Origin: a virus
Taxonomy: Duplodnaviria; Caudoviricetes
Virus record (IMG/VR): IMGVR_UViG_3300031998_000045
Location: 22,751 to 86,750 of that record
DNA length: 64,000 nt
Direction: 5' to 3' (one strand)
In this document: positions 1 through 64,000 of the stretch, piece by piece
Position numbering within the stretch: the stretch's first letter is position 1
How the letters are laid out: each line of letters opens with the position of its first letter
Position numbers and translations under genes: made by a program
Notes under the pieces: generated by a model
Told to the model about the DNA's origin: nothing
Database searches by the model: none
The model's input: only the letters and a program-made list of their open reading frames with translations

Positions 1-163
1 CTCTGCTGTAAAGCCATTCTATGCAGCTCCAGACATCTTTTGACATGTCAATGTCACATGTGCCAAGCTCTCCAGCCCAAGAGTAGTTGTCTACAAAAGC
101 TTTGACAGCATTGTATGCTTTGTCTGTGTACAAGCCTGTATGTATCAATGTGCTGCTTAGCAT
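1..163 (-). CDS. Partial member of the 'IHTGLY' paralog family (runs off left edge)
   Basis: ATG at 163 after AGGAGA RBS and promoter box 181-222; translates MLSSTLIHTGLYTDKAYNAVKAF..., same N-terminal motif as ORFs at 913-4206. Confidence 0.8.
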   Translation of the reverse strand, partial: MLSSTLIHTGLYTDKAYNAVKAFVDNYSWAGELGTCDIDMSKDVWSCIEWLYSR

Positions 164-224
164 CTTCTTTTCTCCTTTACACTATAGATCTTATCAAAAG
201 TCTACAATGTCAGCCATTTAAAGC

Positions 225-506
225 TTATAAGTCTACAGCTGAAGATGTCACTTTCTTGGCAACTTCTCTGTCCTTCGGCTCAAAGATGTCATCTAAGCCG
301 TGGATGTTGTACTTTTTCAGAGCTTCCTTGAGCTTCTCAAGAGCACGCTTCTCAATCTTGTAGATGCCCATTGCTGACATCGGCTTTGCTTCAGACTTTT
401 CATCCCAGAGAGCAAATGCCGTCTCTTCATATGTCAGTCTCTTGCCGTCTTTGTGCTTCTGCAATGCTTTCTTCTTCTTGCTTAGAAGCTCTTCTTTGTC
501 TGCCAT
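225..506 (-). CDS. Small protein resembling sigma-70 region 4 (HTH) only
   Basis: LTYEETAFAL...MSAMGIYKIEKRALEKLKEAL resembles the sigma r4 pattern TLEEIG...SRERVRQIEKRALRKL. Confidence 0.55.
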   Translation of the reverse strand: MADKEELLSKKKKALQKHKDGKRLTYEETAFALWDEKSEAKPMSAMGIYKIEKRALEKLKEALKKYNIHGLDDIFEPKDREVAKKVTSSAVDL

Positions 507-597
507 ATCTTTGTCCTTTCAGCTCAAATGCATCTAAGCTGCCTGGACAGCCCTTCTGGACTGCCCAGACAATGTATGGAATTCCTATGTGCTAGTC

Positions 598-849
598 TTA
601 GCGTCCGTGCCAGATATGTCCGTTCCAGTCATAGACATTCATCTTCTTCCAAGTGCCAGTGGTCTCATCATACCACTTCATCCAGCTCTGCTTGAAGGCA
701 ATCTTGACATGCCTAGCACCAGCAGGAATGACAATGGTCTTCCCCATAGCTCCGTCTCCATGGACAGGATACTTCAGAGGAGTATTTCCCATGTCGTACC
801 AGTTGTAGCTGCTGTTGGTGATGCTCTTGGATGCGGTCTTGGTCTTCAT
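598..849 (-). CDS. Hypothetical protein (83 aa)
   Basis: ORF with GGAGA RBS behind promoter box ~868-917. Confidence 0.7.
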   Translation of the reverse strand: MKTKTASKSITNSSYNWYDMGNTPLKYPVHGDGAMGKTIVIPAGARHVKIAFKQSWMKWYDETTGTWKKMNVYDWNGHIWHGR

Positions 850-912
850 CTTCTTTCTCCTTTGTGGTTGTCTACGTTGTAGATCATATCAAAAAGTCTG
901 TGGTCTAGCCAC

Positions 913-1692
913 TCAAGACAGCTGCATTTTTTTAGACTTTGCTTGCCGTCTGAGCTTTGAAGCTTCAGCGATCTTGTTATGCCATTCATTTTTGACATGC
1001 ACAATCTTGTCTTGCCACTTAGACTTCAGCTGTGTGAGCTCGTCAGTCATCTGGTTCTCCATGTCGAACACAATGTCTTTTAGAGACTTCTTCATGCTTT
1101 TGATCTCTTCATCAAGAGACTTGACCATCTCATACTGGATGGGATTCAGTCCGACACCTATCATCTTGTCAACGTCTTTCTTGCTCCATCTAGAGAGGTC
1201 TTTGCCAGCTAAGATGTCATGCAGCAGCACAATGTCATATACATCCACTGTCTCTATCTTGTCATCTGCATAGTATCCAGCTGAGTTGATCACTCCACGG
1301 CATATCTCAATCTTCATGCCGCGCTTTAGAGCTTTTCTGCTAGTGAAGCATTTAGAAAGCTGTGCATTGGTTCTCGTGTCCGGTCTTCTATGCTTAGCTG
1401 CATGAGCTTTGATGAACTTAGCAAAGTCTCTCAATGCAGTGCTAGAGCATGTGCTGTTGAACACAGATGATTCATCACTCCATCTGGAAAGGAAAGCATT
1501 GAAGTTGGCAATAGCAATCTCACCCGTGTCAAGCTGTCTGACAACACCATATTTGACAATTTCTTGAACATGCCTAGAGAACTTGTCTATGAAGCTGGAA
1601 CCTGATATTGCCTGTCCATCAATGTCTTTAGCATTGACAAAGATGTTCAGAAGCTTCTTTGCTTTAGTTGAGTACAAGCCTGTGCAGACCAT
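913..1692 (-). CDS. 'IHTGLY' paralog family protein, C-terminal coiled coil
   Basis: Start MVCTGLYSTKA at 1692 after AAAGGAGA; LNPIQYE motif then coiled coil; TGA stop lies inside the next promoter box. Confidence 0.85.
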   Translation of the reverse strand: MVCTGLYSTKAKKLLNIFVNAKDIDGQAISGSSFIDKFSRHVQEIVKYGVVRQLDTGEIAIANFNAFLSRWSDESSVFNSTCSSTALRDFAKFIKAHAAKHRRPDTRTNAQLSKCFTSRKALKRGMKIEICRGVINSAGYYADDKIETVDVYDIVLLHDILAGKDLSRWSKKDVDKMIGVGLNPIQYEMVKSLDEEIKSMKKSLKDIVFDMENQMTDELTQLKSKWQDKIVHVKNEWHNKIAEASKLRRQAKSKKMQLS

Positions 1693-1745
1693 GTTTTTTC
1701 TCCTTTGCATTATAGATTGTATCAAAAGCTCGGTGGTTCAGCCAC

Positions 1746-2444
1746 TCAAGCTGCGCAGAAGTTCTTCTTGGCAGACCGGATGTCTTCAATCATCTTCTCA
1801 AGCTTCTCGACTTCTGCTTCATTGTCAGCAATGATCTGCCGCTTGCGCTCTTCATGAGCCTTCTCTTCAGCTGCAAAGTCATCATCAAGCTTGCTCTTGA
1901 GACGCGCAATCTCTTCTCTCAAAGTCCGCAGAGACTCATAGCAGACTGGATCAAGCGGGATTCCCTTGACTTTTTCAACAAGCTTCTTTGAGATTCCCTT
2001 CGGCATGCTATTTCCAGCAAGAAGATTTGCAGTGCAGACAAAGTCTCTAGCTTTGATCTTGACTTCAAGCTCTTCACCAGGTTCACATCTGTCATCATCA
2101 AACACGTTCAAGACTAGCTTCTCATCTAAGCATCCGCTGAGAGGGCGCTTGAACTTTCTGCACTGTATGCTTGCGAATTGAAGCATCTTCTTGCCGAACT
2201 CTTTGAGAATCTCAGTCTGAGACATGCCGCTTTCTTCAATGGCTTCTATGAAATTGTCATTACTGATGTGTTTGAACGGAACAAAGACAACTTCGTTTGA
2301 GTCATCTTGCACAACAATGCTATAGTTGTTGATGTCATCAATTTCGTCAAGTGAGCTGTTTTCGATAACAGTATTGTCTGAGAAAGCTTTAAGGCAAGTG
2401 CATGCAATCTTTGAATAGAGTCCTGTCCGTATCTGTGGTGTCAT
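1746..2444 (-). CDS. 'IHTGLY' paralog family protein
   Basis: MTPQIRTGLYSKIA...GIPLDPVCYE + coiled coil; own promoter box. Confidence 0.85.
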   Translation of the reverse strand: MTPQIRTGLYSKIACTCLKAFSDNTVIENSSLDEIDDINNYSIVVQDDSNEVVFVPFKHISNDNFIEAIEESGMSQTEILKEFGKKMLQFASIQCRKFKRPLSGCLDEKLVLNVFDDDRCEPGEELEVKIKARDFVCTANLLAGNSMPKGISKKLVEKVKGIPLDPVCYESLRTLREEIARLKSKLDDDFAAEEKAHEERKRQIIADNEAEVEKLEKMIEDIRSAKKNFCAA

Positions 2445-2474
2445 CTTCTTTTCTCCTTTGCACTATAGATTGTA

Positions 2475-3302
2475 TCAAAAGATCTATGCTTCAGCCACTT
2501 GAAGTCTAGCAGCTTCTCTAGCAGCATTGAACCTCTTCACAAGATCTTTGTTCAGCTCTCTGCGCTTGACCACAAAAGCTTCATGGATGGCATTCTCGGC
2601 TTTGTCAATCTCTTCATCTTCTTGACGGTTGAGCTCTCTTTTTCTGTTGAGAAGATCGTCTATGGCATCTATGATCTCATCTTCAACAGCCTTCAGCACC
2701 TCATATCTGACTGGATCATTTGGTTCGCCTGTGAAGCTTTCTATGTAAGCTTCTGGAAACTTCTCAAGCTCAGCAGTCTTGTTTAGGAGCTTAGCCCAGA
2801 TGAAGTAAGCATCTTTCAAAGACACTCTGACATTCTCAAGCTTGCATTCTTCATAGTCATCGTCATCATCGTCATCATCGTCCATGTACTGCAGCGGGTC
2901 TAGATGCAAACGGACTCTGTAGTATGAGCCTTTGTCCTTGAAAGACTTTCTGCTGTCATGCCGCCATTCTTCAGGAGAGCATTTTTTCAGAATGCCTGAC
3001 TTGAATGCTCTAGCAATGCAGCATAAGATCTGCTTGTCAGACAAGCCGTGGAGCCTCTCTTCAAAGATATTTTCAAAGTAGTGTACATTAATAGCATTCT
3101 CAGAGTTGCCGATGACAACTTCGCCTGAAGGGTCTCTGTAGACTGAGGAATACACGTTGATAGCCATACGGATGTTCTCTCCATTCTTTGTCTTGGGAAA
3201 CCTGCAGCAGCAGACAGCAAGCACTTTCTTGACAAGCTCAACTGCTCTGTCTGTGTACAATCCTGTGCGGATGGCTCGGCGGGGGATGCTTTTGTAAGAC
3301 AT
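2475..3302 (-). CDS. 'IHTGLY' paralog family protein
   Basis: IRTGLYTDRA...GEPNDPVRYE + coiled coil; TAG at 2484 read through to TGA at 2475 under code 15. Confidence 0.85.
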
Positions 3303-3372
3303 AGTTTTCTCCTTTGCACTATAGACTATATCAAAAGCCAGACACTTCAGCCACTCAAGACTTCAAGTTTTT

Positions 3373-4206
3373 TCATGACAGACTTACAAGATGCTGGTAA
3401 GATAGCTTTCTGCCTCTCAACTTGCTGATCTCAGCATCTATCTCGGCAAGATGCTTAGCATATTCATTGCGGATCATGTCTATTGCGGCAGCATGCTCAT
3501 TTTCTATAGCATGCACTTTTTCATCATATTCAAGCTGAGCAGCATTGATCTTGGCAGCACGAGCATTTCTAGCCTCTTCAACTAAGGCATCAAACTTGCT
3601 CTTGAGAGCTGCTTTTTCGCGGTCTAGTGAAAGAATTGCTTCAACAGCAATGAAGTTGTTCGGCTTGCCGACTATTGAGTCCACAAGCTTGCGGTCGTAT
3701 TTTGACATGTCTGCATTCATCAAGAAGTCAGCTACGACATTTGCATCAGCAATCTTCACTTTGCATTCATGGCTAGGGTTGTCATAGACAGAGACTTCTG
3801 TTCCAACTGCATAGCTGTATGCTTTGAACTTCAGATCTGTCGTCTTCTTGCCGCACATAGCTTTTATCAATTCTCCAATAATATGGCATACGTCATTGGC
3901 ATCTATTCCCTCAATTTCTAGATCATCTATAAGATCATCATATTCAGGCTCAAACGGACCGATCAAGATCTCATTTGTGCTTTGGTCAATGCATGCACAT
4001 CCTTTGACAAGTATTGGATCAGCTTTCTTCATGACTTTTGCCGTCTTCTTGTTGAAGACTTTCTCAACATTACCACGTTCATTTTCAACCAGCTCTTCAG
4101 CATTCATGATCTTTCTAAGCACATCAAATGCTCTGCTAGAATAGAGCCCGGTATGGATGACTTGCTGGCACTTGACAATCTCTGTTGTCTTTTCTTTCAT
4201 CTTCAT
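3373..4206 (-). CDS. 'IHTGLY' paralog family protein
   Basis: VIHTGLYSSRA...GKPNNFIAVE + coiled coil; own promoter box. Confidence 0.85.
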   Translation of the reverse strand: MKMKEKTTEIVKCQQVIHTGLYSSRAFDVLRKIMNAEELVENERGNVEKVFNKKTAKVMKKADPILVKGCACIDQSTNEILIGPFEPEYDDLIDDLEIEGIDANDVCHIIGELIKAMCGKKTTDLKFKAYSYAVGTEVSVYDNPSHECKVKIADANVVADFLMNADMSKYDRKLVDSIVGKPNNFIAVEAILSLDREKAALKSKFDALVEEARNARAAKINAAQLEYDEKVHAIENEHAAAIDMIRNEYAKHLAEIDAEISKLRGRKLSYQHLVSLS

Positions 4207-4270
4207 TCTCCTTTATTGCTGCTGCACTATAGATTGTATCAAAAGCCCAGTGGTTCAGCCATTCAAGACA

Positions 4271-4301
4271 AAAGAAAAAGTCCAGCTTTGAAGCTGGACT
4301 T
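4271..4301 (-). terminator. Intrinsic terminator at the end of the RNA cluster
   Basis: AAGTCCAGC-loop-GCTGGACTT hairpin followed on the minus strand by TTTTCTTT. Confidence 0.7.
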
Positions 4302-4317
4302 AGTCTTAGTCTAAAGC

Positions 4318-4371
4318 AAGACACGTGTGTTTGGTGATTTTCAAGATCAATAAGTCTGCTGCAAGTGTCTT
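4318..4371 (-). ncRNA. Stem/CAGCA RNA copy E1 with Ser(UGA)-like anticodon loop
   Basis: AAGACAC-TTGCAGCAG...TGAT-CTTGAAA-ATCA...GTGTCTT. Confidence 0.7.
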
Positions 4372-4696
4372 AAAGGCCGAGTGTTTTTCATGTGCCGGCT
4401 CCATCACAGAGACTGTGCTTGCGGAGACACCCGACAGAAGATGAGCTCAACACTGCGCGCCAGTGGAACTCCCACACTCAAACTTCCTGCAAGATTCAAT
4501 TAAAGGAAAAACAAAAATGAAAAATGAAAGTGATGTTGCTAGCCGATGTGATGTGAATATGGTGAGCCGCATTGTGGAACCCAGCACTTTGTTGCTAGAT
4601 GAGATACGCTCATCAGCTTATCGTGCCAGCTAGATGCTTCAAGCACGGCTCTTACCTGAAGCCATTTCTCTCTGTACGCGTCTAGAGGAAATTGAC

Positions 4697-4746
4697 AAGA
4701 CTCATTTTGTTTCATTCCGTAAATGATAGTCTGCTGCATGAGTCTT
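4697..4746 (-). ncRNA. Stem/CAGCA RNA copy E2 with Arg(ACG)-like anticodon loop
   Basis: AAGACTCAT-GCAGCAG...TCAT-TTACGGA-ATGA...ATGAGTCTT. Confidence 0.7.
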
Positions 4747-5794
4747 AAAATGATGTAAATTCAAATTCTTCATAAAACTATTTATTTTTGTTCAACTATA
4801 CAAAATCATAAAAACGATTAAAATGTTTTTGAACATATATATCTTGCTTGCATGGTTTTGGAGACAACTAATCTTTAATAATATATAATGACCAGCCAGC
4901 TTTTAGTATCTCATTTCGTTTTATATTATCCCTATTCTAAATAGCTTTCAATGATGATCGTCTATCATTTGATATCTATTTATAATGCCATGGACCATTC
5001 CATTGTATAGCAATTTTTTCATCTACTATTAAAACATCCACATCCCATCCATTAAAAATAGGACTATTATGCTCAACATGTTTAAATGATGATTTGCATA
5101 AGTTATAAAATTTTATTTCACATTTTGATCGTCTTTGTTCATTCTATTTTGCAATTGATCGTCTTCCAGCCAAAGAAAGCTTCTATTTAGTTTCCTATGA
5201 CATAAATTCATTTCGATGTGTTTTTACATACTATTTGCATTCAAATGAGCAACAACTGCTTTTATCAACATCTAAAAACCATTTTTTACATTTTATACAT
5301 TGTTTAAATCTATAGACTTTATTCTAAGAACGAGCATTCATATGACTTTTTATTTTAACAACAATATATTTTTTATTAGTTGTTTGTTGTTTTTTAATTG
5401 TTTGTTGTTTTTTAAGTAACTATGGTTTATGTGAACGTCCTAATCCATTTGCGCAACTTCTTGAACAAAATCGTCTTATATATTTTTTACCTTTTAAAAC
5501 TTTTTCATATTCATAATCTGTCAAATCTAACTGATACGGCTTTTTACAAATAGGATTTTCACATATAAATGTACGTGGTTTTCGTGTTAATTCACGCTAT
5601 ATTTTTTCATGAGTAAGCTTTTCAGCATGTTTTCGATTCATTATTAAAGAACCGCGTTTCTATGCTGCAATATTTGCTTCTCTTTTAGGATTGCATTTAC
5701 ATGTTCTCATATGCGCAGTTGCAATTCCTGCCATTCGAAATGAACCATCGGTTTCAAATTCTTTTCCACAATATTTACAATGTATTATTTTCAT
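4745..5794 (-). CDS. Zn-finger + PD-(D/E)XK-type (DUF559/Vsr-like) putative homing endonuclease, 349 aa, code 15 only
   Basis: Absent from ORF track. 1050-nt frame from ATG 5794 to TAA 4745 with about 13 in-frame TAG and no TAA/TGA; N-terminal CKYCGKEF; C-terminal GWDVDVLIVDEKIAIQWNGPWHY; AT-rich; GTAAATA upstream. Confidence 0.8.
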
Positions 5795-5833
5795 ATTTTT
5801 TATTTACATTGTTAGCGGATATTTAAATCGAAT

Positions 5834-5913
5834 TGCGGACGGTCGAGTTGCACGACTAGGTTTCCCAGAAAGCGTATGAGACTTTCTACGCTGCTCCGCG
5901 TTGTTTCATCCGC
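5834..5913 (-). ncRNA. Degenerate tRNA-like RNA with CAU anticodon
   Basis: Acceptor GCGGATG/CGTCCGC, D-like ACGC-GGAGCA-GCGT, AGAAAG/CTTTCT stem around CTCATAC, GG-GAAA-CC variable arm, GTCG-TGCAACT-CGAC T arm; no encoded CCA. Confidence 0.55.
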
Positions 5914-5939
5914 CATAAAATTCTTCAAAGACCAAATGC

Positions 5940-5998
5940 AAGACGCGTGTTGGGTTTAAGATTAACTGTCTTATCCAAGCAGCTGCTGTGTGCGTCTT
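5940..5998 (-). ncRNA. Stem/CAGCA RNA copy E3 with Asn(GUU)-like anticodon loop
   Basis: AAGACGC-ACACAGCAG...TAAGA-CAGTTAA-TCTTA...GCGTCTT. Confidence 0.7.
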
Positions 5999-6069
5999 AA
6001 AGCTGGATGCTCATCGGCTTCCACCGCTTCACATATATTATTATACCGCATTTGAAATGCAATTAAACT

Positions 6070-6795
6070 TCATGACATCAAAATGTATGTGTAGTCTTTT
6101 GTCACTTCAACAATAAATACATCATCTGATTTGACAGCATCATACATCATTTTCATTCTTCGGCATAGGTCATCATACTCAGCTTTCTTTTTCTGAGTTA
6201 GATCTAGCTTAGTCTGCTCATTTTCATCCATGAAATCTTCCTCTTTGAAAAATTTGAATTTTATTCTATCTGGCTGATATGTAGAGACTATCATTCCAGC
6301 ATTGATGATGATCTTCATCCATTCATTGAAATAGTCTCCATGCACATCATATTCACCAATCATCTGACGAGTGCCAACTAATTTAACAGTGTGGTCTTTC
6401 ATTTTAGAAATTGGTCCGTATAACATGTCAAATTCATGGATCATTTCATGGCATATGACATTCACCATTGAAACCATAGAATCATATTTCACTTCTCTTA
6501 TGATCTTTATCAAAGGAACTATTTTTCCTGTAGCATTGTCAACTTTGAATCCAATTGCTCCCTTTGCAATTTCATTAGTTCTGTCAATTATGCGAATTTC
6601 AACATCAGTAATCAACTTTGACTCAAAGATGACTTCATTCACTATTTCATATATAGCTTTTAGATCAGCTTCATTTGCAGAATACTCTGATGCTTCATCA
6701 GACAGCTTAGATCCAAATCTGTCATAAAGAGCTTTTCTCAATGGAAAATCTGACAACTTTTCACTAATAGCATTCATATATAAAATATACTTCAA
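6070..6795 (-). CDS. SprT-like zinc metalloprotease
   Basis: ICHEMIH (HExxH) plus downstream HGDYF motif; true start may be the second Met. Confidence 0.7.
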   Translation of the reverse strand: MKYILYMNAISEKLSDFPLRKALYDRFGSKLSDEASEYSANEADLKAIYEIVNEVIFESKLITDVEIRIIDRTNEIAKGAIGFKVDNATGKIVPLIKIIREVKYDSMVSMVNVICHEMIHEFDMLYGPISKMKDHTVKLVGTRQMIGEYDVHGDYFNEWMKIIINAGMIVSTYQPDRIKFKFFKEEDFMDENEQTKLDLTQKKKAEYDDLCRRMKMMYDAVKSDDVFIVEVTKDYTYILMS

Positions 6796-6800
6796 ATGAA

Positions 6801-7162
6801 TGGACGTGGGGAGAGTCGAACTCCCGTCTTGCTCAGTCTTTCATGCACCTTGTTCACATGCTTATGCTCTGCTTAGTTTCTCTCTGCTGCAGCAAGAGCA
6901 ATGACTCGCAGGAGATCTTGTGGAAATGACTGACCTCAAGCGCTTCCACATCTTGAGGACGTTCCGCCAAGTGATGATGCAGCTTCCGGTACCAGCGGAC
7001 GGTCTCCCAGAGCTGCAGGTTGTCTTACAGATCGCTTAGATCAAGCAGCCATAGCGTAGTCATACTCGCCATTTAGTTGTTTGCTTGGTTTTGAAGTGGA
7101 CTAAGCTCCACTGCATGCATAGACACACAATTGATTCTGCCAATCGATACCGTGTCACGCCC
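6801..7162 (-). ncRNA. ssrA: Phage-encoded tmRNA
   Basis: 5' GGGCGTG pairs with 3' CACGTCC-A (G3.U70), T arm GGGAGTTCGACTCTCC, 362 nt, internal tag frame ...GGC GAG TAT GAC TAC GCT ATG GCT GCT TGA (GEYDYAMAA). Confidence 0.9.
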
Positions 7163-7172
7163 TTGAAGTTGA

Positions 7173-7247
7173 TGGCGTCTCCAAGTGGAGTTGAACCACT
7201 CTTGCAAGTATGAAAAACTTGAGTCCTAGCCGATAGACGATGGAGAC
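7173..7247 (-). tRNA. tRNA-Glu(UUC)
   Basis: Cloverleaf GTCTCCA/TGGAGAC, loop TTTTCAT, CCA end. Confidence 0.9.
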
Positions 7248-7261
7248 ATCTTGAAATTGTC

Positions 7262-7337
7262 TGGTCACGGTGACAAGACTTGCACTTGCATGCCACTGCT
7301 TAAAAGGCAGTTGCTAACCTATTTTAGCTACACCGTG
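7262..7337 (-). tRNA. tRNA-Lys(UUU)
   Basis: CACGGTG/CACCGTG, loop CTTTTAA, T loop TGCAAGT, CCA end. Confidence 0.9.
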
Positions 7338-7341
7338 AAAT

Positions 7342-7418
7342 TGGTACCAGTGATGGGATTCGAACCCATACTGAAGTGATTTTGAGTCACGTGCCTCCTG
7401 CCTTTGGGCTACACTGGC
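7342..7418 (-). tRNA. tRNA-Leu(CAA), short variable arm
   Basis: GCCAGTG/CACTGGT, loop CTCAAAA, TTCGAAT, CCA end. Confidence 0.85.
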
Positions 7419-7424
7419 ATTGAC

Positions 7425-7484
7425 AAGACGCGTTTAGCTTGTATTCATTATCAGTGAATTGCTTTAGATTGCTGTGTGCGTCTT
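7425..7484 (-). ncRNA. Stem/CAGCA RNA copy E4 with Ile(GAU) anticodon loop
   Basis: AAGACGC-ACACAGCAA...ATTCA-CTGATAA-TGAAT...GCGTCTT; the loop is the canonical Ile loop. Confidence 0.75.
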
Positions 7485-7494
7485 CAAGAAGAAA

Positions 7495-7569
7495 TGGAGC
7501 CCGCAGAGAATTCCGAGATCTCAACCTGCTGCTTACAAGGCAGCCGCTCTGCCGTTGAGCTATACGGGC
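7495..7569 (-). tRNA. tRNA-Thr(UGU), atypical T loop
   Basis: GCCCGTA/TGCGGGC, loop CTTGTAA, T arm GAGA-TCTCGGAAT-TCTC, CCA end. Confidence 0.8.
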
Positions 7570-7584
7570 GCTTCATTTGAAAAT

Positions 7585-7673
7585 CGGAGAGAGGAAGATT
7601 CGAACTTCCGGGCCACATAGCTGCAGCCAACTCCTTAGCAAGGAGCCTCTTTAGACCGCTCAGACATCTCTCC
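7585..7673 (-). tRNA. tRNA-Ser(GCU)
   Basis: GGAGAGA/TCTCTCC, loop TTGCTAA, long variable arm, G73. Confidence 0.9.
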
Positions 7674-7679
7674 AAGAAC

Positions 7680-7768
7680 TGGCGGATGCGAGAAGATTCG
7701 AACTTCTGTGCCCTTTCAGGCAAACGGTGTTCAAGACCGCCCCGTTATGACCTCTTCGGTACGCATCC
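7680..7768 (-). tRNA. tRNA-Ser(UGA)
   Basis: GGATGCG/CGCATCC, loop CTTGAAC, long variable arm, GCCA end. Confidence 0.9.
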
Positions 7769-7779
7769 AGTCAAAAGAC

Positions 7780-7901
7780 TTGAAGCTAGGGATCCTCAGC
7801 GTATAGGCATGCCCGACGGGGATAACCGAGCTACGGCTACAAAGATTCCCTCCATGCTGTGGAGAACCCGTGCTGCTACCATGTTCAGCTGCTAGCTTCA
7901 A
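7780..7901 (-). ncRNA. Candidate structured RNA displaying CAGCA in loops
   Basis: 10-bp closing stem TTGAAGCTAG/CTAGCTTCAA; internal GCTG-AACATGGTAG-CAGC and CTCC-ACAGCAT-GGAG hairpins. Confidence 0.5.
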
Positions 7902-7909
7902 AAATAGAC

Positions 7910-7973
7910 AAGACTCATTGTGCTTGTTCTCCGAATATGGTGGGGAATAAGCTGATGCTGCTGTTTGAGTCTT
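7910..7973 (-). ncRNA. Stem/CAGCA RNA copy E5 (anticodon-like loop ambiguous, possibly CAU)
   Basis: AAGACTCA-AACAGCAG...GCTT..TTCCCC-ACCATAT-TCGGAGAA..AAGC...TGAGTCTT. Confidence 0.65.
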
Positions 7974-7997
7974 AAAATATCAAAATGGGCAATTGAC

Positions 7998-8957
7998 TTA
8001 AATTCGTTTTTCAAAAATTTTCTCAAGCTATCTGACAACATTATTTTTAGGACGAATTCGTATTGTCATATAACCGTGCTTTAATGCAATTTCGTCTTTT
8101 TGTTTATCTCTACTATTTCCTTCAGAATGCCAGTATTCACCGTCAATTTCAATAAATAATTTCTCTGAAGGAATATAAAAATCAACAAATCGTTTCATTT
8201 CATTAAAGCAAAATTCTTTTTGATGCTCAAATATGATTTTATGCTCAGTCAACCAATCAAATGCAACCTGTTCAGGATATGTCATTTTCTTTTTATTGCC
8301 AGCAAGTTTCCTGTTTGGATGTTTTTCTGGATGATCATGATACAGCTATTTCTTCTTTTCAGATACTTCTTTACGTTTCTCTATTGTCCAATATTTTGAA
8401 CAACATCTATTGACAATAGTACCATTAGCTATTTTAGTTTTCATTGTTTTTGAAACAGAAAGAGCATTTCTCATAATACGTTCATCTGTTTCTTTCGTCA
8501 AGCCTTTGTTCCAAGAAGTTCTTTTTTGAATCGGATGAATCTAATGATTATGCTCAAACAACTAAGCTCTAGTTTCAAATATCAAGTTGCATTGTTTACA
8601 TTGCCATGTTCCTCTTGGAGCTCTAGCTTTAAGATGTTGTTCATGAATATTCATCTATTTTCTAGATCTTCTTTTTTTGCTTATCTCAGCAAAGTCATTC
8701 TACTAAGCAGAATAAGATCTTCTACATGAATCAGAGCAAAATCTTCCAGTTCCATAGCTTCCATCATGTTCTTTGTTGCATTTAGGATTTTCACATTTGA
8801 ACATTCCATTTGGAAGTCTTCTAGCTTCTTTCTTCAAAAGATCATCTTTTTGCTTTTTTGACTTATATTGCTTATAACTTTTGCAAGTTCTTTTATGACC
8901 CTAAAGAGAACGGCCATTGTCAAATTCTTTTCCACATGTACATTTATAAATTTTCAT
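7998..8957 (-). CDS. Zn-finger/NUMOD-like + DUF559-type putative homing endonuclease, 319 aa, code 15 only
   Basis: Extends track ORF 8028-8285. 960-nt frame with 8 TAG; C2H2-like WQCKQCNLIFETRA*LFEHNH*IH, WNKGLTKETD motif, FVDFYIPSEKLFIEIDGEYWH nuclease. Confidence 0.85.
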
Positions 8958-8998
8958 ATTCTTATTTACTCAAGTGCATTACCAAACTCATCTAAAAT

Positions 8999-9077
8999 TG
9001 GTCAGGGCGAGCCGTGCTGCCCGGCTACCTATGGGACCCAAACCCATCGTGCAGAAATGCTGCTATACCACGCCCTG
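8999..9077 (-). ncRNA. tRNA-Pro(UGG)-derived RNA with rewritten D and T loops
   Basis: CAGGGCG/CGCCCTG-A-CCA acceptor, ATGGG-TTTGGGT-CCCAT anticodon arm, but D region GCAG-CATTT-CTGC and T loop GGCAGCA (no GG, no TTC). Confidence 0.7.
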
Positions 9078-9089
9078 TAAAATAAAAGC

Positions 9090-9202
9090 AAGACACATTT
9101 TTACGTGCTCTACCAGCTGAGCTACGAGATCTAAGATCTCGGCAAGATTCGAACTTGCGACCCCGAGCTTACCAGGCTTGAAAATACTGCTGTGTGTGTC
9201 TT
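9090..9202 (-). ncRNA. Stem/CAGCA RNA copy E6 enclosing a circularly permuted tRNA-Thr(GGU)
   Basis: AAGACAC-ACACAGCAG-...CAAGC-CTGGTAA-GCTCG-GGGTC-GCAAG-TTCGAAT-CTTGC-CGAGATC-TTA-GATCTCG-TA-GCTC-AGCTGGTA-GAGC-A...GTGTCTT. Confidence 0.8.
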
Positions 9203-9210
9203 GAAGAATC

Positions 9211-9300
9211 TTTGACTGCTGAAACCGCTCACTCATAAGTTTTCCGAGCCTCCTGTTAAGTAAGGCTCAGGTTGGATTCGAACCAATAGCAGCAGTCAAA
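9211..9300 (-). ncRNA. Second permuted tRNA-like (YrlA-like topology) RNA
   Basis: Closing stem TTTGACTGCTG/CAGCAGTCAAA around T arm TTGG-TTCGAAT-CCAA, closed hairpin CTGAGCCT/AGGCTCGG and D-like GAGTGAGCGGTTT. Confidence 0.55.
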
Positions 9301-9319
9301 AAATGAACAATGAAAATAA

Positions 9320-9404
9320 TGGTGGACCCGAAGAGAATCGAACTCTCACGCGAAACCGCACTGCTTGCAAAGCAGCTCCAATCACCACACTCTGACACGG
9401 GCCC
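9320..9404 (-). tRNA. tRNA-Ala(UGC) with long variable arm
   Basis: GGGCCCG/CGGGTCC gives G3.U70, loop TTTGCAA, extra arm GCGGTTTCGCG, TTCGATT, ACCA end. Confidence 0.75.
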
Positions 9405-9420
9405 ATAAAGCCAATAAAAC

Positions 9421-9467
9421 TAGATGCCAATTTTATTCTACAGATACAAACCTGCTGTAAGCATCTA
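9421..9467 (-). ncRNA. Stem/CAGCA RNA copy E7 with Tyr(GUA)-like anticodon loop
   Basis: TAGATGC-TTACAGCAG-GTTTG-TAT-CTGTAGA-ATA-AAATTG-GCATCTA. Confidence 0.65.
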
Positions 9468-9593
9468 AAAAAAGAAACTGTCAATTGTCAAAGATCAAAC
9501 ATTTATTTACATCGTGTGAGTCAAATCCCAAGCAACGGTCTTCATTCCCTTAAACATGTATACATTATACCACATTAAAGTGAATTCTTAAAC

Positions 9594-9797
9594 TCAAAGC
9601 TCATCTGGACAGAAGCCGGTTATCCGAGTCTCATTCAGCATCCGGCTCTCTTGTATCTTCAGAGACATGTAGTTGCACAGCTCTTCATTGAAAGCTCGCC
9701 GGATAGACTTTGGAACACATGAAGCAACTCGCTTCTCAGCACGTATGATCTTTGCCCGGAGCTTTTCAAGATCAGTCTTGTCTTCATTCTTCTTCAT
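9594..9797 (-). CDS. Hypothetical protein
   Basis: ORF with GGAGA RBS. Confidence 0.65.
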   Translation of the reverse strand: MKKNEDKTDLEKLRAKIIRAEKRVASCVPKSIRRAFNEELCNYMSLKIQESRMLNETRITGFCPDEL

Positions 9798-10296
9798 GGC
9801 GCTTCTCCTAGATGCTGTTGTCTGAGATCTTCTTTGAAAGACTGATCAAGCTCTCAGAAAGCTCTACTATCTTGATGTAGGTGTCCATCCAAGGGCTGAG
9901 TGTCTGACTTGAAGTGTTCTGTGTCTCTTCCTGCTCAGGCTTCTGCTTCGGAGCTTCAGCTGTCTCTGCATTCTCCTTCAAGATCTTGTACTGTCCGTTC
10001 CAGCGCTTCCACCATCCAGACTCGTCCAGCTTCTTGCAGTAGTCTTCACCCTTCTTGGTGAGATGCTTCCATCCAGCATACTCCCTTGACTCGCTTGCTG
10101 GCACAGCATAGATGAGTCCGTCTTTCTTAAGGCGGTACACAATGTTGCTGATCCGCTTGCTGGCTCGCTTTGAGCCAAGAGCATCTACCATCTCAGGCCA
10201 GTCGTCAGTGAATCCGCCAGGCGGCACCATGCATGGATGTCCACCTGCGTAGTAGTCAAGCATGAGCAGCTCATTCTTCATTGTCAAGTCATTCAT
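9784..10296 (-). CDS. Putative winged-helix DNA-binding protein
   Basis: SNIVYRLKKDGLI...HLTKKG pattern; TAG at 9808 read through to TGA 9784 under code 15. Confidence 0.5.
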
Positions 10297-10309
10297 CTTC
10301 TGTCTCCTT

Positions 10310-10672
10310 TTACTTTATCACAGGTGCTTCTGACTTCAGCTTTGGGCTCTTCTCCTTGACAACGTACTGTCCCTTGTTCTCACGAAGAGACTTGTCAAGA
10401 ATGTCATTGAAGCGAAGATTGGGGATCTTCTTCTCAAGTGGAAGAGTCCAGTCACGGTCACTTAGATCTGAGAACCAGGCAGATGGATTCTTCTTGCCCC
10501 AGCTGCTGTCTGTAGACCTGTCTACATAGTTTGGATCAATGTGCACTTTGGGATTGACTTTGTCTGCACAGTCACCAGGCTTCACCAGCTGGTTGACTAT
10601 CTCATCATGCTTGCGCCTGAATGTCTCATCACGCTTAGCTTCAATCTCATCATTGTCAGTCGATCTGATCAT
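10310..10672 (-). CDS. Hypothetical protein
   Basis: Track ORF with RBS, in operon. Confidence 0.65.
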   Translation of the reverse strand: MIRSTDNDEIEAKRDETFRRKHDEIVNQLVKPGDCADKVNPKVHIDPNYVDRSTDSSWGKKNPSAWFSDLSDRDWTLPLEKKIPNLRFNDILDKSLRENKGQYVVKEKSPKLKSEAPVIK

Positions 10673-10710
10673 GTTCAGCTTCTTTCTCTTTGTTGTAGTT
10701 GTCGGTAGTC

Positions 10711-10878
10711 TTAAGCAGTCTTGCTAGATGTCAGCTGAGCTAGTCTTGCTGGAATGACCTTGTTCCGGTTGCAGTCATCACAGCATTCACCGCTGGCTTT
10801 GACAGGAGCTGGGTTGTTTCCCCAGCCATAGAACTTCTTGCTGCAGATGCAGCATGTCTTGCATGGTCTTTCAGTCAT
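10711..10878 (-). CDS. Small Cys-rich (zinc-binding) phage protein, 55 aa
   Basis: Below track cutoff; CCICSKKFYGWGNNPAP...CCDDCN...VIPARL; RBS and promoter box upstream. Confidence 0.7.
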   Translation of the reverse strand: MTERPCKTCCICSKKFYGWGNNPAPVKASGECCDDCNRNKVIPARLAQLTSSKTA

Positions 10879-10967
10879 AGCTTTCTTTTCTCCTTTACGC
10901 TATAGATTGTATCAAAAGCTTGATGGTTCAGCCACTTAAGAAGCTAACTGACTTCAGCTTCTTGAAC

Positions 10968-11207
10968 TTATGTGAACAATTTAGTCTTCTCGATCTTGTG
11001 AATGTAGACATGCGGCGAAAGTGTCATCTTGCTGGCGAAGATTGCTGCAGCTTCAAATGCTGTCTTAGCTCTAATCGCCATAGCTGATGAATAATGCAAG
11101 TCAAATGTCACTTTGATGTGAGCTTCATCTGTGTTATCTATAGATGCGCCTAGCACATATGTGACTAGCCACATTGAATCTTCTTCTTTCTTCTTGAACG
11201 GCCACAT
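10968..11207 (-). CDS. Hypothetical protein (MWPFK start)
   Basis: ATG 11207 after AGGAGA; the 3' end is duplicated at 22878-22961. Confidence 0.65.
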   Translation of the reverse strand: MWPFKKKEEDSMWLVTYVLGASIDNTDEAHIKVTFDLHYSSAMAIRAKTAFEAAAIFASKMTLSPHVYIHKIEKTKLFT

Positions 11208-11220
11208 TGCAAGTCTCCTT

Positions 11221-11466
11221 TCATGCTCTCTGCAGTCGGTCCCACTCAATTGCATACTTCATGTAAGTGTTGATCGCAGCATCGAACGCTGCATATGCAG
11301 CAAAGCTCGTGTCATCATCCGCAGGATGGTTTTTCTCTGCTTCAATGACATGTTGAAGCGCGATGAATATGTCATTGTTCAGCTTGCCATCAGGAGCGAG
11401 GAGCTCTTCAAGCTCCTCTTCGCGGGTCTTGACTTCCATTTCAATGACTGAGTTGATCTTGACCAT
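11221..11466 (-). CDS. Hypothetical protein
   Basis: Track ORF with AGGAGA RBS. Confidence 0.65.
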   Translation of the reverse strand: MVKINSVIEMEVKTREEELEELLAPDGKLNNDIFIALQHVIEAEKNHPADDDTSFAAYAAFDAAINTYMKYAIEWDRLQRA

Positions 11467-11706
11467 TGTGGGTCTCCTTTCAGCCGACTGGATAGCGCTG
11501 GTTCAAGACATCACAGCACATCGAAGCTGCTGCCATGTCATATGCCACTGCATAGACTTTCTGGTTCTTGTCTACAATGTGGTACTCAGGAAGTCCATAT
11601 GGACCAACTGCAGTCACAACTTTAAGTGGTCTGTCTGTAAGCATCTTCTTTTCTCCTTTACGCTATAGATTCTATCAAAGCCCAAGCGCTTCAGCCATTC
11701 AAGAAG

Positions 11707-12666
11707 TCAACTTCCTGAACAAGCGCAGTCTGGCTTCTCAACAGGAAGCTTCCAGTTCTTGATGAACTCGTCAAGATCTCCCATCACTGCAGACTCTCTA
11801 GCGCCAAATGGATAGTTCTCTCTCACCGGAAGTGTCTGACCGTTCCACCCTTCAAACACAGCTTTCTTCAGCTTCGGGCAGCCGGCAAACACATTTTCGC
11901 CGATTGACTTGACACTTTCTGGAATTCTGATCTCTTCAAGAGAAGTGCAGCCATAGAAAGCTCGTGGATCTATGATCTCAAGCGTGCTGGGAAGGACAAC
12001 TTTCTTCAAGCTTGTGCAGCCGTAGAAAGCTCTCTGGTCTATCCACCGGACTCCCTCTGGAATCTCAATGCTCTCAAGAGAAGTGCATTCCAAGAAAGCA
12101 TCAGCGCCGATCTCAAGAACTGGTCCGCGGAATTCTACTTCTTTCAAGCTGTAGCATTTCTTGCAAGTCAGATGCTCAATCCGGCGCATAGCTGGAAAAG
12201 AGATCTTCTCAAGAGAGTCACATCCCTTGAACACAGCACTTCCCATTGTCTTGACTGAGTCAGGAATCCAGACTTCTTTTAGAGCAGAGCAGTTGATGAA
12301 AGCGCTTCCACCGATCTCTTCAACTGAGTCTGGGATGTCTACAGCAGGAAGTGTGATGATGTTTGAGTAGCATCCTGAAGATATGATCTTGCATCTCGGC
12401 ACGTGGATGGGGAAGTCTATCTCTGTAGACATTGCACTGATGTAGGGACGGTCATCAAGCCAGAGCAAGAACTGGTCTGGAGGCTGGACTTCTTCAAGAC
12501 TGTCATTGAAGAAAGCCATGTTCCCGTCTCGAGTCAAGATGCCGTAGCATAGCGTGTCTCTTGGCGAGCAGAGCTTGACTGCGTTGTTTGCTTTGACGAG
12601 AGCAAACTTGTCATCTGCGAGATCAAGCTTCATCTTGAACTCGCATGGGCTCATGAATCTAGACAT
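11707..12666 (-). CDS. BspA-type leucine-rich repeat (LRR_5) protein
   Basis: Repeats IPDSVxxIGxxAFxxCxSL; N-terminal MSPCEFKMKLDLADD motif shared with 38.5-41.2 kb paralogs. Confidence 0.85.
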   Translation of the reverse strand: MSRFMSPCEFKMKLDLADDKFALVKANNAVKLCSPRDTLCYGILTRDGNMAFFNDSLEEVQPPDQFLLWLDDRPYISAMSTEIDFPIHVPRCKIISSGCYSNIITLPAVDIPDSVEEIGGSAFINCSALKEVWIPDSVKTMGSAVFKGCDSLEKISFPAMRRIEHLTCKKCYSLKEVEFRGPVLEIGADAFLECTSLESIEIPEGVRWIDQRAFYGCTSLKKVVLPSTLEIIDPRAFYGCTSLEEIRIPESVKSIGENVFAGCPKLKKAVFEGWNGQTLPVRENYPFGARESAVMGDLDEFIKNWKLPVEKPDCACSGS

Positions 12667-12669
12667 AGC

Positions 12670-12861
12670 TCAGCATCCAAATGTAGAAGAAGTGTTGAAA
12701 GAGTCGCTCCAGTCAATTCCCTCTTCTACTTTGCCGTCATACTCAAGTATCTCTCTGATGAGACTCTTCTTCTTTGGCTTCTTGACTTCAATTCCGAATT
12801 CTTCAATAGATGCACTGTCATCAGCATTCTCAAGAAGCTTCTTCAACTCTCCGACTGTCAT
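12670..12861 (-). CDS. Small hypothetical protein (MTVGELKKLLE)
   Basis: ATG overlaps the TGA of the upstream ORF (ATGA). Confidence 0.6.
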   Translation of the reverse strand: MTVGELKKLLENADDSASIEEFGIEVKKPKKKSLIREILEYDGKVEEGIDWSDSFNTSSTFGC

Positions 12862-13190
12862 GCTTTCTTCTCCATTCTGTCTTTCGGCTTCAATATCTTC
12901 ATCAGATGGAACTTCCAGTTCTTCAGCTCTCGCTCTTCTGAGAAGAACTTGAGCCACTGCTCTGGAGTTCCATAGCTTGAAAGACTGTCTACATTCTTTG
13001 ATGGGAACTTCAATGCTTCATGCACATCATGAGTTATCTTGTAAGAAGCAAATCCCTTCCCGTCATTCATGGCTAGAAATCCCTGCTGGTCTTTGTCAGT
13101 TCTGTCAAATCCCATCAAGACAAACCAGTCTTCTTCATTCTTCTTTCTTGCTCTTGTCTTCTGGATCTTCTGAGCTTTCTGCTTCTTCAT
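12858..13190 (-). CDS. Hypothetical protein
   Basis: Track ORF, start adjusted to ATG 13190. Confidence 0.55.
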   Translation of the reverse strand: MKKQKAQKIQKTRARKKNEEDWFVLMGFDRTDKDQQGFLAMNDGKGFASYKITHDVHEALKFPSKNVDSLSSYGTPEQWLKFFSEERELKNWKFHLMKILKPKDRMEKKA

Positions 13191-13659
13191 TGCTCTCTCC
13201 GGTCTGGATTCCATCACCCTCTACAGCAGACTTCAAGACAGACATCACATTGTCAACCATTGACAGAGACTTTCTGTTGCAACGCAGCAAGTAGAATCCA
13301 GCGTAAGATGACAGAGCATAGCTCATGACAATGAACACATTTGCTATGTCAGTCCAGCCATAGTGCTGAAGAGCTATGTATATGCCGAACACGAACAAGA
13401 TGTCTATGACACATGCACATATCATCATCACATCAAACTTGCGGCCATACTCTTCAATAGCTTTGTCAGTTCCAATCTTGTCTGGGTCATGCTCATCAGC
13501 ACGCTGTCTGGCAAGCTCTGCAACGTCATCATAGACACTGTCAGTCGTGTCATTCATCTTGGCAAACTCAAGGAGAGCTTTGCCCATCAGGTCGGCCAAC
13601 GCTCCGAGGAACGTCAGCCAGACCGAAGCTTTCACTAAGAAAGCTTGTATCATACGCAC
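13135..13659 (-). CDS. Putative membrane protein
   Basis: Two to three hydrophobic segments. Confidence 0.6.
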   Translation of the reverse strand: MRMIQAFLVKASVWLTFLGALADLMGKALLEFAKMNDTTDSVYDDVAELARQRADEHDPDKIGTDKAIEEYGRKFDVMMICACVIDILFVFGIYIALQHYGWTDIANVFIVMSYALSSYAGFYLLRCNRKSLSMVDNVMSVLKSAVEGDGIQTGESNEEAESSEDPEDKSKKEE

Positions 13660-15209
13660 TCCTGAAATGCAGCTTCTACCGGCGCATAGCGCTCAGAAGA
13701 GAGCTGGTCAACCAGCGCTTCAAACGGGTCGAGCTTGCTGGACAGAGCCATCTTCAAGACTGAAGGCGAGAAGCCAGACACAAGTGTGCATCCGTTCTCC
13801 ATCTGCTGGACAGGGATGACCGTCCTAGAGTTTGCGCTGATGTTCCACCACGCCATCTTCGGCACAATGTATCCAGCGTTCTTGTACATCTCGGCAATCT
13901 CCCGCATCAGAGTCTTGTCTTCTCCCCAGTCAGTCGTGCCTTGGTCAAAGTGCATGTCACTGAGGATGAGGATTGTCGAAGGCAAGTCTTCCTGCTTGAG
14001 GTTGTTGTTCACAGCCGAGTCGAGGATGAGCTTCATCGTCTTGCGCAAGTCTGTGTTGGCACATTCAGCTTCTGCGTAAGAGAGAGCAAGCTTGTCAGCA
14101 AGAGTCTTGCAGTTGCTCATGTCAATGTACTTCGGCTTGTTGCTGAAGCTGATGTACTTGTCCTTGTACGGTCCAGAGAGCTTCTCACTGGTGTAGATGC
14201 CGAGAGAGAATGCAACATCAATTGCCTGCATTCCGCCTCCACCGACTCCAACTGTCATCGAGCCAGAAGAGTCTACGACGCAGAGCGTCTTCCCAGTGTC
14301 AGAGGATGCATAGTCAGGAAGCGCCTTCCACATCTCCTCAAGGGCTGTGTCAGCCTTGATGTGCAGAGTCCTCCAGTCAAAGTAGTTCTGCTTTGCCGTC
14401 GTCATGTAGCTGTGGACGATGTCGCAGGGGAAAGCTGTTGAAGAGTTTATCTTCACTCCCTCATCCCCGCGGGCCAGAGACTCAAGCCATGCCTGGCGAC
14501 GGGCAGCATCATGCTTTGTGAATGCATTCTTGTACTTGATGTTGGCGAGACTCGGCACAGCATTGTAGTCTACTTCACTCCACTTGTTTGCAGAGATTCC
14601 GACTTCAACTACCTTAGATGCTGCACGCAGCTTTGACAGAGTCTTGCGGTACTGACGCTCAGTCATGCCGAGGTCAGCTGCAATTGTGCGTCCAAGAGCT
14701 TTTGTCTTCGGCGAGCTTGTGCAGACAGAGGGAAGCCACTTCGCAAGAAGCGAGACAGACTTGCCAGCATCTGCAGCTTCAAGGTCAGCTGTCAGCTGAG
14801 CTGCAATGATGTCAAGAGCTTTCTTCCAGAGGTCTCTCTTGAGCTCGGACATCCAGAGATCATCCCAGCGCCCATACTCAGGTGCCAGCTTGAGAAGCTT
14901 CTCAGCGAGCTCTGGCTTCTGACCTGCAAGCCAAGAGAAGCAGATGCGGAAGAGACGCCGCTCTCCCATTCCACCTCTCACGTCACGAGAGAAGAAGAGC
15001 CACTTCACTGCCAGAAGCGGGTCTTCAAAGTATGCTTCTGCAAACTTCTTCTCAATGGTGGTCTCATCTGCCTGCCTCAAGCTTGAGACAGAGAAATTGA
15101 TGTCAAGCAGCGCTTTGCCAGTTGTGGCATGCATCACTGCTCCATTGTCAGACAGAGTCTTCTCATTCTTGAGCTCTGACTTCAATGCTTCTTCGAACTT
15201 GTCATTCAT
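13650..15209 (-). CDS. DUF2828-family TROVE/Ro60-like protein with C-terminal vWA domain (519 aa)
   Basis: RDVRGGMGERRLFR, EYGRWDDLW, AKWLPS, YRKTLSKLR, then vWA MIDAS VVDSSGSM, ILILSDMHFD; start MNDKF after GAAAAGGAA. Confidence 0.85.
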   Translation of the reverse strand: MNDKFEEALKSELKNEKTLSDNGAVMHATTGKALLDINFSVSSLRQADETTIEKKFAEAYFEDPLLAVKWLFFSRDVRGGMGERRLFRICFSWLAGQKPELAEKLLKLAPEYGRWDDLWMSELKRDLWKKALDIIAAQLTADLEAADAGKSVSLLAKWLPSVCTSSPKTKALGRTIAADLGMTERQYRKTLSKLRAASKVVEVGISANKWSEVDYNAVPSLANIKYKNAFTKHDAARRQAWLESLARGDEGVKINSSTAFPCDIVHSYMTTAKQNYFDWRTLHIKADTALEEMWKALPDYASSDTGKTLCVVDSSGSMTVGVGGGGMQAIDVAFSLGIYTSEKLSGPYKDKYISFSNKPKYIDMSNCKTLADKLALSYAEAECANTDLRKTMKLILDSAVNNNLKQEDLPSTILILSDMHFDQGTTDWGEDKTLMREIAEMYKNAGYIVPKMAWWNISANSRTVIPVQQMENGCTLVSGFSPSVLKMALSSKLDPFEALVDQLSSERYAPVEAAFQECV

Positions 15210-15228
15210 CTGCTGTTCCTTTTCTCTT

Positions 15229-15525
15229 TCAGTTGTTGTCCAAAAAGGCTTGTGCTTCTCTCTACTCTTCAATTGGAAGATAGATCTGGCAGCTGTGCAC
15301 TTCAGCGCCAAACTTGTTTGTCAAGATGTTGCAGCAGAAAGTCTCTATTGCATCTTCCACTGTAGTCTTCTTGCTCTTCTTTGCTCCCTCAATGACACCG
15401 TCTGGAATGTTCAATGTCATCTCTTCAGGAAGATTGTAGATCTTTGTCTTCCCTTTTGGATTGCTCCACTTTATGTTGCACACAGTCACCTGCATGCTGT
15501 CCGTCTCATTGTCTATGTTCTGCAT
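15229..15525 (-). CDS. Hypothetical protein
   Basis: Track ORF; TAG at 15262 read through to TGA 15229. Confidence 0.6.
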
Positions 15526-15646
15526 TGTATGCTTTGTTAGAACTGCTTAGAGAATTCAAGCAATGCTCATGCATTCGCCTGCTGCTGAGTCTAAGCTTCT
15601 CAGCTAGATTATATTATATCACATTTTCAGATAGCATAAACATCTG

Positions 15647-16276
15647 TCAATGCATTGTCTTTGGACGTAAGAAGAACAGCTTTCCGCTAGCATCTCTCTT
15701 GCATCTGAGAAGCTTCTTTGGATTTGTCCTGAACAATGCATCTAGATATCTCATCAGCTCATCATCAGAGACAATCTTGAATCCCCACTTCATGCAGCCG
15801 ACATTCACATTCATTATGCCATGGTCTAAGTCTAAGCAATGCTTCCATGCATTATGCACATGCCCACATATGACTATTGGCGAAGCAAGACAGCATTTGT
15901 CTATGCGGATGTCATAAGACGGATAGTGAGACAGAGAGACTGATGGATACTTCTTGCTCAGAAACAGATGCATTGAGTCACATATAGACTTCACTTTGTT
16001 GTGTATGTCATGATTGCCTCTGATGTTCAAGAAGGTCGCGGACAAGTCCTTGACAAACTGGTCAGGTTTTTCACTAAGACCTTCATGTCCACGGTCATTG
16101 CCAAACTGTCCAAGATCTCCAAGATGGTATATCACATCGTCTTCTCTGGCCCACTCTCTGCAAGACCTGATGAGGGCTGCATCATGAGACTCTATAGACT
16201 TGAAAGGCCACTTCTCAAGGGACAGCAAGAGCTTAGATCCCAGATGGAAGTCGGATGTGAAGAATCGTCTGGCCAT
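15647..16276 (-). CDS. Calcineurin-like metallophosphoesterase
   Basis: TSDFHLG, HLGD, RGNHD, LSHYP, GHVH motifs. Confidence 0.9.
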   Translation of the reverse strand: MARRFFTSDFHLGSKLLLSLEKWPFKSIESHDAALIRSCREWAREDDVIYHLGDLGQFGNDRGHEGLSEKPDQFVKDLSATFLNIRGNHDIHNKVKSICDSMHLFLSKKYPSVSLSHYPSYDIRIDKCCLASPIVICGHVHNAWKHCLDLDHGIMNVNVGCMKWGFKIVSDDELMRYLDALFRTNPKKLLRCKRDASGKLFFLRPKTMH

Positions 16277-16305
16277 AGCATTAGACTATATTATACATCT
16301 TCCGC

Positions 16306-17052
16306 TTAGCTTGAATATGCATGGCTAGTCTTCATTGTAGAGACCATGTCACATACACTTGCATCTACAAGGTTGTCGCTGAGAAGGCTGTCAACTTTCT
16401 TGAACAGCTCATGCTTCTCATCATACACGCGTTCTGCAAGCGCCTTCATGGCTTTGTCATATGCAGCTTTGAGCTTGGCTGCCTCTTGCTGTTTTTTGCT
16501 GTCTATGTCAGCTAAGCAGTCATAGATGTGGACAGCAAATTCAAACTCAATAGGGTTGAGCTCTCTTCCAGCAAAAGCTTTCACTTTGTCGGGCGGCCAG
16601 CTCGACACATCAGCATCTGCAATGAGTGCGGCTGCCAGCAGTATGTCATCTATCAGAATAGGCTCCTCGCTATAGGGGGATATGGATTCATGCTTGGCAG
16701 CTGCTAGATCTGCTAGATCCATGTGTGGCTCCTTGTAGCCAGTGCGCCAAAGATGCTCATGCTCATACTCAATCATTGTGGTTGTGATGATGACAGCGGC
16801 AGCGGCGTCTTTTACAACGCTAGGTGGAATAACTCGGCCAGGGTGAAGATCATATTTTATAGCTATGGTCATGTCATCTAAGTACTCAATTCTCATGACG
16901 GTAGGCCATGGCGCTATCTTCAAAAGCTTTGCCATCTCAGGCGTGGCTCTAGCCATCCGAGATGCATTCAAGAAATTGCTAGCTTTGCTCCATATGAGAT
17001 GCAGGATCTTGAAGGCTTTGTAAGAATGCACATTAGTTCTGACAGTGGTCAT
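16306..17052 (-). CDS. Divergent 'IHTGLY' family paralog
   Basis: VRTNVHSYKAFKIL N-terminus, GRELNPIEFE + coiled coil. Confidence 0.65.
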   Translation of the reverse strand: MTTVRTNVHSYKAFKILHLIWSKASNFLNASRMARATPEMAKLLKIAPWPTVMRIEYLDDMTIAIKYDLHPGRVIPPSVVKDAAAAVIITTTMIEYEHEHLWRTGYKEPHMDLADLAAAKHESISPYSEEPILIDDILLAAALIADADVSSWPPDKVKAFAGRELNPIEFEFAVHIYDCLADIDSKKQQEAAKLKAAYDKAMKALAERVYDEKHELFKKVDSLLSDNLVDASVCDMVSTMKTSHAYSS

Positions 17053-17164
17053 TGCTCTCTCCTCAAATTGCTTAGGTCCATCTGGCTAGAAAAACCCAGC
17101 TCTGAGAAGTGGCCACCACACCACACCTCAGAGCTGGGCACCGCTTTCGCTAGCCTGACACCAC

Positions 17165-18538
17165 TCAGGCCGCGAACTTCACCACCTCACCGAAGGCTTT
17201 CACATGCTCGTCGGTAGAATCTTTCGTGAGGATCCAGAGGACCGGAATGCCGGGGTCATCCTTGGCTTCCATGGTCTCGATGTAGCCGTCTGTGAATATC
17301 ACCAGGGCATCCACGTCCAAGCTGTTGACCTTGATGTAGTCGAGGATCGGACGCAGACGGGTTCCGCCGCCGCCGCAGACCTTGAAGTTCTTGTTGGGTC
17401 CCTCAAGGAAGGGGTCGTCCTGGGTGTAGTGCTGGACATCTTGGATGTCCCGGTCACATTGGATCACATCGATGTCGTAGGCCGAGAAGCTCTTGGCTAT
17501 TCCCTTGACCTCCGAGAGGAACTTGACCATGTCCTCCGAGGTAGACCCCGAAGTGTCCAGGCCGATGGCGAGCTTCAAGGCGTTGCCCTCATGGGAGGGG
17601 AGGTAGGTGCCCGTGTGGACGAACCGGCGGTTGGGCTTCGACCAAGTGGTGTCGAACCCCGAGGTGCGGGTTGTGAACTGCACCAAGACCTCCTTCCAGG
17701 ATATCTCAGGCTTCAGGAGGTTTTCCACCAGGCTCTTCAGGTGGCCGGGGAGAGATCCACGGGTCCTCTCAATCTGCTGGGCGGCTGCCACCGCGGCTGA
17801 CCGCACCTTCTCAGATTCCCTAGGGTCCACATTGGGGGTGAAGTCCTCGTCCTCACCGATCTTGCCGTAGCGGTCAGAGTACTCTCCAGCACCAGACTCC
17901 TTGTTAAGCTCATCAGACTTGCCGATGTGCTTGTCAAACTGGCCTTTCAGCTTTTCATTAGGCTGTCCAGGCTTGGACATGCCAGACATTCCCTTGCTAG
18001 GACCAGACTGCTGTGTTCCATTGTTGCCGCCTTTGTCATCGCCACCAGGCATCTGGCAGTTCTGCTTGGCCCCCTGGAGGAGAAGCTCATAGTATTCCTC
18101 GGCGCTCTTCTCAGCCGGGAAGCCATAGTCGGAGGGGAGGAACAGCTCTTTCGGAGGAATCAGACCGTCAGCCTTCAGGATGCCGTTGACCTCCATGTCA
18201 GCCGCAATGTTGAAGATGCTGAGGTCACGCCCCTCAATACGGAGGGGATGCATCATCACGGCGTGGTAGACCTCGTGGCCGAGGACAAACATCTGCTCCT
18301 CACGGGTCAGGCTGGAGAGGAAGGCGATGTCGAAGTAGATCGTGTGGCCGTCTGTGCAGGCCGTTGGGTTGCGGTGGTCACGGGTTGGGATCAGGTCCAT
18401 CTGCATGGACACAGACCCCACAAAGGGGAACATGCGCTGGAAGTTCATGCGGGTCTCAGCGAGGATTCCGTTGGCATTCCTCTTGAGCTCCTTGAGCTCC
18501 TCGGGGGTGAGCGTATTGTTGGTGGTGTTCTTTTTCAT
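17165..18538 (-). CDS. DUF2201-type metallopeptidase-like + vWA protein
   Basis: TACTDG, HEVYH, NIAADMEVN; C-terminal LDTSGS, GGGGT, IFTDG. Confidence 0.9.
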   Translation of the reverse strand: MKKNTTNNTLTPEELKELKRNANGILAETRMNFQRMFPFVGSVSMQMDLIPTRDHRNPTACTDGHTIYFDIAFLSSLTREEQMFVLGHEVYHAVMMHPLRIEGRDLSIFNIAADMEVNGILKADGLIPPKELFLPSDYGFPAEKSAEEYYELLLQGAKQNCQMPGGDDKGGNNGTQQSGPSKGMSGMSKPGQPNEKLKGQFDKHIGKSDELNKESGAGEYSDRYGKIGEDEDFTPNVDPRESEKVRSAAVAAAQQIERTRGSLPGHLKSLVENLLKPEISWKEVLVQFTTRTSGFDTTWSKPNRRFVHTGTYLPSHEGNALKLAIGLDTSGSTSEDMVKFLSEVKGIAKSFSAYDIDVIQCDRDIQDVQHYTQDDPFLEGPNKNFKVCGGGGTRLRPILDYIKVNSLDVDALVIFTDGYIETMEAKDDPGIPVLWILTKDSTDEHVKAFGEVVKFAA

Positions 18539-18624
18539 AGGTGGTGTTCCTTGGTGGTTGGTTGGGCTTGCGGTATAGATTGTATCAAAACTCAGGTGGT
18601 TCAGCCACTTAAGATCTTTGATTT

Positions 18625-18656
18625 AGCTAAGGTCCCTCAGATGAGGGACCTTAGCT
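18625..18656. repeat. Perfect 15-bp inverted repeat between AAA gene and next promoter
   Basis: AGCTAAGGTCCCTCA-GA-TGAGGGACCTTAGCT; probable terminator or processing hairpin. Confidence 0.6.
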
Positions 18657-18664
18657 GTCAGGCC

Positions 18665-19801
18665 TTAGGCATCCAGCGTGTACTTCTGGCTGAAGGCTTT
18701 CGAGTGGGTCTTGGCGAACTCAGCGTAGGAGGGAGACCCGGAGATGAGCTTCATGGCTTCGATTCGGCTGATCCTCCTGTTCCCCTGCATGGCGTTCTTG
18801 ATGATAAGGGTTGCATAGTCCGAGGACATTTCGTTGAGGATCCTGTACATTCCTTCGACCCTGGTCTTGTCGTCCTGGCTGTCATGGCCATTCCAGAGGA
18901 GGTAGGAGACCGCAGCTGCGAAGGCGCACTTTTCGTCAGACTTGGTGGGGATGACCACGTTTGCCTTAGGGTTGACCAGCATCTCAAGGACGTCGTCGGT
19001 CTTCTTGTTGACCCGGTAGAACTCCATGAACTCCATGCCCACACCAGAACCGACCAGGCCATAGACCGCTTTCCTCAGGATGTCCTCGTTGCCGGCAAAC
19101 ATCGGGATCACATTGGAGACCCTCTCCCAGGAGCGGGGTGAGGGCCATCCCTGCTCGAGGTTCTGGTCGTCCATCTTGAACAAGAGGCCAGGGCGGAACT
19201 TGATGAAGCCCGTGATGGCAGGATGGATGTCATTGGCCACGGCCCAGAAGCCCCAGTCCTCAGGGTTGACGTCCACCTCAAAGTGCATGAAGCGGTTTGC
19301 CAAGGCGGAGGACATGGTCTTGACCACGGCCCTGTCAATGGCCCGGTTGCCTGCGGCTATGATGTACCAGCCGTCCGGCACCTTGTAGTTGGAGTTGGAG
19401 ATGCAGCGGTCCAGGACAAGCTGGTAGGCGGCCACCTGGACGTCCGGCGGGGCGGAGGTGATCTCGTCCAGGAGGATGATTCCCTTAGACCCCTTGTCCT
19501 TGGGCCAGAAGGCCGGGACGTTCCAGTTGGTGACCTTGTCCTCAATGGAAGGCAGGCCGCAGACGTCCACACGTTCGAGCTGGGCAAGGCGGACATCCAC
19601 GAAGCCGATGCCAAGCTTGTTGGCGATGTTCCGGATGATCGTGGACTTGCCGACGCCAGGCGCCCCACGGAGCATGATGGCCGGGAGGCTCGAGGCCAGC
19701 TCAGGGTTTGCGATGGCCGTCTTCACCGCGGCTGTGATGATCTCGACTGCCTCGGCGGTCGTGATGGAGTTGTGGAGGTTGATGTTGGTGGTGTCGCTCA
19801 T
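18665..19801 (-). CDS. MoxR/dynein-like AAA+ ATPase (partner of the vWA protein)
   Basis: GAPGVGKS Walker A, LLDE Walker B, AAGN, LANRF, SPRSW. Confidence 0.9.
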   Translation of the reverse strand: MSDTTNINLHNSITTAEAVEIITAAVKTAIANPELASSLPAIMLRGAPGVGKSTIIRNIANKLGIGFVDVRLAQLERVDVCGLPSIEDKVTNWNVPAFWPKDKGSKGIILLDEITSAPPDVQVAAYQLVLDRCISNSNYKVPDGWYIIAAGNRAIDRAVVKTMSSALANRFMHFEVDVNPEDWGFWAVANDIHPAITGFIKFRPGLLFKMDDQNLEQGWPSPRSWERVSNVIPMFAGNEDILRKAVYGLVGSGVGMEFMEFYRVNKKTDDVLEMLVNPKANVVIPTKSDEKCAFAAAVSYLLWNGHDSQDDKTRVEGMYRILNEMSSDYATLIIKNAMQGNRRISRIEAMKLISGSPSYAEFAKTHSKAFSQKYTLDA

Positions 19802-19876
19802 TTGCTTGGTCCTTTCGGGTTTGGGTTGGTTGGGTTTGCGGTATAGATTGTATCAAAAGACTGAGGGTTCAGCCAC

Positions 19877-20578
19877 TCAAGAATTCGCCAGGCCGTCAAT
19901 TGTCGCCTCGATGGAGGCATTGAGCTCGGCGATCTTGTGAGCGGTCTCCTCGCGCAGGTCCTTGATGCGCTTCTCGTACTCGGCTTTCACTGCCTTGACC
20001 TTGGTCCAGGACTCGCGCTGGAGGCGGTCCGCTTCTGCGTTGGTGCTCTGCTCCAGGGCGGTGATCTCTTCCTTCAGGCTATTGATCATCTCGGCTGTGA
20101 TGGGGTCCCTCTGGGTGCCCCGGATCTCATTCAGGAAGGCCATCGAATACCGTGAGGCCGGTGGCGTGCGCCCCAGGAACATGTCATAGATGTAGTAGGC
20201 GTCCTTGATAGAAAAGGTTAGGGTGGTCTCCGGGTCAATCCTAAGGGTGACCTCCAGTTCATTCTTGTGGTCCCAGGCATCATATTTGCCTTCCTTCTTG
20301 AGAGCCTCCATGATGCGCTGCTTGAAGAAGCACCCGAGTTTTTTCAAGGCAACCGAATCGCTTACGCCATCCCAGGCCGCAGCCGCACCCCATGAGTTTA
20401 GCTTCCCGCAGGCGAGGACCACCTCGCCGGAGGAGTCCATGTCGACCGTAGACTTGTTGATGCACCTTCGTGCGAAGGTATTTGCGTGGTTGTTGTTGTC
20501 CTTCTTCTGAAGAGTCAGAAGACCTTCAATGATCTTACGAGCCTTGGTTGAATAGAATCCGGTGTGGATCGTGCGCAT
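19877..20578 (-). CDS. 'IHTGLY' paralog family protein
   Basis: MRTIHTGFYSTKARKII...GTQRDPITAE + coiled coil; stop inside next promoter box. Confidence 0.85.
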   Translation of the reverse strand: MRTIHTGFYSTKARKIIEGLLTLQKKDNNNHANTFARRCINKSTVDMDSSGEVVLACGKLNSWGAAAAWDGVSDSVALKKLGCFFKQRIMEALKKEGKYDAWDHKNELEVTLRIDPETTLTFSIKDAYYIYDMFLGRTPPASRYSMAFLNEIRGTQRDPITAEMINSLKEEITALEQSTNAEADRLQRESWTKVKAVKAEYEKRIKDLREETAHKIAELNASIEATIDGLANS

Positions 20579-21084
20579 AGTGCGCTCCTTTCATTGGTGT
20601 GGTTGGTGTTGACGGTATAGATCTTATCAAAAGATCCGTGGTTTAGCCATTTAAGATTTTGATTTTTTTTAGATGTGTGCCGGAGGGGCACCAGGTGTAT
20701 TAGCCATCTTCAACTCCTTTCGACATAGATCTTATCAAAGTTTCGGGTGTTCAGCCACTTAAGAGTGGGAATTTTTTTCACCCGCATGGACCGGCTATGG
20801 CCAAGTGGCCATGCCATGTGGTGGCTGCCACCACCACTCCCTCGCATTATAGATCATATCAAAAACTCAATGCTTCAGCCATTTAGAAAGTCAAAATATT
20901 TTTCTTTAGAAAAGACAAAGCTCTAAATGGCTGATAAGACTGGATTTTGGTATAAGCGCATATGTCAGCTCAAATGCACATATAACAAAGATCTGCAGCT
21001 TAGCCATCTAAAGCAGAAGACATTGCAACATATGTCTAAGTCTATATAAGAAAAAATGCCGCATCTAGCCACTTAGCATATGCT

Positions 21085-21408
21085 TTAATTTGCATGCTGG
21101 CGCATTTCTATCCAGCCAGCCAATGACGCCACATCACGCATGTTCTCATAGTCTACAAGCTGCCGCATTATGCTTTCATAAGCTTTCTTGTATGAGCTTC
21201 CATATCCATGCATAGCGGTAAACCCTTGCACCATGTCATTCAGAGCAGCACTTAGATGCCCTTTCATGATGTATATGCCTTCAACATAAGGGAACACCAT
21301 AGCCACATGCTTTTCAGCTAGCAGACTTCCCTACTCAATGAGATCTGCTCTGCGCATCTTAGCATATGCTCTAGTGCACTTCTCCGCCTTTGACTTGAAC
21401 GGCCACAT
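21085..21408 (-). CDS. Hypothetical protein, 107 aa, one in-frame TAG
   Basis: GAGGTGGAGAG RBS + ATG 21408 (MWPFKSK...LIE*GSLL...) in frame with track ORF 21085-21306. Confidence 0.7.
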
Positions 21409-21419
21409 AGCTCTCCACC

Positions 21420-21527
21420 TCATTTTGCTTGCTTTCTGCACGATGACAGCCTGCCTTTTTCAGCAAGCTCTATGCACTTCTCATAGTGGGGACATTCCCC
21501 ACAGTACTCAATCTGGTCACACGCCAT
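21420..21527 (-). CDS. Small Cys-rich peptide (35 aa)
   Basis: MACDQIEYCGECPHYEKC...; GGGAGGG RBS. Confidence 0.55.
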   Translation of the reverse strand: MACDQIEYCGECPHYEKCIELAEKGRLSSCRKQAK

Positions 21528-21540
21528 AGTGTCCCTCCCC

Positions 21541-21705
21541 TCATGCGACAGTGATGGACGGGTCATACGGGGCGGCCGAGACGACCTTCTCACCGCGGCT
21601 GCACTTGTGGTCTGCGCGGACACGGGCGTCAATGATGCCCTCCGCGGCAATGATGACTTTGCGCGTGCCGGTGGGCGTTGCGAGTGTGACGATGTAGCGG
21701 TTCAT
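21541..21705 (-). CDS. Small hypothetical protein
   Basis: MNRYIVTL after AAAGGAG and a promoter box. Confidence 0.6.
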   Translation of the reverse strand: MNRYIVTLATPTGTRKVIIAAEGIIDARVRADHKCSRGEKVVSAAPYDPSITVA

Positions 21706-21880
21706 TCTGGACTCCTTTGCTTTAGTGGTTGTTGATGAAATAGATCTTATCAAAGCTTTTGCAGCTTAGCCACTTAAGCTCGTCTTGACGTGCAGGCATC
21801 TGCAGCGCTGTCTCTTCAGTTGGCATTTTTTCTCTCCTTTGGCACTATAGATATTGTCAAAAGTCTATGATCTTAGCCGC

Positions 21881-22177
21881 TTAATGCTCTTTCCAATATG
21901 CTTTAGAATAGTAAGAGTTAAGCTTCTGCTCTAGCTTATCACCAATGTACTCGGGATGGCGCGTCTGCCAGTCATTCATTGGGCATTTTTCATTGTGTGC
22001 CGGGCATCCCATGCAGTATGGACCATAGAGCAGGCAGCCTTTGCGCTTGAGGTCTTCAATCTCAAGCAGAGCAATCTCTCGCAAAGTCTCATTGTCCTTG
22101 ACTCCATACTCATCTTTGGCATATGCCATCATGTCATTGATGAGCTTCTCGGTGACTGGCTGTGGTGTGTAGGTCAT
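21881..22177 (-). CDS. Hypothetical protein (Cys-containing)
   Basis: Own promoter and RBS; stop in next promoter box. Confidence 0.7.
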   Translation of the reverse strand: MTYTPQPVTEKLINDMMAYAKDEYGVKDNETLREIALLEIEDLKRKGCLLYGPYCMGCPAHNEKCPMNDWQTRHPEYIGDKLEQKLNSYYSKAYWKEH

Positions 22178-22234
22178 TGTCTTTCTCCTTGATTGACACT
22201 GTAGATCATATCAAAAACTAAATGATCTAGCCGC

Positions 22235-22372
22235 TTAGCGCCACATGGCATTCACACTTTTGTTCAAAGCACGACGTGAGCTAGCCTTGTCACGCTTAGA
22301 CAAGATCGTGCGTGTGGACAAATCACGACGTATCAGCACACGTGGCATGTATGGAAGCTTCTTTCTTGACAT
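22235..22372 (-). CDS. Small basic peptide (45 aa)
   Basis: MSRKKLPYMPRVLIRR...; own promoter/RBS; TAA in next promoter box. Confidence 0.6.
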   Translation of the reverse strand: MSRKKLPYMPRVLIRRDLSTRTILSKRDKASSRRALNKSVNAMWR

Positions 22373-22426
22373 GATGTTCTCTCCTTTACGTCATAGATCA
22401 TATCAAAAGTCTGCAGCTTCAGCCAC

Positions 22427-22645
22427 TCAGCTGCCGTCAATCTCAAGCTGCTCAAGGATCATGTCTCGGTTGAACCAGACGAAGTCATTGATCTCTGTCT
22501 TAGACGGAGTCTGTCCGTCAAAGTAGTCTTCAATCAAAAGCTGAAGATCAGTCAGCTTCTCTTCATCTCTGACTTCAGCTATGGTGTCCTTAGCACCAGA
22601 CCAGAAGTCAAATGTGAAGATGTCAAACTCTTCTGTGTACTTCAT
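22427..22645 (-). CDS. Hypothetical protein
   Basis: FDFWSGAKDT...EINDFVWF; stop in promoter box. Confidence 0.7.
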   Translation of the reverse strand: MKYTEEFDIFTFDFWSGAKDTIAEVRDEEKLTDLQLLIEDYFDGQTPSKTEINDFVWFNRDMILEQLEIDGS

Positions 22646-22654
22646 GATGTCTCC

Positions 22655-22831
22655 TCAATGGTCAGACAAGACACGTCTTTCTGCAAAGTCTTCAGCCTCA
22701 TCTTTAGACGGAAATGAAGCTATGACTTTAGATCCATAATACCGCATGTCAAGCACATTCCACTCATCGCGGCCGCGCACTTTGCGCACTTTTATTGACT
22801 TTCTGTTGTCTATGAGCTCTCGGTAAGTCAT
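22655..22831 (-). CDS. Small hypothetical protein (58 aa)
   Basis: Below cutoff; AAAGGAGG RBS and promoter box. Confidence 0.6.
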   Translation of the reverse strand: MTYRELIDNRKSIKVRKVRGRDEWNVLDMRYYGSKVIASFPSKDEAEDFAERRVLSDH

Positions 22832-23008
22832 TGTTGTTCCTCCTTTGTGCTATAGATTCTATCAAAAGTCTACGACTTCAGCCACTTAAGAAGCCAACTG
22901 ACTTCAGCTTCTTGAACTTATGTGAACAATTTAGTCTTCTCGATCTTGTGAATGCAGACATACAGTGAAAGCACTGACAGCTTTATTATGATTTCCCTTT
23001 CTTTTCCA

Positions 23009-23308
23009 TCATGGAAGGTCTTCATTGAATTCCTTCAAGCCGTCGACGAGCCACTCCTCGAGGCTCGCCTTGAACTCCTGGCGCAGCTCCTCGATTTCGG
23101 CGGCGTCGTCCCGTTCAGTCGTGTCGATGTCCCATATCCCCGCGAGGTTGTGCACTCCGTTGAGGAGCCGGCCGGCAAAGCAGTTGACGTCGTGGATCCG
23201 GCGGCCGGAGTACCGGCGGCACCGCTCGTAGACGTTCGCTGCCCGACGGCAGAGGTCCTGCGCGTCTTGCGGCATCTTGTCGGTTATCTCGGAATAGAGG
23301 TCAGGCAT
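23009..23308 (-). CDS. Hypothetical protein (GC-rich cassette)
   Basis: Track ORF behind promoter box. Confidence 0.65.
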   Translation of the reverse strand: MPDLYSEITDKMPQDAQDLCRRAANVYERCRRYSGRRIHDVNCFAGRLLNGVHNLAGIWDIDTTERDDAAEIEELRQEFKASLEEWLVDGLKEFNEDLP

Positions 23309-23368
23309 CTTCTTCTCTTCTTTGCATCATAGATTGTATCAAAGACCAAGCAGCTCAGCCACTCAACT

Positions 23369-23659
23369 TCATATGCCATTCCACTGAAAGCCAAGAGCAG
23401 ACACGCCAACTGAGATGTCTATCTTCACAGGAACAGCTTTGAATGACTTCTTGCCTGCAAGATATTCCCAGTAGCAGGTCTTCCAGAAGAACATTGCATC
23501 TTCCGGTGTGCTGAAGAGCTGGTCATAGACTCCCTTCTCCAATGGAGTCTTATGCACATTTCCATACTTAGTGCCTTCAGCTGTTGTGTGGACGCCTAGA
23601 AAATAAGCATGGTCTTTGTCTTCAAGCCCGACAGTCCAGCCTTTGAATGTCTGTGTCAT
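23369..23659 (-). CDS. Hypothetical protein
   Basis: Track ORF with GAGGA RBS. Confidence 0.65.
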   Translation of the reverse strand: MTQTFKGWTVGLEDKDHAYFLGVHTTAEGTKYGNVHKTPLEKGVYDQLFSTPEDAMFFWKTCYWEYLAGKKSFKAVPVKIDISVGVSALGFQWNGI

Positions 23660-23673
23660 AGCTTTATCCTCTC

Positions 23674-23886
23674 TTAGACTGCTAGCTCACCATGCTCAGG
23701 ACTACGTGCAAACACATCACCGGACTCAGTGATGCACAAGATCTTGACATCATCAGCATGAGCATGCAGCTCTCTGCATTTCTTTCCGCATTCAATGACA
23801 AATCTCTTGTAAGATGAGAACTTCTCGCTTCTGAAAAGCTTTTGCTTTGGAAGACTTATCTCGAACATGTAAGCTTCATGCATCAC
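23674..23886 (-). CDS. Hypothetical protein, paralog of 35691-35906
   Basis: Shared Y.FE..L...S..F.S...C...C...D.VK...GELA pattern. Confidence 0.7.
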   Translation of the reverse strand: MMHEAYMFEISLPKQKLFRSEKFSSYKRFVIECGKKCRELHAHADDVKILCITESGDVFARSPEHGELAV

Positions 23887-23967
23887 TCTCTCCTTTGCAC
23901 CATAGATCTTATCAAAAGTCTACAGCTTCAGCCACTCAAGACTTGACTTCATCACTTAACTTCATTG

Positions 23968-24336
23968 TCAAATTTGCAAGTCAATGCCTTTGCTGTGAAG
24001 ATTGCTTATGCACTCTTCAAGATATCTGCTGTCATGTTCAGGATAGTCAGCTGATGACAGTTGGCTAGTGAAGTCAGACATGTCAAAGCCAATGCGCTTG
24101 CCACGATAATGGATGTCATGCCATTCAAGTGCCGCATGGTAGCCTCTAGCTTCCATCTCATGCATGATTTTCTCATGATAGCTGTACAGCATTGAATATG
24201 GATGCTTAAAGACATAGTTGACTACGCTATGCTTCTTTCCCCAACCTTTGCCACGAAGTGCTGTGCATTCACGATGTTGGCCAAGAAGCTGCATTCTTGG
24301 CAGCTTGGCTATCATGTCTTTGTGCCAAAGTCTCAT
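23968..24336 (-). CDS. TIGR02328 / pyrimidine-dimer glycosylase-like protein
   Basis: MRLWH...LPRMQLLGQHRECTALRG.GWGKKH...VNYVF...EMEARGY. Confidence 0.85.
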   Translation of the reverse strand: MRLWHKDMIAKLPRMQLLGQHRECTALRGKGWGKKHSVVNYVFKHPYSMLYSYHEKIMHEMEARGYHAALEWHDIHYRGKRIGFDMSDFTSQLSSADYPEHDSRYLEECISNLHSKGIDLQI

Positions 24337-25486
24337 TGCTTGTACTTCTTCATCGTGTCTTCAATTGTCTTTATCTCATCAGGCGTCATGTTGAAAAGCT
24401 TGTAGAGGTCATCATCTGTCCACTCGCCTTCATAGCCCTTCTTGCCTGTGCGCGGATTGATGGTGTCACCAAGCCATGGTAAGAAATCAGGGTGGACGTT
24501 CACGTCCACCATAGATTCTTTATATATGTACTTAAATGCATTTAATGCACAACTATTGTAAAAATTCTCTCGTTCTTCTATTGTATTAAATTCAATATTT
24601 GAAACTTCAGATTTTGGTTTAAGATTTCCCCATATCATTTTATCACGATATTCTTTATATGTTTGTCCATAGCAATTTTTGCCATCATTATAATATGCTT
24701 TTTCTTTTGTCATCATGAAAAGTGGAGGACATTTTTCAGTCCAGCCTTGTTTTCCACCACATATTAAAGAAATAACACATGCAAATTTTCTTGGTACACA
24801 ATGTTTAATATGTGGTTCAATTGTATTATTTTTTATAAAATTAGCATAACATTTATCAATAATAGCATTTTGACAAACAAATGATTTATTACTAATACCT
24901 GGAATACATTTATAAATTCCGCATTGAACATTTAAGCAATTGCTAAATAATTCGCATGATTTATCAGATGATATAATATCTAAAGCATCTATATGCTTAA
25001 GTACAGATGATTCAAATCGCTTTTGATCACTTTTAGCTTTCCATTTTGCTAATGGATCCTGTAGCCATCTTACTGGGCTCAAATTCACGCACACACTCTT
25101 CTCATCATTCAAATGCTTGATTGCCTCAGCAAGAATCTTCAGATGCAAGTTCCTGCTGTATGGCGGATTCATCACAATACAATCAAACTTCATGTCAGTC
25201 TCCTTGAAGTCAAACTTCTCTAAATATTTTACATTGCTAGTCTTCGGCAAGATGATCTTCAAAGCTTTGTTGCAAGACTTGTTCCCTACAACTATGTATC
25301 TAGCTTCAGGATTCAAAGCAACCAGCTTGGCAATATGCAAGACAAATTTGAGATCTCATAGATCAAGACAGTCTTGTCTGGACCAAGATCTCTCGGCATA
25401 TGCTTCTCAAACAGACCGAAGTAAGTGCATCCATCAGCATGCATCTTGCTCTGGTCTATCCGAAGCTCTGAAATGTCTATCTCCAT
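24333..25486 (-). pseudogene. N6-adenine (Eco57I-like) methyltransferase with apparent -1 frameshift near 25355
   Basis: FDCIVMNPPY motif IV in ORF 24333-25340, which has a TTG start and no RBS. The upstream 57-codon ORF 25313-25486 has the RBS and promoter and joins it with a one-base shift. Confidence 0.6.
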
Positions 25487-25617
25487 TGTTCTCTCCTAGT
25501 TGTTCCACTGCACTATAGATTGTACCAAAAGTCTATGCTCATAGCCACTTAAGAAACAGATAAAAGCTGGCTTCCATCTGGAAGCCAGCTGCAGTGGTCC
25601 AACCACAGACCAAGGTA

Positions 25618-26955
25618 TTACATCATGAAGTTTGCAAAAGTCTTCTCACTCAAGTGAGTGTCAAGAAACTCAGCCATCTCGGGATCTTGGACAGCATATT
25701 CAAGCGCAGCTTCTCGGCTCTTCTTCCAGAGCTGCATAAACTCTTCATTGTCAAGAAGCTTGCAGATCCGCTCGCGGAACTTGTCAAGCAAGTCTACAGG
25801 ATCAGCATTCTTCCTGTTCATCCAGACTTCACACCAGCCCTCAGCATCTTTCTTCTTGACAACTTCTCTGAACTCCTGGTCGTCAGGGATTCCGTTTCCG
25901 TCATTGTCTTCCAGACCGCTGAAGAAAGTGTCAAAGCAAGAAGTCAAGATCTTCTTCTTGACAGCTGTGAACACTTCTACGATCTCTGGGTCTTTCTCAT
26001 CCATGTCATTCCACTTGTCTTTCTGCTCATGTGCAGCATCTTCTTCATCAAGAATTCTGACAGCAGACCCAGTGCTGATGTCTATCTTCTTGCCCCAAGA
26101 GAAGCAGTCACTTGTCAAGTCAAAGTTGTTCAGTCCATGGACAAGATTCATCAGTGTCTTCAAGTTGTCATTGATGACATAGACGTTTGCATGTCCGTCA
26201 TTCACCTTTGTGAAAGTCTTCTTCTTGAGCTCTTCAACTTCAACAGTCTTCTTGAACAGCTTCCCCCAGAAAGTGTCTAGAGGCTTGACAGTCTTCTCTA
26301 CGACTTCCTTCTCAATCGAGAAGTTCCGGACAGCTCGGCCGATCTGCTGCATTGCAGTCTTGTCGCAGTTTGAAGCAGTGATGACAGCATTGAAAGACTT
26401 GACATTGATGCCTTCACCGATCATCGCGACTTGGAAGACAAGCACAGGCAAGCTGTCTTCAAGCTTGTCAATGTCCATTATTGCATCATAGGCTGCCTGA
26501 GCATCTACTTTCTTCCCGTCAATCTCAGCAGACAAGTCTTTCTTGATGTTTGTCTTGTCATCAGTGACAGTCTTCATTGAGTGGATAGAGATCAAGTGGA
26601 ACTTCTTTCCAGCATTCTCCTTGAACCACTTCTTCTCACGAAGGTTTGCAACCTGGTCAATTGATCCGCAGTTCACCAAGATAGTCGGACGGAAGATCTT
26701 TCCAGACTTTTCATATACTTCCATCTCTCGGTTGTATACAGCTTTAACAGCTGCGGGCCAGTCTTCATCACTGCAGTTGACAAGGTTGAGAGACGGCCTG
26801 CAGATCCAGCCGTTGTCCATTGCAAGCTTTGGCGAGCATTTGCAGATGTTCTTCGGGTTCTTCACTGTCATCTTCTGCTGCACCCAGTCAGGAGTGCCAG
26901 ACATCATGATGACATTCTTGAACAGATGTGCTAAGTTCTTCTCAGACTTCTTCAT
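25618..26955 (-). CDS. SF2 helicase C-terminal half (motifs III-VI)
   Basis: MMSGTP (III), VAMIGEGINV (V), QQIGRAVR (VI); no Walker A/B. Confidence 0.75.
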   Translation of the reverse strand: MKKSEKNLAHLFKNVIMMSGTPDWVQQKMTVKNPKNICKCSPKLAMDNGWICRPSLNLVNCSDEDWPAAVKAVYNREMEVYEKSGKIFRPTILVNCGSIDQVANLREKKWFKENAGKKFHLISIHSMKTVTDDKTNIKKDLSAEIDGKKVDAQAAYDAIMDIDKLEDSLPVLVFQVAMIGEGINVKSFNAVITASNCDKTAMQQIGRAVRNFSIEKEVVEKTVKPLDTFWGKLFKKTVEVEELKKKTFTKVNDGHANVYVINDNLKTLMNLVHGLNNFDLTSDCFSWGKKIDISTGSAVRILDEEDAAHEQKDKWNDMDEKDPEIVEVFTAVKKKILTSCFDTFFSGLEDNDGNGIPDDQEFREVVKKKDAEGWCEVWMNRKNADPVDLLDKFRERICKLLDNEEFMQLWKKSREAALEYAVQDPEMAEFLDTHLSEKTFANFMM

Positions 26956-27011
26956 TGTGGTGTCTCCTCTCTACTGCATAGATTGTATCAAGTCTAGACA
27001 AGCTTAGCCAC

Positions 27012-27770
27012 TCAAGAAAGAGCTTCTATCTCATCAGCGGTCTCTTTGAACATCCGCCACTTAGCGCTTTCACCAGTCTTGCTGGATCCCTGGATCCGCT
27101 TTGCATCTATCCACTTCGGGCCGAGAAAGACGACAGAGCTCTTGAAGCGCTCTTCAAGCAGCTCATTTGCTGGATCTGAAGTTGCAATGATGTACTGGCA
27201 TGGGGTGCTGGTGAAGTCTTTCAAGTCATCTTCAGAGATGAGCTTGTCTCTGCGAAGCCACAAGTCAGACTGGCAGGCAGCTTTGACAAAGACTTCAGCA
27301 TCTACTTTGTTGTGCTCACTGTAGTTCTTGACTTGGATTCCAATGGGAAGTCCATTCCGCTTTGCTGTTGCATCAAAGAACTCTTCTTGAGTCGGGTCAA
27401 CTGGGCAGTAAGTTCCGGGCTTGATGAAGTCAAGAAGTCCATTCTCAGCCATCATCTCAACCAAGATCTCTCCGAGGTTGCCGCGGAACTTTGTCACAAC
27501 TCGGTCTATGGCATGCTTCCACTCACCGTCATTGTCATGGATGATCTTCGGCACAAGCTTCAAGAAGACTTTCTTGCATGCTTCATCACATGTCTTCCGC
27601 CACAGACTGACAAAAGATCCAAGCTGGCTCTCTTTCAGCTTGTCTGTGCAAGTCCTGAACACTTCTAAGTAGTCAGGCTTGAGGAACATCTTGTCTCCTC
27701 CAAGAGCAGACAAGAAGATGTGAGATGTGTTCTCATTCCGCTTCCACTCTACCAGCTGTGCAGTCTTCAT
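27012..27770 (-). CDS. Putative PD-(D/E)XK endonuclease
   Basis: GNLGEILVE...EFFDA...IGIQVKNY. Confidence 0.6.
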   Translation of the reverse strand: MKTAQLVEWKRNENTSHIFLSALGGDKMFLKPDYLEVFRTCTDKLKESQLGSFVSLWRKTCDEACKKVFLKLVPKIIHDNDGEWKHAIDRVVTKFRGNLGEILVEMMAENGLLDFIKPGTYCPVDPTQEEFFDATAKRNGLPIGIQVKNYSEHNKVDAEVFVKAACQSDLWLRRDKLISEDDLKDFTSTPCQYIIATSDPANELLEERFKSSVVFLGPKWIDAKRIQGSSKTGESAKWRMFKETADEIEALS

Positions 27771-28312
27771 GCAATCCCCCTTCCAAGGACTTTCTCAACA
27801 GAAGATGTGTAGTTGTGTGCTTCATCAAGCACAACATTGCCGAGCAGCCATCCTCTGCCTTGGATCTTGTGCAGAAACTTCATCCATCTGCGCCATCTCA
27901 GCTCAGTGCCGTCCTGCTCAGTCCCCCAGAGAGACTCATCACAGACAACTGCAACTGCATGCTGAGAGCTGAAAGTCCTTGCTCTCAAGTCCATGTCATG
28001 CTGTGTGCAGTCTTTTCGCATGATGTCATAGTCTCTGCCGTCTTCTAAGCCAAGCTCTTCTTTCAGATATGCACGGATCTCATCTGCCTGCTGTGCACAT
28101 AGACGGATGCGCGGTGTCACAAACATCTGGAAAGTCTTCTTGTCTCGGTTCTTCTTGATGAAGTCTCCAAGCGCGTAAGAAGCGAGATCAGTCTTTCCAG
28201 ACCCGACACATGCATTCACAGGTATGACATTGTGCATGTCATTCGAGTTGCATGCTTCTACAACTTTGACTCCCTCTTCTTGCCAGCTTCTCTTTGTCTT
28301 GCTCATAGACAA
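27767..28312 (-). CDS. SF2 helicase N-terminal half (motifs I-II)
   Basis: ACVGSGKT Walker A, VTPRIRL (Ia), VLDEAH; stops 16 codons after DEAH. Confidence 0.8.
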   Translation of the reverse strand: MSMSKTKRSWQEEGVKVVEACNSNDMHNVIPVNACVGSGKTDLASYALGDFIKKNRDKKTFQMFVTPRIRLCAQQADEIRAYLKEELGLEDGRDYDIMRKDCTQHDMDLRARTFSSQHAVAVVCDESLWGTEQDGTELRWRRWMKFLHKIQGRGWLLGNVVLDEAHNYTSSVEKVLGRGIA

Positions 28313-28456
28313 TTCTCCTTTGCATTATAGATTCTACCAAAAGACAGTCTCTTCAGCCATTTAAAAACGCGCTTTATATAGGGAATTTTAATTGTAGACT
28401 TTCGACTAGTCGAGTGGCTGCCATTTCAAGCTTTGATATAGGTAAATAACTTCATT

Positions 28457-29377
28457 ATGGCAATAAGACGAATATCAGATCTAGGCAATCTGTCAGCTGA
28501 CATAGCAGAACCAGTGCTCAGCAACTGCTTGCTTGAGGTGTCCTATCCAAAGGGCAATGAGCAGTATGTTGACAGCAACACTCAGTGGCAGTCTTACTAT
28601 GTCAATGCGCAGTATCTCAGTGAGAACATGCCAATGCCTACCGCAACTTCTAGCCATCCAGGCACAGTCATAATAGGTGACAACATCAATGTAGACTCAA
28701 ATGGACGGATCTCAGTGCTGTCAGCCAACTATGACAGATGGGGCGTGGTGAAGATGCCAGCTCCAAGAAGCGGCGGCAGAGTCGGTGTCCTTGGTGTAGA
28801 TGAGAACGGACGTCTTGTAGACAACACTGAGCAATATCAAAGCTCTTAGACAACAGAGACCAGCTTTGATCTGCAGACGGTGTTTGACATGATCTACCCC
28901 GTTGGATCAGTGTATGTCTCAATGCTTGGCACTCCACCGCCGTTTGCTGACAACTACATCGGACTTGTGAACTGCACTTGGAAGCAGATTGACAAAGACT
29001 GCACTTTGTGGTCTACAGCTTCAGCCGATCTTCCAGCGAGCATCAGCCCTAGCACAGATCCAACAGTGTCTAGCAACTATGTCTCTGAGACTCTTCCAAA
29101 GCTTCCGGACATCCAATGTGAGATAAGCGGCAGCCATGTGCACAGAGCACCGTTCCCTGACTGGGACAAATGCGGCAGCCACACTCAGTATTCATGGGCA
29201 GGACGGCCTACATACAGTCCAATGGGAATACAAGACTTGTCAAGCTTGAACACTAAGTCTGCTGGAGCTCATGGGCACAAAGTGAGCTACAAGTCGGCTG
29301 TTCCAGAAGCTTACCAAGATGAAGCTAGTGTCCGTCCACGCGGCTTCAAATGCTCAATGTGGGTGAGAGTTGCATGA
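28457..29377 (+). CDS. Putative baseplate/tail-associated structural protein, 306 aa (two track ORFs joined through TAG)
   Basis: TAG at 28847 is followed by 10 sense codons in frame into ORF 28880; IYPVGSVYVS motif typical of phage baseplate/fibre C-terminal domains; GTAAATA upstream. Confidence 0.75.
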
Positions 29378-29580
29378 CAGACTTCCTTGACATGTGCTTC
29401 TGTGTCTCATCCGGAGCCACCCTAGCAGTTCTCGCAGTCAGTGCTCTGCTGCTCAAGAAGACTTCTCTGCTGTCTGCAGATGAATGCTTCAGAGGCTGCG
29501 TGAAGCTCTTCCTCGGAACTGCTAGTCTGGCAGTCATATTCCGGATACTCAGCCAGCTAGCTGCAGAGCGCTTTCAATGA
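29374..29580 (+). CDS. Small two-TM membrane protein
   Basis: ATG overlaps upstream TGA; two hydrophobic stretches. Confidence 0.5.
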   Translation: MTDFLDMCFCVSSGATLAVLAVSALLLKKTSLLSADECFRGCVKLFLGTASLAVIFRILSQLAAERFQ

Positions 29581-30061
29581 TGTCTGCAACCTTCTGCTTT
29601 GCTCTCAGCATTCTGCAGCAAGTGATGTCTACCCAGCCAGCGGAAGGGACTGCATACAGCTCTCGCATCTGCTGGAGATCACTCAGCACTGAGTCAAATG
29701 TCTTAGCAAAGTCTTCAAGCGCATTATGAGATTCTTCATCCAGAGACTTCTCTACCGGCTTCTCAGCTGGGCTCTCAAATAAGTCCATCTGCTGGGGCTT
29801 GCGCTGCTCAGCCTTGATGAGAGCTTCAGCATAAGCAGCGCCTTTGTCTGTGAGGACATAGACACCGCCTCTTACAGGGCAATTGTCAAGCTTTCTGAGA
29901 TAGCCGTCTTTGTAGAGATTGTAGAAAGCATCTCTAAGAGAGGCTGCTGAAGCAAAGCCTGTCTTGGCTAGTCCTCCGTCTTGAAGCAGAGATCTCATGC
30001 TTGGCGCTGTGCCGCAGTTGTCCCAGGCGATCAGGACGAGAAGCTTGTCTTTCTTAGTCAT
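29549..30061 (-). CDS. Putative winged-helix protein
   Basis: LRDAFYNLYKDGYL...YVLTDKG. Confidence 0.55.
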   Translation of the reverse strand: MTKKDKLLVLIAWDNCGTAPSMRSLLQDGGLAKTGFASAASLRDAFYNLYKDGYLRKLDNCPVRGGVYVLTDKGAAYAEALIKAEQRKPQQMDLFESPAEKPVEKSLDEESHNALEDFAKTFDSVLSDLQQMRELYAVPSAGWVDITCCRMLRAKQKVADIIESALQLAG

Positions 30062-30162
30062 TGTATTTTCTCCTTTAGCTGATTGACATGATAGATAATA
30101 TCAAAAGTCTGCCTGCATAGCCACTTAGCTTCTGCAGACAGACCTCTAGTCATCCATATTTG

Positions 30163-30648
30163 TCAGACAAGCTCAGCAATCTCAGCAAGATGAGCATTCA
30201 CAGCTTCTTTGACTTGATTCACCTTGCCAATGATTTCAGTCCATTCTTTGCTGTAGTTCATCTTCCACACAAGTCTGTTCCTGTATCTGCCCTCGTATCG
30301 CTTAGAGTCTTTCTTAGTCGGCGGATGCAAGTCAAGACCAGCCTTGCGCATGATAGATGCAAATGCCTTGAGATCTACCTCAGCTGGATTGTTGTGGTTC
30401 CCTCGAATGAAAATAGATCCAATGAATGCTGCTTCATCTGGCTCTAGTCTGAAGTCACAGTCAAGTCCAACTCTCACTGACTTGCCCTTGCTGTTCTTGA
30501 CCGGATTGGTGTTTGCATAAGAAGAAATCTCTGGATTGAACTTCTTTTCTCGCTTCCATCCTGGAACAGATGCAAGCTTAGTGTAGTCCATGAGCTTACG
30601 CACGCAGCTGTTGACAATGTCATTTTTAACACTGTTGTCGGATGCCAT
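30163..30648 (-). CDS. Hypothetical protein
   Basis: Track ORF with RBS. Confidence 0.7.
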   Translation of the reverse strand: MASDNSVKNDIVNSCVRKLMDYTKLASVPGWKREKKFNPEISSYANTNPVKNSKGKSVRVGLDCDFRLEPDEAAFIGSIFIRGNHNNPAEVDLKAFASIMRKAGLDLHPPTKKDSKRYEGRYRNRLVWKMNYSKEWTEIIGKVNQVKEAVNAHLAEIAELV

Positions 30649-30708
30649 TGTATGCCTTCTTTCTCTTTAGTTTGTTGAAGTTGAAATGCCAGTCTAGACT
30701 ATGTCTCA

Positions 30709-31176
30709 TCACTTCAGAGCTGCCAGCAGCTTGGCTACCTGCTCAATTGCTTCCTGGCACTTTGCAATAGCTTCCTGGACCTGCTGCTCCCAGCCATTCG
30801 CCGGCGTCTCAGACTCAGCTGACGGCTCTTCCTCAGGCTCTTCCTCGTCAAGCTCAGCTTCGGCCTTGAGGGCTTCATTCAGCTTGTCTGAAAGACCAGG
30901 GGTGAGAATCCCGCCCTCATACACCATGCGCTTGGCTGTCTCAAGGTCGGTGATGATGATGGTGCCGTCCAGGCCGTCATAGTCAATGTAGCCATGCTTG
31001 GCCAGATAGTAGAAGCCGTTGAGCACACGCTTGCGCCATTCATGAGAGTAGTACGCCTTGATGAATGGCTCCGGATTGACGAAGAGCTGCTCGCCGTCGG
31101 ATTCGGCAGCTTCGGTGAGGTTGGCCAGCAGGTTGCCGGCGAAGGAGGTGGACATGAGCTTGGTGTTCGTGTTCAT
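30709..31176 (-). CDS. Hypothetical protein, possible winged helix + acidic tail
   Basis: NGFYYLAKHGYIDY...; GC-rich cassette. Confidence 0.6.
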   Translation of the reverse strand: MNTNTKLMSTSFAGNLLANLTEAAESDGEQLFVNPEPFIKAYYSHEWRKRVLNGFYYLAKHGYIDYDGLDGTIIITDLETAKRMVYEGGILTPGLSDKLNEALKAEAELDEEEPEEEPSAESETPANGWEQQVQEAIAKCQEAIEQVAKLLAALK

Positions 31177-31224
31177 TTTTTCTCGCTTTCTGTTGGTTGG
31201 TTGATAAGTTAGATTGTACTTGGA

Positions 31225-31554
31225 TCAGGCAAGGTCGCCCTCCATCTTAGCCTGGAGGAGGAACGCCTTGCCTTTGGGGGTTGCACGCCAGAAGCACTGG
31301 CGGCCTTCACGCCGGAAGGTTGCCAAGCCGTAAGCCGTGAGGGTTGCGAATTCGCCGTTGTGGCGTGGATTGTGGTGGCTCTCAGATATGCCGCCATGTG
31401 TTATCGCCAGGATGTCCCAGCGCCTCAGGCCCGGGAAGTTGACCAGAGCCTCGAGGATGCGCATGTACTTGGGCATCTTCTGAGCGTGGGCGAACGTGAT
31501 TGCCTTGGTGGTGCTGTTGCCGCCGCGGCCGTGGATGAGGGTTGGCTTCTTCAT
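31225..31554 (-). CDS. Putative winged-helix protein
   Basis: RILEAL...FATLTAYGL...WRATPKGKAFL; AAAGGAG RBS. Confidence 0.55.
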   Translation of the reverse strand: MKKPTLIHGRGGNSTTKAITFAHAQKMPKYMRILEALVNFPGLRRWDILAITHGGISESHHNPRHNGEFATLTAYGLATFRREGRQCFWRATPKGKAFLLQAKMEGDLA

Positions 31555-31585
31555 TTGGACTCCTTTGGTTGGTGGTTGGGTTGGT

Positions 31586-31870
31586 TTAGACAGACACCTT
31601 GAAGGGCATCCGGCGGAGGCGTGAATTGTCATGCCACTGCTTTGGCCTCAAGTGGACCTCATGGTAGCCCGTGTGGTCCAGGCCGTTGCCGTCAAGGCGG
31701 TTCTTGTATCCAGCGTGGTCCCTTGTGCCCGCCGGGTTGAGGGTCATGCCCGACCTGAACTCAGGCATTTCCTGAGGCTTGGTCCCGAAGAGCTGCTCAA
31801 GGACTTGGGCCTTGACCTCATCTGAGGTCTTGTGGATAGCTTCAGGACATTCATGGACGATTGACTTCAT
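31586..31870 (-). CDS. Hypothetical protein, paralog of 36624-36908
   Basis: IVHECPEA...GTRDHAGYKNRLDGN...RRMPFKV shared. Confidence 0.75.
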   Translation of the reverse strand: MKSIVHECPEAIHKTSDEVKAQVLEQLFGTKPQEMPEFRSGMTLNPAGTRDHAGYKNRLDGNGLDHTGYHEVHLRPKQWHDNSRLRRMPFKVSV

Positions 31871-31950
31871 TTGGTCCTTTCGTTGGTTGGGTGGTTAGTT
31901 GGCGGTTGGGAACCACCCCACAAGGGATTGTGAGGGTGGCCCCAGATTGC

Positions 31951-32436
31951 TTAGGCCATCTTGGTGACCTTGGTGATTCCCTCAATTCCGTAGGTCCTCC
32001 AGGTGACAGGCGAGGTGGAGGGGGCGGCCTTTGGGAGGTAGTTGGTCTTGAGGTCCTCGACCTCCGCCTGAGTGGCGAGGCGGCCGTCGATGTAGTACTC
32101 GGTGTGCTGGTCCTCAAAGGCGGACAAGGCTGCGTAGAATTTACCAGGGGTTCTATCGGCCTCCATGAGCCAGGAGGACCCGTCCACGTAGTGCTTTCCG
32201 GAGGGTGCCTGTGCCACAAAGTCCTTGGCCAGGCCTTGGCTTTCCAGAACCTTGTTCACCTCATCCTGGTAGCATGCGCCCGCGACGGCCGTGAAGGTCG
32301 ACCTCTTTTCCACAGAGAAGGTGGTCGGTGCCTTCGTCGTGCGGTTCTTCTTCGTCAGTCCCGGAGTCGTCCTCACCTCGAAGGCGTAACGAGCAGGAGT
32401 TGCCGTGATAGCGTTCGTGATTTCGGTCTTCGTCAT
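31951..32436 (-). CDS. Hypothetical protein
   Basis: Track ORF, GGAGA RBS, CCAACC leader. Confidence 0.7.
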   Translation of the reverse strand: MTKTEITNAITATPARYAFEVRTTPGLTKKNRTTKAPTTFSVEKRSTFTAVAGACYQDEVNKVLESQGLAKDFVAQAPSGKHYVDGSSWLMEADRTPGKFYAALSAFEDQHTEYYIDGRLATQAEVEDLKTNYLPKAAPSTSPVTWRTYGIEGITKVTKMA

Positions 32437-32633
32437 TTTTCTCTCCGTGTGGTTGGTGTGGTTGGTTTATGGGTTGCACCACCAGGTGCCGCCCGAAATT
32501 GATCATATCAAACTGGATGAATTTCAGCCACTTAAGATTTAATATTTTTTTTCGAGCCATTGAGTGGCTGATTTTTTAGATGTTTTATTGTCCCTCACAT
32601 TGTTGATCATATCAAATTGGAGGAACTCTAGCC

Positions 32634-32690
32634 ATTTAAAAATTAAATTTAATTAAATTAAATTTAATTTTTAATTTTTTATTTTTAATT
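32634..32690. other. 57-nt pure A/T tract within a cluster of converging promoter boxes
   Basis: Positions 32634-32690 contain only A and T. Confidence 0.8.
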
Positions 32691-33067
32691 GATCTCCATT
32701 GTCCCTCGCATTATAGATCATATCAAAAATCATTGACTTCAGCCATTTAAAAGATAAAAATATTATTTTTTATGAAAATAATATTTTAAATGGCTGAAAA
32801 AAAATTTGATATAATCACGAGCCGCCGCCCATTATACCAAAAATTCGCGCGGCGGTCATTTAAAAAATAATTTTTTTTAATAAAAACCCCTATATAAGAA
32901 AAGGCGCCGCGTCTAGCCATTTAAAAATAAAAATATTTTAAATATGTTCAAATATGCTCCACATCAACTGGAACACTCAGACACACAGCAGCCATAGATG
33001 GCTTGCTATGCATCTAAGCAGTCCCAGCTTCGCAGCTGTCATGCAGCAGTGGTTGAAGCAAATCTGC

Positions 33068-33301
33068 TCATTCATCCTTCTCATCATAGATGACTGTCTC
33101 GTCCCAGACACCCTCTGGGCAGCCGTAGTCCTCATTGTCCGAGCAGGCAATCCAGACTGCAGTTGTGTCTCCGTCATCATTCCGCTGCTCACAAATGTTC
33201 ATTATCCTGCCGACCATTGGATACCGCGGCTGCAGCCCAAGCTTCACAGGTGTGTCATCTGGCACTTCACTGAGTGCTTCAATCAATTCTCCGACTGTCA
33301 T
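33068..33301 (-). CDS. Small hypothetical protein (MTVGELIEAL)
   Basis: AGGAGA RBS. Confidence 0.65.
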   Translation of the reverse strand: MTVGELIEALSEVPDDTPVKLGLQPRYPMVGRIMNICEQRNDDGDTTAVWIACSDNEDYGCPEGVWDETVIYDEKDE

Positions 33302-33387
33302 TTCTCTTCTCCTTTGTGGTTTTTGGTTAATGGGCTTTCCATGCCCTTGCACGATAGACAATATCAAAGCATTTGCCGTTTAGCCAC

Positions 33388-33717
33388 TTAATGCAAAAGA
33401 CTTTTCAAATGCTCAAGCGGCCAAGCTTGACAATGCTAGCTTGCTTGAGAACGTGTGCAGAAGTGGCATACATGGTACTTCATCCAGTAGTCTTGTCCAA
33501 ATCGCTCTCTGCCAATGCGCTCAAGCTCCCGCATCCTCTTCCTGAACTCAGGCGACACTTCCCATTCTTCGAACTCAGAATATGGGACATTATGTCTTGC
33601 TACTTCAAGCACTCGGAGATCATTGTCAAGGAACTTGTAGCCAGATTCATCAAGCTCGCCGGCTGATATCATGCAGTCAACGAGAAAATCTTCTTTTTTG
33701 TCTACGACTTGCTTCAT
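33388..33717 (-). CDS. Hypothetical protein with Cys/His tail, one in-frame TAG
   Basis: Readthrough of TAG 33436 gives CHFCTRSQAS*HCQAW and ends at TAA exactly inside the next promoter box, like neighbouring cassettes. Confidence 0.7.
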
Positions 33718-33776
33718 TGTCTCTCCTTAGCGTGTTGACATCATAGATCATATCAAAAGTCTACAGCTTCAGCCAC

Positions 33777-34130
33777 TTAGAAGGACGGATTCTGGTACGA
33801 GTAGCAGGGACCGAACCGCCAGTCCATCGTCTCTCGCGTCCGCAGCCCGTCAGCATCCAGCTTCCACCACCGTCCACGCCACGCGACATACCTCATCTCA
33901 GTCGGATGCTCCGGGTCGAAGGGATCTGGAGTCAAGCTGCCGTCCTCCCAGCACTTCGTGAAGTGCTCCTGTGGACGGTAGACGCCGATCGTCTTCTCGT
34001 CCTTGTTGACTTCAGACACGTAGTACCCGTACGTGTCACTGCCGCAGTGGTGCATAGCGCCTGTCCCGACCTGCACTGACTCAAACATCTCGTCGAGCGT
34101 GCGGATGTGCTTCTTAGTCTTCTTTGCCAT
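33777..34130 (-). CDS. Hypothetical protein
   Basis: MAKKTKK start after RBS; stop in promoter box. Confidence 0.7.
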   Translation of the reverse strand: MAKKTKKHIRTLDEMFESVQVGTGAMHHCGSDTYGYYVSEVNKDEKTIGVYRPQEHFTKCWEDGSLTPDPFDPEHPTEMRYVAWRGRWWKLDADGLRTRETMDWRFGPCYSYQNPSF

Positions 34131-34374
34131 CTCTTCTCTCTCCTCTCGCTGTAGATCATACCAAAGTCTGAGCAGCATAGCCACTTAGCTTCAAGACTTT
34201 CTCATGTGCGTGCTTGTCATGCTTCAGCTCATTGACAACAGCTACTACCACTGTAAGCACAAGTCCGACAAAGGCAACTGATCCAATCACTGCTTCTACC
34301 ATCTTCTTCTCTCCTTCCGCTATAGATCATATCAAAAGTCTATGATCTCAGCCACTTGAGAAATCCGTTTTTTC

Positions 34375-34542
34375 TCAGCATTCTTCTACACTGACAATGT
34401 GACTGTACCCTGGACATTCTGACATTGCAGTCCTAGCAGCCTCTTCGCGGCTGTCCGCTTGGACAACTACACTAGAAATCGGTCCAGTCCACTGTCCGAG
34501 GGACTGAGATGACGGCTTGCACAAGACAACTTTGTACTTCAT
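34375..34542 (-). CDS. Small hypothetical protein
   Basis: MKYKVVL after GAGGAGA. Confidence 0.6.
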   Translation of the reverse strand: MKYKVVLCKPSSQSLGQWTGPISSVVVQADSREEAARTAMSECPGYSHIVSVEEC

Positions 34543-34747
34543 CTTGTCTCCTCTCATTCAATGTCTACAATGTACTCCCCTACGAGCAGCAGCTCTTCAG
34601 AGATCTTGTCTGCTTCTTTGAAAGTAGCGTCTTTGATAGTCACTTTCCGAGTGCTTCCGTCCAGACGGCGGAACACCACTGTCCAGTCTTTAGAAATGTC
34701 TTCAGTCATGGTCTAAGTCTCCAGATGAGATTATATTGTCTGTAGAC

Positions 34748-34912
34748 TTATCGCAGCTTGACAACCGACTCTACCACATACCACCCTTCCAGTCCGAACG
34801 TCTTCACGGCTTCAACAGCAGCCTCGCTTTTTGTGAACCCGCTGAAGACACAGGATTTGCTTTCATCCGTATATGGGTTGACAAGTGTGACATAGTAAGA
34901 ATTTCTCTTCAT
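34748..34912 (-). CDS. Small protein, tandem paralog of 34991-35152
   Basis: MKRNSYYVTLVNP...AAVEAVKTFGLEGWYVVESV; own promoter. Confidence 0.7.
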   Translation of the reverse strand: MKRNSYYVTLVNPYTDESKSCVFSGFTKSEAAVEAVKTFGLEGWYVVESVVKLR

Positions 34913-34990
34913 CTTCTTCTCTCCTTTGCGAGATAGATCATATCAAAAGTCTGCAGCTTCAGCCACTTAAACCATGTCTATAAGCTTGCT

Positions 34991-35152
34991 TCAAAGCATA
35001 GTCACAGACTTCACCACATAGAAGCCTTCCGGGCCATATTCGTCTACAGCTTCAATTGCTGCAGTCCGAGCATCACTTGCAACATAGGCAACTGTCTTTC
35101 TAGCTCTGCTGACAGGATCGACCAAGACAATGCAGTAAGTGTTGAACTTCAT
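34991..35152 (-). CDS. Small protein, tandem paralog of 34748-34912
   Basis: MKFNTYCIVLVDP...AAIEAVDEYGPEGFYVVKSV; own promoter. Confidence 0.7.
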   Translation of the reverse strand: MKFNTYCIVLVDPVSRARKTVAYVASDARTAAIEAVDEYGPEGFYVVKSVTML

Positions 35153-35221
35153 AGCTTCTCTCCTTTGCGAGATAGATCATATCAAAAGTCTATGATCTCA
35201 GCCATTTGAAAAGACAAAAAA

Positions 35222-35289
35222 AGTCCAGCCGTCCACTGGAGGAAAGAGTTCCACTGGACGGCTGGACTGCCATCACCCAACCACGGGAG
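35222..35289. repeat. Hairpin element copy 1 (AGTCCAGCCG...CGGCTGGACT + CCCAACCACGGGAG)
   Basis: Second copy at 35983-36069 with conserved GAGGA(A/G)AGAGTTCCACTG interior. Confidence 0.7.
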
Positions 35290-35432
35290 AATCAACCACA
35301 GAAAGTCTACGATCTAAGCACTAGCCACCCTCCGACTACTGCTGCAATGATCTGCAGAGCAATTGCCGCAAATGCACATGCCACTTTAATGTCAATCATG
35401 TCCATTGTCTGTCCTTTCAAAAGTCTACAATC

Positions 35433-35630
35433 TCAGTTGCTCTGGTCTTCACAGAGTCTGTCACAAATATACTGCAGTCCCCTGAGAACACACTCCATTT
35501 CTCGTCTATGCTCTTCTCTAAGCTTTGCAACATGGTGCCATATTGCAAGTGGTGAAACAACTAATGCTACTCCAAAGAATAGCCATGCCACCCACACATA
35601 TGCTCCAATTATTCCGAGAACTATGTTCAT
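35433..35630 (-). CDS. Small membrane protein
   Basis: Hydrophobic N-terminus; own promoter. Confidence 0.65.
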   Translation of the reverse strand: MNIVLGIIGAYVWVAWLFFGVALVVSPLAIWHHVAKLREEHRREMECVLRGLQYICDRLCEDQSN

Positions 35631-35690
35631 CTTCTTCTCTCCTTTGCATGATAGATCTTATCAAAAGTCTATAGTCTTAGCCACTTAGCC

Positions 35691-35906
35691 TCAGCTAGCA
35701 AGCTCACCTTCTTCAGTGCACTCTTCATAAGTCTCACCGAAGTCTTCAGTCAAGAACAGCTTGACTTCATCGCTGTTGTAGTCAACATTGTAGACTTCGC
35801 ATGCCAGCTTGCAGCGCTCGACGCACTCTTCAATTGACTTGAACTCAGCACTCTGGTAAAGTCCGCCAATGTTAAGTGGAAATTCGAAATGGTAAGTCTT
35901 GAACAT
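35691..35906 (-). CDS. Hypothetical protein, paralog of 23674-23886
   Basis: See 23674. Confidence 0.7.
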   Translation of the reverse strand: MFKTYHFEFPLNIGGLYQSAEFKSIEECVERCKLACEVYNVDYNSDEVKLFLTEDFGETYEECTEEGELAS

Positions 35907-35982
35907 ATGCTCTCTCCTTTTAGTTGATTGACACCATAGATCTTATCAAAAGTCTACAGCTTCAGCCACTTAAGACAAAGCA

Positions 35983-36069
35983 AGTCCAGCCGCTCAGCAG
36001 AGGAGAGAGTTCCACTGAGCGGCTGGACTTGTCTTCTGACCCAACCACGAGTCCTCCCAACCACGGGAG
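35983..36069. repeat. Hairpin element copy 2
   Basis: Covarying stem (GTCCA/TGGAC vs GCTCA/TGAGC) relative to copy 1. Confidence 0.7.
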
Positions 36070-36078
36070 CAGATTGTC

Positions 36079-36348
36079 TTAGTAGCGCTTCTTGAGCAGC
36101 ACTGTGTCTTCTGTCAGCTCGATCTTCAGCATCTGGACTTCCGGACGACAGAAGAACTCACATATGTCCGTGTCCCAAGCGTGGTCATCTACGAACACCC
36201 GGTTCAGGACATACTCCATCCACTGGTCCTCAGGCATCCCTAGGGCTGCCATCTCAGGCTTCTGCTGGTCAGCATACCACGTTCCGTCGTAGTCCGGGTT
36301 GCTGGGGCATTCAATTGTCAAAGCTTTTGGCTCTCTCATCTCATTCAC
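36079..36348 (-). CDS. Hypothetical protein
   Basis: Track ORF behind promoter box. Confidence 0.65.
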   Translation of the reverse strand: MNEMREPKALTIECPSNPDYDGTWYADQQKPEMAALGMPEDQWMEYVLNRVFVDDHAWDTDICEFFCRPEVQMLKIELTEDTVLLKKRY

Positions 36349-36517
36349 TCCTCATCATAGATTCTATCAAGACTTGTCTGTCTTGGCCATTCAAGGCTAG
36401 ACTATTTACCAAAATGAGACGCGCTTTAATAGGGCATTTCCAGCAGGGTGGACAGACTAGTCAGACGACATAGGCTTTTGCCATAGGGTGGCGCCTAAGT
36501 CTTTTTAGCCATAGTCA

Positions 36518-36606
36518 AAAGTCTACAATTTAAGCCCAAGTCTAGACTTCAAATTGTAGACTTTCTATTTAGATCTATCTTATATCTTTATAAGATAGAT
36601 CTAAAT
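36518..36606. repeat. Two adjacent inverted repeats (14 bp and perfect 18 bp)
   Basis: AAAGTCTACAATTT...AAATTGTAGACTTT (36518-36564); ATTTAGATCTATCTTATA-TCTT-TATAAGATAGATCTAAAT (36567-36606). Confidence 0.85.
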
Positions 36607-36623
36607 AATCAGATTGCCCGCTC

Positions 36624-36908
36624 TTACACATTCACCTTGAAGGGCATTCTGCGGAAGCGGCTGTTGTCGCCTTCACTCTTGACTCGGATATGGCATTCAT
36701 GATATCCGAAGTGCTGGAGATTGTTTCCATCCAGCCGGTTCTTGTACCCGGCATGGTCACGAGTTCCAGCTTCAGGACAAGTGAACCCGGACTTGTAGTC
36801 TACAGCTGGCTCAACTTTCTTTCCAAACAGCCGCTCAAAGACACCGTCCCGGACTTCGTCGATGGACTTGTGGACGGCCTCTGGACACTCATGGACAATG
36901 TTGCGCAT
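36624..36908 (-). CDS. Hypothetical protein, paralog of 31586-31870
   Basis: See 31586. Confidence 0.75.
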   Translation of the reverse strand: MRNIVHECPEAVHKSIDEVRDGVFERLFGKKVEPAVDYKSGFTCPEAGTRDHAGYKNRLDGNNLQHFGYHECHIRVKSEGDNSRFRRMPFKVNV

Positions 36909-37647
36909 GCTTGCTTTTCCTTTTTCGTGGTTGGTGTGCTGTGGGCGCTCTTCCGCGCCTCGCATTATAGATCATATCAAAAAAGCGGCACTTCAGCCAC
37001 TTAAAAAATAAAAATATTTTTCAAGATCTTAAGTGGCTGAAGCTGAATGTTTCAATATAATCAACTGCTGTTGTCTATATATCAAAAATCTACAGCTCAG
37101 CCACTTGAAAAATCATCTTTTTCATAGACTTCTTGAGTGGCTGAACCTAGCTTTGTTTGATATTGTCTAGCCATCTAGCCATAGATGGGCTGGAATGAAC
37201 AGCCAGCCTAGGTTGATGAACTAGGCATTTAAGCCCCAGCTGCCTCTCTCGGGACATCCAGCCATGGTCTGAACATGGACTGGCTAGCTATATAGGTCTA
37301 GCTAGCTAGGTAGATATGGCTAGCTGGAACCTAGCCAGTGGTGGTCTGATGGGCCAGAATTCATCAGAAGCCATCCTAGGTAGTGGCTAAATGGTCTAGC
37401 TGGAATGGCACAGAACCATGGCTAGCCTAGGTTCTGCGACCACCTAGCTTCTGGCAAAACGCGCTATATATAGGGATTTTCTGGAGCGCGGTCTGACTAG
37501 TGCGAGCGTGTTTGTAGACTTTTTGAGAGAAGTGCTTGAGTTTGAGCGAAGTCTTGAGAAGAGAGAGAGATCTTTAAAAGCTTTGAAAGATGTCTTGTGC
37601 AGTAGTCTAGAAAAAGAACTATATGCGTAATGTGTAGAATATGCTAG

Positions 37648-38331
37648 ATGAACAATCCTATTGGATATATTAAGTCAAAATGCTTTGACCAGCTTGTCTG
37701 CAGGCATCTTCTTTCAGCTGAAGCAGAACTTGCATCTAAAGACAATGACTTTGACGGCATAGACATCATATGCGGCAGAGAGAAGATTGACACAAAGTAC
37801 CAGCAGAACAAGAATTCTGACGACTTTATATGGTTTATAACAGGCAGGCAGCATAGAGGCGGCGAGCGTCTGAAGTTCAAGAGCAAAGACGGCTGCAGTC
37901 TAGAGACAGACCGCTTCATGGTGTTCTTCTATGTCAGTCCAGAGAAGATTGAATGGATAGATGTCAGCGCAGCTGAGATCTTAGATGTCTTAGAGAGCGG
38001 CTTAGCTGAGAAAGACAGCTCAAAATGCTATGAAGCAGACAGCAAGAATGTCAAATATGGCAAGAATGGACATGCATGCTATGACATCTTATGCTGGGCT
38101 AAGCTGAGCTGGCTTAGGGATGTGTGTCCAGAAGCTTTCAAAGTGTGCATAGACAAGAAGACAGCTGAGAGCTTTGTGAAAGTCCAGAGATACTTCAATG
38201 AGAAGATTGGCAGCAGTCCTGAGATTGTAGACAAGTTCATTGAATGCATCAACAGCTTTGTAGACAATGGGCAGAGCCTTGAGCTAGTTGTAGACAATGT
38301 CTTAGCAAAGATGTCTTAGCTGAGTGCTTGA
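37648..38331 (+). CDS. Putative PD-(D/E)XK nuclease-like protein
   Basis: DFDGIDII...EKIDTK pattern; TAG 38317 read through to TGA 38331. Confidence 0.5.
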
Positions 38332-38563
38332 GAGAAGTGCCGAGCAGATGCTTTGCAAGCAGAGACAAGAAAGCCAGAGCTCAGCTGCTTCGGCAGCTTA
38401 GATGAAGACGAAAAAGAGAGAAAGACATGAGGTTCATCAGCTAGTGGAGTGCACAGCACAAGCACTGGGCAGATGAGTGAAGATGAAGCTTGGGCGAAGA
38501 GCTTGGACCATCTTCGTCGCGGACATTGGGAGTGCAAAAGCATCTGACATATGAAAGATGGGC

Positions 38564-39322
38564 TTAGCCTCTGAACTCAAAGACACAGTCTTTGCTTCTA
38601 ATGCCGAACGGCCAGCCGTTGAGCCTCTTCATCTGGTCTTCTGTCTTGCCCTCAAAGACAGCATGTGTGAGGCTTGAGCAGTTCAAGAATGTGCCTCTGC
38701 ATATGCAGTTCACGCATGCTGGAACAACTATCTCTTCAAGTGATGTGCATCTGTAGAAGAGAAAGTCAGGAAGTGATGTGCACGAGCTTGAGAGCTTGAT
38801 GTGCTTGAGGCTTGTGCATCCGTCAAATGCTCCTCTTCCAAGGCTTTTCACAGAGTCTGGGATCTCAATGCTTTCAAGAGATGTGCAATGCATGAATGCA
38901 TTGTCATTGATGTCTTTCAAAGTGTCTGGCAGATTGACATGCTTGAGCTTTTCACATCTGAAGAATGCATCATCACTGATTCTCACAAGCTTGTCTCCAA
39001 TGACGGCTTCAGACATCATCTCTCCAGCAAGCAGCCCGCTAGCAAGCTGCTCAAGATCCGGCGGCAGCACTAGCTTGCATCCATCTGGAATGCATGTGGT
39101 GTCCATTGCATGCGGAGTGCGGCACAGATGGCTGACTCCGCTCAGACTAGCTTCTCTGCAGTGCTTGTCAAAGAAGTAGAAGCATCCGTCATCAGCAACT
39201 AAGCCTCTCAGCTTAGAGCGCCCTGACCATCCACCGAAGCTTGCAATGCTGTCAATGAAAGCATTCTTGTCTTCAGCCAAGTCTAGCCTCATCTTGAGCT
39301 CATATGGGCTCATCAACTTCAT
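38564..39322 (-). CDS. BspA-type LRR protein
   Basis: MKLMSPYELKMRLDLAEDK + LRR_5 repeats. Confidence 0.85.
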   Translation of the reverse strand: MKLMSPYELKMRLDLAEDKNAFIDSIASFGGWSGRSKLRGLVADDGCFYFFDKHCREASLSGVSHLCRTPHAMDTTCIPDGCKLVLPPDLEQLASGLLAGEMMSEAVIGDKLVRISDDAFFRCEKLKHVNLPDTLKDINDNAFMHCTSLESIEIPDSVKSLGRGAFDGCTSLKHIKLSSSCTSLPDFLFYRCTSLEEIVVPACVNCICRGTFLNCSSLTHAVFEGKTEDQMKRLNGWPFGIRSKDCVFEFRG

Positions 39323-39971
39323 CCAGCTTTCCCGCTTTGAAGACAGACTCATCTTCAACTCCCCATGGATAGTTGTCCATAGCTCTAACTTCTTCAAGAG
39401 TCTTGTCCTTGAAGATGATTCTCTTCAAGCTTGTGCACCGGATGAATGCATCTACCCCAATGCTTGTGACAGAGTCTGGGATAGAGATGCTTGTCAAGCT
39501 GCTGCAGTCACTGAATGCCCAGCTCCCAATGCTTTTGACAGAGCTGGGAATGTCAATGCTCTTCAAGCTTGTGCAGTAGCTGAATGTCCATTTTCCAATG
39601 CTCTCAACAGAGTCTGGAATGATGATGCTTGTCAAACGTGTGCAGTCGTAGAATGCATAATCTCTGATGATTGTGACAGAGTCTGGAATGATGATGCTTG
39701 TCAAGCTGCCGCAATGGCTGAATGCGCCTTCTCCAATGATTGTGACAGAGTCTGGAATGATGATGCTCGTCAAGCTGCCGCAGTCATATAATGCGCAGCT
39801 TCCAACGCTTTCAACAGACTTTGTGATGTCATTTCCCTCATCATCAAAGAAATGCATGTGTCCGTCATCTGTGACAATGGCATTCATCCTGTCTGACACA
39901 GAATGCTCTTTGACGAACTTTGCTCGGTCTTCAGCAAGGTCAAGCTTCATCTTAAGCTCATATGGGCTCAT
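39300..39971 (-). CDS. BspA-type LRR protein
   Basis: MSPYELKMKLDLAEDR + about 5 near-identical IPDSV repeats. Confidence 0.85.
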   Translation of the reverse strand: MSPYELKMKLDLAEDRAKFVKEHSVSDRMNAIVTDDGHMHFFDDEGNDITKSVESVGSCALYDCGSLTSIIIPDSVTIIGEGAFSHCGSLTSIIIPDSVTIIRDYAFYDCTRLTSIIIPDSVESIGKWTFSYCTSLKSIDIPSSVKSIGSWAFSDCSSLTSISIPDSVTSIGVDAFIRCTSLKRIIFKDKTLEEVRAMDNYPWGVEDESVFKAGKLDEVDEPI

Positions 39972-39972
39972 G

Positions 39973-40674
39973 TCAGGATCTCTCTGCTTTTATGGCTTTC
40001 ACATCTGGAATGCCCCATGGAAATCCAGACATCTCTCTCACTTGCTGCATGGTCTTCCCTTTGAACAGCACTTCTCTTAGACGGTTGTCATATTTGAATG
40101 CTTCTTGCTCAATCTTCTCAATTTGTCTAGAGATGACCGCACGCTCTAAGCTAGAGCAGCTGGCAAATGCAAAGCTGCCAATGCTCTTGACCGAGTCTGG
40201 AAGCACTGCTTTTCTAAGTCTGACACATGATGAGAATGCTCGTGGCTCTATGGCTCTAGCTTCAGCTATGTGCACAGCTGACATATTGCAGCACATGCTG
40301 AATGCACAATGGCCAATTGTCTTGACTGTCTCAGGTATCCAGACTTCATCAAAGTCAGAGCTGCTTAGAGCAAACTCTGGAATGACTTTCACTTCTGGAA
40401 CATAGAATGCTCCTCTCAGAAGCTTCAGATTTAGAGATCCTGAACCTATTCTAAGCCTAAAGTCATGCAGCTGGCACTTTGCCGCATCAACTGGACTAAA
40501 GCTGTCATCAAGCATTGCTATATGCCCGCCCGCTGTCAAGACTCCATAGAAGAAGTCAACACCATGAGATGTCTTTGCAGTCAGCTCCATGACAGAGAGA
40601 CTTTCTGCTAGAGCTCTTCTGTCATCAGCCAAGTCTAGCTTCATCTTAAGCTCATATAGGCTCATCAACTTCAT
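39973..40674 (-). CDS. BspA-type LRR protein
   Basis: MKLMSLYELKMKLDLADDR + LRR_5. Confidence 0.85.
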   Translation of the reverse strand: MKLMSLYELKMKLDLADDRRALAESLSVMELTAKTSHGVDFFYGVLTAGGHIAMLDDSFSPVDAAKCQLHDFRLRIGSGSLNLKLLRGAFYVPEVKVIPEFALSSSDFDEVWIPETVKTIGHCAFSMCCNMSAVHIAEARAIEPRAFSSCVRLRKAVLPDSVKSIGSFAFASCSSLERAVISRQIEKIEQEAFKYDNRLREVLFKGKTMQQVREMSGFPWGIPDVKAIKAERS

Positions 40675-41195
40675 CCAGCTTTCTCCGCTTTGAAGACAGA
40701 CTTGTCTTCAACTCCCCATGGATAATCGGCCATAGACTTCACTTCTTCAAAAGTCTTGCCTTTGAAGACAACCCTCTTCAAGCTTGGGCACCAGCGGAAT
40801 ACACTATCCCCAATGCTTTTGACAGAGTCTGGAATTACAATGCTTGTCAAGCTTGAGCAGTTGAAGAATGCACATTCTCCAATGCTTATGACAGAGTCTG
40901 GAATGACAATGCTTGTCAAGCTGCTGCAGTCACTGAATGCCCAGCTCCCAATGCTTTTGACAGAGTCTGGAATGACAATGCTTTTCAAGCTTTCGCACCA
41001 GCTGAATGCACTGTCTTTAATGCTTATGGTAGACTTTGTGATGTCATTGCCTTTGCTGTCAAAGAAATGCATATGTCCGTCATCTGTGACAATGACATTC
41101 ATCACAGATGACATAGAATGCTCTTTGACAAACCTTGCTCTGTCATCAACTAAGTCTAGTTTCATCTTAAGCTCATATGGACTCATCAACTTCAT
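40671..41195 (-). CDS. BspA-type LRR protein (short)
   Basis: MKLMSPYELKMKLDLVDDR + about 3 repeats. Confidence 0.85.
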   Translation of the reverse strand: MKLMSPYELKMKLDLVDDRARFVKEHSMSSVMNVIVTDDGHMHFFDSKGNDITKSTISIKDSAFSWCESLKSIVIPDSVKSIGSWAFSDCSSLTSIVIPDSVISIGECAFFNCSSLTSIVIPDSVKSIGDSVFRWCPSLKRVVFKGKTFEEVKSMADYPWGVEDKSVFKAEKAG

Positions 41196-41234
41196 GCTGA
41201 CATTTTAACATGAAGTCTATGATCTTTAAACTGC

Positions 41235-41759
41235 TCAAGCCCAGACCATGTCTTTTTTGACAGTGACAGCTATGCATATATGCAGAAAATGTGGATCTAT
41301 GTCTTCTCTCCACCGGAAGCTGGGCTCGCATATGCCTTCATACTCAGCATAGTATGTTCCAGGATGCACTATGACTGCACCAGCTTCTGCATTGTACAAG
41401 CTGATGCTGTCTTCTGGAATTCCAGCCTAGAAGTTCAACAGCATCAAACTGTATTCGGCTGACTTCTAGCCAGCTTCTCCCTGATGCAGCTTCTGCCAGA
41501 AGAAGCCAAGCAGCTTTGCATAGCTCTTGCCGTCTCGGCTGACTGGCTCATCTGCTGGCTTCAAAGACAGCTGCACAGCTCCATTTGATGATGTCCATTG
41601 ATAGCATTCTCCATGTGCTTCTGGATGTCCAGCAATATGCGGCATAGTGCTGATCCTTGGACGTCCAGACCCTATCAGCTAGACTATCTCATGCACAAGC
41701 AGCTTGGCTGCAGTCTCAACTGGAGTTGTGTCTTCTATTTTGTCAAATTCTTCTGTCAT
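41235..41759 (-). CDS. Hypothetical protein, 174 aa, code 15 only (3 TAG)
   Basis: Absent from track; GGAGA RBS + ATG 41759, open to TGA 41235. Confidence 0.65.
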
Positions 41760-41789
41760 CTCTATGTCTCCATCATGCTTTGCAGCATG

Positions 41790-41975
41790 TCATTCTTCCC
41801 AAGACACGCTAACTTCAACTACTTTGAACTTCTGTCTGTCTTCTTCAGGCATGTGCAATATGCTTTTATGCAGGTCAGCTAGCATGTCTTCTGCTTCTTC
41901 TCTGAATGAGCAGAGACAGCCAAGCTGCTCAGTGCCTGCTTTGTGGACAGCCCATTTGACAGCGTGCTTCTTCAT
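41790..41975 (-). CDS. Small hypothetical protein
   Basis: Track ORF in operon. Confidence 0.6.
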   Translation of the reverse strand: MKKHAVKWAVHKAGTEQLGCLCSFREEAEDMLADLHKSILHMPEEDRQKFKVVEVSVSWEE

Positions 41976-41976
41976 G

Positions 41977-42765
41977 TCAGTAGCTTAGATACTTTCCGTC
42001 AAGAAGATTTTCAAGAAGATGCTCATTTCTCAAGAATGAGAGTATTGCATCAAGCTTGACATCATCAACTAAGAGAAGTTCTCCCTCATCTAAGTGGGGT
42101 CTGACAACTTCTTCAAACGCTTGCTCTGCCTCTTTGACTCGACGCCAAGTCATCCGTGCAATGCTCTCAAACATCTCTGACTTGAAGAAGTCTGCTCTCT
42201 CTTCAATTGTCATGACAGCTTCAGGTGAGTCATATATCTCAACATTCCACAAGCTCTTGTTGTTGTCAAAGCTGACTTCATACTCCATGTCATCGTCAAT
42301 GTTGACGACTTTGAACTTTGCGATCTCCATGTAGCTGCGGTCAACATCTTGTGCAAGGCTTGTCTCAAGCTCACTGACATCTATAGACCTCCAGCCGACA
42401 TCTCTCGCTTGCTCTGCAATGCATAGCCAGCATTTAGAAGCTGGACGAGAGTATCCAAAGCAGAAAGCACTTCTCAGGTCTAAGTTTGCAAATGCTGCAG
42501 GCTTCTCCTCAGTTGGAGCAGCATTGCCTTCAGATTCATCTTCGGTGCTTTCAGCATCTTCATCACCAGATGGTGCTATGTCATCTTCTGATGTGTCTGC
42601 ATCTTCAGCAGTGTCTTCAGCATCTGCAGGCGGGGCAATCTCATCTTCTGCAGCTGGAGCATCTTCTGCAGTGTCTTCTGGCGCTGCCGATATGTCATCA
42701 TCTCCAGCATCGTCATCTGCTTCAAGAAGCTCAGCTTCTTTCTGTCTAGTTCTCTTAGTTGTCAT
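41977..42765 (-). CDS. Hypothetical protein with acidic Ala/Asp/Glu-rich N-terminus
   Basis: Track ORF; GTAAATA just upstream. Confidence 0.75.
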   Translation of the reverse strand: MTTKRTRQKEAELLEADDDAGDDDISAAPEDTAEDAPAAEDEIAPPADAEDTAEDADTSEDDIAPSGDEDAESTEDESEGNAAPTEEKPAAFANLDLRSAFCFGYSRPASKCWLCIAEQARDVGWRSIDVSELETSLAQDVDRSYMEIAKFKVVNIDDDMEYEVSFDNNKSLWNVEIYDSPEAVMTIEERADFFKSEMFESIARMTWRRVKEAEQAFEEVVRPHLDEGELLLVDDVKLDAILSFLRNEHLLENLLDGKYLSY

Positions 42766-42868
42766 AAAACTATTTACTTAGCAATATTTAAAATATACAA
42801 ATGCCGCTTAAGACAGCAAAGGTGAGAAGATGTCTTCTCACCTTTGCCATCATGCAGCATATGCCACA

Positions 42869-44203
42869 TCAGATGAAGATCTTTGGATCTCCAAACTCAT
42901 TCTGTATAGCAGGGATGATGATGTCTTTGAAGTCATGCCAGTCAATTCCCTTGTTTCTCAATGCACCAGCAATTATGCGCTCAGTCTTGAGCTGTCTCTC
43001 ACCCAAGCCAATTGCCCAGTTGACAGTTGACTTGACTTTTGCAGCCATTGCATCTTGCTGGCTTTGAGCAGTTATGCCAAGCACAGTCTTGATCTGAGAC
43101 TCTGGAATCTCTGGATGATGCTTCTTGATTATGCTCATTGCCCAGCTTGCCAGCTCAGCTTGCGAAGCATTTGGCTTCTTAGACTGGCACCAGTTCATCA
43201 CACTTTCAATCTCAGCTCGGCTCCACTTCTCAAATGCATCTACACAGTCTTGAGCAGAGACACTTGGATCGACTTTGCAGTACTTGATGTTTGCAACTGC
43301 AGTCTTTCCAGTTGAAGGGATGTATATCTTGGCATCAGTCCACTCAGACTCATCTCCATAGTAGCTGAAGCTTCCAGACTTCCACTCAGTTGAGACAACA
43401 AAGCCCTTGCCTCTGAATTTGCGGCCGCCTGTCACTTCAACAGGAGCAACGTTTGCAGCATTGTACTGAGGGAACTTAGTTGAAGTTCCAGCAAGAATGT
43501 CTTCAATGTCTTGTGCATTGTCTTCTTCTGCTTGCTCTTTAGCTTTCTTTCTAGCAATTCTAGCATCTTCCTTCTGCTGAAGCTTGTCAACCAGAGCTTT
43601 GTCAGCTTCATACTTTGCTGTCCATGCCTGCCCCTCTGGAGTCTCTAGCCACTTGATGCGCTTCTCAGCTTCATCTTGGTCTTTGAGCTTCTTCAGAAGA
43701 TTCACAGCCCAGTCAACTGACTTGTTCATCTCTTCAACCATCTTTGAAGTGGGCAGATAGATGATCTTCTCCTGCAAGTCTTTAAAGCGGCTGTCAACAT
43801 ATCCTTTGCTTATGCGGTCTTCAATTTCTGCTGCAGCTTGCTCTGGAGTCTCTAGCTTCAATGAGCTTAGCTCTGCAGTGAAGTTGTCTCCAAACAGCTT
43901 TGATAAAGTTGCTAGACGGTCTTTGGCATCAGCTTTGTCATATGCATAGAAATGGACTATTATGCATCCCTGGTCTCTGTCCCAGCCGTCAGACCAGTGG
44001 ATGTCTATGCTCCAGTCTATCTCGCCGCGCCATGTCTTGTCAGCACCAATCTTCTCAGCTAGCTCTTTTGCTGAATTGTATGCGCCATGCTTGTTGCTGT
44101 GCTCGCTTGGAATGTCTATGCTGCTCTTTGTCTTGTTGTCAAACTCGTATTCATCTTGATTGACCACTCTTCTAGCAGCCTGTAGATCATCATATACACT
44201 CAT
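42869..44203 (-). CDS. Hypothetical protein (444 aa)
   Basis: Long ORF; GTAAATA upstream. Confidence 0.8.
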   Translation of the reverse strand: MSVYDDLQAARRVVNQDEYEFDNKTKSSIDIPSEHSNKHGAYNSAKELAEKIGADKTWRGEIDWSIDIHWSDGWDRDQGCIIVHFYAYDKADAKDRLATLSKLFGDNFTAELSSLKLETPEQAAAEIEDRISKGYVDSRFKDLQEKIIYLPTSKMVEEMNKSVDWAVNLLKKLKDQDEAEKRIKWLETPEGQAWTAKYEADKALVDKLQQKEDARIARKKAKEQAEEDNAQDIEDILAGTSTKFPQYNAANVAPVEVTGGRKFRGKGFVVSTEWKSGSFSYYGDESEWTDAKIYIPSTGKTAVANIKYCKVDPSVSAQDCVDAFEKWSRAEIESVMNWCQSKKPNASQAELASWAMSIIKKHHPEIPESQIKTVLGITAQSQQDAMAAKVKSTVNWAIGLGERQLKTERIIAGALRNKGIDWHDFKDIIIPAIQNEFGDPKIFI

Positions 44204-44244
44204 GTCGGTCTCTCTGTTGTTGAATATACAATTGCATATTTACA

Positions 44245-45213
44245 TCATGGCTGCGGCTTCTCAAGCAGATCTTCAAAGGATGCAAGCACTTGGCTCTCAA
44301 AGCTGTCTCTTTCTTCTTTGATTGTCTTCTTCCATGGCAAGAAGTCTTTGAGAGCTTTGTCATATGTGTCAATGCCAAGCTGAACTTTCTTGCATATCTC
44401 TAGAATGTTGAAGAAGCCATACTCGATCTTCCACTTGCTTGGGATGGCAACATCAACATCATTCCAAGCTGAGCCTTCTCTTGAAGTGATCACAACTAAG
44501 TCTCTCAAGCATGCTTCTCTTGGTATGCGGTCTCTTCCTGGATGCCAGCCTAGATCTAAATACACTTTTGCAATGTCCATGATGCTAGCCATCTGCTCAG
44601 TGCTGAAGCCGGTCAAAGGCATGAACTTGAGATGCGGCATAGATGAAGCTACTAGCTGTGTAACGCTCTGTTCTTTTGCTGGATTGTACAGAACTAAGTC
44701 AGCTCTCTTGCATTTTGAAGCTGGAGCAAAGAACTCATCAGAGATCGGGTCTTTCAGCGGTCTGATGTTCTGGACTCCCATGCTCTTGCAGAAGCTCTCA
44801 GCATAGAAGCTCTGGATGAAGTTGCAGTCAATTTTCTTAGACTTCAGAAGATCAACTAGATGCATCTTTGACAGGTCGGGGTCATTGACAAGCATGAATG
44901 TGTTGACCGACAGCCACCATAATGCTCGTTTTGACTTGACTATCTGGTCAAGAACACCAAGAGCTATTCCCTCTGGGATGACAACAAGTGTGTCTTCGCT
45001 GTCAAGTATAGATGTGACTATCTTGACATTGTACTTCTCTAGCCCAGGAATCACACTTTGTGAAGCGTCTATGTGCATCACGGCTGCATCATATCCATTC
45101 TTTGCCAGAATGCTGCATGCTTGATAGATGCATTCCGGGCCGCCAGTCTTCTTAGCTATGCATAGAAACACCACTCTTCTGCATCTGCTTGCCTCGTATA
45201 CTTCAGAGTCCAT
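44245..45213 (-). CDS. Putative GT-B glycosyltransferase
   Basis: TGGPECIYQ, YNPAK, AKVYLDLGWHPGRDRIPREA. Confidence 0.75.
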   Translation of the reverse strand: MDSEVYEASRCRRVVFLCIAKKTGGPECIYQACSILAKNGYDAAVMHIDASQSVIPGLEKYNVKIVTSILDSEDTLVVIPEGIALGVLDQIVKSKRALWWLSVNTFMLVNDPDLSKMHLVDLLKSKKIDCNFIQSFYAESFCKSMGVQNIRPLKDPISDEFFAPASKCKRADLVLYNPAKEQSVTQLVASSMPHLKFMPLTGFSTEQMASIMDIAKVYLDLGWHPGRDRIPREACLRDLVVITSREGSAWNDVDVAIPSKWKIEYGFFNILEICKKVQLGIDTYDKALKDFLPWKKTIKEERDSFESQVLASFEDLLEKPQP

Positions 45214-45288
45214 GTCTATAATGTACAAAAAATGCTGGACATCTGTCCAGCATTTTTATTGTGTGTTTATTTTTTTTTCAAGTGCAGA

Positions 45289-46050
45289 TCAGAAGAAGTC
45301 AAACTGCAGCTGTGTCGTGTCTCCGGTGTCTTCATTTCTGACAACAGCTGTAGCTGTGCCATAGCTGTTCTTGGCATCATTGCTCATCATCTGCAGCAGC
45401 TCTGCCAGAGCATTATGGTCAAAGAAGTATGCAGTCTGTCCATTGTATTCAAAGACATCATCATCCATCCAGCCGCCATTTGCATCTAGATATGCTGCAA
45501 GATTATTGAATGATCCGATCGGAGGAGTCATCACAGTGCCATTGACATCAATCTCGCAGTTGACTTGACCAGCAGCTTCACAGATGCTCTCATCTTCAAG
45601 CAGGTCTTCTGACTCTTGGAATCCAAAGCGGCTCAAGCAGTGTCTTGTCAGCTCTCTGAACTCAGTGAATGCTCTTGGATTCCAGTCTCCGCACATTTCT
45701 GCCGACTTGGCACTCTTCAATGCGCGGTAGACATATATTGCTTTTTCATCTGAATACGCATATTCTTCCCAGACAACAGTCAAGCGGTGGACTACATTTC
45801 CATTGTGCGGAGCGCCCTTTGATATTGGGCAATATTCAAACACAGCAGGATCTTTTTCATTCCACCAGTCTTCTAGCTCTTGGAATGTCTTCATCTGTGC
45901 AAGACGTCTAACAACAACTAGTCCCTGCTTTATGAACTCGGCGCATGAGATCTAGCAGTACTCAGCAATGTCTTCATTGAGAGCTCTAAGCTGCTTTCTC
46001 CAGTATGCAAGAGCTTCACAGATGTACTTTCTTGAATATCTCTTCTTCAT
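45289..46050 (-). CDS. Hypothetical protein, 253 aa, one in-frame TAG
   Basis: ATG 46050 (MKKRYSRKYICEALAYWRKQL) is in frame with track ORF 45289-45894 through one TAG. Confidence 0.7.
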
Positions 46051-46071
46051 TGCCTGTCTTTCAATAAGTCA

Positions 46072-46644
46072 TCACTTCAAGCTTGTAAACTCACCCTTTG
46101 TGCTGTTCTCAAGCTCCCAGTAGAGAGATCTGAACTAGACATCAAATGTTGATGTGTCACCGCCGACATATGTCAGCTGTGTGTTGCCCACAGACTTGAC
46201 ATCTACACCGACAAACTTGTATGTCTGGATGACAGTCTCGTTGTCCTTGTCAAACAGCTCAAGACGTATAGTAGAGTTGTGGACACCTCTGTCACCTTCA
46301 AACAATGAGCCTTCAGATATTGCAGCATTCATTGTCTTGTTGAGCCACATGAGGAATAGACGTCTATTTGTGCCGTTCACATCATCAAGCACGGTCATTG
46401 TGTGGTCCTGGTCCATTATCATCCTTGTTGGGACGAGCGGCATCTCGTATCCCTTGAATGACACATTTACATATTCAATTGACCGCTGTGGAATGCTGAA
46501 TGTCTGGCCAAAGATCAGCACATCATCCATTTTAGCATCAATGTCTGAATATCCGGTCACAATGCTGATCTAAAACTGGTTAGTGCAGCGTATAGTGTCT
46601 GCAGTTGCAGCATTCAAAAACCGGTCTAAAGAGTTAACAGCCAT
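46072..46644 (-). CDS. Tail tube protein (T4 gp19-like), 190 aa, 2 in-frame TAG
   Basis: RCTNQF*ISI...; C-terminal STFDV*FRSLYWE matches the gp19 TFDVTFxYxxW pattern; GTAAATA upstream. Confidence 0.8.
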
Positions 46645-46682
46645 GGTTAGTCTTCCTTGTAGAAAAATTTTTTAAGCATAGT

Positions 46683-47168
46683 TTATTTACACTTTGACTA
46701 TGCGGACTCTCTAGATCTCTCTTCATCAAGATACTCTTTCAGCTTGTCTAGGAACTCAGCAATGTCGATGTACTCTTGAACAAATTTGGCACGCTGCTCA
46801 TCATCCATCTCTTTGATGTACGGCACTCCGGCATCATCAGCTCTTGGATGCATGAACAGATAATGTCTAAGCCACATGTCTATCTCATGCCGGTGCTTGC
46901 CCAAGAAGCCAGGCAATGACTTCCGCCTCTTCGGCTTTGGAGTGTCTTGAGGCGCATCCAGCATGCTCTAGAGAAGGCTCTGCTCAGCAGTCTTAGGCTT
47001 CAAGAGCTCAGCTTTCTTCTGACGGCGCTCTCTTCGTCTCTGCTGCCGGTCAGCCCGCTTCTAGCTTTTAGACTGCTGAGAAGCTGAAAGTGAAGGATCA
47101 GGTGATGTAGAGCTCTCATTGTCCGCTAGACCGCATGAAAGCTGTCCGTCAACATATGGTTCTTCCAT
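46683..47168 (-). CDS. Hypothetical protein, 161 aa, 3 in-frame TAG
   Basis: ATG 47168 after GTAAATA, in frame with track ORF 46698-46964, ends TAA 46683. Confidence 0.65.
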
Positions 47169-47213
47169 GTCTATTATTTACACATTTCAACATGCGGCAA
47201 AGTAAATATAATT

Positions 47214-48101
47214 ATGAATTTCATACAGTCATATCTAGCTAGCAGCATGTCAATGCTGAATGAGTCATTTTCAGCACTTCAAGAGGGAATGCATTTCCAT
47301 GACTACATAGACAATGCTAAGAGAAAGCTGATGTCAGCATTCACTGACATGAATGCTGACTAGGCTAGCAAATGTGTGCGGACAGCCATCGATGCATTTG
47401 GACCAAGCTGGCTTTGGAATGATGGCAAACGATGGAAGCTTCTTGTGAAAGCTGTCACTATTGCATGCGATGAATGTGAGACTGCATATGATGCACAGAA
47501 GTTTCTAGAAGATGAGTCAAAGATGCTGGCAAGAAGAATGCAGTTTCTTGAAGCATAGAGCGACAGCCCAAGCATAGCTCAAGAAATAGCTGCTATGTCA
47601 TATGATGAGCTGCTAGACAAGTCTGATGCGGCTATGAGCAAAGAGACTGACTAGCCAGCTGATGCATCAGACAAGCACTACTCTATTGTGCCAATTGAGT
47701 CATATGAGCAGTTCAACTAGATGTTCGGTGGAAATGTGACTGGCTGGAATGGCAGCGCATGGTGCCATGCAAACAGCAGATCTAGCTATGACTCATACTG
47801 CCCAGACAATGCTAAGCGTCAGATGTTTGTGTTTGCTCAAGACGGCTGGCAAGACATAGCACCGTCATCATCTGAACTAGACAGCCAAAGTCCATATGGC
47901 ACGTATGGACTGTCACTTGTCGCAGTTGTTGTTGACACTGCAACAGGACGGCTAGTGAATGAGAACACTAGATGGAACCACAAGAAAAGTCCGTTCAACG
48001 GCTTAGTTGACAATGCATTTGACGACAGCTGGCAGCTTCTAGACAAGATGCTTGGCTTCAATGCTCATGAAGAAGTGATGAAAGTCCTTGGTCTAAGATA
48101 A
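47214..48101 (+). CDS. Hypothetical protein, 295 aa, 4 in-frame TAG
   Basis: ATG after GTAAATA joins track ORFs 47376 and 47721; WCHAN, YGLSLVA, TRWNH motifs. Confidence 0.75.
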
Positions 48102-48103
48102 TG

Positions 48104-48832
48104 TCAGATCTTGAAAATCAAAGATGATCTATCTATATCTATGAACTTTGTCTTAGCTGGAACTAGCCATTCTTTTTCTGACATGTTGATCTCATTGATG
48201 ATTGTCTACGGTCTTATTCCTATTTTAAATGGCGAAGACATGTCATCTAGAATGTCTTGTTTTTTCTTGAGAATGCTGCATATCCAGCTTTTCTAGTTGC
48301 ACTAATTCAGATATTCATCATCTTCATCTTCATTGACAGCATAATGATGCTTTACTGCAGCCGTAAGATCATCATCTAAGTGCCATGCCCACTAGTTGAG
48401 AACATATTTGAATATGAATATGAATTCTGACAAGAACAGCAAAGGCTTGCTGCAGCTTTGAACAGTAAGCACGCAGTCTCCAAAGTTTACTGCTACATCA
48501 AAATCTGTGCTGAAAGACATTGAACTTTTCAAATTTGAATATGATGTTGCTAGAATTGAATTCTTTTCAGACTAAAATAGTCCTCTGTACAAAGGACCAT
48601 TGCATATGCTGCCAAATGACTTTATGCATCTATTGATGATTGCATCAGCTTCAACCCCAGCTATCTTTTTCTCAAATCTGTTGTCTTTGGGAATTGTGCA
48701 TAGAAACATAAGATCATCAAATGTAGCACCATCCGGAGAAACTTCTAGAGAAGCACAATTTTTTAGACATAGCTAGTCAAAAAAATTGACTAACTTAGTA
48801 TTTTCTTGCTATATATGCTATGCTAATTCCAT
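48104..48832 (-). CDS. Putative ADP-ribosyltransferase (R-S-E type), 242 aa, code 15 only
   Basis: Absent from track; frame open except for TAG; GPLYRG, MSFSTDFDVAVNFG, SEKEWLVP. Confidence 0.65.
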
Positions 48833-48865
48833 TTATGCTAATTATATATCTACTATTCTTTAGCA

Positions 48866-49333
48866 TCAGCCGCCTTTGAGCTGCTTCTCAGTTATCACAT
48901 GGAACTCATATCCCTTTGACTTTGCCAATGCTCTGGCGGCTTCCCATTTGCTCTGGTTAGTCATCCAAGTGAGCATTGTCTTTGGATTGCTCTTTGCTTT
49001 GCCTGTAGGAGGCTTAGTCTCTGACTCAGGCTTTATCTCAACCCAGATTGTCTTGTGGACTGGGCCGACTTTCACAACCATTGAGAAGTCTATGAAGTAG
49101 CGCCGGACTTTGCCCTTTGCTCTGTCAAAGTACTTTATAGTTGTTCCTTCATATCCCCATGACACAACGTTTGGATTGCGGTCTACATACATCATGAAAG
49201 ACAGCTCAAGAGAAGACTTGTAGATGATGTGCTTGTCTTTTCCAGCATACTTCTCTGGGTGCTAGGGGATGAACTCCCCAGTTGCAGCTCGAGAGTACTT
49301 CCCTCTTCTGCTCTTGTCAGCGACATGTATCAT
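48866..49333 (-). CDS. Head completion nuclease (T4 gp4 / TnsA-like), one in-frame TAG
   Basis: GEFIP*HPEKYAG...IIYKSSLELSFMMYVDRNPNVVSWGYE...YFIDF...EIKP. Confidence 0.85.
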
Positions 49334-49346
49334 TGTGCTATAGCCC

Positions 49347-50417
49347 TCACTGCATCAAGAACATCTTCCTGCAGTCATCTTCAGACAGCATTGAAGACTT
49401 CTTAGATGCTCTCTCTTTCTTCCACTTTCCATTGCATGTCATCCACAGTTTCATCTGCAGCTTGTCCATGACCATGCTGTCAAGCTTCTTCTCATCTGAG
49501 AATGCTTTGACATCATCATGTGAGATTATATACTCATTGATGTCTTTCTCAGGCGTTGTCTCATCAAACCACTTGAATATCTTCGCAGCTCGCCCAGTCT
49601 CAACCATCTTCATTGTTGCAGCAAATCCAGCTGTGTCATTGTCAAATGCAATGCACACTTCATGATGCGGCCACCGTTGTGTGATGAGCTTCATCTGGTA
49701 GTCAGTTATGCTCTTTGTACCAGATGCAATGCCATTCTTGACAAACAAGCTGTCATACACTCCCTCAAACACAAATATCTTCCCATAGCTTGGATCAACA
49801 TTGTCAAGACCGTACAGCAGCTTCTTCTTGCTCTTCGGAAACACATACTTCATCTGCCGGATCTTCAAGAAGTCATTCACTTGGTAGTATGCTTCAACAC
49901 CGTTCAGCTTCCACGGTATCAAGATGTACTCTTCTTCAGGCTTGTCTTTCGACCAAGTTGAGAACAGCGGCTCTTTCAAAAATGGAGCTTCAAGCACTCT
50001 TCTAGCTTTCAAGTACTCTGTGGCTTTCTCTGAGAGAGGATGCTTCATTGACTGGTTGAGAATGCTCTTCAGATTGAAGACATTCGGCTCTTCAGGGTCA
50101 ACATATGTTGTTGATGAAAGTGATGAGCTTAGCCCCGACTTTAGAAACAGGTCGATGTACTCTCTGTGTATTGACTCATAGTCTGGTCCAGAGAGAGCTT
50201 TCAGAAGCTTTATGCCTGGCATTGACAGGCCGCAGTTCCAGCAGTAGTATGAGCAGTCTTTGTCAATGTAGACCCATCCACGCTTCTTTGTTGCAGACTT
50301 CTTAGAGTCACCGCAGAATGGACATCTGACATTCACTCGTCCATTGACATTGACATATGGCTGAGGAAGATACTGCATTATCTTCTCAGCTAAGAATGCC
50401 CTATGCTCATAGTCCAT
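49347..50417 (-). CDS. DNA primase (T4 gp61-like)
   Basis: RCPFCGDS...YYCWNCG zinc ribbon; VFEGVYD and FDND TOPRIM motifs. Confidence 0.9.
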   Translation of the reverse strand: MDYEHRAFLAEKIMQYLPQPYVNVNGRVNVRCPFCGDSKKSATKKRGWVYIDKDCSYYCWNCGLSMPGIKLLKALSGPDYESIHREYIDLFLKSGLSSSLSSTTYVDPEEPNVFNLKSILNQSMKHPLSEKATEYLKARRVLEAPFLKEPLFSTWSKDKPEEEYILIPWKLNGVEAYYQVNDFLKIRQMKYVFPKSKKKLLYGLDNVDPSYGKIFVFEGVYDSLFVKNGIASGTKSITDYQMKLITQRWPHHEVCIAFDNDTAGFAATMKMVETGRAAKIFKWFDETTPEKDINEYIISHDDVKAFSDEKKLDSMVMDKLQMKLWMTCNGKWKKERASKKSSMLSEDDCRKMFLMQ

Positions 50418-50433
50418 TGTGCCGCGCATTGCT

Positions 50434-50904
50434 TCACTTCTTTTTATTATCTTCAGTCTTTAACTGCTTGTCATTGCTCTCCATTATCTCAAGCAGCTTC
50501 TTTCCAACAGCTTCTTCATTGCCAGATGTCAATGTTATGAGATCAGGGACAAGCTTCCACTTGTGAAGATCTAAGACTATTGCTTTCTCTTTTGTCATTG
50601 AGAATGTGCAGAGCCTGAAAGAGTTGTCAGCAAACTTCTTGTCTAAGCCGCCCTTCACGGCTGAGAACTTCTTGTACTTGAAGACATTCTCAATGATCCA
50701 TGCATTTGATGTGCATATGTCTTCTGACATCACAGCTTCGCCTTCTCCTCTCCAGAAAATGTGAAGCAAAGTGTATCTCAGCATGAAGTCAAGGTCTTTC
50801 TTGTTTGCCTTCAGATGAGACCACATCTTCAGATCTTTAGATGCAGTCTTGACAGCTGGATCATCAGACTCATTGAGCATTGCTATGTAGTCAGTTGTCA
50901 GCAT
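50434..50904 (-). CDS. Hypothetical protein
   Basis: Track ORF in replication operon. Confidence 0.7.
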   Translation of the reverse strand: MLTTDYIAMLNESDDPAVKTASKDLKMWSHLKANKKDLDFMLRYTLLHIFWRGEGEAVMSEDICTSNAWIIENVFKYKKFSAVKGGLDKKFADNSFRLCTFSMTKEKAIVLDLHKWKLVPDLITLTSGNEEAVGKKLLEIMESNDKQLKTEDNKKK

Positions 50905-50908
50905 GTCA

Positions 50909-51688
50909 TCATCCCTTCATGAAGCTGCAGTACAAGTTGATGTTCAAAGCTGCACCATTCTTTCCGGCAACCTTCTGCTTGCTCAGCAAGAAGTTCTTGT
51001 CAGTCAGAGCAATGCTGATGTCATTTGACTGCACACAGTTGAACAAGTTCAGACGCTGCATGTCAATGACCAATGTCTTGCCAGGTGGAATCTGGCCGAA
51101 TGTCACAAGCCCCATCTTGAGAGTTATCTCTTTGCCAAGGTCTACATTTCTGTTTCCAAGAGTTGCAAACACCGCATTCTTCTCCATGTCATCTTTTGTC
51201 TCAAGATATATGTTGACTGACTTTGAGCTGTCAAACAAGAAAGAATGCCCATTCAACTGCTTGATGAGGTCACTAGTTGTCTTCATCTCAAAGACATTCA
51301 CAAGCTTTGCTTCAATCTTCTTTGAGATCCACTGTGAAATTGTTGACTCATTGCATGTTGAGTACTTCATCTTCATCTTAGATGACTTGAACATCAAGTT
51401 TGGCTTGCTGTAGCTTATGCTGAGCTCATCAATTGAGTCTTTATGCACGCTCTTGACTGTTGTGAGAACTTTGTTGAGCATGCTTATGTCATCAATGCAG
51501 AAGTCAAATGAGTCATCTGACTTCACTGCATTGGTTGTCAGCTCACATCGTGCAATCATCTCACATGCACCATAGATCTCCAGTCCATTTGGAGAGAAGA
51601 TCATCTTTGCAGCCTTCACCATCTTGGCTGCAGCTTTCATGGTGTCAAAGAAGAGGTCAAAGTCTACTATGTCTATCTTGCTGCTCAT
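50909..51688 (-). CDS. Probable DNA sliding clamp (PCNA/gp45-like)
   Basis: 259 aa two-domain size, FSPNGLEIYG pattern, replication-block context. Confidence 0.55.
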   Translation of the reverse strand: MSSKIDIVDFDLFFDTMKAAAKMVKAAKMIFSPNGLEIYGACEMIARCELTTNAVKSDDSFDFCIDDISMLNKVLTTVKSVHKDSIDELSISYSKPNLMFKSSKMKMKYSTCNESTISQWISKKIEAKLVNVFEMKTTSDLIKQLNGHSFLFDSSKSVNIYLETKDDMEKNAVFATLGNRNVDLGKEITLKMGLVTFGQIPPGKTLVIDMQRLNLFNCVQSNDISIALTDKNFLLSKQKVAGKNGAALNINLYCSFMKG

Positions 51689-51690
51689 GC

Positions 51691-52449
51691 TTACATTGTA
51701 CTAGATGTTGACTTTTCTGCTTCACTGTTCATGATCTTCTCAACTTCTGAGTTCTTTGGAGGGGCAAAGTTCCACTTCTTCCTGAACTTGGCTTCATTGG
51801 CAAGGAAATGCGGTGAGAGAATAGACTTGCCGACTGAGTAGTGGCAGAGGTCTTTCTGCACTAGCACACCGATCTTCAGCTTGAGCTTCATGAATGCCTG
51901 CATTGAGATGTCTGTGTCATACAAGTCAAAACCCTCATACTGTTCGTCAAACCTCAGCTCAGACTCAAGAGCTTTTCTTGAGAAAGCCATGAACAAGCCG
52001 TCAATGCATGCAACTTCAGCATCCATCACATTTGGAGAGTGGCTGCTGAACCATGAAGTCTGGTCACCAAGCTCTCCATGTGTGACGCATCCCCACTTGC
52101 TTGAAGGGTCATTGTTGCTTGCTGTCCACCAGTTGAGAGGGCTTGACCCTATTGAGAAGTGAGAAGTGCCGCACAAGCCGACTAAGTCATATTTTGGCCC
52201 AGCATCTCTCATATGCGGAAGAAGCATGTCAGGATTGAATGACACGTCAGCATGCATGAACACCAGCCAGTCATGCTTGGCATCTTTCTTCTCTTCATCT
52301 AAGAACTTGTTGTACACTTTGGCAATCGGCTCAGTGTTGCCAGCTATCTGCACAACTTCGCACTCTACTCCATCACAGCCCTTCTCAAGAGCTTCTCTGC
52401 TCATCTTGAAGCTGTCATCTTTTGAAACTACTACAAACTTTATTGTCAT
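51691..52449 (-). CDS. GT-A glycosyltransferase-like protein
   Basis: VYNKFL, VFMHADV, IDGLFMA, FDLYDTDIS. Confidence 0.75.
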   Translation of the reverse strand: MTIKFVVVSKDDSFKMSREALEKGCDGVECEVVQIAGNTEPIAKVYNKFLDEEKKDAKHDWLVFMHADVSFNPDMLLPHMRDAGPKYDLVGLCGTSHFSIGSSPLNWWTASNNDPSSKWGCVTHGELGDQTSWFSSHSPNVMDAEVACIDGLFMAFSRKALESELRFDEQYEGFDLYDTDISMQAFMKLKLKIGVLVQKDLCHYSVGKSILSPHFLANEAKFRKKWNFAPPKNSEVEKIMNSEAEKSTSSTM

Positions 52450-52465
52450 ATGATACGTCTCTTTC

Positions 52466-53011
52466 TCATGAGTTGAATTCTATTCTTTTGAACTGCTGTA
52501 TGATCCGTTGTGCATACAACTCTGGATCAGCTTTGCTGATGATGTCTGGCTTCGCATTGCCAACTGCTGCAAATGCAAGCTCTGTCTGTATTTTGACATC
52601 TTGCATTCGCCTGTAGTCTGGATCACACATTATCAAAATTCTGTCTTGCCAGTCATCTGGAAATCTTGTAGTCATTCTCTGAATGTTTCTTCCAAGCTCA
52701 TACATGCATATAGGCTGGTCAGAGTCTCCACCTGAAAACCACATTGAGAACAAATCCATTTCTTGAAGCCATTTGAACTCCCAAGATATCTGCTCTCTCG
52801 CAGCATTTGGATCATCAATTGGAAAATTGTCTCTTCTAGGATTGAAGACAACAAGCCGGTCAAGCTGGCCTGGATGTCTAATGTCATATTCTTTCAAGCA
52901 TTTGACCACATCAGCTTGCCAGTTAGGGCAATTTGTTATGCCTCCTGCTAGAAAGCATTTGATCTCTATTGAAAGCGGTGTGAATTCTTCTGGAGCAACT
53001 ACTATCTTCAT
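52466..53011 (-). CDS. Nucleoside 2-deoxyribosyltransferase-like protein
   Basis: FLAGGITNCPNWQ, FNPRR, QISWE, PICMYELG. Confidence 0.8.
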   Translation of the reverse strand: MKIVVAPEEFTPLSIEIKCFLAGGITNCPNWQADVVKCLKEYDIRHPGQLDRLVVFNPRRDNFPIDDPNAAREQISWEFKWLQEMDLFSMWFSGGDSDQPICMYELGRNIQRMTTRFPDDWQDRILIMCDPDYRRMQDVKIQTELAFAAVGNAKPDIISKADPELYAQRIIQQFKRIEFNS

Positions 53012-53031
53012 TTCATCTCCTCAAAAGCTTT

Positions 53032-53727
53032 TTAGTTCACACTAGCAACTAATGAGTCGGCTGAACCGTCATCAGACTCAGCATCTTCTATCATCACCCA
53101 GCGCTGAGCTTCTAGATGCTTGTCATTCATGCTGACTATCTTGTTGTTGCTGTCACTGACAACTCTGAAGTTCTTTGCTTCTTGTGAAGTCAGCCTCACC
53201 CATTGCTTCTGGTACACTTTGTCACCGTCATACTTCACTGAGATGTCACCTATTGTCACAATCTTCGGCTTCATCTTCTGGATAGGCTGCTGAACTGTCT
53301 GCTGCACAACCATCTGCTGTGGCATTGGCTGCATCTGCTGGACTGCAGCTGGCTGAGTGGCTGGCATGACGGGCTTTGGAGCTTCAGGCTCTCCATCTTT
53401 GAATGGGTCAATCTCTCTGATGACTTCAATTGTCTGGCCGCAGAGCTCATACTGGCTTTTTATCATCATGAACTCGGCTTTGTCAGCAACTTCTATCACA
53501 GTCGGCTTGCCACCGTCAAGATCATTTCTGACAGGACGCTTCATCGGCATGCCGTTGTTCTTGTCAGCGTCTTCATAGTCAATGTCAAATATCTGTATCT
53601 CAAGCTTGTGCTTTCTCTTTGGTCTAGCCATAGGAGCAGGCTTTGGAGCTTCTACTTTAGCAGCTTCTGAAGCTGGCACTGAATGAGCCACTACAGCTGG
53701 CATCTTGTTGTCTTTCTCTTCACTCAT
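53032..53727 (-). CDS. Hypothetical protein with Gln/Pro-rich linker
   Basis: Track ORF, start MSEEK. Confidence 0.7.
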   Translation of the reverse strand: MSEEKDNKMPAVVAHSVPASEAAKVEAPKPAPMARPKRKHKLEIQIFDIDYEDADKNNGMPMKRPVRNDLDGGKPTVIEVADKAEFMMIKSQYELCGQTIEVIREIDPFKDGEPEAPKPVMPATQPAAVQQMQPMPQQMVVQQTVQQPIQKMKPKIVTIGDISVKYDGDKVYQKQWVRLTSQEAKNFRVVSDSNNKIVSMNDKHLEAQRWVMIEDAESDDGSADSLVASVN

Positions 53728-53764
53728 AAATTGGACTTCTCCATTAGATAATAATGTACACATG

Positions 53765-55591
53765 TCACCGGACTATGTGAGCAATTCCATCAGTCTTCTC
53801 TACACATAGCACTCGATCAAACCGCTCATTCCCTATGTCTGGACGATGGCTTATCACAAACACTCGCTGATGCTGCTTTGAAGAGTACTCTTTCAAGATG
53901 TTCACAATGCTCTCTACACAGAGAGTGTCAATGGCGCTGTCAAAGTACTCATCTAAGACGAGGATGTTTGCATTTAGACCATTTCGGATAGACATGAAGT
54001 CTCTGAATGCAAATGATGTTGCAATCATTATCCTCATCCTCTCTCCAGCTGAGAAGTTGCTCCATTCACAAGAGCCGTTTGATGTGATGAACTCATAGTC
54101 CATGTCTTCATCAAACTCAACATAGTACTGGGCACCGAGCTTTGTCAGATATGTCTTTATCTTGTTGTTGAGCAGCACAACTAAGTCTTTGATTATGAAC
54201 TTCCTCAAGGTGTCTTGAGAGACTATTGTCTCAGCATTCTTCAAGTACTTCATCTTGACTTCAGTCTTCTCAAGTTTGTCTTTCTCTGCAGCTAGATCAG
54301 CTTGGCATTTTGACAGCAGGTCATCATACGGATTAGCTCCAGACTTTGCTTGGTCAAGCTGCCGGCTAATGTCTTTGATCTCAGACTCAAGAGCTCTGAC
54401 TTCAGCTTTGGCTGATGATGATGCATCCATCAGAGACTTCAGCTTAGACCTCTTCTCTGCCATTCCAGCTCTCAAGCTCTTAGCTGCATTGTCACATTCT
54501 CTTATCTGCTCATCTATGCTAGATGACATTGATGAAGCAATCTGCTCTCTCTGCTCATTTAGAGCTTTGACTTCTTTTGCAATGCCGTCTAAGCTGTAGT
54601 GCTTGACAAACACTGGACGGCAGTCAGAGCAGAGCTTCTTCAAGATGTCTTTGTGCTTGTCAATTGCGCTTCTCTTTATCTTTGCTGACTCTTCAAGCTT
54701 GTGGATCTCAAGCTCAGACTTCATCTTGCTCTCTTGCAGAGACCTAGTTCTAGACATGTTCTTGTCTATCTCATCAACAGCATGGTTGATCTCTTCATTC
54801 AGAGCATCTATGCTGCTCTGGCTGAGGTCTTCATCAGCTTTCTTCTTTGCAGCTTCATGCTTCTTCTTGAGATCTTCAAGAGACTTAGCTAGCACTTTCA
54901 GCTTTGCATCTCTTGAGGCTTCAAATGTGCTCTTTCTGGCTTCATAGTCATCATTGTTCTTGCTGAGCACCATGATCTTGCTGCTGCTGGCTGCAGCTTC
55001 TTTGTCTAGAAGCAGAGCATCTTTATGTATTGCTTTGTACATCTCTTCAAACACTGAGATGTCAAACATCTTCTCAACAAACTCTTTCTTGTCAGCTTTC
55101 TTCAGCATGTAGAAGTTGTATGTCTGGTCTGCTGTCAAGAGTATTGTCCTCAAGAATATTGTTATGTCACATCTGATGATGTCTCTCTCAATCATCTCTT
55201 GTGTCTCAGCTATAGTAGACTTTGTGATGTCAGTCTCTTTGCTATTGTCAATTCTAGCTACACTCAATGATGATGACTTGCTTTTCAGCACGCCACGACG
55301 GACAATGTAGTCTTGCTTGTCAACTGCCAGCAGAAGAGCAACTTCAAGATCATTTGACTTGACATTTCTGTTCACTAAGTTCTCATTCTTTATCTTGCTC
55401 TGCAGCTGACCAAAGAGAGAATACAGCAAAGCTGCCCACATGTTACTTTTGCCAACCCCATTCTTTGACCCTGGAATGTCATTGTTCTTGCCTTGCACCA
55501 ATGTAAGTCCATCAAATTCACTGAAGTCAATTGTCTCATCAGCAAATGACATGAAGTTGTGCATCTGTAGCTTCTTGAAAACTATATTCAT
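53765..55591 (-). CDS. Recombination endonuclease ATPase subunit (gp46/SbcC/Rad50-like)
   Basis: NGVGKS Walker A, CSDC hook, FSAGE signature, LDEYFD, ISH. Confidence 0.92.
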   Translation of the reverse strand: MNIVFKKLQMHNFMSFADETIDFSEFDGLTLVQGKNNDIPGSKNGVGKSNMWAALLYSLFGQLQSKIKNENLVNRNVKSNDLEVALLLAVDKQDYIVRRGVLKSKSSSLSVARIDNSKETDITKSTIAETQEMIERDIIRCDITIFLRTILLTADQTYNFYMLKKADKKEFVEKMFDISVFEEMYKAIHKDALLLDKEAAASSSKIMVLSKNNDDYEARKSTFEASRDAKLKVLAKSLEDLKKKHEAAKKKADEDLSQSSIDALNEEINHAVDEIDKNMSRTRSLQESKMKSELEIHKLEESAKIKRSAIDKHKDILKKLCSDCRPVFVKHYSLDGIAKEVKALNEQREQIASSMSSSIDEQIRECDNAAKSLRAGMAEKRSKLKSLMDASSSAKAEVRALESEIKDISRQLDQAKSGANPYDDLLSKCQADLAAEKDKLEKTEVKMKYLKNAETIVSQDTLRKFIIKDLVVLLNNKIKTYLTKLGAQYYVEFDEDMDYEFITSNGSCEWSNFSAGERMRIMIATSFAFRDFMSIRNGLNANILVLDEYFDSAIDTLCVESIVNILKEYSSKQHQRVFVISHRPDIGNERFDRVLCVEKTDGIAHIVR

Positions 55592-55594
55592 ATG

Positions 55595-56776
55595 TCAGTC
55601 TTTCTCTACTTGTGAATAGTACTTCTTCAATACGGCAAACAACTTTGCTTTGTCAATGCCATCTTCTTCTAGAGCTTTGCTGTCAAGACGGTCTATGTAG
55701 CTCTTTATGTAGTCAAGTTTGCTCTTCTTCAAAGTCTGGACAATGTCATCTTCATCTTCCAAGCTGCTGTTCATGTCTAGAGACACTTGGTAGTCTGGCA
55801 GCAGCTCTTCATATGGCAGTGCACTTGAGATCTTCTTGCTTATCTCTAAGTCATCATTCAAGCTTATGTCAACATCATAGACTTTCTGGACAATGTTTCC
55901 AGCTGCTGGGCTGAAGTCAAACTTGTCTATGCCTTCTTCAATGATGTCACTGCATCTGAGCTTGACATGCTTTGGCACAGAGTCTATCTTGCAGAACTCA
56001 TATGAGCCGTCGGCTTTGATGACATAGAATCCAGTGTCATAGCCGGTGTCAGCTGTTGTCTGCTGGCAGGGACTTCCCACAAATATGAACTTACGTCCTT
56101 TTATAGCCATCTCTTTATGCTGGTGTATATGTCCAGCAAAGACAGTCCCTCTTGGAACAGCTAAGTCTACAAAGTTTGTCACAGACTCGTCAGCTTCTAG
56201 CTTGGCGCTGCTTCCAAATTCACTCTCAAGCTCATCTGAGGCACTCTGAGAGGCTTCTGCTCTCTTGGTGTTAGAGTCTATGTAGCTCTGAGCTATGAAC
56301 TTAGATGACACGTCAAAATGTCCAAAGACATAGTCATATGAGCTCTTCTTAAAGCTAGAGATGTCTCCAAGCCATGGAATCATGACAGCTTTCTTGTCAT
56401 TGACAGCAGCTTCAGCCGTGTGGTCTATGACATGCACTTTTGGATTGTCTTTGAATATGCTGACTGAGTTGACATCAACCGTGTTCTTGTTGAACAAGTC
56501 ATGATTTCCGAGTATCATGTAGACATCAGCTAGTGAAGCTATTGCTTTCAGACATCTATGAGCTATGTTCAATGTGTCAACAGTCAATGCATTCCGCTAG
56601 TGGAAGAAGTCACCGCAGAATATGACATTCTTGATGCTTCTCTTCTTGATCTCATCAACAATGCATTTCACTGTCATTGCGCACATCTTCTGCCGGAGAG
56701 GAGAGTTCCCTTTGACTCCAAAGTGGATGTCTGTGAACACTAAGACATCTCCGTCTATCTATATTGTCTCTGCCAT
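55595..56776 (-). CDS. Recombination endonuclease nuclease subunit (gp47/SbcD/Mre11-like), 393 aa, 2 in-frame TAG
   Basis: N-terminal FTDIHFG and CGDFFH*RN motifs lie upstream of track ORF 55595-56587; GNHD, GHFD, GHIH. Confidence 0.9.
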
Positions 56777-56845
56777 GTAAAAAATATACGAGCGTAGACC
56801 AAAGTCCACGCCCGCATTTTTTGTTGCTTCTTGTGAATCAGCATC

Positions 56846-58483
56846 TTAGAATCCAGCTGGCATCTGGGGCTCAGCTTTCTTCTCTTCAGGCTCTTCAACA
56901 ACTAGACAGTCTGTGATTAGAAGAAGTCCGCCGATGCTGGCAGAGTTCTGCACTTCATTGACAACAACTTCCGCTGGGTCAATGATGCCGGCTTCAACCA
57001 TGTCAACATACTTCTTCGATATGACATCATATCCGAGATTGCTCACATTGCTGCTGTTCTCAAGGATCTTTGCAACTGTCAGAGATGTGTCAACTCCAGC
57101 ATTCTCAAAGATCTTCTTAATTGGTGCATCAAGAGACTCAGCAAGGATTTTTGCACCGATCTTCTCATCATCAGACTCAAGGTCGTCTGAAGAGTCAATC
57201 CATGTGTTCAAGTCCTTCTTTGCCAGCAGAAGAGCAACGCCGCCGCCAGGGACAATGCCGCTTCTCACAGCAGCCTTTGAAGCTGCAAATGCATCATCAA
57301 CTCTGTCACGCTTCTCTTTGCGCTCAGCTTCAGTTGTTGCACCGACTGAGATTATGCCGATTCCAGCGGTCAACTTTGCAAGACGCTCAGCAAGCCTTGA
57401 CTTGTCATACTCATTCTCTGCAACTTCAATCTGAGCTCGAAGAGCTTGGGCACGAGCTTCCACTTCAGCAGGGTCTCCGGCACCGCCGATTATCACAGTG
57501 CTGTCTTTGTTGACTACAACTCGGCTTGCAGAGCCAAGCACATCACCGCCGACTGCTGCATTCTCAAGACTGACACCAGTCTCATCTGAGACAACCTTTC
57601 CGCCGCAGAGCGTTGCAATGTCATCAAGGATTGCCTTCCTTGAGTTGCCATATGATGGAGACTTCACAACAACACAGTTGAATCCACGCAGCTTGTTGAC
57701 AATGATTGTTGATATGATGTCTTCTTGGACTTCATCTGCAATGATGAGAAGTGAGCCGCCGGTCTGAGTCACAGACTGCAGGCATGGAAGAAGCTCTTGG
57801 ATGTTTGCAAGCTTCTTGTTCGCCAGCAAGATGTATGGCTTCTCGAGCTCGGCCTCGTTTGTCTCAGCATTTGTCACCATGTATGGGCTGACAAAGCTCT
57901 GGTCAATCACCATTCCCTCAACAATCTTGCTGTGGAGCTCCATGGTGTTGCCGTCTTCGACTTTGATAGTGCCGTCTTTGCCGATGCTGTCCATGACATC
58001 TGCAATGATAGTGCCGATCTCTTTGTCATGGTTTGCTGACACTGTTGCCACACGTCTGATGTCTTCTTTTGTCGAAATCGGCTGAGCAATGCCCTCAATG
58101 AACTTCACAACATGCTTCGCAGCTGCATTGATGCCGTTCTTGACATGAGTTGCATTGCTTCCAAGAGACACATACTTCAAGCCATTCTTGAATATTGATG
58201 CAGCAAGCAGAGTTGAAGTTGTCGTGCCGTCACCACACTTTGAATTTGACTTCTCAGCTACTTCCTTGATTGCATTTGCACCGATGTTCTCAAACTTGTC
58301 TTTGAGGACAATTGACTTTGCAACTGTCACACCGTCACGAGATGAGTGTATAGAGCCATACTCATCCATTATCACATTCTTGCCGCCTGGGCCAAGAGTG
58401 ATGCTCACAGCCTTCTCAAGCTTCTCAACACCAGCAAGGATTGCCTTCTTGGCATCCTGGTCATACACTATAGCTTTTGCCAT
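56846..58483 (-). CDS. groEL: Chaperonin GroEL
   Basis: TLGPGGKN, RDGVTVAK, GDGTTT, GIVPGGG motifs, 545 aa. Confidence 0.95.
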   Translation of the reverse strand: MAKAIVYDQDAKKAILAGVEKLEKAVSITLGPGGKNVIMDEYGSIHSSRDGVTVAKSIVLKDKFENIGANAIKEVAEKSNSKCGDGTTTSTLLAASIFKNGLKYVSLGSNATHVKNGINAAAKHVVKFIEGIAQPISTKEDIRRVATVSANHDKEIGTIIADVMDSIGKDGTIKVEDGNTMELHSKIVEGMVIDQSFVSPYMVTNAETNEAELEKPYILLANKKLANIQELLPCLQSVTQTGGSLLIIADEVQEDIISTIIVNKLRGFNCVVVKSPSYGNSRKAILDDIATLCGGKVVSDETGVSLENAAVGGDVLGSASRVVVNKDSTVIIGGAGDPAEVEARAQALRAQIEVAENEYDKSRLAERLAKLTAGIGIISVGATTEAERKEKRDRVDDAFAASKAAVRSGIVPGGGVALLLAKKDLNTWIDSSDDLESDDEKIGAKILAESLDAPIKKIFENAGVDTSLTVAKILENSSNVSNLGYDVISKKYVDMVEAGIIDPAEVVVNEVQNSASIGGLLLITDCLVVEEPEEKKAEPQMPAGF

Positions 58484-58597
58484 TTCTTTGTCCTTTGTCT
58501 ATTTTTCTGTCTTAAATTGAAAATGCAGACAGCATCTGCGGTAGAAGCATCTGCTGTCTGCATAGAAGAAAGACTACTCTTAGATCATTGCCTCAGC

Positions 58598-59044
58598 TCA
58601 CTTCACCTCAATTGCAATGACAGGTGTTGCCTTCTCTTCCAGCTTCTTCACCGGAAGCTGGATCTTGAGAATGCCGTCTTCTGCCTTGGCATCAATGGCA
58701 TTCACATCAATGTCATTTGCCAGAGGGATGGTGAACTTGTAGCTCTGATATGATATGCCGCAGTAGTCCATGTTGTCATCTTTGACCTTGTTCTCAGCGC
58801 CACATCTAACGGTGAGATTGCGGTCTTCGACTTCAACTTTCACTTCATCCTTGCGGAATGGAGTGTACACAACTTCTATTGTGTATCCAATGACCTTCCC
58901 GTTCTCGTCACGCTTGGTGATCAAGTTGTGGGGCCGGTTTATCACAGGCTTCAATCCACGATTGCCTATTGATGACAGCTGGTAGTTGAACATTGCGTCC
59001 ATCCAGTTGAACATGTTGTCCATTTCATTGAATAATCTTAGCAT
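58598..59044 (-). CDS. Small heat shock protein (Hsp20/IbpA-like)
   Basis: Alpha-crystallin features: FTIPL...IDAKAEDGILKIQLP. Confidence 0.9.
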   Translation of the reverse strand: MLRLFNEMDNMFNWMDAMFNYQLSSIGNRGLKPVINRPHNLITKRDENGKVIGYTIEVVYTPFRKDEVKVEVEDRNLTVRCGAENKVKDDNMDYCGISYQSYKFTIPLANDIDVNAIDAKAEDGILKIQLPVKKLEEKATPVIAIEVK

Positions 59045-59136
59045 TGTCTGTTCCTTTGTTTAATGTTGTTTTTCAATCATTGTCTTTCTTCAGCTAGATG
59101 GAATCTTTTCTCACCTAGCAAATTATATTTTACCGC

Positions 59137-60213
59137 TTAGAAGCCAAGCTCTGCAAGAAGATCATCATCTGAGCTTGGAGGCGCAGGCTTGTCTTCAGAC
59201 TTTGCTGGAGCTGGCTCGTCTACTAGCCCCTCTTCATCAGGGTCCGTCTCTAAGCTTGTGTCATTGTCTTCAGCTGGTGTGTCATCAATGATAGAGTTGA
59301 GGTCATCTGTCGAGATGTCATCAGCTGAAGTGCTAGTCTCAGCTGCTGGATTCTCAGGTATTTTCACTGGAGCCGGCTTAGAGTATGTGTCACTCTTGTA
59401 TACAGGAATGTCATCATCTTCCGGGATGTCATCATTTGTCACCACACAGAATTTTGTGTAGAAGTCATTGATCTCTTCTTCATCCGAAGGGCAGAAGTAT
59501 GTTGCATCAAACGGAAAAGAGGCTTCAATGTTCTTGCTGTTGATTGCTGGAATCTCTTTTGGCTCAGTTGAGAAAGTTATCTTGTCAATCACATTTCTAG
59601 AGAATGTTCCGCCAGACTTCTTCGGCACTTCTTCACGAGTGACATGGATCAAGCAGTTCACTGCCTTGCCGCCGTTGAACACTGGAACTTCTCTCACCTT
59701 CTTGTCAATGAGCTCTCTGAAGTTCATGTACTGGTCCTTGTCATTGAAGATGATGACCTTGAACTTGCCGTTGTTCTTCTCGTAGTTGGGGTCATTCTTG
59801 ACGTACACCGGCACTACTGCTTCAAAACGCCGTCCAGCTGAAGATGCATGAGTGCGCGCAGTGGCATCGGTCTTTCCAGACTCATTGTAGATAGACCACT
59901 GCTGGTTCACGTAGTTGCAGATCTTGCATGAAGATGACTTGTTTCCCTCAGTCTCTACCCATGGAGTATGAGCTGGGCATACAACCTTGACCATTCTGTT
60001 CTTGCCAGTCTTGGGGTCTTTCTGCCAGCCAGTGTGGACAAAGCGTGTGATGTGTGGATCGTCTCGACCGCTCTTTGAGCCAAATGCAAGAAGCCTGACA
60101 CTGTAGTAGGTCTTCTTGCCATCAATGTCCTTGCATGGCTGCAAGAACATCTCTAGATTTGTGTTCTTCTTCGGAGCACCGATTATGTTCGAATGCTTTG
60201 GAAGTGTTGACAT
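59137..60213 (-). CDS. Single-stranded DNA-binding protein (T4 gp32-like)
   Basis: VRLL, VCP...CKIC, NDP..E.NNGKFKV, acidic C-terminal tail DDDLLAELGF. Confidence 0.8.
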   Translation of the reverse strand: MSTLPKHSNIIGAPKKNTNLEMFLQPCKDIDGKKTYYSVRLLAFGSKSGRDDPHITRFVHTGWQKDPKTGKNRMVKVVCPAHTPWVETEGNKSSSCKICNYVNQQWSIYNESGKTDATARTHASSAGRRFEAVVPVYVKNDPNYEKNNGKFKVIIFNDKDQYMNFRELIDKKVREVPVFNGGKAVNCLIHVTREEVPKKSGGTFSRNVIDKITFSTEPKEIPAINSKNIEASFPFDATYFCPSDEEEINDFYTKFCVVTNDDIPEDDDIPVYKSDTYSKPAPVKIPENPAAETSTSADDISTDDLNSIIDDTPAEDNDTSLETDPDEEGLVDEPAPAKSEDKPAPPSSDDDLLAELGF

Positions 60214-60290
60214 GAATGTGCACATGTTTGTTTCTTCTTTCTTTTCTTTGTTGATGTGTTGTAATTATGTCTCTGCTCAATGCAGATTGT

Positions 60291-61016
60291 TTAAATCTTA
60301 CCTGATGTAGACTTATTCTCTTTGATCTTCTTCATCAGAAGATCGGTAAACTCAAGAGGGTTGACCATTGTCTTCTTCTCTTGCAGAAATGCTTTGTTGA
60401 CATCAGAATGGTAGATCTCATACCATCTCTCAACTGGCTGCAGCTCTATTCTAGAGAAATAGTCAAGCTTTGGAACAGCTTTGTTGAACTTGGGAATTGC
60501 TGCAAAATAGTACAATGATATTCTGCCTGAGACAATGTAAGCTGCTATCTGCTTTGTCTCAACTAGCATCCGTATGAAGTCTTTAGCTGAGAAGAAGTCC
60601 ATGTCAACTGCTTCATGAGCTATGTTTGATGCTGACTTGACAAACCATCTGTATATCTTCTTCAGACGAAGAGTCTCTCTGTTGCTGTCATTGTACTTTG
60701 CTAGAAGATTTGAGCTGGTGAGACATATCTCAATGTTCTTGGCACTGATGCCGTTGTCAACACAGAACTTAGCATATGGAATGACATCAAAGCCATTCTT
60801 CTCTGCCATTGCAGCAAAGTTGTCAAATGCTTTCTTGTGTGGATTGTACAGTGACTTCCCAGACATCAGCATCATGGGAACGTCTTTCTTCACATTTGGC
60901 TTCTTCAAATGGATAAAATATGCAAACACTTTTGCAAGATGCGGCCCATCAAAGAAACGAATATTTCTTTGCTGAGGCTTTTGCTCTTGGTCTTGTGTAT
61001 TTTGCAAATCTGACAT
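60291..61016 (-). CDS. Hypothetical protein (gp59 helicase-loader position)
   Basis: Synteny just upstream of SSB; no motif recognised with confidence. Confidence 0.55.
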   Translation of the reverse strand: MSDLQNTQDQEQKPQQRNIRFFDGPHLAKVFAYFIHLKKPNVKKDVPMMLMSGKSLYNPHKKAFDNFAAMAEKNGFDVIPYAKFCVDNGISAKNIEICLTSSNLLAKYNDSNRETLRLKKIYRWFVKSASNIAHEAVDMDFFSAKDFIRMLVETKQIAAYIVSGRISLYYFAAIPKFNKAVPKLDYFSRIELQPVERWYEIYHSDVNKAFLQEKKTMVNPLEFTDLLMKKIKENKSTSGKI

Positions 61017-61710
61017 CTTTCAAGTAGTCCTTGTCTTTCAACAATGACTATATCTTACTTATGAAGAACCCCTTGAACACACTTGGGCACAGTCTGAACA
61101 GAAACTTCAGAAAGTCCATTATGTTCATGTCATAATACTCAAACAGCTGAGCCATGAACTCATCATCATCTAAGATCTGCAGTATAGTGCTTCGCTTTGC
61201 AGCATCAGGCTGGTCTGGAGTGAAGTCTTTGTGCTTAGACAGAAGAAGCTCATAGATGCTTTCATCTTCAAATGTGTCAATGAACTTGTCATCTGAATAG
61301 AAGAATCTTGACTCTGAGACATTTGATGTGTTCTCAGCAAATGGAACATCAGGTGCATCTTTCTTCTTAGACGGGGCTCGCTTGACTGCAGCAGACTATG
61401 CATTCTAGTCAAGCGGCAGCTTAGCTTCAGGCTTCTTAGCCCTCGGCTTCTTCTAGATGGGAGCTTTCTTTGGAGAAGGCACTGGAGACTTCTTGCTTCT
61501 TGGCAGATGTCTGCCGACAGTAGGCTTCTTTCTAGACAGTGGCTTTCTAGTCTTCTCTTTTTTAGCAGTCTTGTCTGCTTTGTCATTCTTAGACAGCTTT
61601 CCAGCTTTGTCATTCTGCTTGAATGGTGTCTTGACAGCTTCTACAACCTTTGCCAGGACATCTTTGAAAGAAGACTTTCTGCTCTTCTCATCCTATGAAG
61701 TGTTTGCCAT
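60949..61710 (-). CDS. Lys/Pro-rich basic protein, 253 aa, code 15 only (5 TAG)
   Basis: Absent from track; ATG 61710, TAG at codon 6, K-rich low-complexity N-half and ordered C-half; overlaps next gene by 68 nt. Confidence 0.65.
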
Positions 61711-61751
61711 ATTAAAATATACTCTAAATTGTAGAAATTTGTAGAAAAAAA

Positions 61752-63209
61752 TCACATGTCAATGAGTGACTTCTGGCTGTCATTGATGTCATTCATCATC
61801 TTGTCAGCAGATTTCATCTTTTTTGTCATGACTTCATCACATGCATTGTTTCCTTCATCATCTGGAGCTCTGTTCTCTATGACAAGAGAATGTGGATCTA
61901 CATCAAATGTCAATGTCTGGCCTATCATGCCTCCAAGACGGTTCTTCAATATTCTTCCACGTATCTGGCCGTGGTCACGGTCAACATCTGTCTGGAACAA
62001 TGACATCAAGAAGTCTGCAGTGAATGCAATGCCGCTTGACTGCGATATGTTCTCCATGCCAACTTTGTCATTGTTCATGCCTTCACGATTTGTCTGTATT
62101 GCACTGATGACTGGGCATTTCATGTCATAGCTTATTGCTCTAAGCTTCTCTGACACATCAAGACCATCTATGAACATGTTGTCCGTCTTCATGCTCGATT
62201 TGACAATGTTCAGATAGTCTACAATTATCACATCAAAGTGGTGTCCATTTGCTTTCAATGTCTCAAGATATGACTTGATCTCATTGCATGTGACTGACTT
62301 CGGTGGATATTCTTTTATGTACAAGTTTGACGTTGGATGGTCTTTGTAGAACTTCTTTATTTCTTCAACAGCTGAGGCTTCATTCTCTTTCAGCTTGTTT
62401 ATGTCATGTCTTGATATATGTGCATCAAATCTCTGTGCATACACATCTTCAGACATCTCAAGTGAGATTACTACCACACTAAGCCCCTGCTTCAAGAAGT
62501 TCACGGCCAAGTTTGACATGAACAATGACTTTCCAAGACCAGCTTGTGCCATGAACAGATACAATGAACGTCCCTCTTTCAAGAAGCCACCATGTGTGTA
62601 TATGTCTAGATAGTCCCAGCCTGTCTTGATCTTTGCTTCAGGATTGCTTATGTACTCCCAATGCCGCTTCATTGCTTCAGCATCAAAGTAGTCCATGCCC
62701 AAGTCAGTGTCATTGAATGTGAGCTTCTGCACTCTGTCAAAGTTCTCTAAGCACTTTGTGACAACTTTCTCATATCCGCTCTCATCATCTCTAAGAAGTC
62801 CAGCATTGTCATATAATGCATTGTAGAATGCATTTCTCCGTATGAACTCTTTCATATTGCTGTTTGCAACTTCATCAGGAATGTGCAAGTCAAATGATGT
62901 TATGTCATTGACTAGCTCTGTAACCTGTGCTAAGTCAATGTCTTTTGCTGGGTTCTTAGCTGCATATCCCTTCATCAATGACAGAAGTGTCTGGAAGTTT
63001 GCCATAGTGCCGTACTTTGTGTAGTACCGCACTTGAAGCAAAGCTAATGTCCCAAGATAGGGAGTCTTGAAGAACCTCTCATCAAACGTCCCTGCTAAGA
63101 TGTTCATCCACTTCTTGTCGAGTGATGCTCTCTTGAAAAGCATCTTCTCAATGTCATCTCTTCCAAAATCCATTTCCATGTCAAAAAATAAGATACTGAT
63201 GTTAGACAT
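61752..63209 (-). CDS. Replicative DNA helicase (T4 gp41/DnaB-like)
   Basis: AQAGLGKS, SLEMSE, IIVDYL, SAIQTNR, LKNR. Confidence 0.93.
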   Translation of the reverse strand: MSNISILFFDMEMDFGRDDIEKMLFKRASLDKKWMNILAGTFDERFFKTPYLGTLALLQVRYYTKYGTMANFQTLLSLMKGYAAKNPAKDIDLAQVTELVNDITSFDLHIPDEVANSNMKEFIRRNAFYNALYDNAGLLRDDESGYEKVVTKCLENFDRVQKLTFNDTDLGMDYFDAEAMKRHWEYISNPEAKIKTGWDYLDIYTHGGFLKEGRSLYLFMAQAGLGKSLFMSNLAVNFLKQGLSVVVISLEMSEDVYAQRFDAHISRHDINKLKENEASAVEEIKKFYKDHPTSNLYIKEYPPKSVTCNEIKSYLETLKANGHHFDVIIVDYLNIVKSSMKTDNMFIDGLDVSEKLRAISYDMKCPVISAIQTNREGMNNDKVGMENISQSSGIAFTADFLMSLFQTDVDRDHGQIRGRILKNRLGGMIGQTLTFDVDPHSLVIENRAPDDEGNNACDEVMTKKMKSADKMMNDINDSQKSLIDM

Positions 63210-63217
63210 GAATCAAC

Positions 63218-63249
63218 AAAAAAGCGGACCTTGTCGGTCCGCTTGTCTG
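63218..63249 (-). terminator. Probable intrinsic terminator
   Basis: AAGCGGAC-loop-GTCCGCTT followed on the minus strand by a T run. Confidence 0.6.
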
Positions 63250-63277
63250 CGCATAAGCATCTATGCAGAAGTCTATG

Positions 63278-63958
63278 TCACCAAGACCCATATCCGTTGT
63301 TGAAGTATGGGTTGTAGACATCTTTTCTCGGCTGAGCTAGATAAGAGTTGCTCTGTTGGGGGACATTTGTCTTTGGAGCAAACTGCGGCTGGTTTGGTGC
63401 ACTTCTTTCAGCGATGTCCTTCTTTCCAGGCTTGCCCTGCGGCAGAGCTGCAGGCTTCTTCTGCTGAGCTTTCTTCAGCTCATTCATCTCAGCAGTCATC
63501 TTTGCATTCTCAAACGCCAGCTCAGATATCTTGACTAGATAGTCATCAGCTTCACTTCTAGCAGCTGCAAAGTCTTTCTTAGCTTTTGCTGTCTGGTCTT
63601 CAGCAGTCTTGAGCTTGGCTTTGAGAGCTTCAACTTCTGACTTGAGCTTAGAGATCTCATCAGCTGAGCTCTTCATCTTCTCTAGACGCACAATGTAGCT
63701 AGTCACTTTCTCTTCAAGAGCTTCCTTCTCTTTCTGGAGATCAACCACAGTCTTCTCTAGAGCATCATATTTCTCAAGCTTCTCTTCATCAGCCGCTGTC
63801 TTGCGCTTGAATCCAATGTTCTGCACAGTGGATGACACTTCTGTGCTGTCAGCATCTTCTAGAGCAGTTGATGCTGTTGATGCGGCTGTTATGCCCATGC
63901 TGCTTTCCGCTGGATTCTCTTCAGCCAGAATGTTTGTAAGCTTTGTCTTCTTTCCCAT
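63278..63958 (-). CDS. Coiled-coil hypothetical protein
   Basis: Track ORF, long heptad region. Confidence 0.75.
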   Translation of the reverse strand: MGKKTKLTNILAEENPAESSMGITAASTASTALEDADSTEVSSTVQNIGFKRKTAADEEKLEKYDALEKTVVDLQKEKEALEEKVTSYIVRLEKMKSSADEISKLKSEVEALKAKLKTAEDQTAKAKKDFAAARSEADDYLVKISELAFENAKMTAEMNELKKAQQKKPAALPQGKPGKKDIAERSAPNQPQFAPKTNVPQQSNSYLAQPRKDVYNPYFNNGYGSW

Positions 63959-64000
63959 AGTCAATTAAATCCTTGTTTATAAATATTTTACTAGCTGCAG

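Follow-up and report, generated by a model that had tools for sequence, protein, structure and literature searches.

Amber codons very probably read as glutamine in one gene class of a large, T4-like, uncultured phage

Does TAG still mean stop in a phage genome in which it falls inside the conserved motifs of recognizable proteins, and, if it does not, in which genes is it read and as which amino acid? The question is raised by the IMG/VR record IMGVR_UViG_3300031998_000045 (Duplodnaviria; Caudoviricetes), of which positions 22,751-86,750 were analyzed, a stretch of 64,000 nt referred to here as the window. The contig measures 86.7 kb and is a fragment, with a CheckV completeness of ~30%. The original prediction held that TAG is reassigned to a sense codon, most likely for glutamine. 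We consider it very probable that the window comes from the large genome of a T4-like, uncultured phage, and that this genome has two reading rules.

Twelve genes of the window, with 51 in-frame TAG codons, are intact solely when TAG is read through. All twelve end at TAA or TGA, have a positive coding score and occupy gaps that would otherwise be empty; the earlier remark that the extended frames end at TAA or TGA is true, but it is so by construction. With TAG treated as sense, a codon-score gene caller applied to the whole contig raised coverage from 76.7% to 82.0% and lengthened the median gene from 133 to 162 aa; the same caller gave a coverage of 70.4% with TGA as sense and 77.7% with TAA as sense, neither of which improves the calls as TAG does. 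For four of the 12 genes (gp4-like head closure, tail tube, SbcD/gp47 and a homing endonuclease), conserved parts are lost under code 11, and the function of four of the 12 is supported by HMM matches. All five motifs cited in the original prediction as containing a TAG are present (given below with an asterisk for the TAG), as are the five long TAG-only frames said to fill gaps (those starting at 4745, 7998, 41235, 48104 and 60949, the last running to 61755 rather than 61710), and its core claim, that TAG is a sense codon, is supported for the TAG-bearing class. The estimate that at least 14 genes are missed or split depends on counting: 12 need internal read-through, and five more have TAG as their first stop.

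The head closure or completion gene, similar to T4 gp4 (48866..49333(-); 155 aa; phrog_218, E 3.5e-45), carries one TAG, at 49262, within FIP*HPEKY (49247-49273(-)). Out of 99 homologues in total, 31 cover this site at an identity of at least 70%, and 29 of these, including one that is 98% identical, have glutamine there; the codon in relatives is CAA or CAG (n=6), AAG (n=1) or TAG (n=1). The tail tube gene, similar to T4 gp19 (46072..46644(-); 190 aa; phrog_45, E 2e-17), stops at TGA, has the sequence GTAAATA 40 nt upstream and contains TAG at 46570 (site 1, in NQF*I, 46567-46581(-)) and at 46135 (site 2, in FDV*FRSLYWE, 46114-46146(-)). Invariant residues stand on either side of these codons, and without read-through the protein is deprived of invariant residues at both ends. 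Glutamine is found at site 1 in 37 of the 39 nearest homologues with a residue there (142 homologues) and at both sites in the nearest one, which is 85% identical; relatives use either CAA or TAG for site 1, and CAA or CAG for site 2. The nuclease gene similar to SbcD/gp47 (55595..56776(-); 393 aa; phrog_100, E 4.6e-47) has TAG at 56759 and 56597, the latter in GDFFH*RN (56591-56614(-)) and kept as TAG in two relatives (L003 and L004). Its code-11 ORF begins past both codons and is left without motif I (DIHFG) and motif II (GDFFH). A further gene, at 28457..29377(+) (306 aa), with GTAAATA at 28442, is made up of two code-11 ORFs, 28457-28849 and 28880-29377, which join in frame, as had been proposed, across a single TAG at 28847; it has weak baseplate gp10-like matches (PF21939, E 0.0023; phrog_958, E 8e-4).

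Six of the other TAG-bearing genes are unknown genes. Downstream of a DnaB-like helicase gene, 60949..61755(-) (268 aa, five TAG, stop TGA) has orthologues in seven relatives; four of the seven share its TAG at 61048, and protein similarity runs beyond this codon. The gene at 41235..41759(-) (174 aa, three TAG, stop TGA, coding score +43) fills a gap in the code-11 calls and belongs to a unit whose start is preceded by GTAAATA, at 42771. Two putative late genes have the motif directly before the ATG: 46683..47168(-) (161 aa, three TAG, stop TAA), at 7 nt, and 47214..48101(+) (295 aa, four TAG, stop TAA), at 6 nt. The latter is broken into at least three ORFs under code 11, the three pieces again joining in frame, and its homologue in a relative (G002) is an open frame of 303 aa (E 6e-12). 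The gene at 48104..48832(-) (242 aa, eight TAG, stop TGA, GC 35%) has a sub-threshold match to DRAT (ADP-ribosyltransferase; E 0.0017) as its sole match, and no relatives of it were found in IMG/VR. For 45289..46050(-), for which no homologues were found, an internal TAG at 45952 is plausible but unproven, as it follows from a start at the upstream ATG at 46050; the extension so obtained occupies the gap of 177 nt that follows the tail tube gene.

TAG density is highest in the homing endonucleases. One of them (7998..8957(-); 319 aa, eight TAG, stop TAA), with zinc fingers and a DUF559/Vsr-like nuclease domain (PF04480, E 6.6e-7; phrog_559, E 2.9e-9), has GTAAATA 6 nt 5' of its ATG, contains FETRA*LFEH (8550-8579(-)) and has 2,103 homologues, the nearest being 68% identical over the full length; glutamine is 3.7x enriched in its TAG columns. 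The other, a homing-endonuclease-like gene (4745..5794(-); 349 aa, 13 TAG, stop TAA, GC 27%) with GTAAATA 7 nt 5' of its ATG, has no match in Pfam or PHROG, but it is a weak paralogue of the first, with zinc-finger and D..E.DG..WH nuclease motifs in common. Selfish genes, to judge by this concentration of TAG, can come to be tied to recoded phages.

That the two TAG-richest genes are selfish and atypical in composition (GC 27-31%) is also what would be expected if the TAG-bearing frames were decaying pseudogenes or chance open frames in which TAG is merely a stop, and a long TAG-only frame is not by itself a gene, since some lie antisense to real genes. Two such antisense frames, 17109-18644(+) with 13 TAG and 37122-38297(-) with 12, were rejected as genes. 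We nevertheless regard decay or chance as extremely unlikely. Neither TAA nor TGA occurs across up to 349 AT-rich codons, and for a frame of that length at 27% GC the probability of this by chance, estimated from base composition, is ~1e-12; essential genes (tail tube, head closure, SbcD) are involved; start motifs lie directly upstream of TAG-bearing frames; and relatives conserve TAG positions that are flanked on each side by protein similarity, which contradicts a pseudogene reading.

If TAG is sense, the proposal that it specifies glutamine is borne out by homologue columns, by the codons of relatives and by the tRNA(CUA) of one relative. All 10 of the 10 nearest homologues have glutamine both at the gp4 site and at site 1 of the tail tube, the relatives' codons at the gp4 and tail tube sites being mostly CAA/CAG or TAG, and TAGs of relatives fall on conserved-glutamine columns of the tail tube protein. 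The preference extends to the clade, for which 164 TAG sites of relatives aligned to window residues were combined with 12 aligned window sites to give 200 residues. Glutamine is enriched 7.1x at these positions (n=200), with a log-likelihood of +45 as compared with +7 for arginine and +3 for glutamate, and it is ahead of all other residues by ~38 nats; at 11 of the window's own sites the values are +3.4 for glutamine and +0.06 for glutamate. Several TAG sites lie at variable columns, where homologues have K, E, T, G or R, and glutamine is not depleted overall in TAG-bearing genes.

Some observations would fit a sense codon for another residue, such as glutamate, lysine, leucine or pyrrolysine: distant homologues of the tail tube protein have E more often than Q at site 1 (76 versus 41), one relative has TAG at a tail tube column that is otherwise invariant glutamate, lysine is the second commonest residue at TAG-aligned positions (1.7x enriched), and ARAGORN labels as 'Pyl' any tRNA with a CUA anticodon. 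Such a residue is, in our judgement, distinctly unlikely, as glutamine exceeds E, K and R by ~38-44 nats clade-wide and by >3 nats at the window's own sites, and the nearest homologues all have glutamine at two conserved sites, where relatives use CAA/CAG. Glutamate, with an enrichment of just 1.05x and a clade-wide deficit of ~38 nats or more relative to glutamine, was rejected. In addition, the relative's tRNA(CUA) (U1-A72, G73, a normal 5-nt variable loop) is by textbook identity rules not of the Glu, Leu or Pyl type.

The reading of TAG as glutamine does not extend to all genes, and in this respect the claim of a general reassignment has to be narrowed: sense TAG tracks a class marked by GTAAATA, a motif resembling the late one of T4. 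This sequence, often just 6-9 nt 5' of the ATG, precedes genes that include those for the tail tube, head closure, the baseplate-like protein and the two homing endonucleases. Upstream, the early genes have a promoter box, nearly identical from copy to copy, together with a strong Shine-Dalgarno site. Genes behind the ~50 early boxes have six TAG in 6,355 codons as against 41 in 2,805 for the GTAAATA genes (Fisher p = 9e-16). The TAG-bearing class consists of tail, head-completion, nuclease and homing-endonuclease genes, and the ~50 early genes are in the standard code. The correspondence has exceptions in both directions: three TAG-bearing genes (SbcD, 60949-61755 and 48104-48832) have no GTAAATA directly upstream, although SbcD and 60949-61755 belong to the TAG-bearing class, and two GTAAATA genes (41977-42765 and 42869-44203) have no TAG. 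In relatives, GTAAATA is also found 5' of TAG-rich ORFs, for example of 394 aa (14 TAG) and of 295 aa (12 TAG).

In the five genes with TAG as the first stop, TAA or TGA follows within 2-18 codons. One is an early-box gene (2475..3302(-)) whose TAG, at 2484, lies inside the next promoter box, with an in-frame TGA two codons on; the same arrangement, with extensions of 3-18 codons, recurs at 9784-10296, 33388-33717, 35464-35649 and 37648-38331(+). Early-box genes follow the standard code, and a few of them probably still end at TAG. It is perhaps an even call whether TAG has two meanings in one infection according to the upstream motif, a terminator for a few early genes, where an in-frame TGA within the following promoter box would serve as backup, and glutamine in GTAAATA genes.

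What could read TAG as glutamine? The statement that the window has no suppressor tRNA(CUA) is correct, and the remainder of the contig has none either: ARAGORN and Rfam identified 10 tRNAs and a tmRNA on the 86.7-kb, ~30% complete contig, none of them a tRNA(CUA), and neither a release factor (PF00472), RF2 included, nor GlnRS/GluRS (PF00749) was matched on it. Because the contig is a fragment, the missing suppressor says little. A syntenic relative (G001; CheckV completeness 50%), whose gp4-like protein is 81% identical, has a tRNA(CUA) as its sole tRNA, with U1-A72, G2-C71, G73 and a 5-nt variable loop. U1-A72 and G73 are identity marks of bacterial tRNA-Gln for GlnRS and GatCAB. The likely decoder would be a phage-encoded amber suppressor tRNA-Gln(CUA) of this type, which in the window phage may be encoded in the portion of the genome missing from the fragment.

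The phage may instead lack a suppressor tRNA of its own, in which case TAG would be read by one from the host or a co-infecting phage, or by an unusual RNA of the cluster at 4.3-9.5 kb. This cluster contains scaffolded anticodon-loop RNAs, a permuted tRNA, odd type-I CAA and long-armed Ala tRNAs, and the tmRNA; at 6798..9404(-), the tmRNA is accompanied by tRNAs Glu-UUC, Lys-UUU, CAA (type I), Thr-UGU, Ser-GCU, Ser-UGA and Ala-UGC (ARAGORN, Rfam). The lack of a tRNA(CUA) among so many RNAs would agree with such a source, as would surveys in which a suppressor was detected in just 40-60% of TAG-recoded phages (10.1101/2021.08.26.457843; PMC13037316). We find it very unlikely, given the ~30% completeness of the contig, the canonical tRNA(CUA) of the syntenic relative and the cluster itself, in which no tRNA of 6798..9404 has a CUA anticodon, a scan for hairpins with an NUCUARN loop returned none, and no CUA loop was seen in folds of the scaffold RNAs. 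That the phage has no canonical tRNA(CUA) at all and decodes TAG via the RNA cluster is very unlikely; if true, it would be a route not described for recoded phages.

The best explanation as a whole, which we hold with high confidence, is that TAG is glutamine in one gene class, that the early class follows the standard code and that a phage tRNA-Gln(CUA) is the likely decoder. Early genes in the standard code could be translated by an unmodified host, and full-length late proteins would appear only once the suppressor was expressed, so that the code might act as a timing lock. The split between early boxes and GTAAATA makes the clade a convenient system for testing the published idea that recoding times late expression. 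In practical terms, code 11 gene calls are wrong for this phage and its relatives, with tail, head-completion and nuclease genes truncated and several genes missed.

The T4 late promoter, TATAAATA, is read by gp55/gp33, and T4 uses the standard code. The window phage resembles T4 in content, with homologues of gp4, gp19, gp46/47, the gp41 helicase and the gp61 primase, and in having a TAAATA-containing motif directly 5' of structural genes. It differs in that its motif, GTAAATA, a putative promoter and possible mark of late transcription, is often just 6-9 nt from the ATG, which would leave little or no leader. A gp23 capsid and a terminase (TerL) were not found on the ~30% complete contig. 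For the tail tube and helicase, the nearest GenBank phages are a Pelagibacter phage, cyanophages and Campylobacter T4-like phages, at 22-30% identity.

TAG recoding is known from earlier work on gut and rumen phages, and this phage is a clear new example of it; the original prediction would place it in a separate recoded lineage. The phAss-1 group of the human gut (PMC10607447), to which no close sequence relation was seen, likewise has genomes of >100 kb, TAG in many ORFs and an alternative code. Large recoded phages of cattle and rumen have been described (10.1101/2021.08.26.457843; PMC13037316), and the recoded jumbo phages found in rumen, pig and human gut (PMC13037316, 2026) are also large, animal-gut phages with TAG-recoded hallmark genes, among them T4-type ones such as Portal_GP20; ~60% of these phages encode a tRNA(CUA) and some encode RF2. 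Recoding was called there only from a 10% rise in coding density, by which the window contig, with ~5 points in a crude call, might be missed; since the total gain is small, partly recoded genomes of this sort may escape screens based on density.

Code 15 is used by the crAss-like, Lak, Garnet, Amethyst, Sapphire and Agate gut phages (Borges et al., 10.1101/2021.08.26.457843), and its TAG-to-Gln assignment has been validated by metaproteomics (PMC9523058); code-change genes (RF2, aaRS) are an optional accessory, which a minority of such phages have. In common with these phages, the window phage has in-frame TAG aligned with glutamine while TAA and TGA remain stops, recoding that is found mainly in structural and late genes and is variable in replication genes, early genes that keep the standard code, and a tRNA(CUA) within the clade; in both, part of the genes is recoded. 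Internal TAG is found in ~13% of window genes, the main virion module being absent from the fragment, versus means of 26-71% for the code 15 clades. Unlike in those phages, the two classes of the window can be separated by explicit upstream motifs, ~50 early boxes versus GTAAATA.

The original prediction held that TAG is a sense codon, probably for glutamine, in phage genes of the window. The conserved motifs quoted in its favour all contain TAG as stated, and the frames interrupted by TAG only, together with the ORFs that join in frame, match their description. Genes were called under four genetic codes with a codon log-odds model trained on long ORFs of code 11, in which TAG is a stop. The call was better than under code 11 (coverage 76.7%, median gene length 133 aa) with TAG as sense alone (82.0%, 162 aa); with TGA as sense the values were 70.4% and 138 aa, and with TAA as sense 77.7% and 130 aa. 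The 121 genes called with TAG as sense terminate at TGA (81) or TAA (40). Longest-ORF coverage does not tell the codes apart, because frames antisense to real genes also open once TAG is read; such antisense frames containing only TAG stops are themselves long (for instance 17109–18644(+)), and frame length by itself is no evidence for TAG as sense.

Internal read-through is needed by 12 genes of the window, with 51 TAG codons altogether: 4745–5794 (13 TAG), 7998–8957 (8), 28457–29377(+) (1), 41235–41759 (3), 45289–46050 (1, the start of this gene being uncertain), 46072–46644 (2), 46683–47168 (3), 47214–48101(+) (4), 48104–48832 (8), 48866–49333 (1), 55595–56776 (2) and 60949–61755 (5). Under code 11, the ORF of SbcD would start 3' of both of its TAG codons and lack the metal-binding motifs I (DIHFG) and II (GDFFH), and the tail tube protein would lose 24 N-terminal and 20 C-terminal residues, including invariant positions of the family. 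One TAG of 60949–61755, at 61048, is common to four relatives; that this conserved TAG is a true stop is ruled out by the roughly 30 residues beyond it that are still similar between genomes, which indicate that translation runs through it. This gene has one match in a large protein set, 46683–47168 was not found in the records of five relatives, and 48104–48832 has no relatives in IMG/VR. The last (− strand) is an AT-rich orphan with a sub-threshold match (E 0.0017) to the DRAT ADP-ribosyltransferase family; T4-like phages modify host proteins with ADP-ribosyltransferases.

The assignment of TAG to Gln is supported by the agreement of four independent data sets. For the gp4-like head closure protein, 99 homologues were found in a large protein set, and the TAG column holds Q in 29 of the 31 covering homologues that are at least 70% identical, a 98%-identical protein among them. 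Codon-level evidence was drawn from IMG/VR and JGI loci. The codon at this site in IMG/VR relatives is CAA or CAG at six loci, AAG at one and TAG at one, so the Q is not an artefact of gene calling under code 15, in which TAG is Gln. In the tail tube protein, Q occupies the first site, NQF(TAG)I, in 37 of the 39 nearest homologues that have a residue there, and Q stands at both sites in the nearest of all, which is 85% identical; metagenome loci use TAG or CAA at site 1 and CAA or CAG at site 2. Tail tube genes of relatives carry TAG codons of their own on conserved Q columns, such as the Q of the N-Q-F/Y motif.

In-frame TAG is abundant in the syntenic relatives, and a clade-wide count compared 164 of their TAG sites with residues of the window and 12 TAG sites of the window with residues of the relatives. 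Over the resulting 200 aligned residues Q is enriched 7.1-fold, K 1.7-fold and E 1.05-fold, and a BLOSUM-based log-likelihood gives +45 nats for Q, +7 for R, +3 for E and +1 for K. The homing endonuclease encoded at 7998–8957 has 2,103 homologues; its eight TAG columns are variable, and Q is the best residue, enriched 3.7-fold. Scored at the 11 TAG sites of the window itself, with the ten nearest homologues at each, Q reached +3.4, E +0.06 and the remaining residues less. Testing the composition of TAG-bearing genes for a depletion of Gln had no diagnostic value; in the three AT-richest of these genes CAG is nearly absent (2 CAG, 20 CAA, 29 TAG). In the tail tube gene of one relative (1892–2455 of locus L028, JGI contig AUXO018065989.1) TAG stands at a column with Glu in 10 of 10 other sequences, the sole such case seen; a GAG may recently have mutated to TAG here, with Gln tolerated in its place.

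The IMG/VR record, whose bases 22751–86750 make up the window, is a single linear contig of 86,750 bp with 45% GC. It lacks a terminal repeat, its CheckV completeness is 30%, and no gp23 capsid, terminase, release-factor or GlnRS/GluRS family has a match anywhere on it, which identifies it as a fragment of a larger genome. HMM matches identify T4-type genes, namely those for the tail tube (phrog_45), a gp4-like head closure protein (phrog_218), SbcC and SbcD (gp46/47), a DnaB/gp41-like helicase, a primase and a GroEL. The closest GenBank phages, a Pelagibacter phage, cyanomyoviruses and Campylobacter T4-like phages, are only 22–30% identical; a 22-kb megablast query of the GenBank phages gave no match, and DnaB as a single-protein query found nothing in IMG/VR. 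A Pfam search with the large late proteins of 42869–44203 and 44245–45228 was empty. Four tandem paralogous genes at 38564–41195 (−), 27–56% identical and three of them matching phrog_35892, appear to encode leucine-rich-repeat proteins and contain no TAG; their immediate upstream neighbour is a gene that does carry TAG.

ARAGORN and Rfam recover a tmRNA and ten tRNAs on the contig, including Arg-UCU, Ile-UAU, Glu-UUC, Lys-UUU, a type-I tRNA with anticodon CAA, Thr-UGU, Ser-GCU, Ser-UGA and Ala-UGC. None has the anticodon CUA, and the absence of a suppressor tRNA(CUA) noted for the window thus extends to the whole contig; beyond the window, too, the 86.7-kb, 30% complete contig yielded no tRNA(CUA), GlnRS or release factor. 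In the RNA cluster, permissive Rfam scans, a search for hairpins whose anticodon loop would present CUA (NUCUARN) and the folds of six scaffold RNAs (small structured RNAs among the tRNAs) gave no hidden suppressor. A syntenic relative, G001 (91 kb, CheckV completeness 50%), shares the gene order GroEL–SbcD–SbcC–primase–gp4 and has a gp4-like protein 81% identical to that of the window; it encodes exactly one tRNA, and its anticodon is CUA. Blastn with this tRNA found no similar sequence on the contig. It has U1-A72, G2-C71, G73, G10 and a 5-nt variable loop; U1-A72 with G73 is a mark of bacterial tRNA-Gln, used by GlnRS and the GatCAB amidotransferase. Glu, Lys, Leu and Pyl as the meaning of TAG are rejected by the likelihoods and these tRNA features. 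On the simplest reading, the suppressor of the window's phage would sit in the portion of the genome not covered by the contig; suppressors are detected in just 40–60% of TAG-recoded phages (10.1101/2021.08.26.457843; PMC13037316). Directly before the tRNA(CUA) of G001 (L021:1440–1500), TTGACA, a spacer of about 17 nt and TATGAG were read by eye. The arrangement resembles a host promoter of the sigma-70 type that runs right up to the tRNA, which would suit expression from the host RNA polymerase.

Upstream regions on the contig fall into two types. An early box, ..TTAAGTGGCTGAA..(9 nt)..TTTTGATAnnATCTAT.., followed by AAAGGAGA and ATG, occurs in about 50 near-identical copies across the contig (52 matches at up to 2 mismatches, 49 on the coding strand; for example 2445–2514 (−)). 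The second motif, GTAAATA, has 16 copies, 13 on the coding strand. Most lie no more than 80 nt before the start of an ORF, and in eight cases the distance to ATG is 5–9 nt. Since GTAAATA sits there and resembles the late promoter of T4, TATAAATA, we infer that it is a late promoter. The 45 genes directly behind an early box contain 6 TAG in 6,355 codons, five of the six within the final 30% of the frame as read through, whereas the 10 genes of at least 100 aa directly behind GTAAATA contain 41 TAG, evenly spread, in 2,805 codons (Fisher p = 9e-16). GTAAATA also precedes TAG-rich ORFs of relatives (394 aa with 14 TAG, 427 aa with 7, 295 aa with 12). The rule is not absolute: SbcD, 60949–61755 and 48104–48832 carry TAG without GTAAATA directly upstream, and 41977–42765 and 42869–44203 have GTAAATA and no TAG. 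In more distant relatives (loci L008 and L012) the GroEL, helicase and primase genes use TAG as well; members of the clade thus differ in how far they are recoded.

At 5795–5807, 8958–8969, 47169–47181, 47202–47216 and 42766–42777, GTAAATA lies just 6–9 nt before ATG, which leaves no space for a Shine-Dalgarno site and suggests that these genes may have leaderless or near-leaderless late mRNAs; early genes, by contrast, have a strong AAAGGAGA site. The consensus of the early box itself includes a TGA (GGCTGAA) as well as TAG-ACT-TTT-TGA in frame, and many upstream genes find their stop in the box that follows (TGA for 16, TAA for 4, TAG for 3). A handful of early genes meet TAG as their first stop, with TAA or TGA 2–33 codons further on; in 2475–3302 the TAG lies within the next promoter box, whose consensus gives an in-frame TGA two codons later. 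These few cases raise the suggestion that TAG might act as a terminator early in infection and merely add a short, harmless extension later.

The RNA cluster has several features of its own. Between 4318 and 9467 (−), small RNAs with an AAGAC...GUCUUG closing stem and a CAGCA bulge alternate with tRNAs and two homing endonuclease genes; in one of them (7425–7484) an AUCUAAA stretch is unpaired. The phage tmRNA (6798–7162 (−), Rfam 95 bits; tag peptide GEYDYAMAA, stop TGA) directly adjoins the tRNAs, in a phage that reads through TAG. Two tRNAs missed by ARAGORN were found by Rfam, their anticodon loops read by eye: 7265–7337 (−), CUUUUAA (Lys-UUU), and 7498–7569 (−), CUUGUAA (Thr-UGU). Two others are odd: a 77-nt tRNA (7342–7418 (−)) whose anticodon is CAA (Leu codon UUG) but whose variable arm is short, and which has G1-U72 and A73; and an 85-nt tRNA-Ala(UGC) (9320–9404 (−)) that has G3-U70 and whose variable arm is long, as in class II. 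A GTAAATA at 9504 (−) lies upstream of the cluster (scaffold RNA 9421–9467 and tRNA-Ala), part of which may thus be late-transcribed.

TAG-to-Gln recoding with suppressor tRNAs is established for crAss-like and Lak phages and six more clades of gut phages, large cattle phages included, in which it gathers in late genes for structure and lysis and early genes avoid it (10.1101/2021.08.26.457843); it has been confirmed by metaproteomics (PMC9523058), and a survey of TAG recoding covers rumen jumbo phages (PMC13037316). In its in-frame TAG codons, their alignment with Gln and their link to gene class, the window fits the known TAG-to-Gln phages. What it adds is the unusually clean sequence-level marker that separates the two gene classes, the low overall recoding, which density-based screens could miss, and the finding that homing endonuclease genes are the most TAG-dense genes.

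Follow-up and report, generated by a model that had tools for sequence, protein, structure and literature searches.

A predicted tRNA-Pro(UGG) with a compensated elbow and a putative deviant tRNA(CAU)-derived element in a phage tRNA array

To our knowledge, G18, G19, U54, U55, C56 and A58 are regarded as near-universal in bacterial-type tRNAs. The elbows of animal mitochondrial tRNAs are largely lost or idiosyncratic. In phage T4, SegB, a free-standing endonuclease, and two stable RNAs, C and D, are encoded in the tRNA cluster, and the T4 tRNAs themselves have, as far as we know, canonical elbows. Eukaryotic tRNA-Ala and initiator tRNA carry A54-A58, with U55 and G18 unchanged (Westhof et al. 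2020, PMC7566577; Roovers et al. 2021, PMC7912444); this is the sole natural exception mentioned in these two papers. In YrlA, a long Ro-binding terminal stem replaces the anticodon arm, the acceptor stem is closed by a loop, and a canonical T loop receives Psi55 (Chen et al. 2014, PMC4201824).

The DNA analysed here, referred to as the window, is 64,000 nt long and comprises positions 22,751-86,750 of IMG/VR record IMGVR_UViG_3300031998_000045 (Caudoviricetes). It contains two tRNA look-alikes, a Pro-type and a Met-type element, inside a phage tRNA/tmRNA array on the minus strand (Table 1). Each directly follows an E or YrlA-like element: a gap of 12 nt separates the end of the YrlA-like element from the Pro-type element downstream, and one of 24 nt separates the end of the E element from the Met-type element downstream. 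The two endonuclease-like ORFs begin 42 nt past the Pro-type and 40 nt past the Met-type element. A role for the look-alikes as readers of the 21 in-frame TAG codons in these adjoining ORFs was rejected; they carry UGG and CAU as anticodons, and the genome has no CUA tRNA. A third TAG-rich ORF (37122-38297), which has neither a family nor similarity, was set aside as probable antisense noise.

Table 1. Features discussed in the text, with their coordinates in the window.
Feature	Coordinates	Strand	Evidence
Predicted tRNA-Pro(UGG) with variant, compensated elbow (Pro-type element)	8999..9077	-	Strict scan; R1; ARAGORN mitochondrial mode
Deviant tRNA(CAU)-derived element, putative (Met-type element)	5834..5913	-	Sequence; ARAGORN at 85% threshold; 7/4 descriptor
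YrlA-like (Y RNA-like) element	9090..9202	-	RF02553 match 9104-9165, 41.5 bits (gathering score 69), E 8.3e-7
E element (AAGAC-N-CA-M-ACAGCA-R ... GUCUUG)	5938..6000	-	Sequence
Endonuclease-like ORF; zinc fingers and DUF559/Vsr-like domain; 8 in-frame TAG codons	7998..8957	-	
Distant paralog of the 7998..8957 ORF; 13 in-frame TAG codons	4745..5794	-	
tRNA-Lys(UUU); T loop UGCAAGU (G55), D loop AAAUAGGU	7265..7337	-	RF00005, 54.2 bits
tRNA-Thr(UGU); aberrant T arm (loop CUCGGAA, U-U mismatch in stem)	7498..7569	-	RF00005, 50.4 bits
DUF2828 + DUF7788 protein (context only)	13650..15311	-	Pfam, E 6.7e-33 and 4.3e-39

Our main reading, to which we assign a probability of roughly 0.6, is that the Pro-type element would be a working phage tRNA-Pro(UGG) with matched elbow substitutions, that the Met-type element would be a tRNA(CAU)-derived marginal tRNA or relic, and that the GCAGC(A) words in their loops would not act as a handle. 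This reading is drawn from sequence comparison.

The acceptor stem, CCA, UGG arm, D loop lacking GG and GGCAGCA T loop previously ascribed to the Pro-type element are all present in the sequence. The acceptor stem has 7 bp, including C1:G72, and is followed by A73 and an encoded CCA at 9002-8999. The 5-bp anticodon stem carries the loop UUUGGGU, with the anticodon UGG at 9040-9038, and the 5-bp T stem carries GGCAGCA at 9021-9015. All 17 pairs of these three stems (7, 5 and 5) are Watson-Crick. The D loop (AGCAGCAUUUCU, 9064-9053) is 12 nt long and contains AG. U8, A14, U33, G37, C56, A73 and CCA are in place, and the elbow nucleotides are A18, G19, G54, G55, C56 and G58, which depart from the G18/G19/U54/U55/C56/A58 set conserved in RF00005. 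A strict cloverleaf descriptor that requires no loop sequence except U33 and R37 captured the element (9003-9077) and gave 0 matches in 5 genome shuffles. ARAGORN in mitochondrial mode called Pro(tgg) with exactly the 8999-9077 ends, and no other mode or threshold tried called it. The ProRS identity set is G35, G36, A73 and G72, and the proline identity elements readable from the sequence are C1:G72, A73, G35, G36 and G37. CCA is the commonest proline codon of this phage (41% of proline codons). UGG and CAU rank high among the anticodons of the fetched loci and this genome, with 31 and 28 of 626 ARAGORN calls, and the phage genome has no second tRNA with either one.

The altered elbow positions covary in other phage tRNAs. 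Among 329 unique phage tRNAs from 95 loci, GG is present in the D loop of 301/303 tRNAs with U55, while 14 of the 17 with G55 have AG instead (Fisher p 7.9e-20). C56U is paired with G19A, as all three tRNAs with U56 have G18-A19. In our first set of 198 unique tRNAs, made up of the E-pattern loci and this genome, the 54:58 combinations were UA (182), GG (8) and AU (6). The elbow rule was repeated in an independently drawn control set and in a model-based alignment, and the covarying changes extend over a dozen or more tRNA specificities in phages. We define the variant-elbow class as G55 with A18, and G:G, A:U or U:A at 54:58. Its recurrent form, G54-G55-C56-R57-G58 with A18-G19, is found with Gly, Gln, Lys, Ala, Asn, Ser and Pro anticodons. 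G54-G55-C56-R57-G58-N-A60 and A18-G19 are kept, with T loops GGCAGAA, GGCAGUA, GGCGGCA, GGCGGUA and GGCGGGA and D loops AACAGUA, ACUAGCA and GCAUAGAGU. The tRNA-Gly(UCC) genes of locus L028 and of L040 are separated by about nine compensatory double changes in their stems, and both retain the D loop AACAGUA and the T loop GGCRGCA. Between the tRNA-Ala genes of L005 and L036, UUGG/UUCGA was switched jointly to AUAG/GGCGG. The Pro-type element follows the class rule (G55 with AG, C56 kept). R1, a covariance model whose only input was nine variant-elbow tRNAs, all from other phages, scored 9003-9077 at 37.9 bits (E 3.3e-10), its top match in the 64-kb window and ahead of the canonical tRNAs.

Default ARAGORN called neither look-alike, as had been anticipated for non-canonical tRNAs, and RF00005 (gathering threshold 29 bits) also matched neither in a 6-kb search with the cutoff relaxed to E<=5. 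With the same model, seven further tRNAs in the cluster reach 46-54 bits. The tRNA-Lys(UUU) and tRNA-Thr(UGU) of the array likewise received no call from default ARAGORN. Of the strict-skeleton GGCRG-type tRNAs, none of the seven examined was called by default ARAGORN, and RF00005 failed on four out of six; two class members scored 40-49 bits with RF00005. Since both tools can overlook GGCRG-type tRNAs, phage tRNA complements are probably under-annotated.

The Met-type element also has what had been described for it, a CAU arm, a GGAGCA D loop and an extra variable arm. Its 7-bp acceptor stem is followed by A73, CCA is absent, the anticodon loop is CUCAUAC, and the 4-bp T stem carries the loop UGCAACU, which is related to the variant-elbow T loops. 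The D hairpin ACGC-GGAGCA-GCGU is shifted by 3 nt, the 8-9 connector is 5 nt long, and the variable region has 12 nt with GG-GAAA-CC. Both the T loop (U54-G55-C56-A57-A58) and the D loop depart from the conserved RF00005 elbow set, and the D loop holds both GG and AG, which makes it ambiguous for the rule linking G55 to AG. R1 gave no match to the element at E<=10, leaving it outside the variant-elbow model. Its best global alignment was with a bona fide tRNA-Met of locus L015, and the Met or Ile2 identity elements readable from its sequence are CAU and A73. ARAGORN called tRNA-Met(cat) solely at the 85% threshold. A looser 7/4 descriptor (4-bp T stem) was needed to capture the element, and 5835-5913 was its sole genome match, yet the skeleton alone is weak evidence because the same descriptor yields 4 matches in 20 shuffles (0.2 per shuffled genome). 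With this descriptor, no analogue was found in the 95 loci.

Searches for orthologs returned none. Exact and gapped patterns of the anticodon arm and acceptor end of the Pro-type element found no ortholog in viral, metagenome or genome contigs, and the Met-type anticodon arm had no match in metagenome contigs. In the GenBank phages searched, the matches were ordinary tRNAs only, and blastn of both look-alikes against 64 fetched loci gave no ortholog. Single-protein scans of IMG/VR for relatives through neighbouring proteins were empty. A 241-aa ORF had no exact match on look-up; through its homolog of 91% identity, contig L001 was reached, whose DNA is about 70% identical and in which the array is rearranged and both look-alikes are missing.

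The alternative that survives best, which we consider unlikely, is that both look-alikes are decaying tRNA pseudogenes, relics of an older array with no present function, and that insertion of the adjoining AT-rich endonuclease genes may have disturbed them. Being missed by the standard finders is consistent with decay, as is the D arm of the Pro-type element. Its D loop, 12 nt compared to 7-9 nt in its class, resembles a 5-nt insertion, and the A12-C23 mismatch and the lack of an A beside the 3' D stem are odd even for the class. There is also a strong competing fold, as the MFE fold is rod-like and 9.9 kcal/mol more stable than the cloverleaf, a gap near the 90th percentile for canonical phage tRNAs. 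The Met-type element, with its several deformities, missing CCA, chance-prone skeleton and lack of recovery by R1, fits decay as well. However, the acceptor, anticodon and T stems are fully paired in both elements, and the Met-type T loop is a variant used by other phage tRNAs, being identical to that of class II tRNA-Leu(UAG) in L010 and L040. All the T-loop changes of the Pro-type element and its D-loop change from GG to AG fall on positions that covary in functional-looking phage tRNAs, which agrees with the earlier view that these loops are not random decay. Because the D arm carries the insertion and the mismatch, the argument against decay for the Pro-type element rests on the stems and T loop.

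A much less probable explanation is that the variant T arms serve as immunity alleles against homing endonucleases: the adjoining nucleases would cut conserved T-arm DNA of tRNA genes, and a changed T loop with a compensating D loop would resist. The position of both look-alikes 40-42 nt upstream of endonuclease-like ORFs suggested this, together with homologs of the 4745..5794 ORF that sit within the tRNA arrays of L051 and L049. However, the tRNAs beside those homologs have canonical T loops, only 1/10 ORFs adjoining variant-elbow tRNAs in other phages is an endonuclease, and the variant Lys and Thr tRNAs in the window have no adjoining endonuclease gene. A general link between variant elbows and neighbouring homing endonucleases was rejected on the first two of these grounds.

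The least probable explanation is the one originally predicted, that the look-alikes are tRNA-shaped RNAs of a DUF2828 (Ro-like)/E-element system and that GCAGC(A) in the elbow is a protein- or RNA-binding handle. The position of each look-alike directly after an E or YrlA-like element speaks for it, and the gene of the DUF2828 protein, the proposed partner, is 4.5 kb off. DUF2828 often adjoins phage tRNA arrays (37/65 E-pattern loci, 6/28 control loci) and lies within the fetched flank in 7/8 records with GGCRG-type tRNAs. However, ordinary tRNAs take the same post-E position in other phages: the E-element family was found in 64 IMG/VR loci, and an ordinary tRNA begins 3-25 nt downstream of 19/52 unique E elements. 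The apparent excess of G55-type tRNAs in DUF2828-carrying loci (11/151 vs 6/178) was not significant (p=0.14). As had been noted, the E elements and 7780-7901 do contain CAGCA, but the word is common genome-wide; a regional enrichment was rejected, with 3.5 per kb in 5800-9500 vs 2.8-2.9 per kb per strand over the genome. The conserved E core in other phages is ACAGCAA, not CAGCAG, and the expected conservation of the GCAGCA loop was not seen, as the word CAGCA is not kept in the loops of class members from other phages. Between 5000 and 11000, RF02553 matched solely 9104-9165 and, weakly, 7284-7399, neither of which overlaps a look-alike. The E-element family is marked by a conserved 5' motif and a covarying closing stem; this motif is missing from both look-alikes, which share with the family only the 5-6 nt word GCAGC(A). 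The loop changes instead obey 18:55, 54:58 and 19:56 compensation across many anticodons. Because A18-G19 in the D loop and G54-G55-C56-A57-G58 in the T loop, together with a word common throughout the genome, account for GCAGC(A), the loop words are best read as a by-product of the elbow rule rather than a shared handle. No link of the look-alikes to the DUF2828/E-element system was found beyond the array neighbourhood, and the main result for these elements is negative: the handle and the link to a Ro-like system are unsupported.

If the Pro-type element is a working tRNA with matched elbow substitutions, its elbow would retain the outer platform G19:C56, with A18-G55 in place of G18-Psi55 and G54-G58 in place of U54-A58. 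The gene would be transcribed together with the other parts of the minus-strand array, between a promoter-like site at 9591-9564 and a terminator at 4301-4278, and the RNA would be released by RNase P and 3' trimming to the encoded CCA. It could then be charged by the host ProRS through G35, G36, A73 and C1:G72 and decode CCA. The altered T loop would be unable to take m5U54, Psi55 and m1A58 and may escape readers of the canonical T loop. The Met-type element, if a relic, may have been retained since it would still direct processing at the junction of the E RNA, upstream, with the endonuclease mRNA, downstream.

Tentatively, and with more doubt than confidence, we raise a broader possibility: phage tRNA arrays may hold an unrecognised, fully functional class with A18-G55, G54-G58 or A54-U58, and A19:U56, of which Pro(UGG) would be a member. 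Such a class could have evolved to be independent of, or invisible to, host factors for the GTPsiC loop (T-loop/elbow defence nucleases, TrmA and TruB); tRNA finders would miss much of it, and repertoires would be under-counted. The strong covariation at 18:55, together with that at 54:58 and 19:56, would be in effect an experiment of nature in which the tRNA elbow is mutagenised. If the rewiring evades host nucleases or modification enzymes, the phage tRNA arms race would extend from the anticodon loop to the elbow.

The Pro-type element resembles a canonical tRNA-Pro(UGG) (RF00005) in its 7/4/5/5 stems, 7-nt anticodon loop with U33/G37, C1:G72, A73, CCA and 4-nt variable loop, and it shares its array and strand with bona fide tRNAs. 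It differs in having G54-G55-C56-A57-G58 instead of U54-U55-C56-R57-A58, a 12-nt D loop with AG, and an A-C mismatch in the D stem. As with YrlA and other bacterial Y RNAs (RF02553), there is tRNA mimicry near a Ro-type protein gene, with a YrlA-like RNA close upstream, but in the look-alikes the acceptor end is open, the anticodon arm is a true one and the T loop is non-canonical. As in the phage T4 cluster, the tRNA array is interspersed with homing-endonuclease genes and small stable RNAs. Animal mitochondrial tRNAs also lack the G18-G19/U55-C56 signature, whereas the phage elbow described here keeps G19:C56, with its other pairs altered in a compensated, recurrent fashion. In the eukaryotic A54-A58 tRNAs, as in the phage class, the U54-A58 trans Watson-Crick/Hoogsteen pair is naturally replaced and the replacement is coupled to a second tertiary change. 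In contrast to those tRNAs, the phage class combines G54-G58 or A54-U58 with G55/A18 in many specificities.

The phage record is a single 86.7-kb contig with a G+C content of 45%, and the window is part of it. A dense RNA array on the minus strand is bounded by a promoter-like site (9591-9564) and a terminator-like hairpin (4301-4278). Along with the two tRNA look-alikes and the other members listed in the table, the array holds tRNAs for Glu, Lys, class I "Leu-CAA", Thr, Ser (two) and Ala, several small "E" hairpins and a SprT-like ORF. E elements bracket each endonuclease-like ORF, in the order E, tRNA-like element, ORF, E. These two ORFs have 21 in-frame TAG codons combined and no in-frame TAA or TGA; under the standard code TAG ends 8 of the longer minus-strand ORFs, and a CUA tRNA is absent from the genome. 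The 122-nt RNA has a folding z-score of only -1.7 and no Rfam match. A leucine tRNA that is missing its long arm would be unusual. CAA tRNAs of 75-79 nt similar to the one in this array are present in ~15 other fetched loci, and its gene is ~77-84% identical to annotated 'tRNA-Leu' genes of Pseudomonas, Streptomyces, Prochlorococcus, Synechococcus and Bacillus phages.

Coordinates of the look-alikes and neighboring features in the window
Feature	Position	Strand	Remarks
Pro-type look-alike	8999-9077	-	anticodon UGG
Met-type look-alike	5834-5913	-	anticodon CAU
tmRNA	6798-7162	-	array member
YrlA-like RNAs, two	9090-9202 and 9211-9300	-	array members
Structured RNA, 122 nt	7780-7901	-	array member; closing stem 9-10 bp
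Class I tRNA, 77 nt	7342-7418	-	short variable loop, anticodon CAA
tRNA with anticodon UGC	9320-9404	-	G3:U70 (alanine identity), yet variable arm of 12 nt
E hairpins	5938-6000, 7424-7488, 7909-7976, 4693-4745, 4318-4372	-	no Rfam family match
Endonuclease-like ORFs, two	4745-5794 and 7998-8957	-	AT-rich, TAG-dense; G+C 27% and 31% (genome 45%)
DUF2828+DUF7788 protein gene	13650-15311		domain matches

In the Pro-type element the stems of 7, 5 and 5 Watson-Crick pairs are perfect, C1:G72 and A73 are present and the CCA is encoded. The anticodon loop reads UUUGGGU and the T loop GGCAGCA, and the variable loop is 4 nt long. In the D arm, the 12-nt loop AGCAGCAUUUCU lacks GG, and one of the four positions of its closing stem is an A-C mismatch. 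The Met-type element has a 7-bp acceptor stem with A73 and no CCA, the anticodon loop CUCAUAC, a D hairpin ACGC-GGAGCA-GCGU shifted 3 nt to the 3' side, a variable region of 12 nt and a 4-bp T stem with the loop UGCAACU. Both structures are as the original prediction described them, and default ARAGORN missed both. The Rfam tRNA model RF00005 did not match either element even at E<=5. For the Met-type element ARAGORN gives a call at a threshold of 85%, and for the Pro-type element in mitochondrial mode only. The Pro-type element is one of 7 tRNAs found genome-wide by a strict cloverleaf descriptor, which ignores loop sequence except U33 and R37; 5 shuffles gave 0. The relaxed 7/4 descriptor needed for the Met-type element gives 0.2 matches per shuffled genome.

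Pattern searches of viral, metagenome and genome contigs and blastn against 64 fetched loci found no ortholog of the Pro-type element; pattern searches of metagenome contigs and blastn against 64 fetched loci found none of the Met-type element. Matches in GenBank phages were ordinary tRNAs only. In the nearest relative found (L001; L-numbers denote fetched loci of other phages), the array is rearranged and both look-alikes are absent. Therefore, analogues were collected in two ways. The E-element pattern retrieved 64 IMG/VR loci, mostly large phages with tRNA arrays, and a generic tandem-tRNA pattern provided 28 control loci. A skeleton scan of the collected loci and this genome yielded 329 unique tRNAs.

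Among these 329 tRNAs, covariation between T-loop position 55 and the GG of the D loop is almost perfect. Of 303 tRNAs with U55, 301 have the GG; of 17 with G55, 14 lack it, and 13 of these 14 carry AG in its place (Fisher p = 7.9e-20). All three U56 tRNAs have G18-A19, a Watson-Crick covariation of 19:56; the T loop UUUGA (U56) occurs with D-loop GA for GG in L069 (9380-9449), L070 (5314-5385) and L093 (7647-7717). Of the first 198 unique tRNAs, drawn from this genome and the E-pattern loci, 182 had U:A at 54:58, 8 had G:G and 6 had A:U. The elbow rule also held when the control set was taken by itself and when 116 unique matches were aligned to a model.

One subclass, GGCRG, combines the T loop G-G-C-R-G-N-A with an A-G D loop. 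Its anticodons are those of Gly (2 phages), Gln, Lys, Ala, Asn, Ser and, in this phage, Pro. Since its T loops (GGCAGCA, GGCAGAA, GGCAGUA, GGCGGCA, GGCGGUA and GGCGGGA) and D loops (AACAGUA, ACUAGCA, GCAUAGAGU and others) vary, the conserved feature is not the word CAGCA. Default ARAGORN called none of the seven strict-skeleton GGCRG tRNAs, and RF00005 recovers 2 of the 6 checked. Between L028 and L040, tRNA-Gly(UCC) differs by ~9 double (compensatory) stem changes while the same variant loops are retained, and a peculiar tRNA-Ala family has UUGG/UUCGA in L005 and AUAG/GGCGG in L036. These two comparisons indicate that the variant elbow loops probably reflect selection and not decay. Other GGCRG-bearing phages likewise have genes for an RlaP-family nucleotidyltransferase and DUF2828 beside the array, and in L040 a YrlA-like RNA (39 bits) lies ~140 nt upstream of the variant tRNA-Gly (positions concerned: L028, 4509-5555 and 8604-10115; L040, 7476-7600).

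A covariance model (R1) was built from 9 variant-elbow tRNAs of other phages, with the window left out, and searched with filters off. Its top match in the 64-kb window was 9003-9077 (37.9 bits, E 3.3e-10), ranked above the canonical Glu, Thr and Lys tRNAs; the Met-type element was absent at E<=10. Bacterial ProRS recognizes G35, G36, A73 and G72, and the Pro-type element carries all four. It also keeps G19:C56, the stacking platform for RNase P, the ribosome and T-boxes. The genomic setting fits real tRNA genes as well. UGG and CAU rank among the anticodons that ARAGORN calls most often (31 and 28 of 626 over this genome and the fetched loci), and no second tRNA with either anticodon occurs in this phage. 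CCA is its commonest proline codon (41%); in most of this phage's tRNAs anticodon position 34 is U, so that they read A-ending codons. In other phages, an ordinary tRNA starts 3-25 nt downstream of 19 of 52 unique E elements, an arrangement shared by the look-alikes (12 nt for Pro-type, 24 nt for Met-type). Adjacency to E is thus no special mark of the look-alikes.

The main alternative is that the look-alikes, above all the Met-type element, are plain pseudogenes. The Pro-type D arm is atypical even within its class, with an apparent 5-nt insertion (UUUCU), the A-C mismatch and no A beside the 3' D stem. The MFE fold of the Pro-type element is rod-like, with the two GCAGC segments paired, and is 9.9 kcal/mol lower in energy than the cloverleaf; ~10% of canonical phage tRNAs have a gap as large. 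The sequence makes a tRNA-Pro(UGG) of a recurrent compensated-elbow class the best reading of the Pro-type element, and we put the probability that this element is a working tRNA at roughly 0.6-0.65. The best alignment of the Met-type element is to the bona fide tRNA-Met of L015, which likewise has A8 and a CGGAG D loop, and no structural analogue was present among 95 loci. The best reading of the Met-type element is a deformed relative with an uncertain function; that it works as a tRNA is doubtful.

The original prediction took the look-alikes for members of a DUF2828 system that display CAGCA as a handle. The CAGCA word does occur in the E elements and in the 122-nt RNA, and its density is 3.5 per kb in 5800-9500 compared to 2.8-2.9 per kb on either strand genome-wide, several regional copies being part of the homologous E motif. 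However, the word varies within the GGCRG subclass and is not conserved in class members. G55-type tRNAs number 11 of 151 in DUF2828-positive loci and 6 of 178 in others, an enrichment that is not significant (p=0.14). DUF2828 is also common beside phage tRNA arrays generally, with a homolog in the flank of 37 of 65 loci (the 64 E-pattern loci and L001) and in 6 of the 28 control loci. This interpretation is weakened and largely replaced, and the GCAGC likeness to the E elements is judged incidental. The idea that variant T arms provide immunity to endonucleases is unlikely, since homologous endonuclease genes in L051 and L049 adjoin canonical tRNAs and 9 of 10 ORFs beside variant tRNAs elsewhere are not endonucleases.

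The E hairpin itself, with the consensus AAGAC-N-CA-M-ACAGCA-R ... N'-GUCUUG, is a widespread predicted phage RNA family (loci L004-L067). Its pattern retrieved 64 IMG/VR loci compared to ~4 expected by a rough estimate, and stem position N:N' covaries (G:C, A:U and U:A). E is often directly upstream of the DUF2828 gene on the same strand (L026, L029 and L030). In L001, a tmRNA-3'-end-like fragment (7922-8000) lies just upstream of a SprT-like gene that is 91% identical to the window copy, the remaining contig being ~70% identical; this gene may have moved along with the tmRNA end.

Full-text literature searches found no description of phage tRNAs with such elbows. The canonical T-loop network is known (Roovers et al. 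2021, PMC7912444). According to Westhof et al. 2020 (PMC7566577), A54-A58 occurs with R15-A48 in eukaryotic tRNA-Ala, and no such pairs are observed in bacteria or archaea. As background for the neighboring YrlA-like elements, YrlA RNAs of bacteria and phages lie close to Ro60 genes (Chen et al. 2014, PMC4201824).

What the first reader, a model, noticed from the sequence alone, without database searches (positions are those of the whole stretch)
9090..9202. A complete circularly permuted tRNA-Thr(GGU) enclosed in the CAGCA scaffold
Seen, in 5'-3' order: scaffold stem + ACACAGCAG, anticodon arm (CAAGC-CTGGTAA-GCTCG), variable GGGTC, T arm (GCAAG-TTCGAAT-CTTGC), acceptor 3' strand CGAGATC, 3-nt linker TTA, acceptor 5' strand GATCTCG, TA, D arm (GCTC-AGCTGGTA-GAGC), scaffold 3' strand. 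Every tRNA element is present, but the break lies between the D and anticodon arms and the acceptor stem is closed. Established: bacterial YrlA Y RNAs have a T-arm / closed acceptor / D-arm module on a Ro60-binding stem; permuted tRNA genes are known in some algae and archaea. Inference: this is the full-length form from which the anticodon-only elements derive. It is either a non-chargeable tRNA mimic or a precursor needing ligation and opening.
Basis: partly seen in the sequence, partly recalled or inferred. Interest (0 to 1): 0.9.

Follow-up and report, generated by a model that had tools for sequence, protein, structure and literature searches.

The report
Permuted tRNA-shaped phage Y-like RNA
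A rumen phage encodes a complete threonine-tRNA look-alike written back to front, with its amino-acid end sealed shut and a conserved "handle" on its side. It is most likely a partner RNA of the phage's Ro60-shaped protein and not a working tRNA, a pairing I did not find described in the papers I could search.

Summary
On the minus strand, 9203-9089 holds every tRNA element in permuted order. Rejoined at position 28/29 it gives a perfect tRNA-Thr(GGU) cloverleaf by ARAGORN. An independently assembled relative carries the same order, so it is not an assembly artefact.

It has the YrlA (bacterial Y RNA) layout of T arm, loop-closed acceptor and D arm. Rfam YrlA scores it 41.5 bits, below the cut-off of 69. 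It differs from YrlA in two ways:
- It keeps a canonical anticodon stem-loop, whose top two base pairs come from the 3' tail.
- Its terminal stem carries ACAGCAG instead of the Ro60/Rsr-binding motif.

The same stem-plus-CAGCA handle marks at least nine RNAs in this contig. Across 80 unrelated phage loci it is about 28-fold enriched just upstream of DUF2828/DUF7788 genes. The window's copy of that protein (13650-15209) models as a full-length Ro60 fold (Z 18.6).

Those loci also hold normal-order cousins: tRNA-like genes with the handle inserted at 28/29.

Best reading (about 0.6): a non-chargeable, Y-RNA-like tRNA mimic docked to a Ro60-like protein. A permuted pre-tRNA is not excluded (about 0.1). 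No RNA data were available.

Earlier notes of this scan describe the same system in at least 34 other genomes. I found no published description.

The parts
9195..9203 (-). Handle, 5' strand (CAAGACACA). Pairs with 9089-9097 in 9 Watson-Crick pairs.
   Evidence: The same AAGAC.../...GUCUUG stem with covarying inner pairs occurs in 8 copies in the contig.
9187..9193 (-). Unpaired handle motif ACAGCAG, matching the consensus (A/G)CAGCA(A/G).
   Evidence: The motif next to a stem has a density of 1.58 per kb in the 1.5 kb upstream of 80 DUF2828 genes, against 0.056 per kb on the opposite strand and 0.01-0.09 per kb for control heptamers.
9164..9178 (-). Anticodon stem-loop. Cis pairs AGC/GCU, loop CUGGUAA (U33, GGU, A37), then C42-G43.
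9159..9163 (-). Variable loop GGGUC. G46 and C48 are placed as in a class I tRNA.
9142..9158 (-). T arm GCAAG-UUCGAAU-CUUGC.
9125..9141 (-). Acceptor stem closed into a hairpin: CGAGAUC-UUA-GAUCUCG. No discriminator or CCA end is free.
   Evidence: In the relative the loop is UCA.
9104..9124 (-). U8-A9, the D arm GCUC-AGCUGGUA-GAGC, A26, and C27-G28, which pair in trans with C42-G43.
9089..9103 (-). A-rich linker UAAAAA and handle 3' strand UGUGUCUUG.
13650..15209 (-). DUF2828/DUF7788 gene, the proposed protein partner with a Ro60-like fold. The table-11 ORF reaches 15311. Relatives and the Atlas record start at the ATG at 15209.
   Evidence: Pfam. DxSxS MIDAS motif conserved. AlphaFold model pLDDT 88, pTM 0.88. 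Foldseek top 13 hits are all Ro60/TROVE, TM 0.40-0.59. VIA-align Z 18.6 over 419 residues to Xenopus Ro60.
15545..15596 (-). A further handle RNA ('E8': GCUUAGA-CU-CAGCAG...UCUAAGC) between a promoter-like site and the DUF2828 gene.
4318..9467 (-). Six sister handle RNAs in the tRNA cluster, most carrying a lone anticodon-like hairpin: 4318-4371, 4697-4746, 5940-5998, 7425-7484, 7910-7973 and 9421-9467. One more lies upstream of the window, at contig position 20043-20098.

Best explanation
E6 (minus strand 9203-9089) is a stable, non-chargeable small RNA of the Y-RNA kind. It is an L-shaped tRNA mimic with the permuted YrlA topology.

Its 5' and 3' ends pair into a 'handle': a helix followed by unpaired ACAGCAG. 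The handle branches from the anticodon stem between positions 28 and 29. I infer that it is the docking site of the phage's Ro60-like DUF2828/vWA protein.

The tRNA body, including an authentic Thr-type anticodon loop, would then be displayed on that ring protein. There it could act as a bait or adaptor for proteins that recognise tRNAs, such as modification enzymes, anticodon nucleases or repair enzymes.

Shown:
- The anatomy of the RNA.
- Its conservation and covariation.
- The genetic linkage of the handle to DUF2828 genes.
- The Ro60 fold of the protein model.

Inferred: expression, physical binding, and what the displayed tRNA shape does.
For: 1. Anatomy. The element has the T arm, loop-closed acceptor and D arm order of YrlA, and it hits the YrlA model. 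Re-permuted, it is a perfect tRNA-Thr(GGU).

2. The same junction recurs elsewhere. In 10 closed-acceptor elements from unrelated viral contigs, 98.8% of cells pair and 11 of 17 pairs show compensatory changes. Both trans pairs (27-43 and 28-42) vary as CG, GC, AU and GU.

3. Linkage of handle type to protein type. Closed-acceptor elements with CAGCA handles lie in records that have DUF2828 and no TROVE (4 records, one a weak hit). Those without CAGCA lie in records that have TROVE and no DUF2828 (6 records).

4. Linkage in a wider sample. In 80 loci found through the protein alone, stem-adjacent RCAGCAR is about 28-fold enriched in the 1.5 kb upstream on the gene's strand. It is present in 63 of 79 loci. 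A model built from E6-like elements hits almost only that strand and region.

5. No other shared context. No protein neighbour of the window is shared with those loci beyond one weak hit each for two of 13 queries, so the RNA-protein pair is the conserved unit.

6. The protein. The DUF2828 model is a full-length Ro60 fold. Ro60 proteins of bacteria and phages bind Y RNAs encoded next to them (PMC4201824, PMC12135203).

7. The acceptor end. Permuted relatives close the acceptor with UUCG or UCCG tetraloops or 2-5-nt loops. Seven or eight sister RNAs carry the handle without any tRNA body. Neither fits a tRNA precursor.

8. Variation. The independently assembled relative differs only in loops.
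Against: - There is no RNA-level evidence at all, because no RNA run holds the region.
- Binding of the DUF2828 protein to the handle is inferred only from genetic linkage and fold.
- In this contig the gene lies 4.4 kb from E6, not beside it.
- The 10 sequences used for covariation were chosen because they showed the anticodon arm, so those counts are biased upward.
- The YrlA score is below Rfam's cut-off, and the Ro60-binding motif GNCGAA is absent.
- Normal-order cousins look like real tRNA genes: G1-C72 in 49 of 56, discriminator A in 32 of 56, and CCA encoded in 10 of 56. This keeps a translation-related role open.
Confidence: 0.6

Rival explanations
1. E6 is a permuted pre-tRNA. The handle acts as a removable element. 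Cleavage after G28 and before A29, followed by ligation, gives a circular tRNA. RNase P and a 3' nuclease then open it at the UUA loop, and CCA is added, yielding a working tRNA-Thr(GGU). This is the route known for permuted tRNA genes of the red alga Cyanidioschyzon merolae.
For: - Joining at 28/29 gives a flawless cloverleaf with the conserved tertiary-pair nucleotides in place: U8-A14, G15-C48, G18G19 and T54-C56.
- Normal-order cousins have tRNA-like ends and sometimes an encoded CCA.
- The phage appears to recode TAG and carries many tRNAs, so it invests in translation.
Against: - The closing loop has only 3 nt, with no CCA.
- Relatives use stable tetraloops or 2-nt loops to close the acceptor.
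- Sister RNAs with the same handle carry only a hairpin and cannot yield tRNAs.
- I saw no bulge-helix-bulge at the junction by inspection. Bacteria are not known to have the splicing endonuclease (established knowledge).
- No RtcB was found in the fragment, which is only about 30% of the genome.
- TROVE-linked YrlA RNAs of the same topology are stable RNP components, not precursors (PMC4201824).
Confidence: 0.1
2. E6 and its sisters are free-standing anticodon-loop decoys. They soak up host anticodon nucleases or tRNA-modifying enzymes on their own. On this reading the handle is only a stabilising or processing stem, and the DUF2828 linkage is indirect.
For: - Cargo loops keep U33 and a purine at position 37, with many different anticodons.
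- Two near-identical elements differ only in the anticodon: GUU in L169 and UCU in L172.
Against: - An unpaired motif is conserved beside a stem whose sequence varies across unrelated phages.
- That motif is tightly placed beside one protein family with a Ro60 fold. This is what a protein-binding site looks like.
- The motif also abuts the start codon of the DUF2828 gene itself.
Confidence: 0.15
3. E6 is an inert by-product: a leftover of a tandem duplication of a handle-bearing tRNA-like gene, with no function of its own.
For: Circular permutation is the expected outcome of tandem duplication followed by end loss. Normal-order cousins exist.
Against: - All helices are perfect.
- A relative about 97% identical, from another study, changed only loop bases.
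- Permuted copies with the handle recur in at least ten unrelated viral records.
Confidence: 0.05

Closest known systems
YrlA, the tRNA-like Y RNA of bacteria and phages, partner of Ro60/Rsr (Rfam RF02553; Chen et al. 2014, PMC4201824; Wang et al. 2018, bioRxiv 10.1101/312249)
   Same: - The 5' and 3' ends pair into a protein-binding stem.
- The order is then T arm, loop-closed acceptor stem and D arm, with tRNA tertiary nucleotides kept.
- It is encoded near a Ro60-fold protein, often in tandem with a second small RNA.
[quoted passage not shown] TROVE-linked bacterial and phage copies that I fetched have an anticodon-like hairpin at that place.
   Different: - It scores 41.5 bits against a cut-off of 69, and only model positions 24-84 match.
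- The Rsr-binding motif GNCGAA is absent and ACAGCAG stands in its place.
- The nearby protein is DUF2828/DUF7788, not Pfam TROVE.
- The extra hairpin is a canonical anticodon arm that stacks on two trans pairs, so the RNA re-permutes into a perfect tRNA. S. Typhimurium YrlA 'lacks the anticodon loop' (10.1101/312249).
Circularly permuted tRNA genes of Cyanidioschyzon merolae and some other algae and archaea (from my own knowledge; not checked in a paper here)
   Same: The 3' part of the tRNA lies upstream of the 5' part, and the acceptor strands are joined by a short spacer.
   Different: - Those genes break mostly in or near the anticodon loop or other loops, at a bulge-helix-bulge motif.
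- They are matured by the eukaryal or archaeal splicing endonuclease and ligase.
- Here the break is in the anticodon stem at 28/29.
- It is flanked by a conserved protein-linked handle.
- The host system is a bacteriophage.
- No maturation is shown.
Phage Ro60 with upstream Y-RNA-like genes (Thermus phage phiLo phiRo60 with Yrl1 and Yrl2; PMC12135203)
   Same: A phage-encoded Ro60-fold protein with partner RNA genes just upstream. Each partner RNA is a stem plus an unpaired purine-rich motif.
   Different: The phiLo RNAs carry the CGAA motif and no tRNA body. The protein is a recognisable TROVE protein.
Class I RNAs of dictyostelid amoebae (PMC7919456)
   Same: A short terminal stem joins the 5' and 3' ends. 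A conserved 11-nt unpaired motif follows the 5' strand directly, and the interior is variable. The paper gives T, C, C, A, A as fixed at motif positions 3, 6, 9, 10 and 11. This pattern would fit NNUNNCNNCAA, as in UUACAGCAA.
   Different: This is a lead only. The literal motif is not in the text I could read. No Rfam hit appeared in my scans. The protein reported to bind Class I RNAs is the RRM protein Rnp1A. I ran no test of homology.

Membership tests
YrlA (Rfam RF02553) | Score at or above Rfam's gathering cut-off (69 bits) over the whole model | tested here: not met
   41.5 bits, model positions 24-84 of 114 only. TROVE-linked phage copies also score only 31-58 bits, so the cut-off is strict for phage members.
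YrlA (Rfam RF02553) | Module order of T arm, loop-closed acceptor stem and D arm, enclosed by a stem made of the RNA's two ends | tested here: met
YrlA (Rfam RF02553) | Rsr/Ro60-binding motif GNCGAAN0-1G near the 5' end (PMC4201824) | tested here: not met
   The motif is absent from the E6 leader, which has ACAGCAG instead.
YrlA (Rfam RF02553) | Encoded next to a TROVE-domain Ro60 gene | tested here: not met
   No TROVE match in the 86.7-kb contig. The nearest Ro60-fold gene is DUF2828/DUF7788, 4.4 kb away.
YrlA (Rfam RF02553) | tRNA-type modifications; substrate of RNase P, TruB and DusA | not testable with these tools
   Needs RNA from infected cells or in vitro assays.
Canonical tRNA (RF00005) | Contiguous cloverleaf with a free 5' end and a 3' discriminator/CCA end | tested here: not met
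   No ARAGORN or Rfam tRNA call in native order. The acceptor is closed by UUA.
Canonical tRNA (RF00005) | All four arms and conserved nucleotides present | tested here: met
   After re-permutation ARAGORN calls tRNA-Thr(ggt).
Permuted tRNA genes (C. merolae type) | 3' half upstream of 5' half in one transcript unit | tested here: met
Permuted tRNA genes (C. merolae type) | Bulge-helix-bulge motif at the junction of the two ends | tested here: inconclusive
   Inspection only. There is a possible 4-bp A-U helix (UUUU/AAAA) with 1- and 2-nt gaps on the tRNA side and a 10-nt ACAGCAG bulge on the other side. This is not the 3-4-3 geometry, but I ran no formal search.
Permuted tRNA genes (C. merolae type) | Circular intermediate and mature CCA-ended tRNA | not testable with these tools
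   No RNA run holds the region.
CAGCA-handle RNAs linked to DUF2828 (uncatalogued; defined in this scan) | Helix immediately followed by unpaired (A/G)CAGCA(A/G), with an A-rich opposite linker | tested here: met
CAGCA-handle RNAs linked to DUF2828 (uncatalogued; defined in this scan) | A DUF2828/DUF7788 gene in the same genome, usually within a few kb on the same strand | tested here: met
   The gene lies at 13650-15209 on the same strand.
Ro60/TROVE proteins (for the proposed partner) | Helical-repeat ring plus a C-terminal vWA domain with a MIDAS motif | tested here: met
   Model with pLDDT 88. Z 18.6, rmsd 4.1 A over 419 residues to 1yvr. The ten best rows are all Ro60, and the next rows are vWA domains only, at Z about 10. 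DxSxS is invariant in 51 sequences.
Ro60/TROVE proteins (for the proposed partner) | Pfam TROVE (PF05731) sequence match | tested here: not met
   Pfam gives DUF2828 and DUF7788 only. Profile-profile comparison with phage TROVE proteins gives 72% probability over the vWA part only.

The most novel reading that the evidence does not exclude
The handle is a new kind of removable element. On this reading E6 would be the first circularly permuted tRNA gene of a bacteriophage, matured through a circular intermediate into a working tRNA-Thr(GGU). Its normal-order cousins would be phage tRNAs with a protein-dependent intron in the anticodon stem, and the Ro60-like protein would act as the splicing or chaperoning factor.
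Probability: 0.08. Interest if true: 0.95.

Novelty: new variant of a known kind. Interest (0 to 1): 0.7.

Why it matters
Ro60 and its Y RNAs are conserved from bacteria to humans, yet the role of the tRNA-like half of bacterial Y RNAs is still unknown. E6 is the clearest form of that mimicry. It is a flawless tRNA, anticodon loop included, wired so that it cannot be charged.

It sits on a different handle, tied to a divergent Ro60-fold family (DUF2828/DUF7788). I found only incidental mentions of that family, and no functional description, in the papers I could search.

Together with its normal-order and hairpin-only sisters, E6 points to a second branch of Ro60/Y-RNA particles that is widespread in phages and displays tRNA parts. 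Because the cargo is an authentic anticodon arm, three ideas become directly testable with one RNA and one protein:
- that the particles bait anticodon nucleases;
- that they recruit tRNA enzymes;
- that they take part in tRNA repair during infection.

There is also a practical consequence. tRNA finders miss both topologies, so phage tRNA and ncRNA annotation is incomplete here.

Tried and rejected
- A blastn search of 8900-9500 against 50,697 phage records found no match.
- An exact E-scaffold pattern (TAAGACNC..CAGCAG..GUCUUG) scanned over IMG/VR gave 28 single hits. None had a pairing stem, so they are chance hits.
- The search for related loci with the single DUF2828 protein found nothing. 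An alignment of three proteins was needed.
- No RNA holder was listed for the region, so nothing can be said about expression, RNA ends or joints.
- TROVE and RtcB were not found in the contig. The contig is about 30% of a genome, so this carries little weight.
- A profile of DUF2828 against PDB sequences gave only marginal vWA hits, with Ro60 at E 0.7. The fold comparison was decisive instead.
- The first structure model, built from 3 sequences, was mediocre (pLDDT 65). I repeated it with 51 sequences.
- A census of anticodon-like hairpins in all stem-plus-RCAGCAR hits was contaminated by chance stems in coding DNA. It gave 25% with such a hairpin against 12% in random segments, and I did not use it.
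- Weak Rfam hits to mir-7918, SMAD5-AS1 and permuted tmRNA over the region are chance or tRNA-part matches.
- The neighbouring element Y2 (9211-9300) is hit neither by Rfam YrlA nor by my model R1. Its CAGCAG lies inside the stem, so I did not count it as a handle RNA.
- Protein neighbours of the window's cluster are essentially not conserved in the 80 DUF2828 loci.
- Paper searches for DUF2828 and DUF7788 found only incidental mentions.

Full report
**Setting.** The window is part of a single 86,750-base IMG/VR virus record, estimated about 30% complete. Its DNA is held by bovine, sheep and goat gut metagenomes. Genes run mostly on the minus strand. Two endonuclease-like ORFs (4745-5794 and 7998-8957) are open only if TAG is read as sense. 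A tmRNA and at least eight tRNAs lie at 6798-9404 on the minus strand.

**The observation.** Read on the minus strand, 9203-9089 contains, in this order:
- a 9-bp terminal stem strand (CAAGACACA);
- ACAGCAG;
- a hairpin with the loop CUGGUAA;
- GGGUC;
- a T arm with the loop UUCGAAU;
- CGAGAUC-UUA-GAUCUCG;
- UA;
- a D arm with the loop AGCUGGUA;
- A-CG;
- UAAAAA;
- the complementary stem strand (UGUGUCUUG).

The minimum-energy fold recovers the terminal stem and the T, acceptor and D helices. The two bases after A26 (C27, G28) pair with C42-G43, and three cis pairs complete a perfect 5-bp stem. Joining 9131-9104 to 9178-9135 gives a sequence that ARAGORN calls tRNA-Thr(ggt) with a perfect cloverleaf, while the native order gives no call.

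**Not an artefact.** Contigs from two runs of a different study (X3 at depth 16.8, and X5) span 8995-9209 in the same order at about 97% identity. Inside the element they differ only in loops:
- the acceptor-closing loop changes from UUA to UCA;
- one base is lost from the D loop.

In that relative the next 258 bases (9210-9467) are replaced by 221 other letters, so the cluster is modular.

**Relation to YrlA.** The Rfam YrlA model matches 9165-9104 at 41.5 bits. This covers model positions 24-84 of 114: the T arm, the closed acceptor, the D arm and the two closing pairs. The Ro60-binding ends of the model are not matched, and the score is below the cut-off of 69.

I scanned IMG/VR for a T loop followed by the YrlA-type D arm. 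This gave 24 candidate matches with 6 or more acceptor pairs closed by a short loop; about 18 of them are genuine closed hairpins, the rest being tandem tRNAs. About ten of these share E6's junction: a 7-nt loop with U33 and a purine at 37, three cis pairs, and two or three pairs from the 3' tail.

On an alignment of these ten:
- 98.8% of cells pair;
- 11 of 17 pairs show compensatory changes;
- both trans pairs vary as CG, GC, AU and GU.

The caveat is that I chose these rows because they showed the arm. All of them score only 31-58 bits against YrlA, and they often come in tandem pairs.

**The same hairpin in bacteria.** The same hairpin also occurs in bacterial closed-acceptor elements, for example in Streptomyces, Nocardiopsis and Acetatifactor. 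Four of five such genomes tested have TROVE genes. Chen et al. [quoted passage not shown] Wang et al. state that S. Typhimurium YrlA lacks the anticodon loop. A fourth hairpin as such is therefore not new. Its reading as a true anticodon arm, and the perfect tRNA seen here, go beyond those descriptions.

**The handle and its protein.** E6 shares its terminal stem plus (A/G)CAGCA(A/G) with seven other RNAs of the contig and with one more just upstream of the DUF2828 gene. The inner stem pairs covary between copies. Most of these RNAs carry a lone anticodon-like hairpin.

Among the viral closed-acceptor elements the handle type follows the protein type:
- CAGCA handles occur in records that have a DUF2828 gene and no TROVE.
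- The others occur in records that have TROVE and no DUF2828.

Using an alignment of three DUF2828 proteins I fetched 80 loci with 33-49% identical homologues. In those loci:
- Stem-adjacent RCAGCAR reaches 1.58 per kb in the 1.5 kb upstream on the gene's strand. The opposite strand has 0.056 per kb, and five control heptamers have 0.01-0.09 per kb.
- 63 of 79 loci have at least one copy, with a median of two.
- A covariance model of E6-like elements hits almost only that strand and region.
- Essentially none of the window's other proteins recurs.

**The protein fold.** With 51 sequences the AlphaFold model reaches pLDDT 88 and pTM 0.88.
- Foldseek's 13 best PDB matches are all Ro60/TROVE over the full length, with TM 0.40-0.59.
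- VIA-align gives Z 18.6 (rmsd 4.1 A, 419 residues) to Xenopus Ro60.
- The ten best VIA-align rows are all Ro60. Below them only isolated vWA domains follow, at Z about 10.
- The MIDAS DxSxS motif is invariant.

Sequence methods barely see the relationship.

**Normal-order cousins.** The same loci hold 56 distinct tRNA-like genes of 102-142 nt in ordinary order. In each, the handle is inserted after position 28 as linker, hairpin, (A/G)C(A/U)GCA(A/G) and linker.
- 24 of them keep a full anticodon arm.
- 20 of those have exactly two pairs on the 5' side of the insert, usually N26-CG-UA as in E6.

Going round the junction, the order of strands is the same as in E6. Only the chain ends differ: in the cousins the acceptor is open and the handle tip is closed, while in E6 it is the reverse. 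L177 has a GGU anticodon and the same T stem as E6. E6 is therefore a circular permutation of this gene type.

These cousins have G1-C72 in 49 of 56, discriminator A in 32 of 56, and an encoded CCA in 10 of 56. That keeps a translation-related role open for them.

**Mechanism.** I favour a Y-RNA-like particle (about 0.6). The handle docks on the Ro60-like ring, and the sealed, L-shaped tRNA body with a genuine Thr anticodon loop is displayed to tRNA-recognising proteins. The arguments are:
- the YrlA topology;
- stable closing loops in permuted relatives (UUCG, UCCG, 2-nt loops);
- sisters that have no tRNA body;
- the tight and exclusive linkage to a Ro60-fold gene;
- ACAGCAG abutting that gene's own start codon;
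- the precedent of Ro60 with adjacent Y RNAs in bacteria and phages (PMC4201824, PMC12135203).

What the displayed anticodon arm does is open. Two near-identical elements differ only in the anticodon (GUU against UCU). This hints at selection on the triplet, as expected for a bait, but it is a single anecdote.

The pre-tRNA rival (about 0.1) cannot be excluded without RNA data.

**Novelty.** I found no paper on DUF2828/DUF7788 function, on CAGCA-handle RNAs, or on handle-bearing or permuted phage tRNAs. Earlier notes of this scan describe the same handle and DUF2828 pairing in at least 34 other genomes and reach the same reading. They are AI notes, not independent evidence, and I re-derived the linkage here from my own searches. 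I file E6 as a new variant of a known kind, the Ro60/Y-RNA tRNA mimic.

Noticed in passing
window 15209-15660 (-): Upstream of the DUF2828 gene, in order: a promoter-like TTGACA/TATAAT pair, a ninth handle RNA (15596-15545) and a small ORF. ACAGCAG then directly abuts the ATG at 15209 (GGAACAGCAGAUG). This suggests the protein may bind its own messenger.
   Followed up: partly
window 8999-9077 (-): A tRNA-Pro(UGG)-like gene with an encoded CCA but a T loop reading GGCAGCA and an odd D region containing AGCAGCA. No tRNA finder calls it. It is conserved in the independently assembled relative.
   Followed up: no
window 9211-9300 (-): A second tRNA-like RNA lies directly upstream of E6. It has a T arm, a closed hairpin, and an 11-bp terminal stem in which CAGCAG is base-paired. 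Neither Rfam YrlA nor my model hits it. It is replaced by other sequence in the relative.
   Followed up: partly
window 4745-5794 and 7998-8957 (-): Two AT-rich endonuclease-like ORFs (one matching DUF559) have 13 and 8 in-frame TAG codons. This points to TAG recoding in this phage. I saw no CUA-anticodon tRNA in the window.
   Followed up: partly
window 6798-7162 (-): A phage-encoded tmRNA (95 bits) with tag peptide GEYDYAMAA lies at the end of the tRNA cluster.
   Followed up: no
window 7498-7569 and 9320-9404 (-): A tRNA-Thr(UGU) with an unusual T arm, and an 85-nt tRNA-Ala(UGC) with a long extra arm. ARAGORN misses the first; Rfam calls both.
   Followed up: no
L169:9493-9616 and L172:9520-9643: Near-identical normal-order handle tRNA-like genes in two related phages differ essentially only in the anticodon loop: CUGUUAA against CUUCUAA.
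   Followed up: no
L197:9569-9681, L186:8757-8869, L164:5825-5953, L044:4260-4360, L221:11700-11790: A subclass of handle-bearing tRNA-like RNAs has no anticodon hairpin. In its place is a conserved unpaired AAUGGGGAAC-like loop, closed by 4-5 pairs from the 3' tail.
   Followed up: no
L305, L307, L306, L353 (bacterial genomes): TROVE-linked closed-acceptor (YrlA-type) elements of Streptomyces, Nocardiopsis and Clostridia carry an anticodon-like hairpin just 5' of the closing pairs. Its 7-nt loop has U33 and a purine at 37, often with anticodon GUU. An upstream GUGCGMAGG...GGUUACUUC motif is present.
   Followed up: partly
L176:9100-10000: One DUF2828 upstream region holds an array: hairpin-cargo handle RNAs, then four normal-order handle tRNA-like genes, including a Thr(UGU)-like and a Pro(UGG)-like one. 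They are laid out like a tRNA operon that ends at the protein's start codon.
   Followed up: partly
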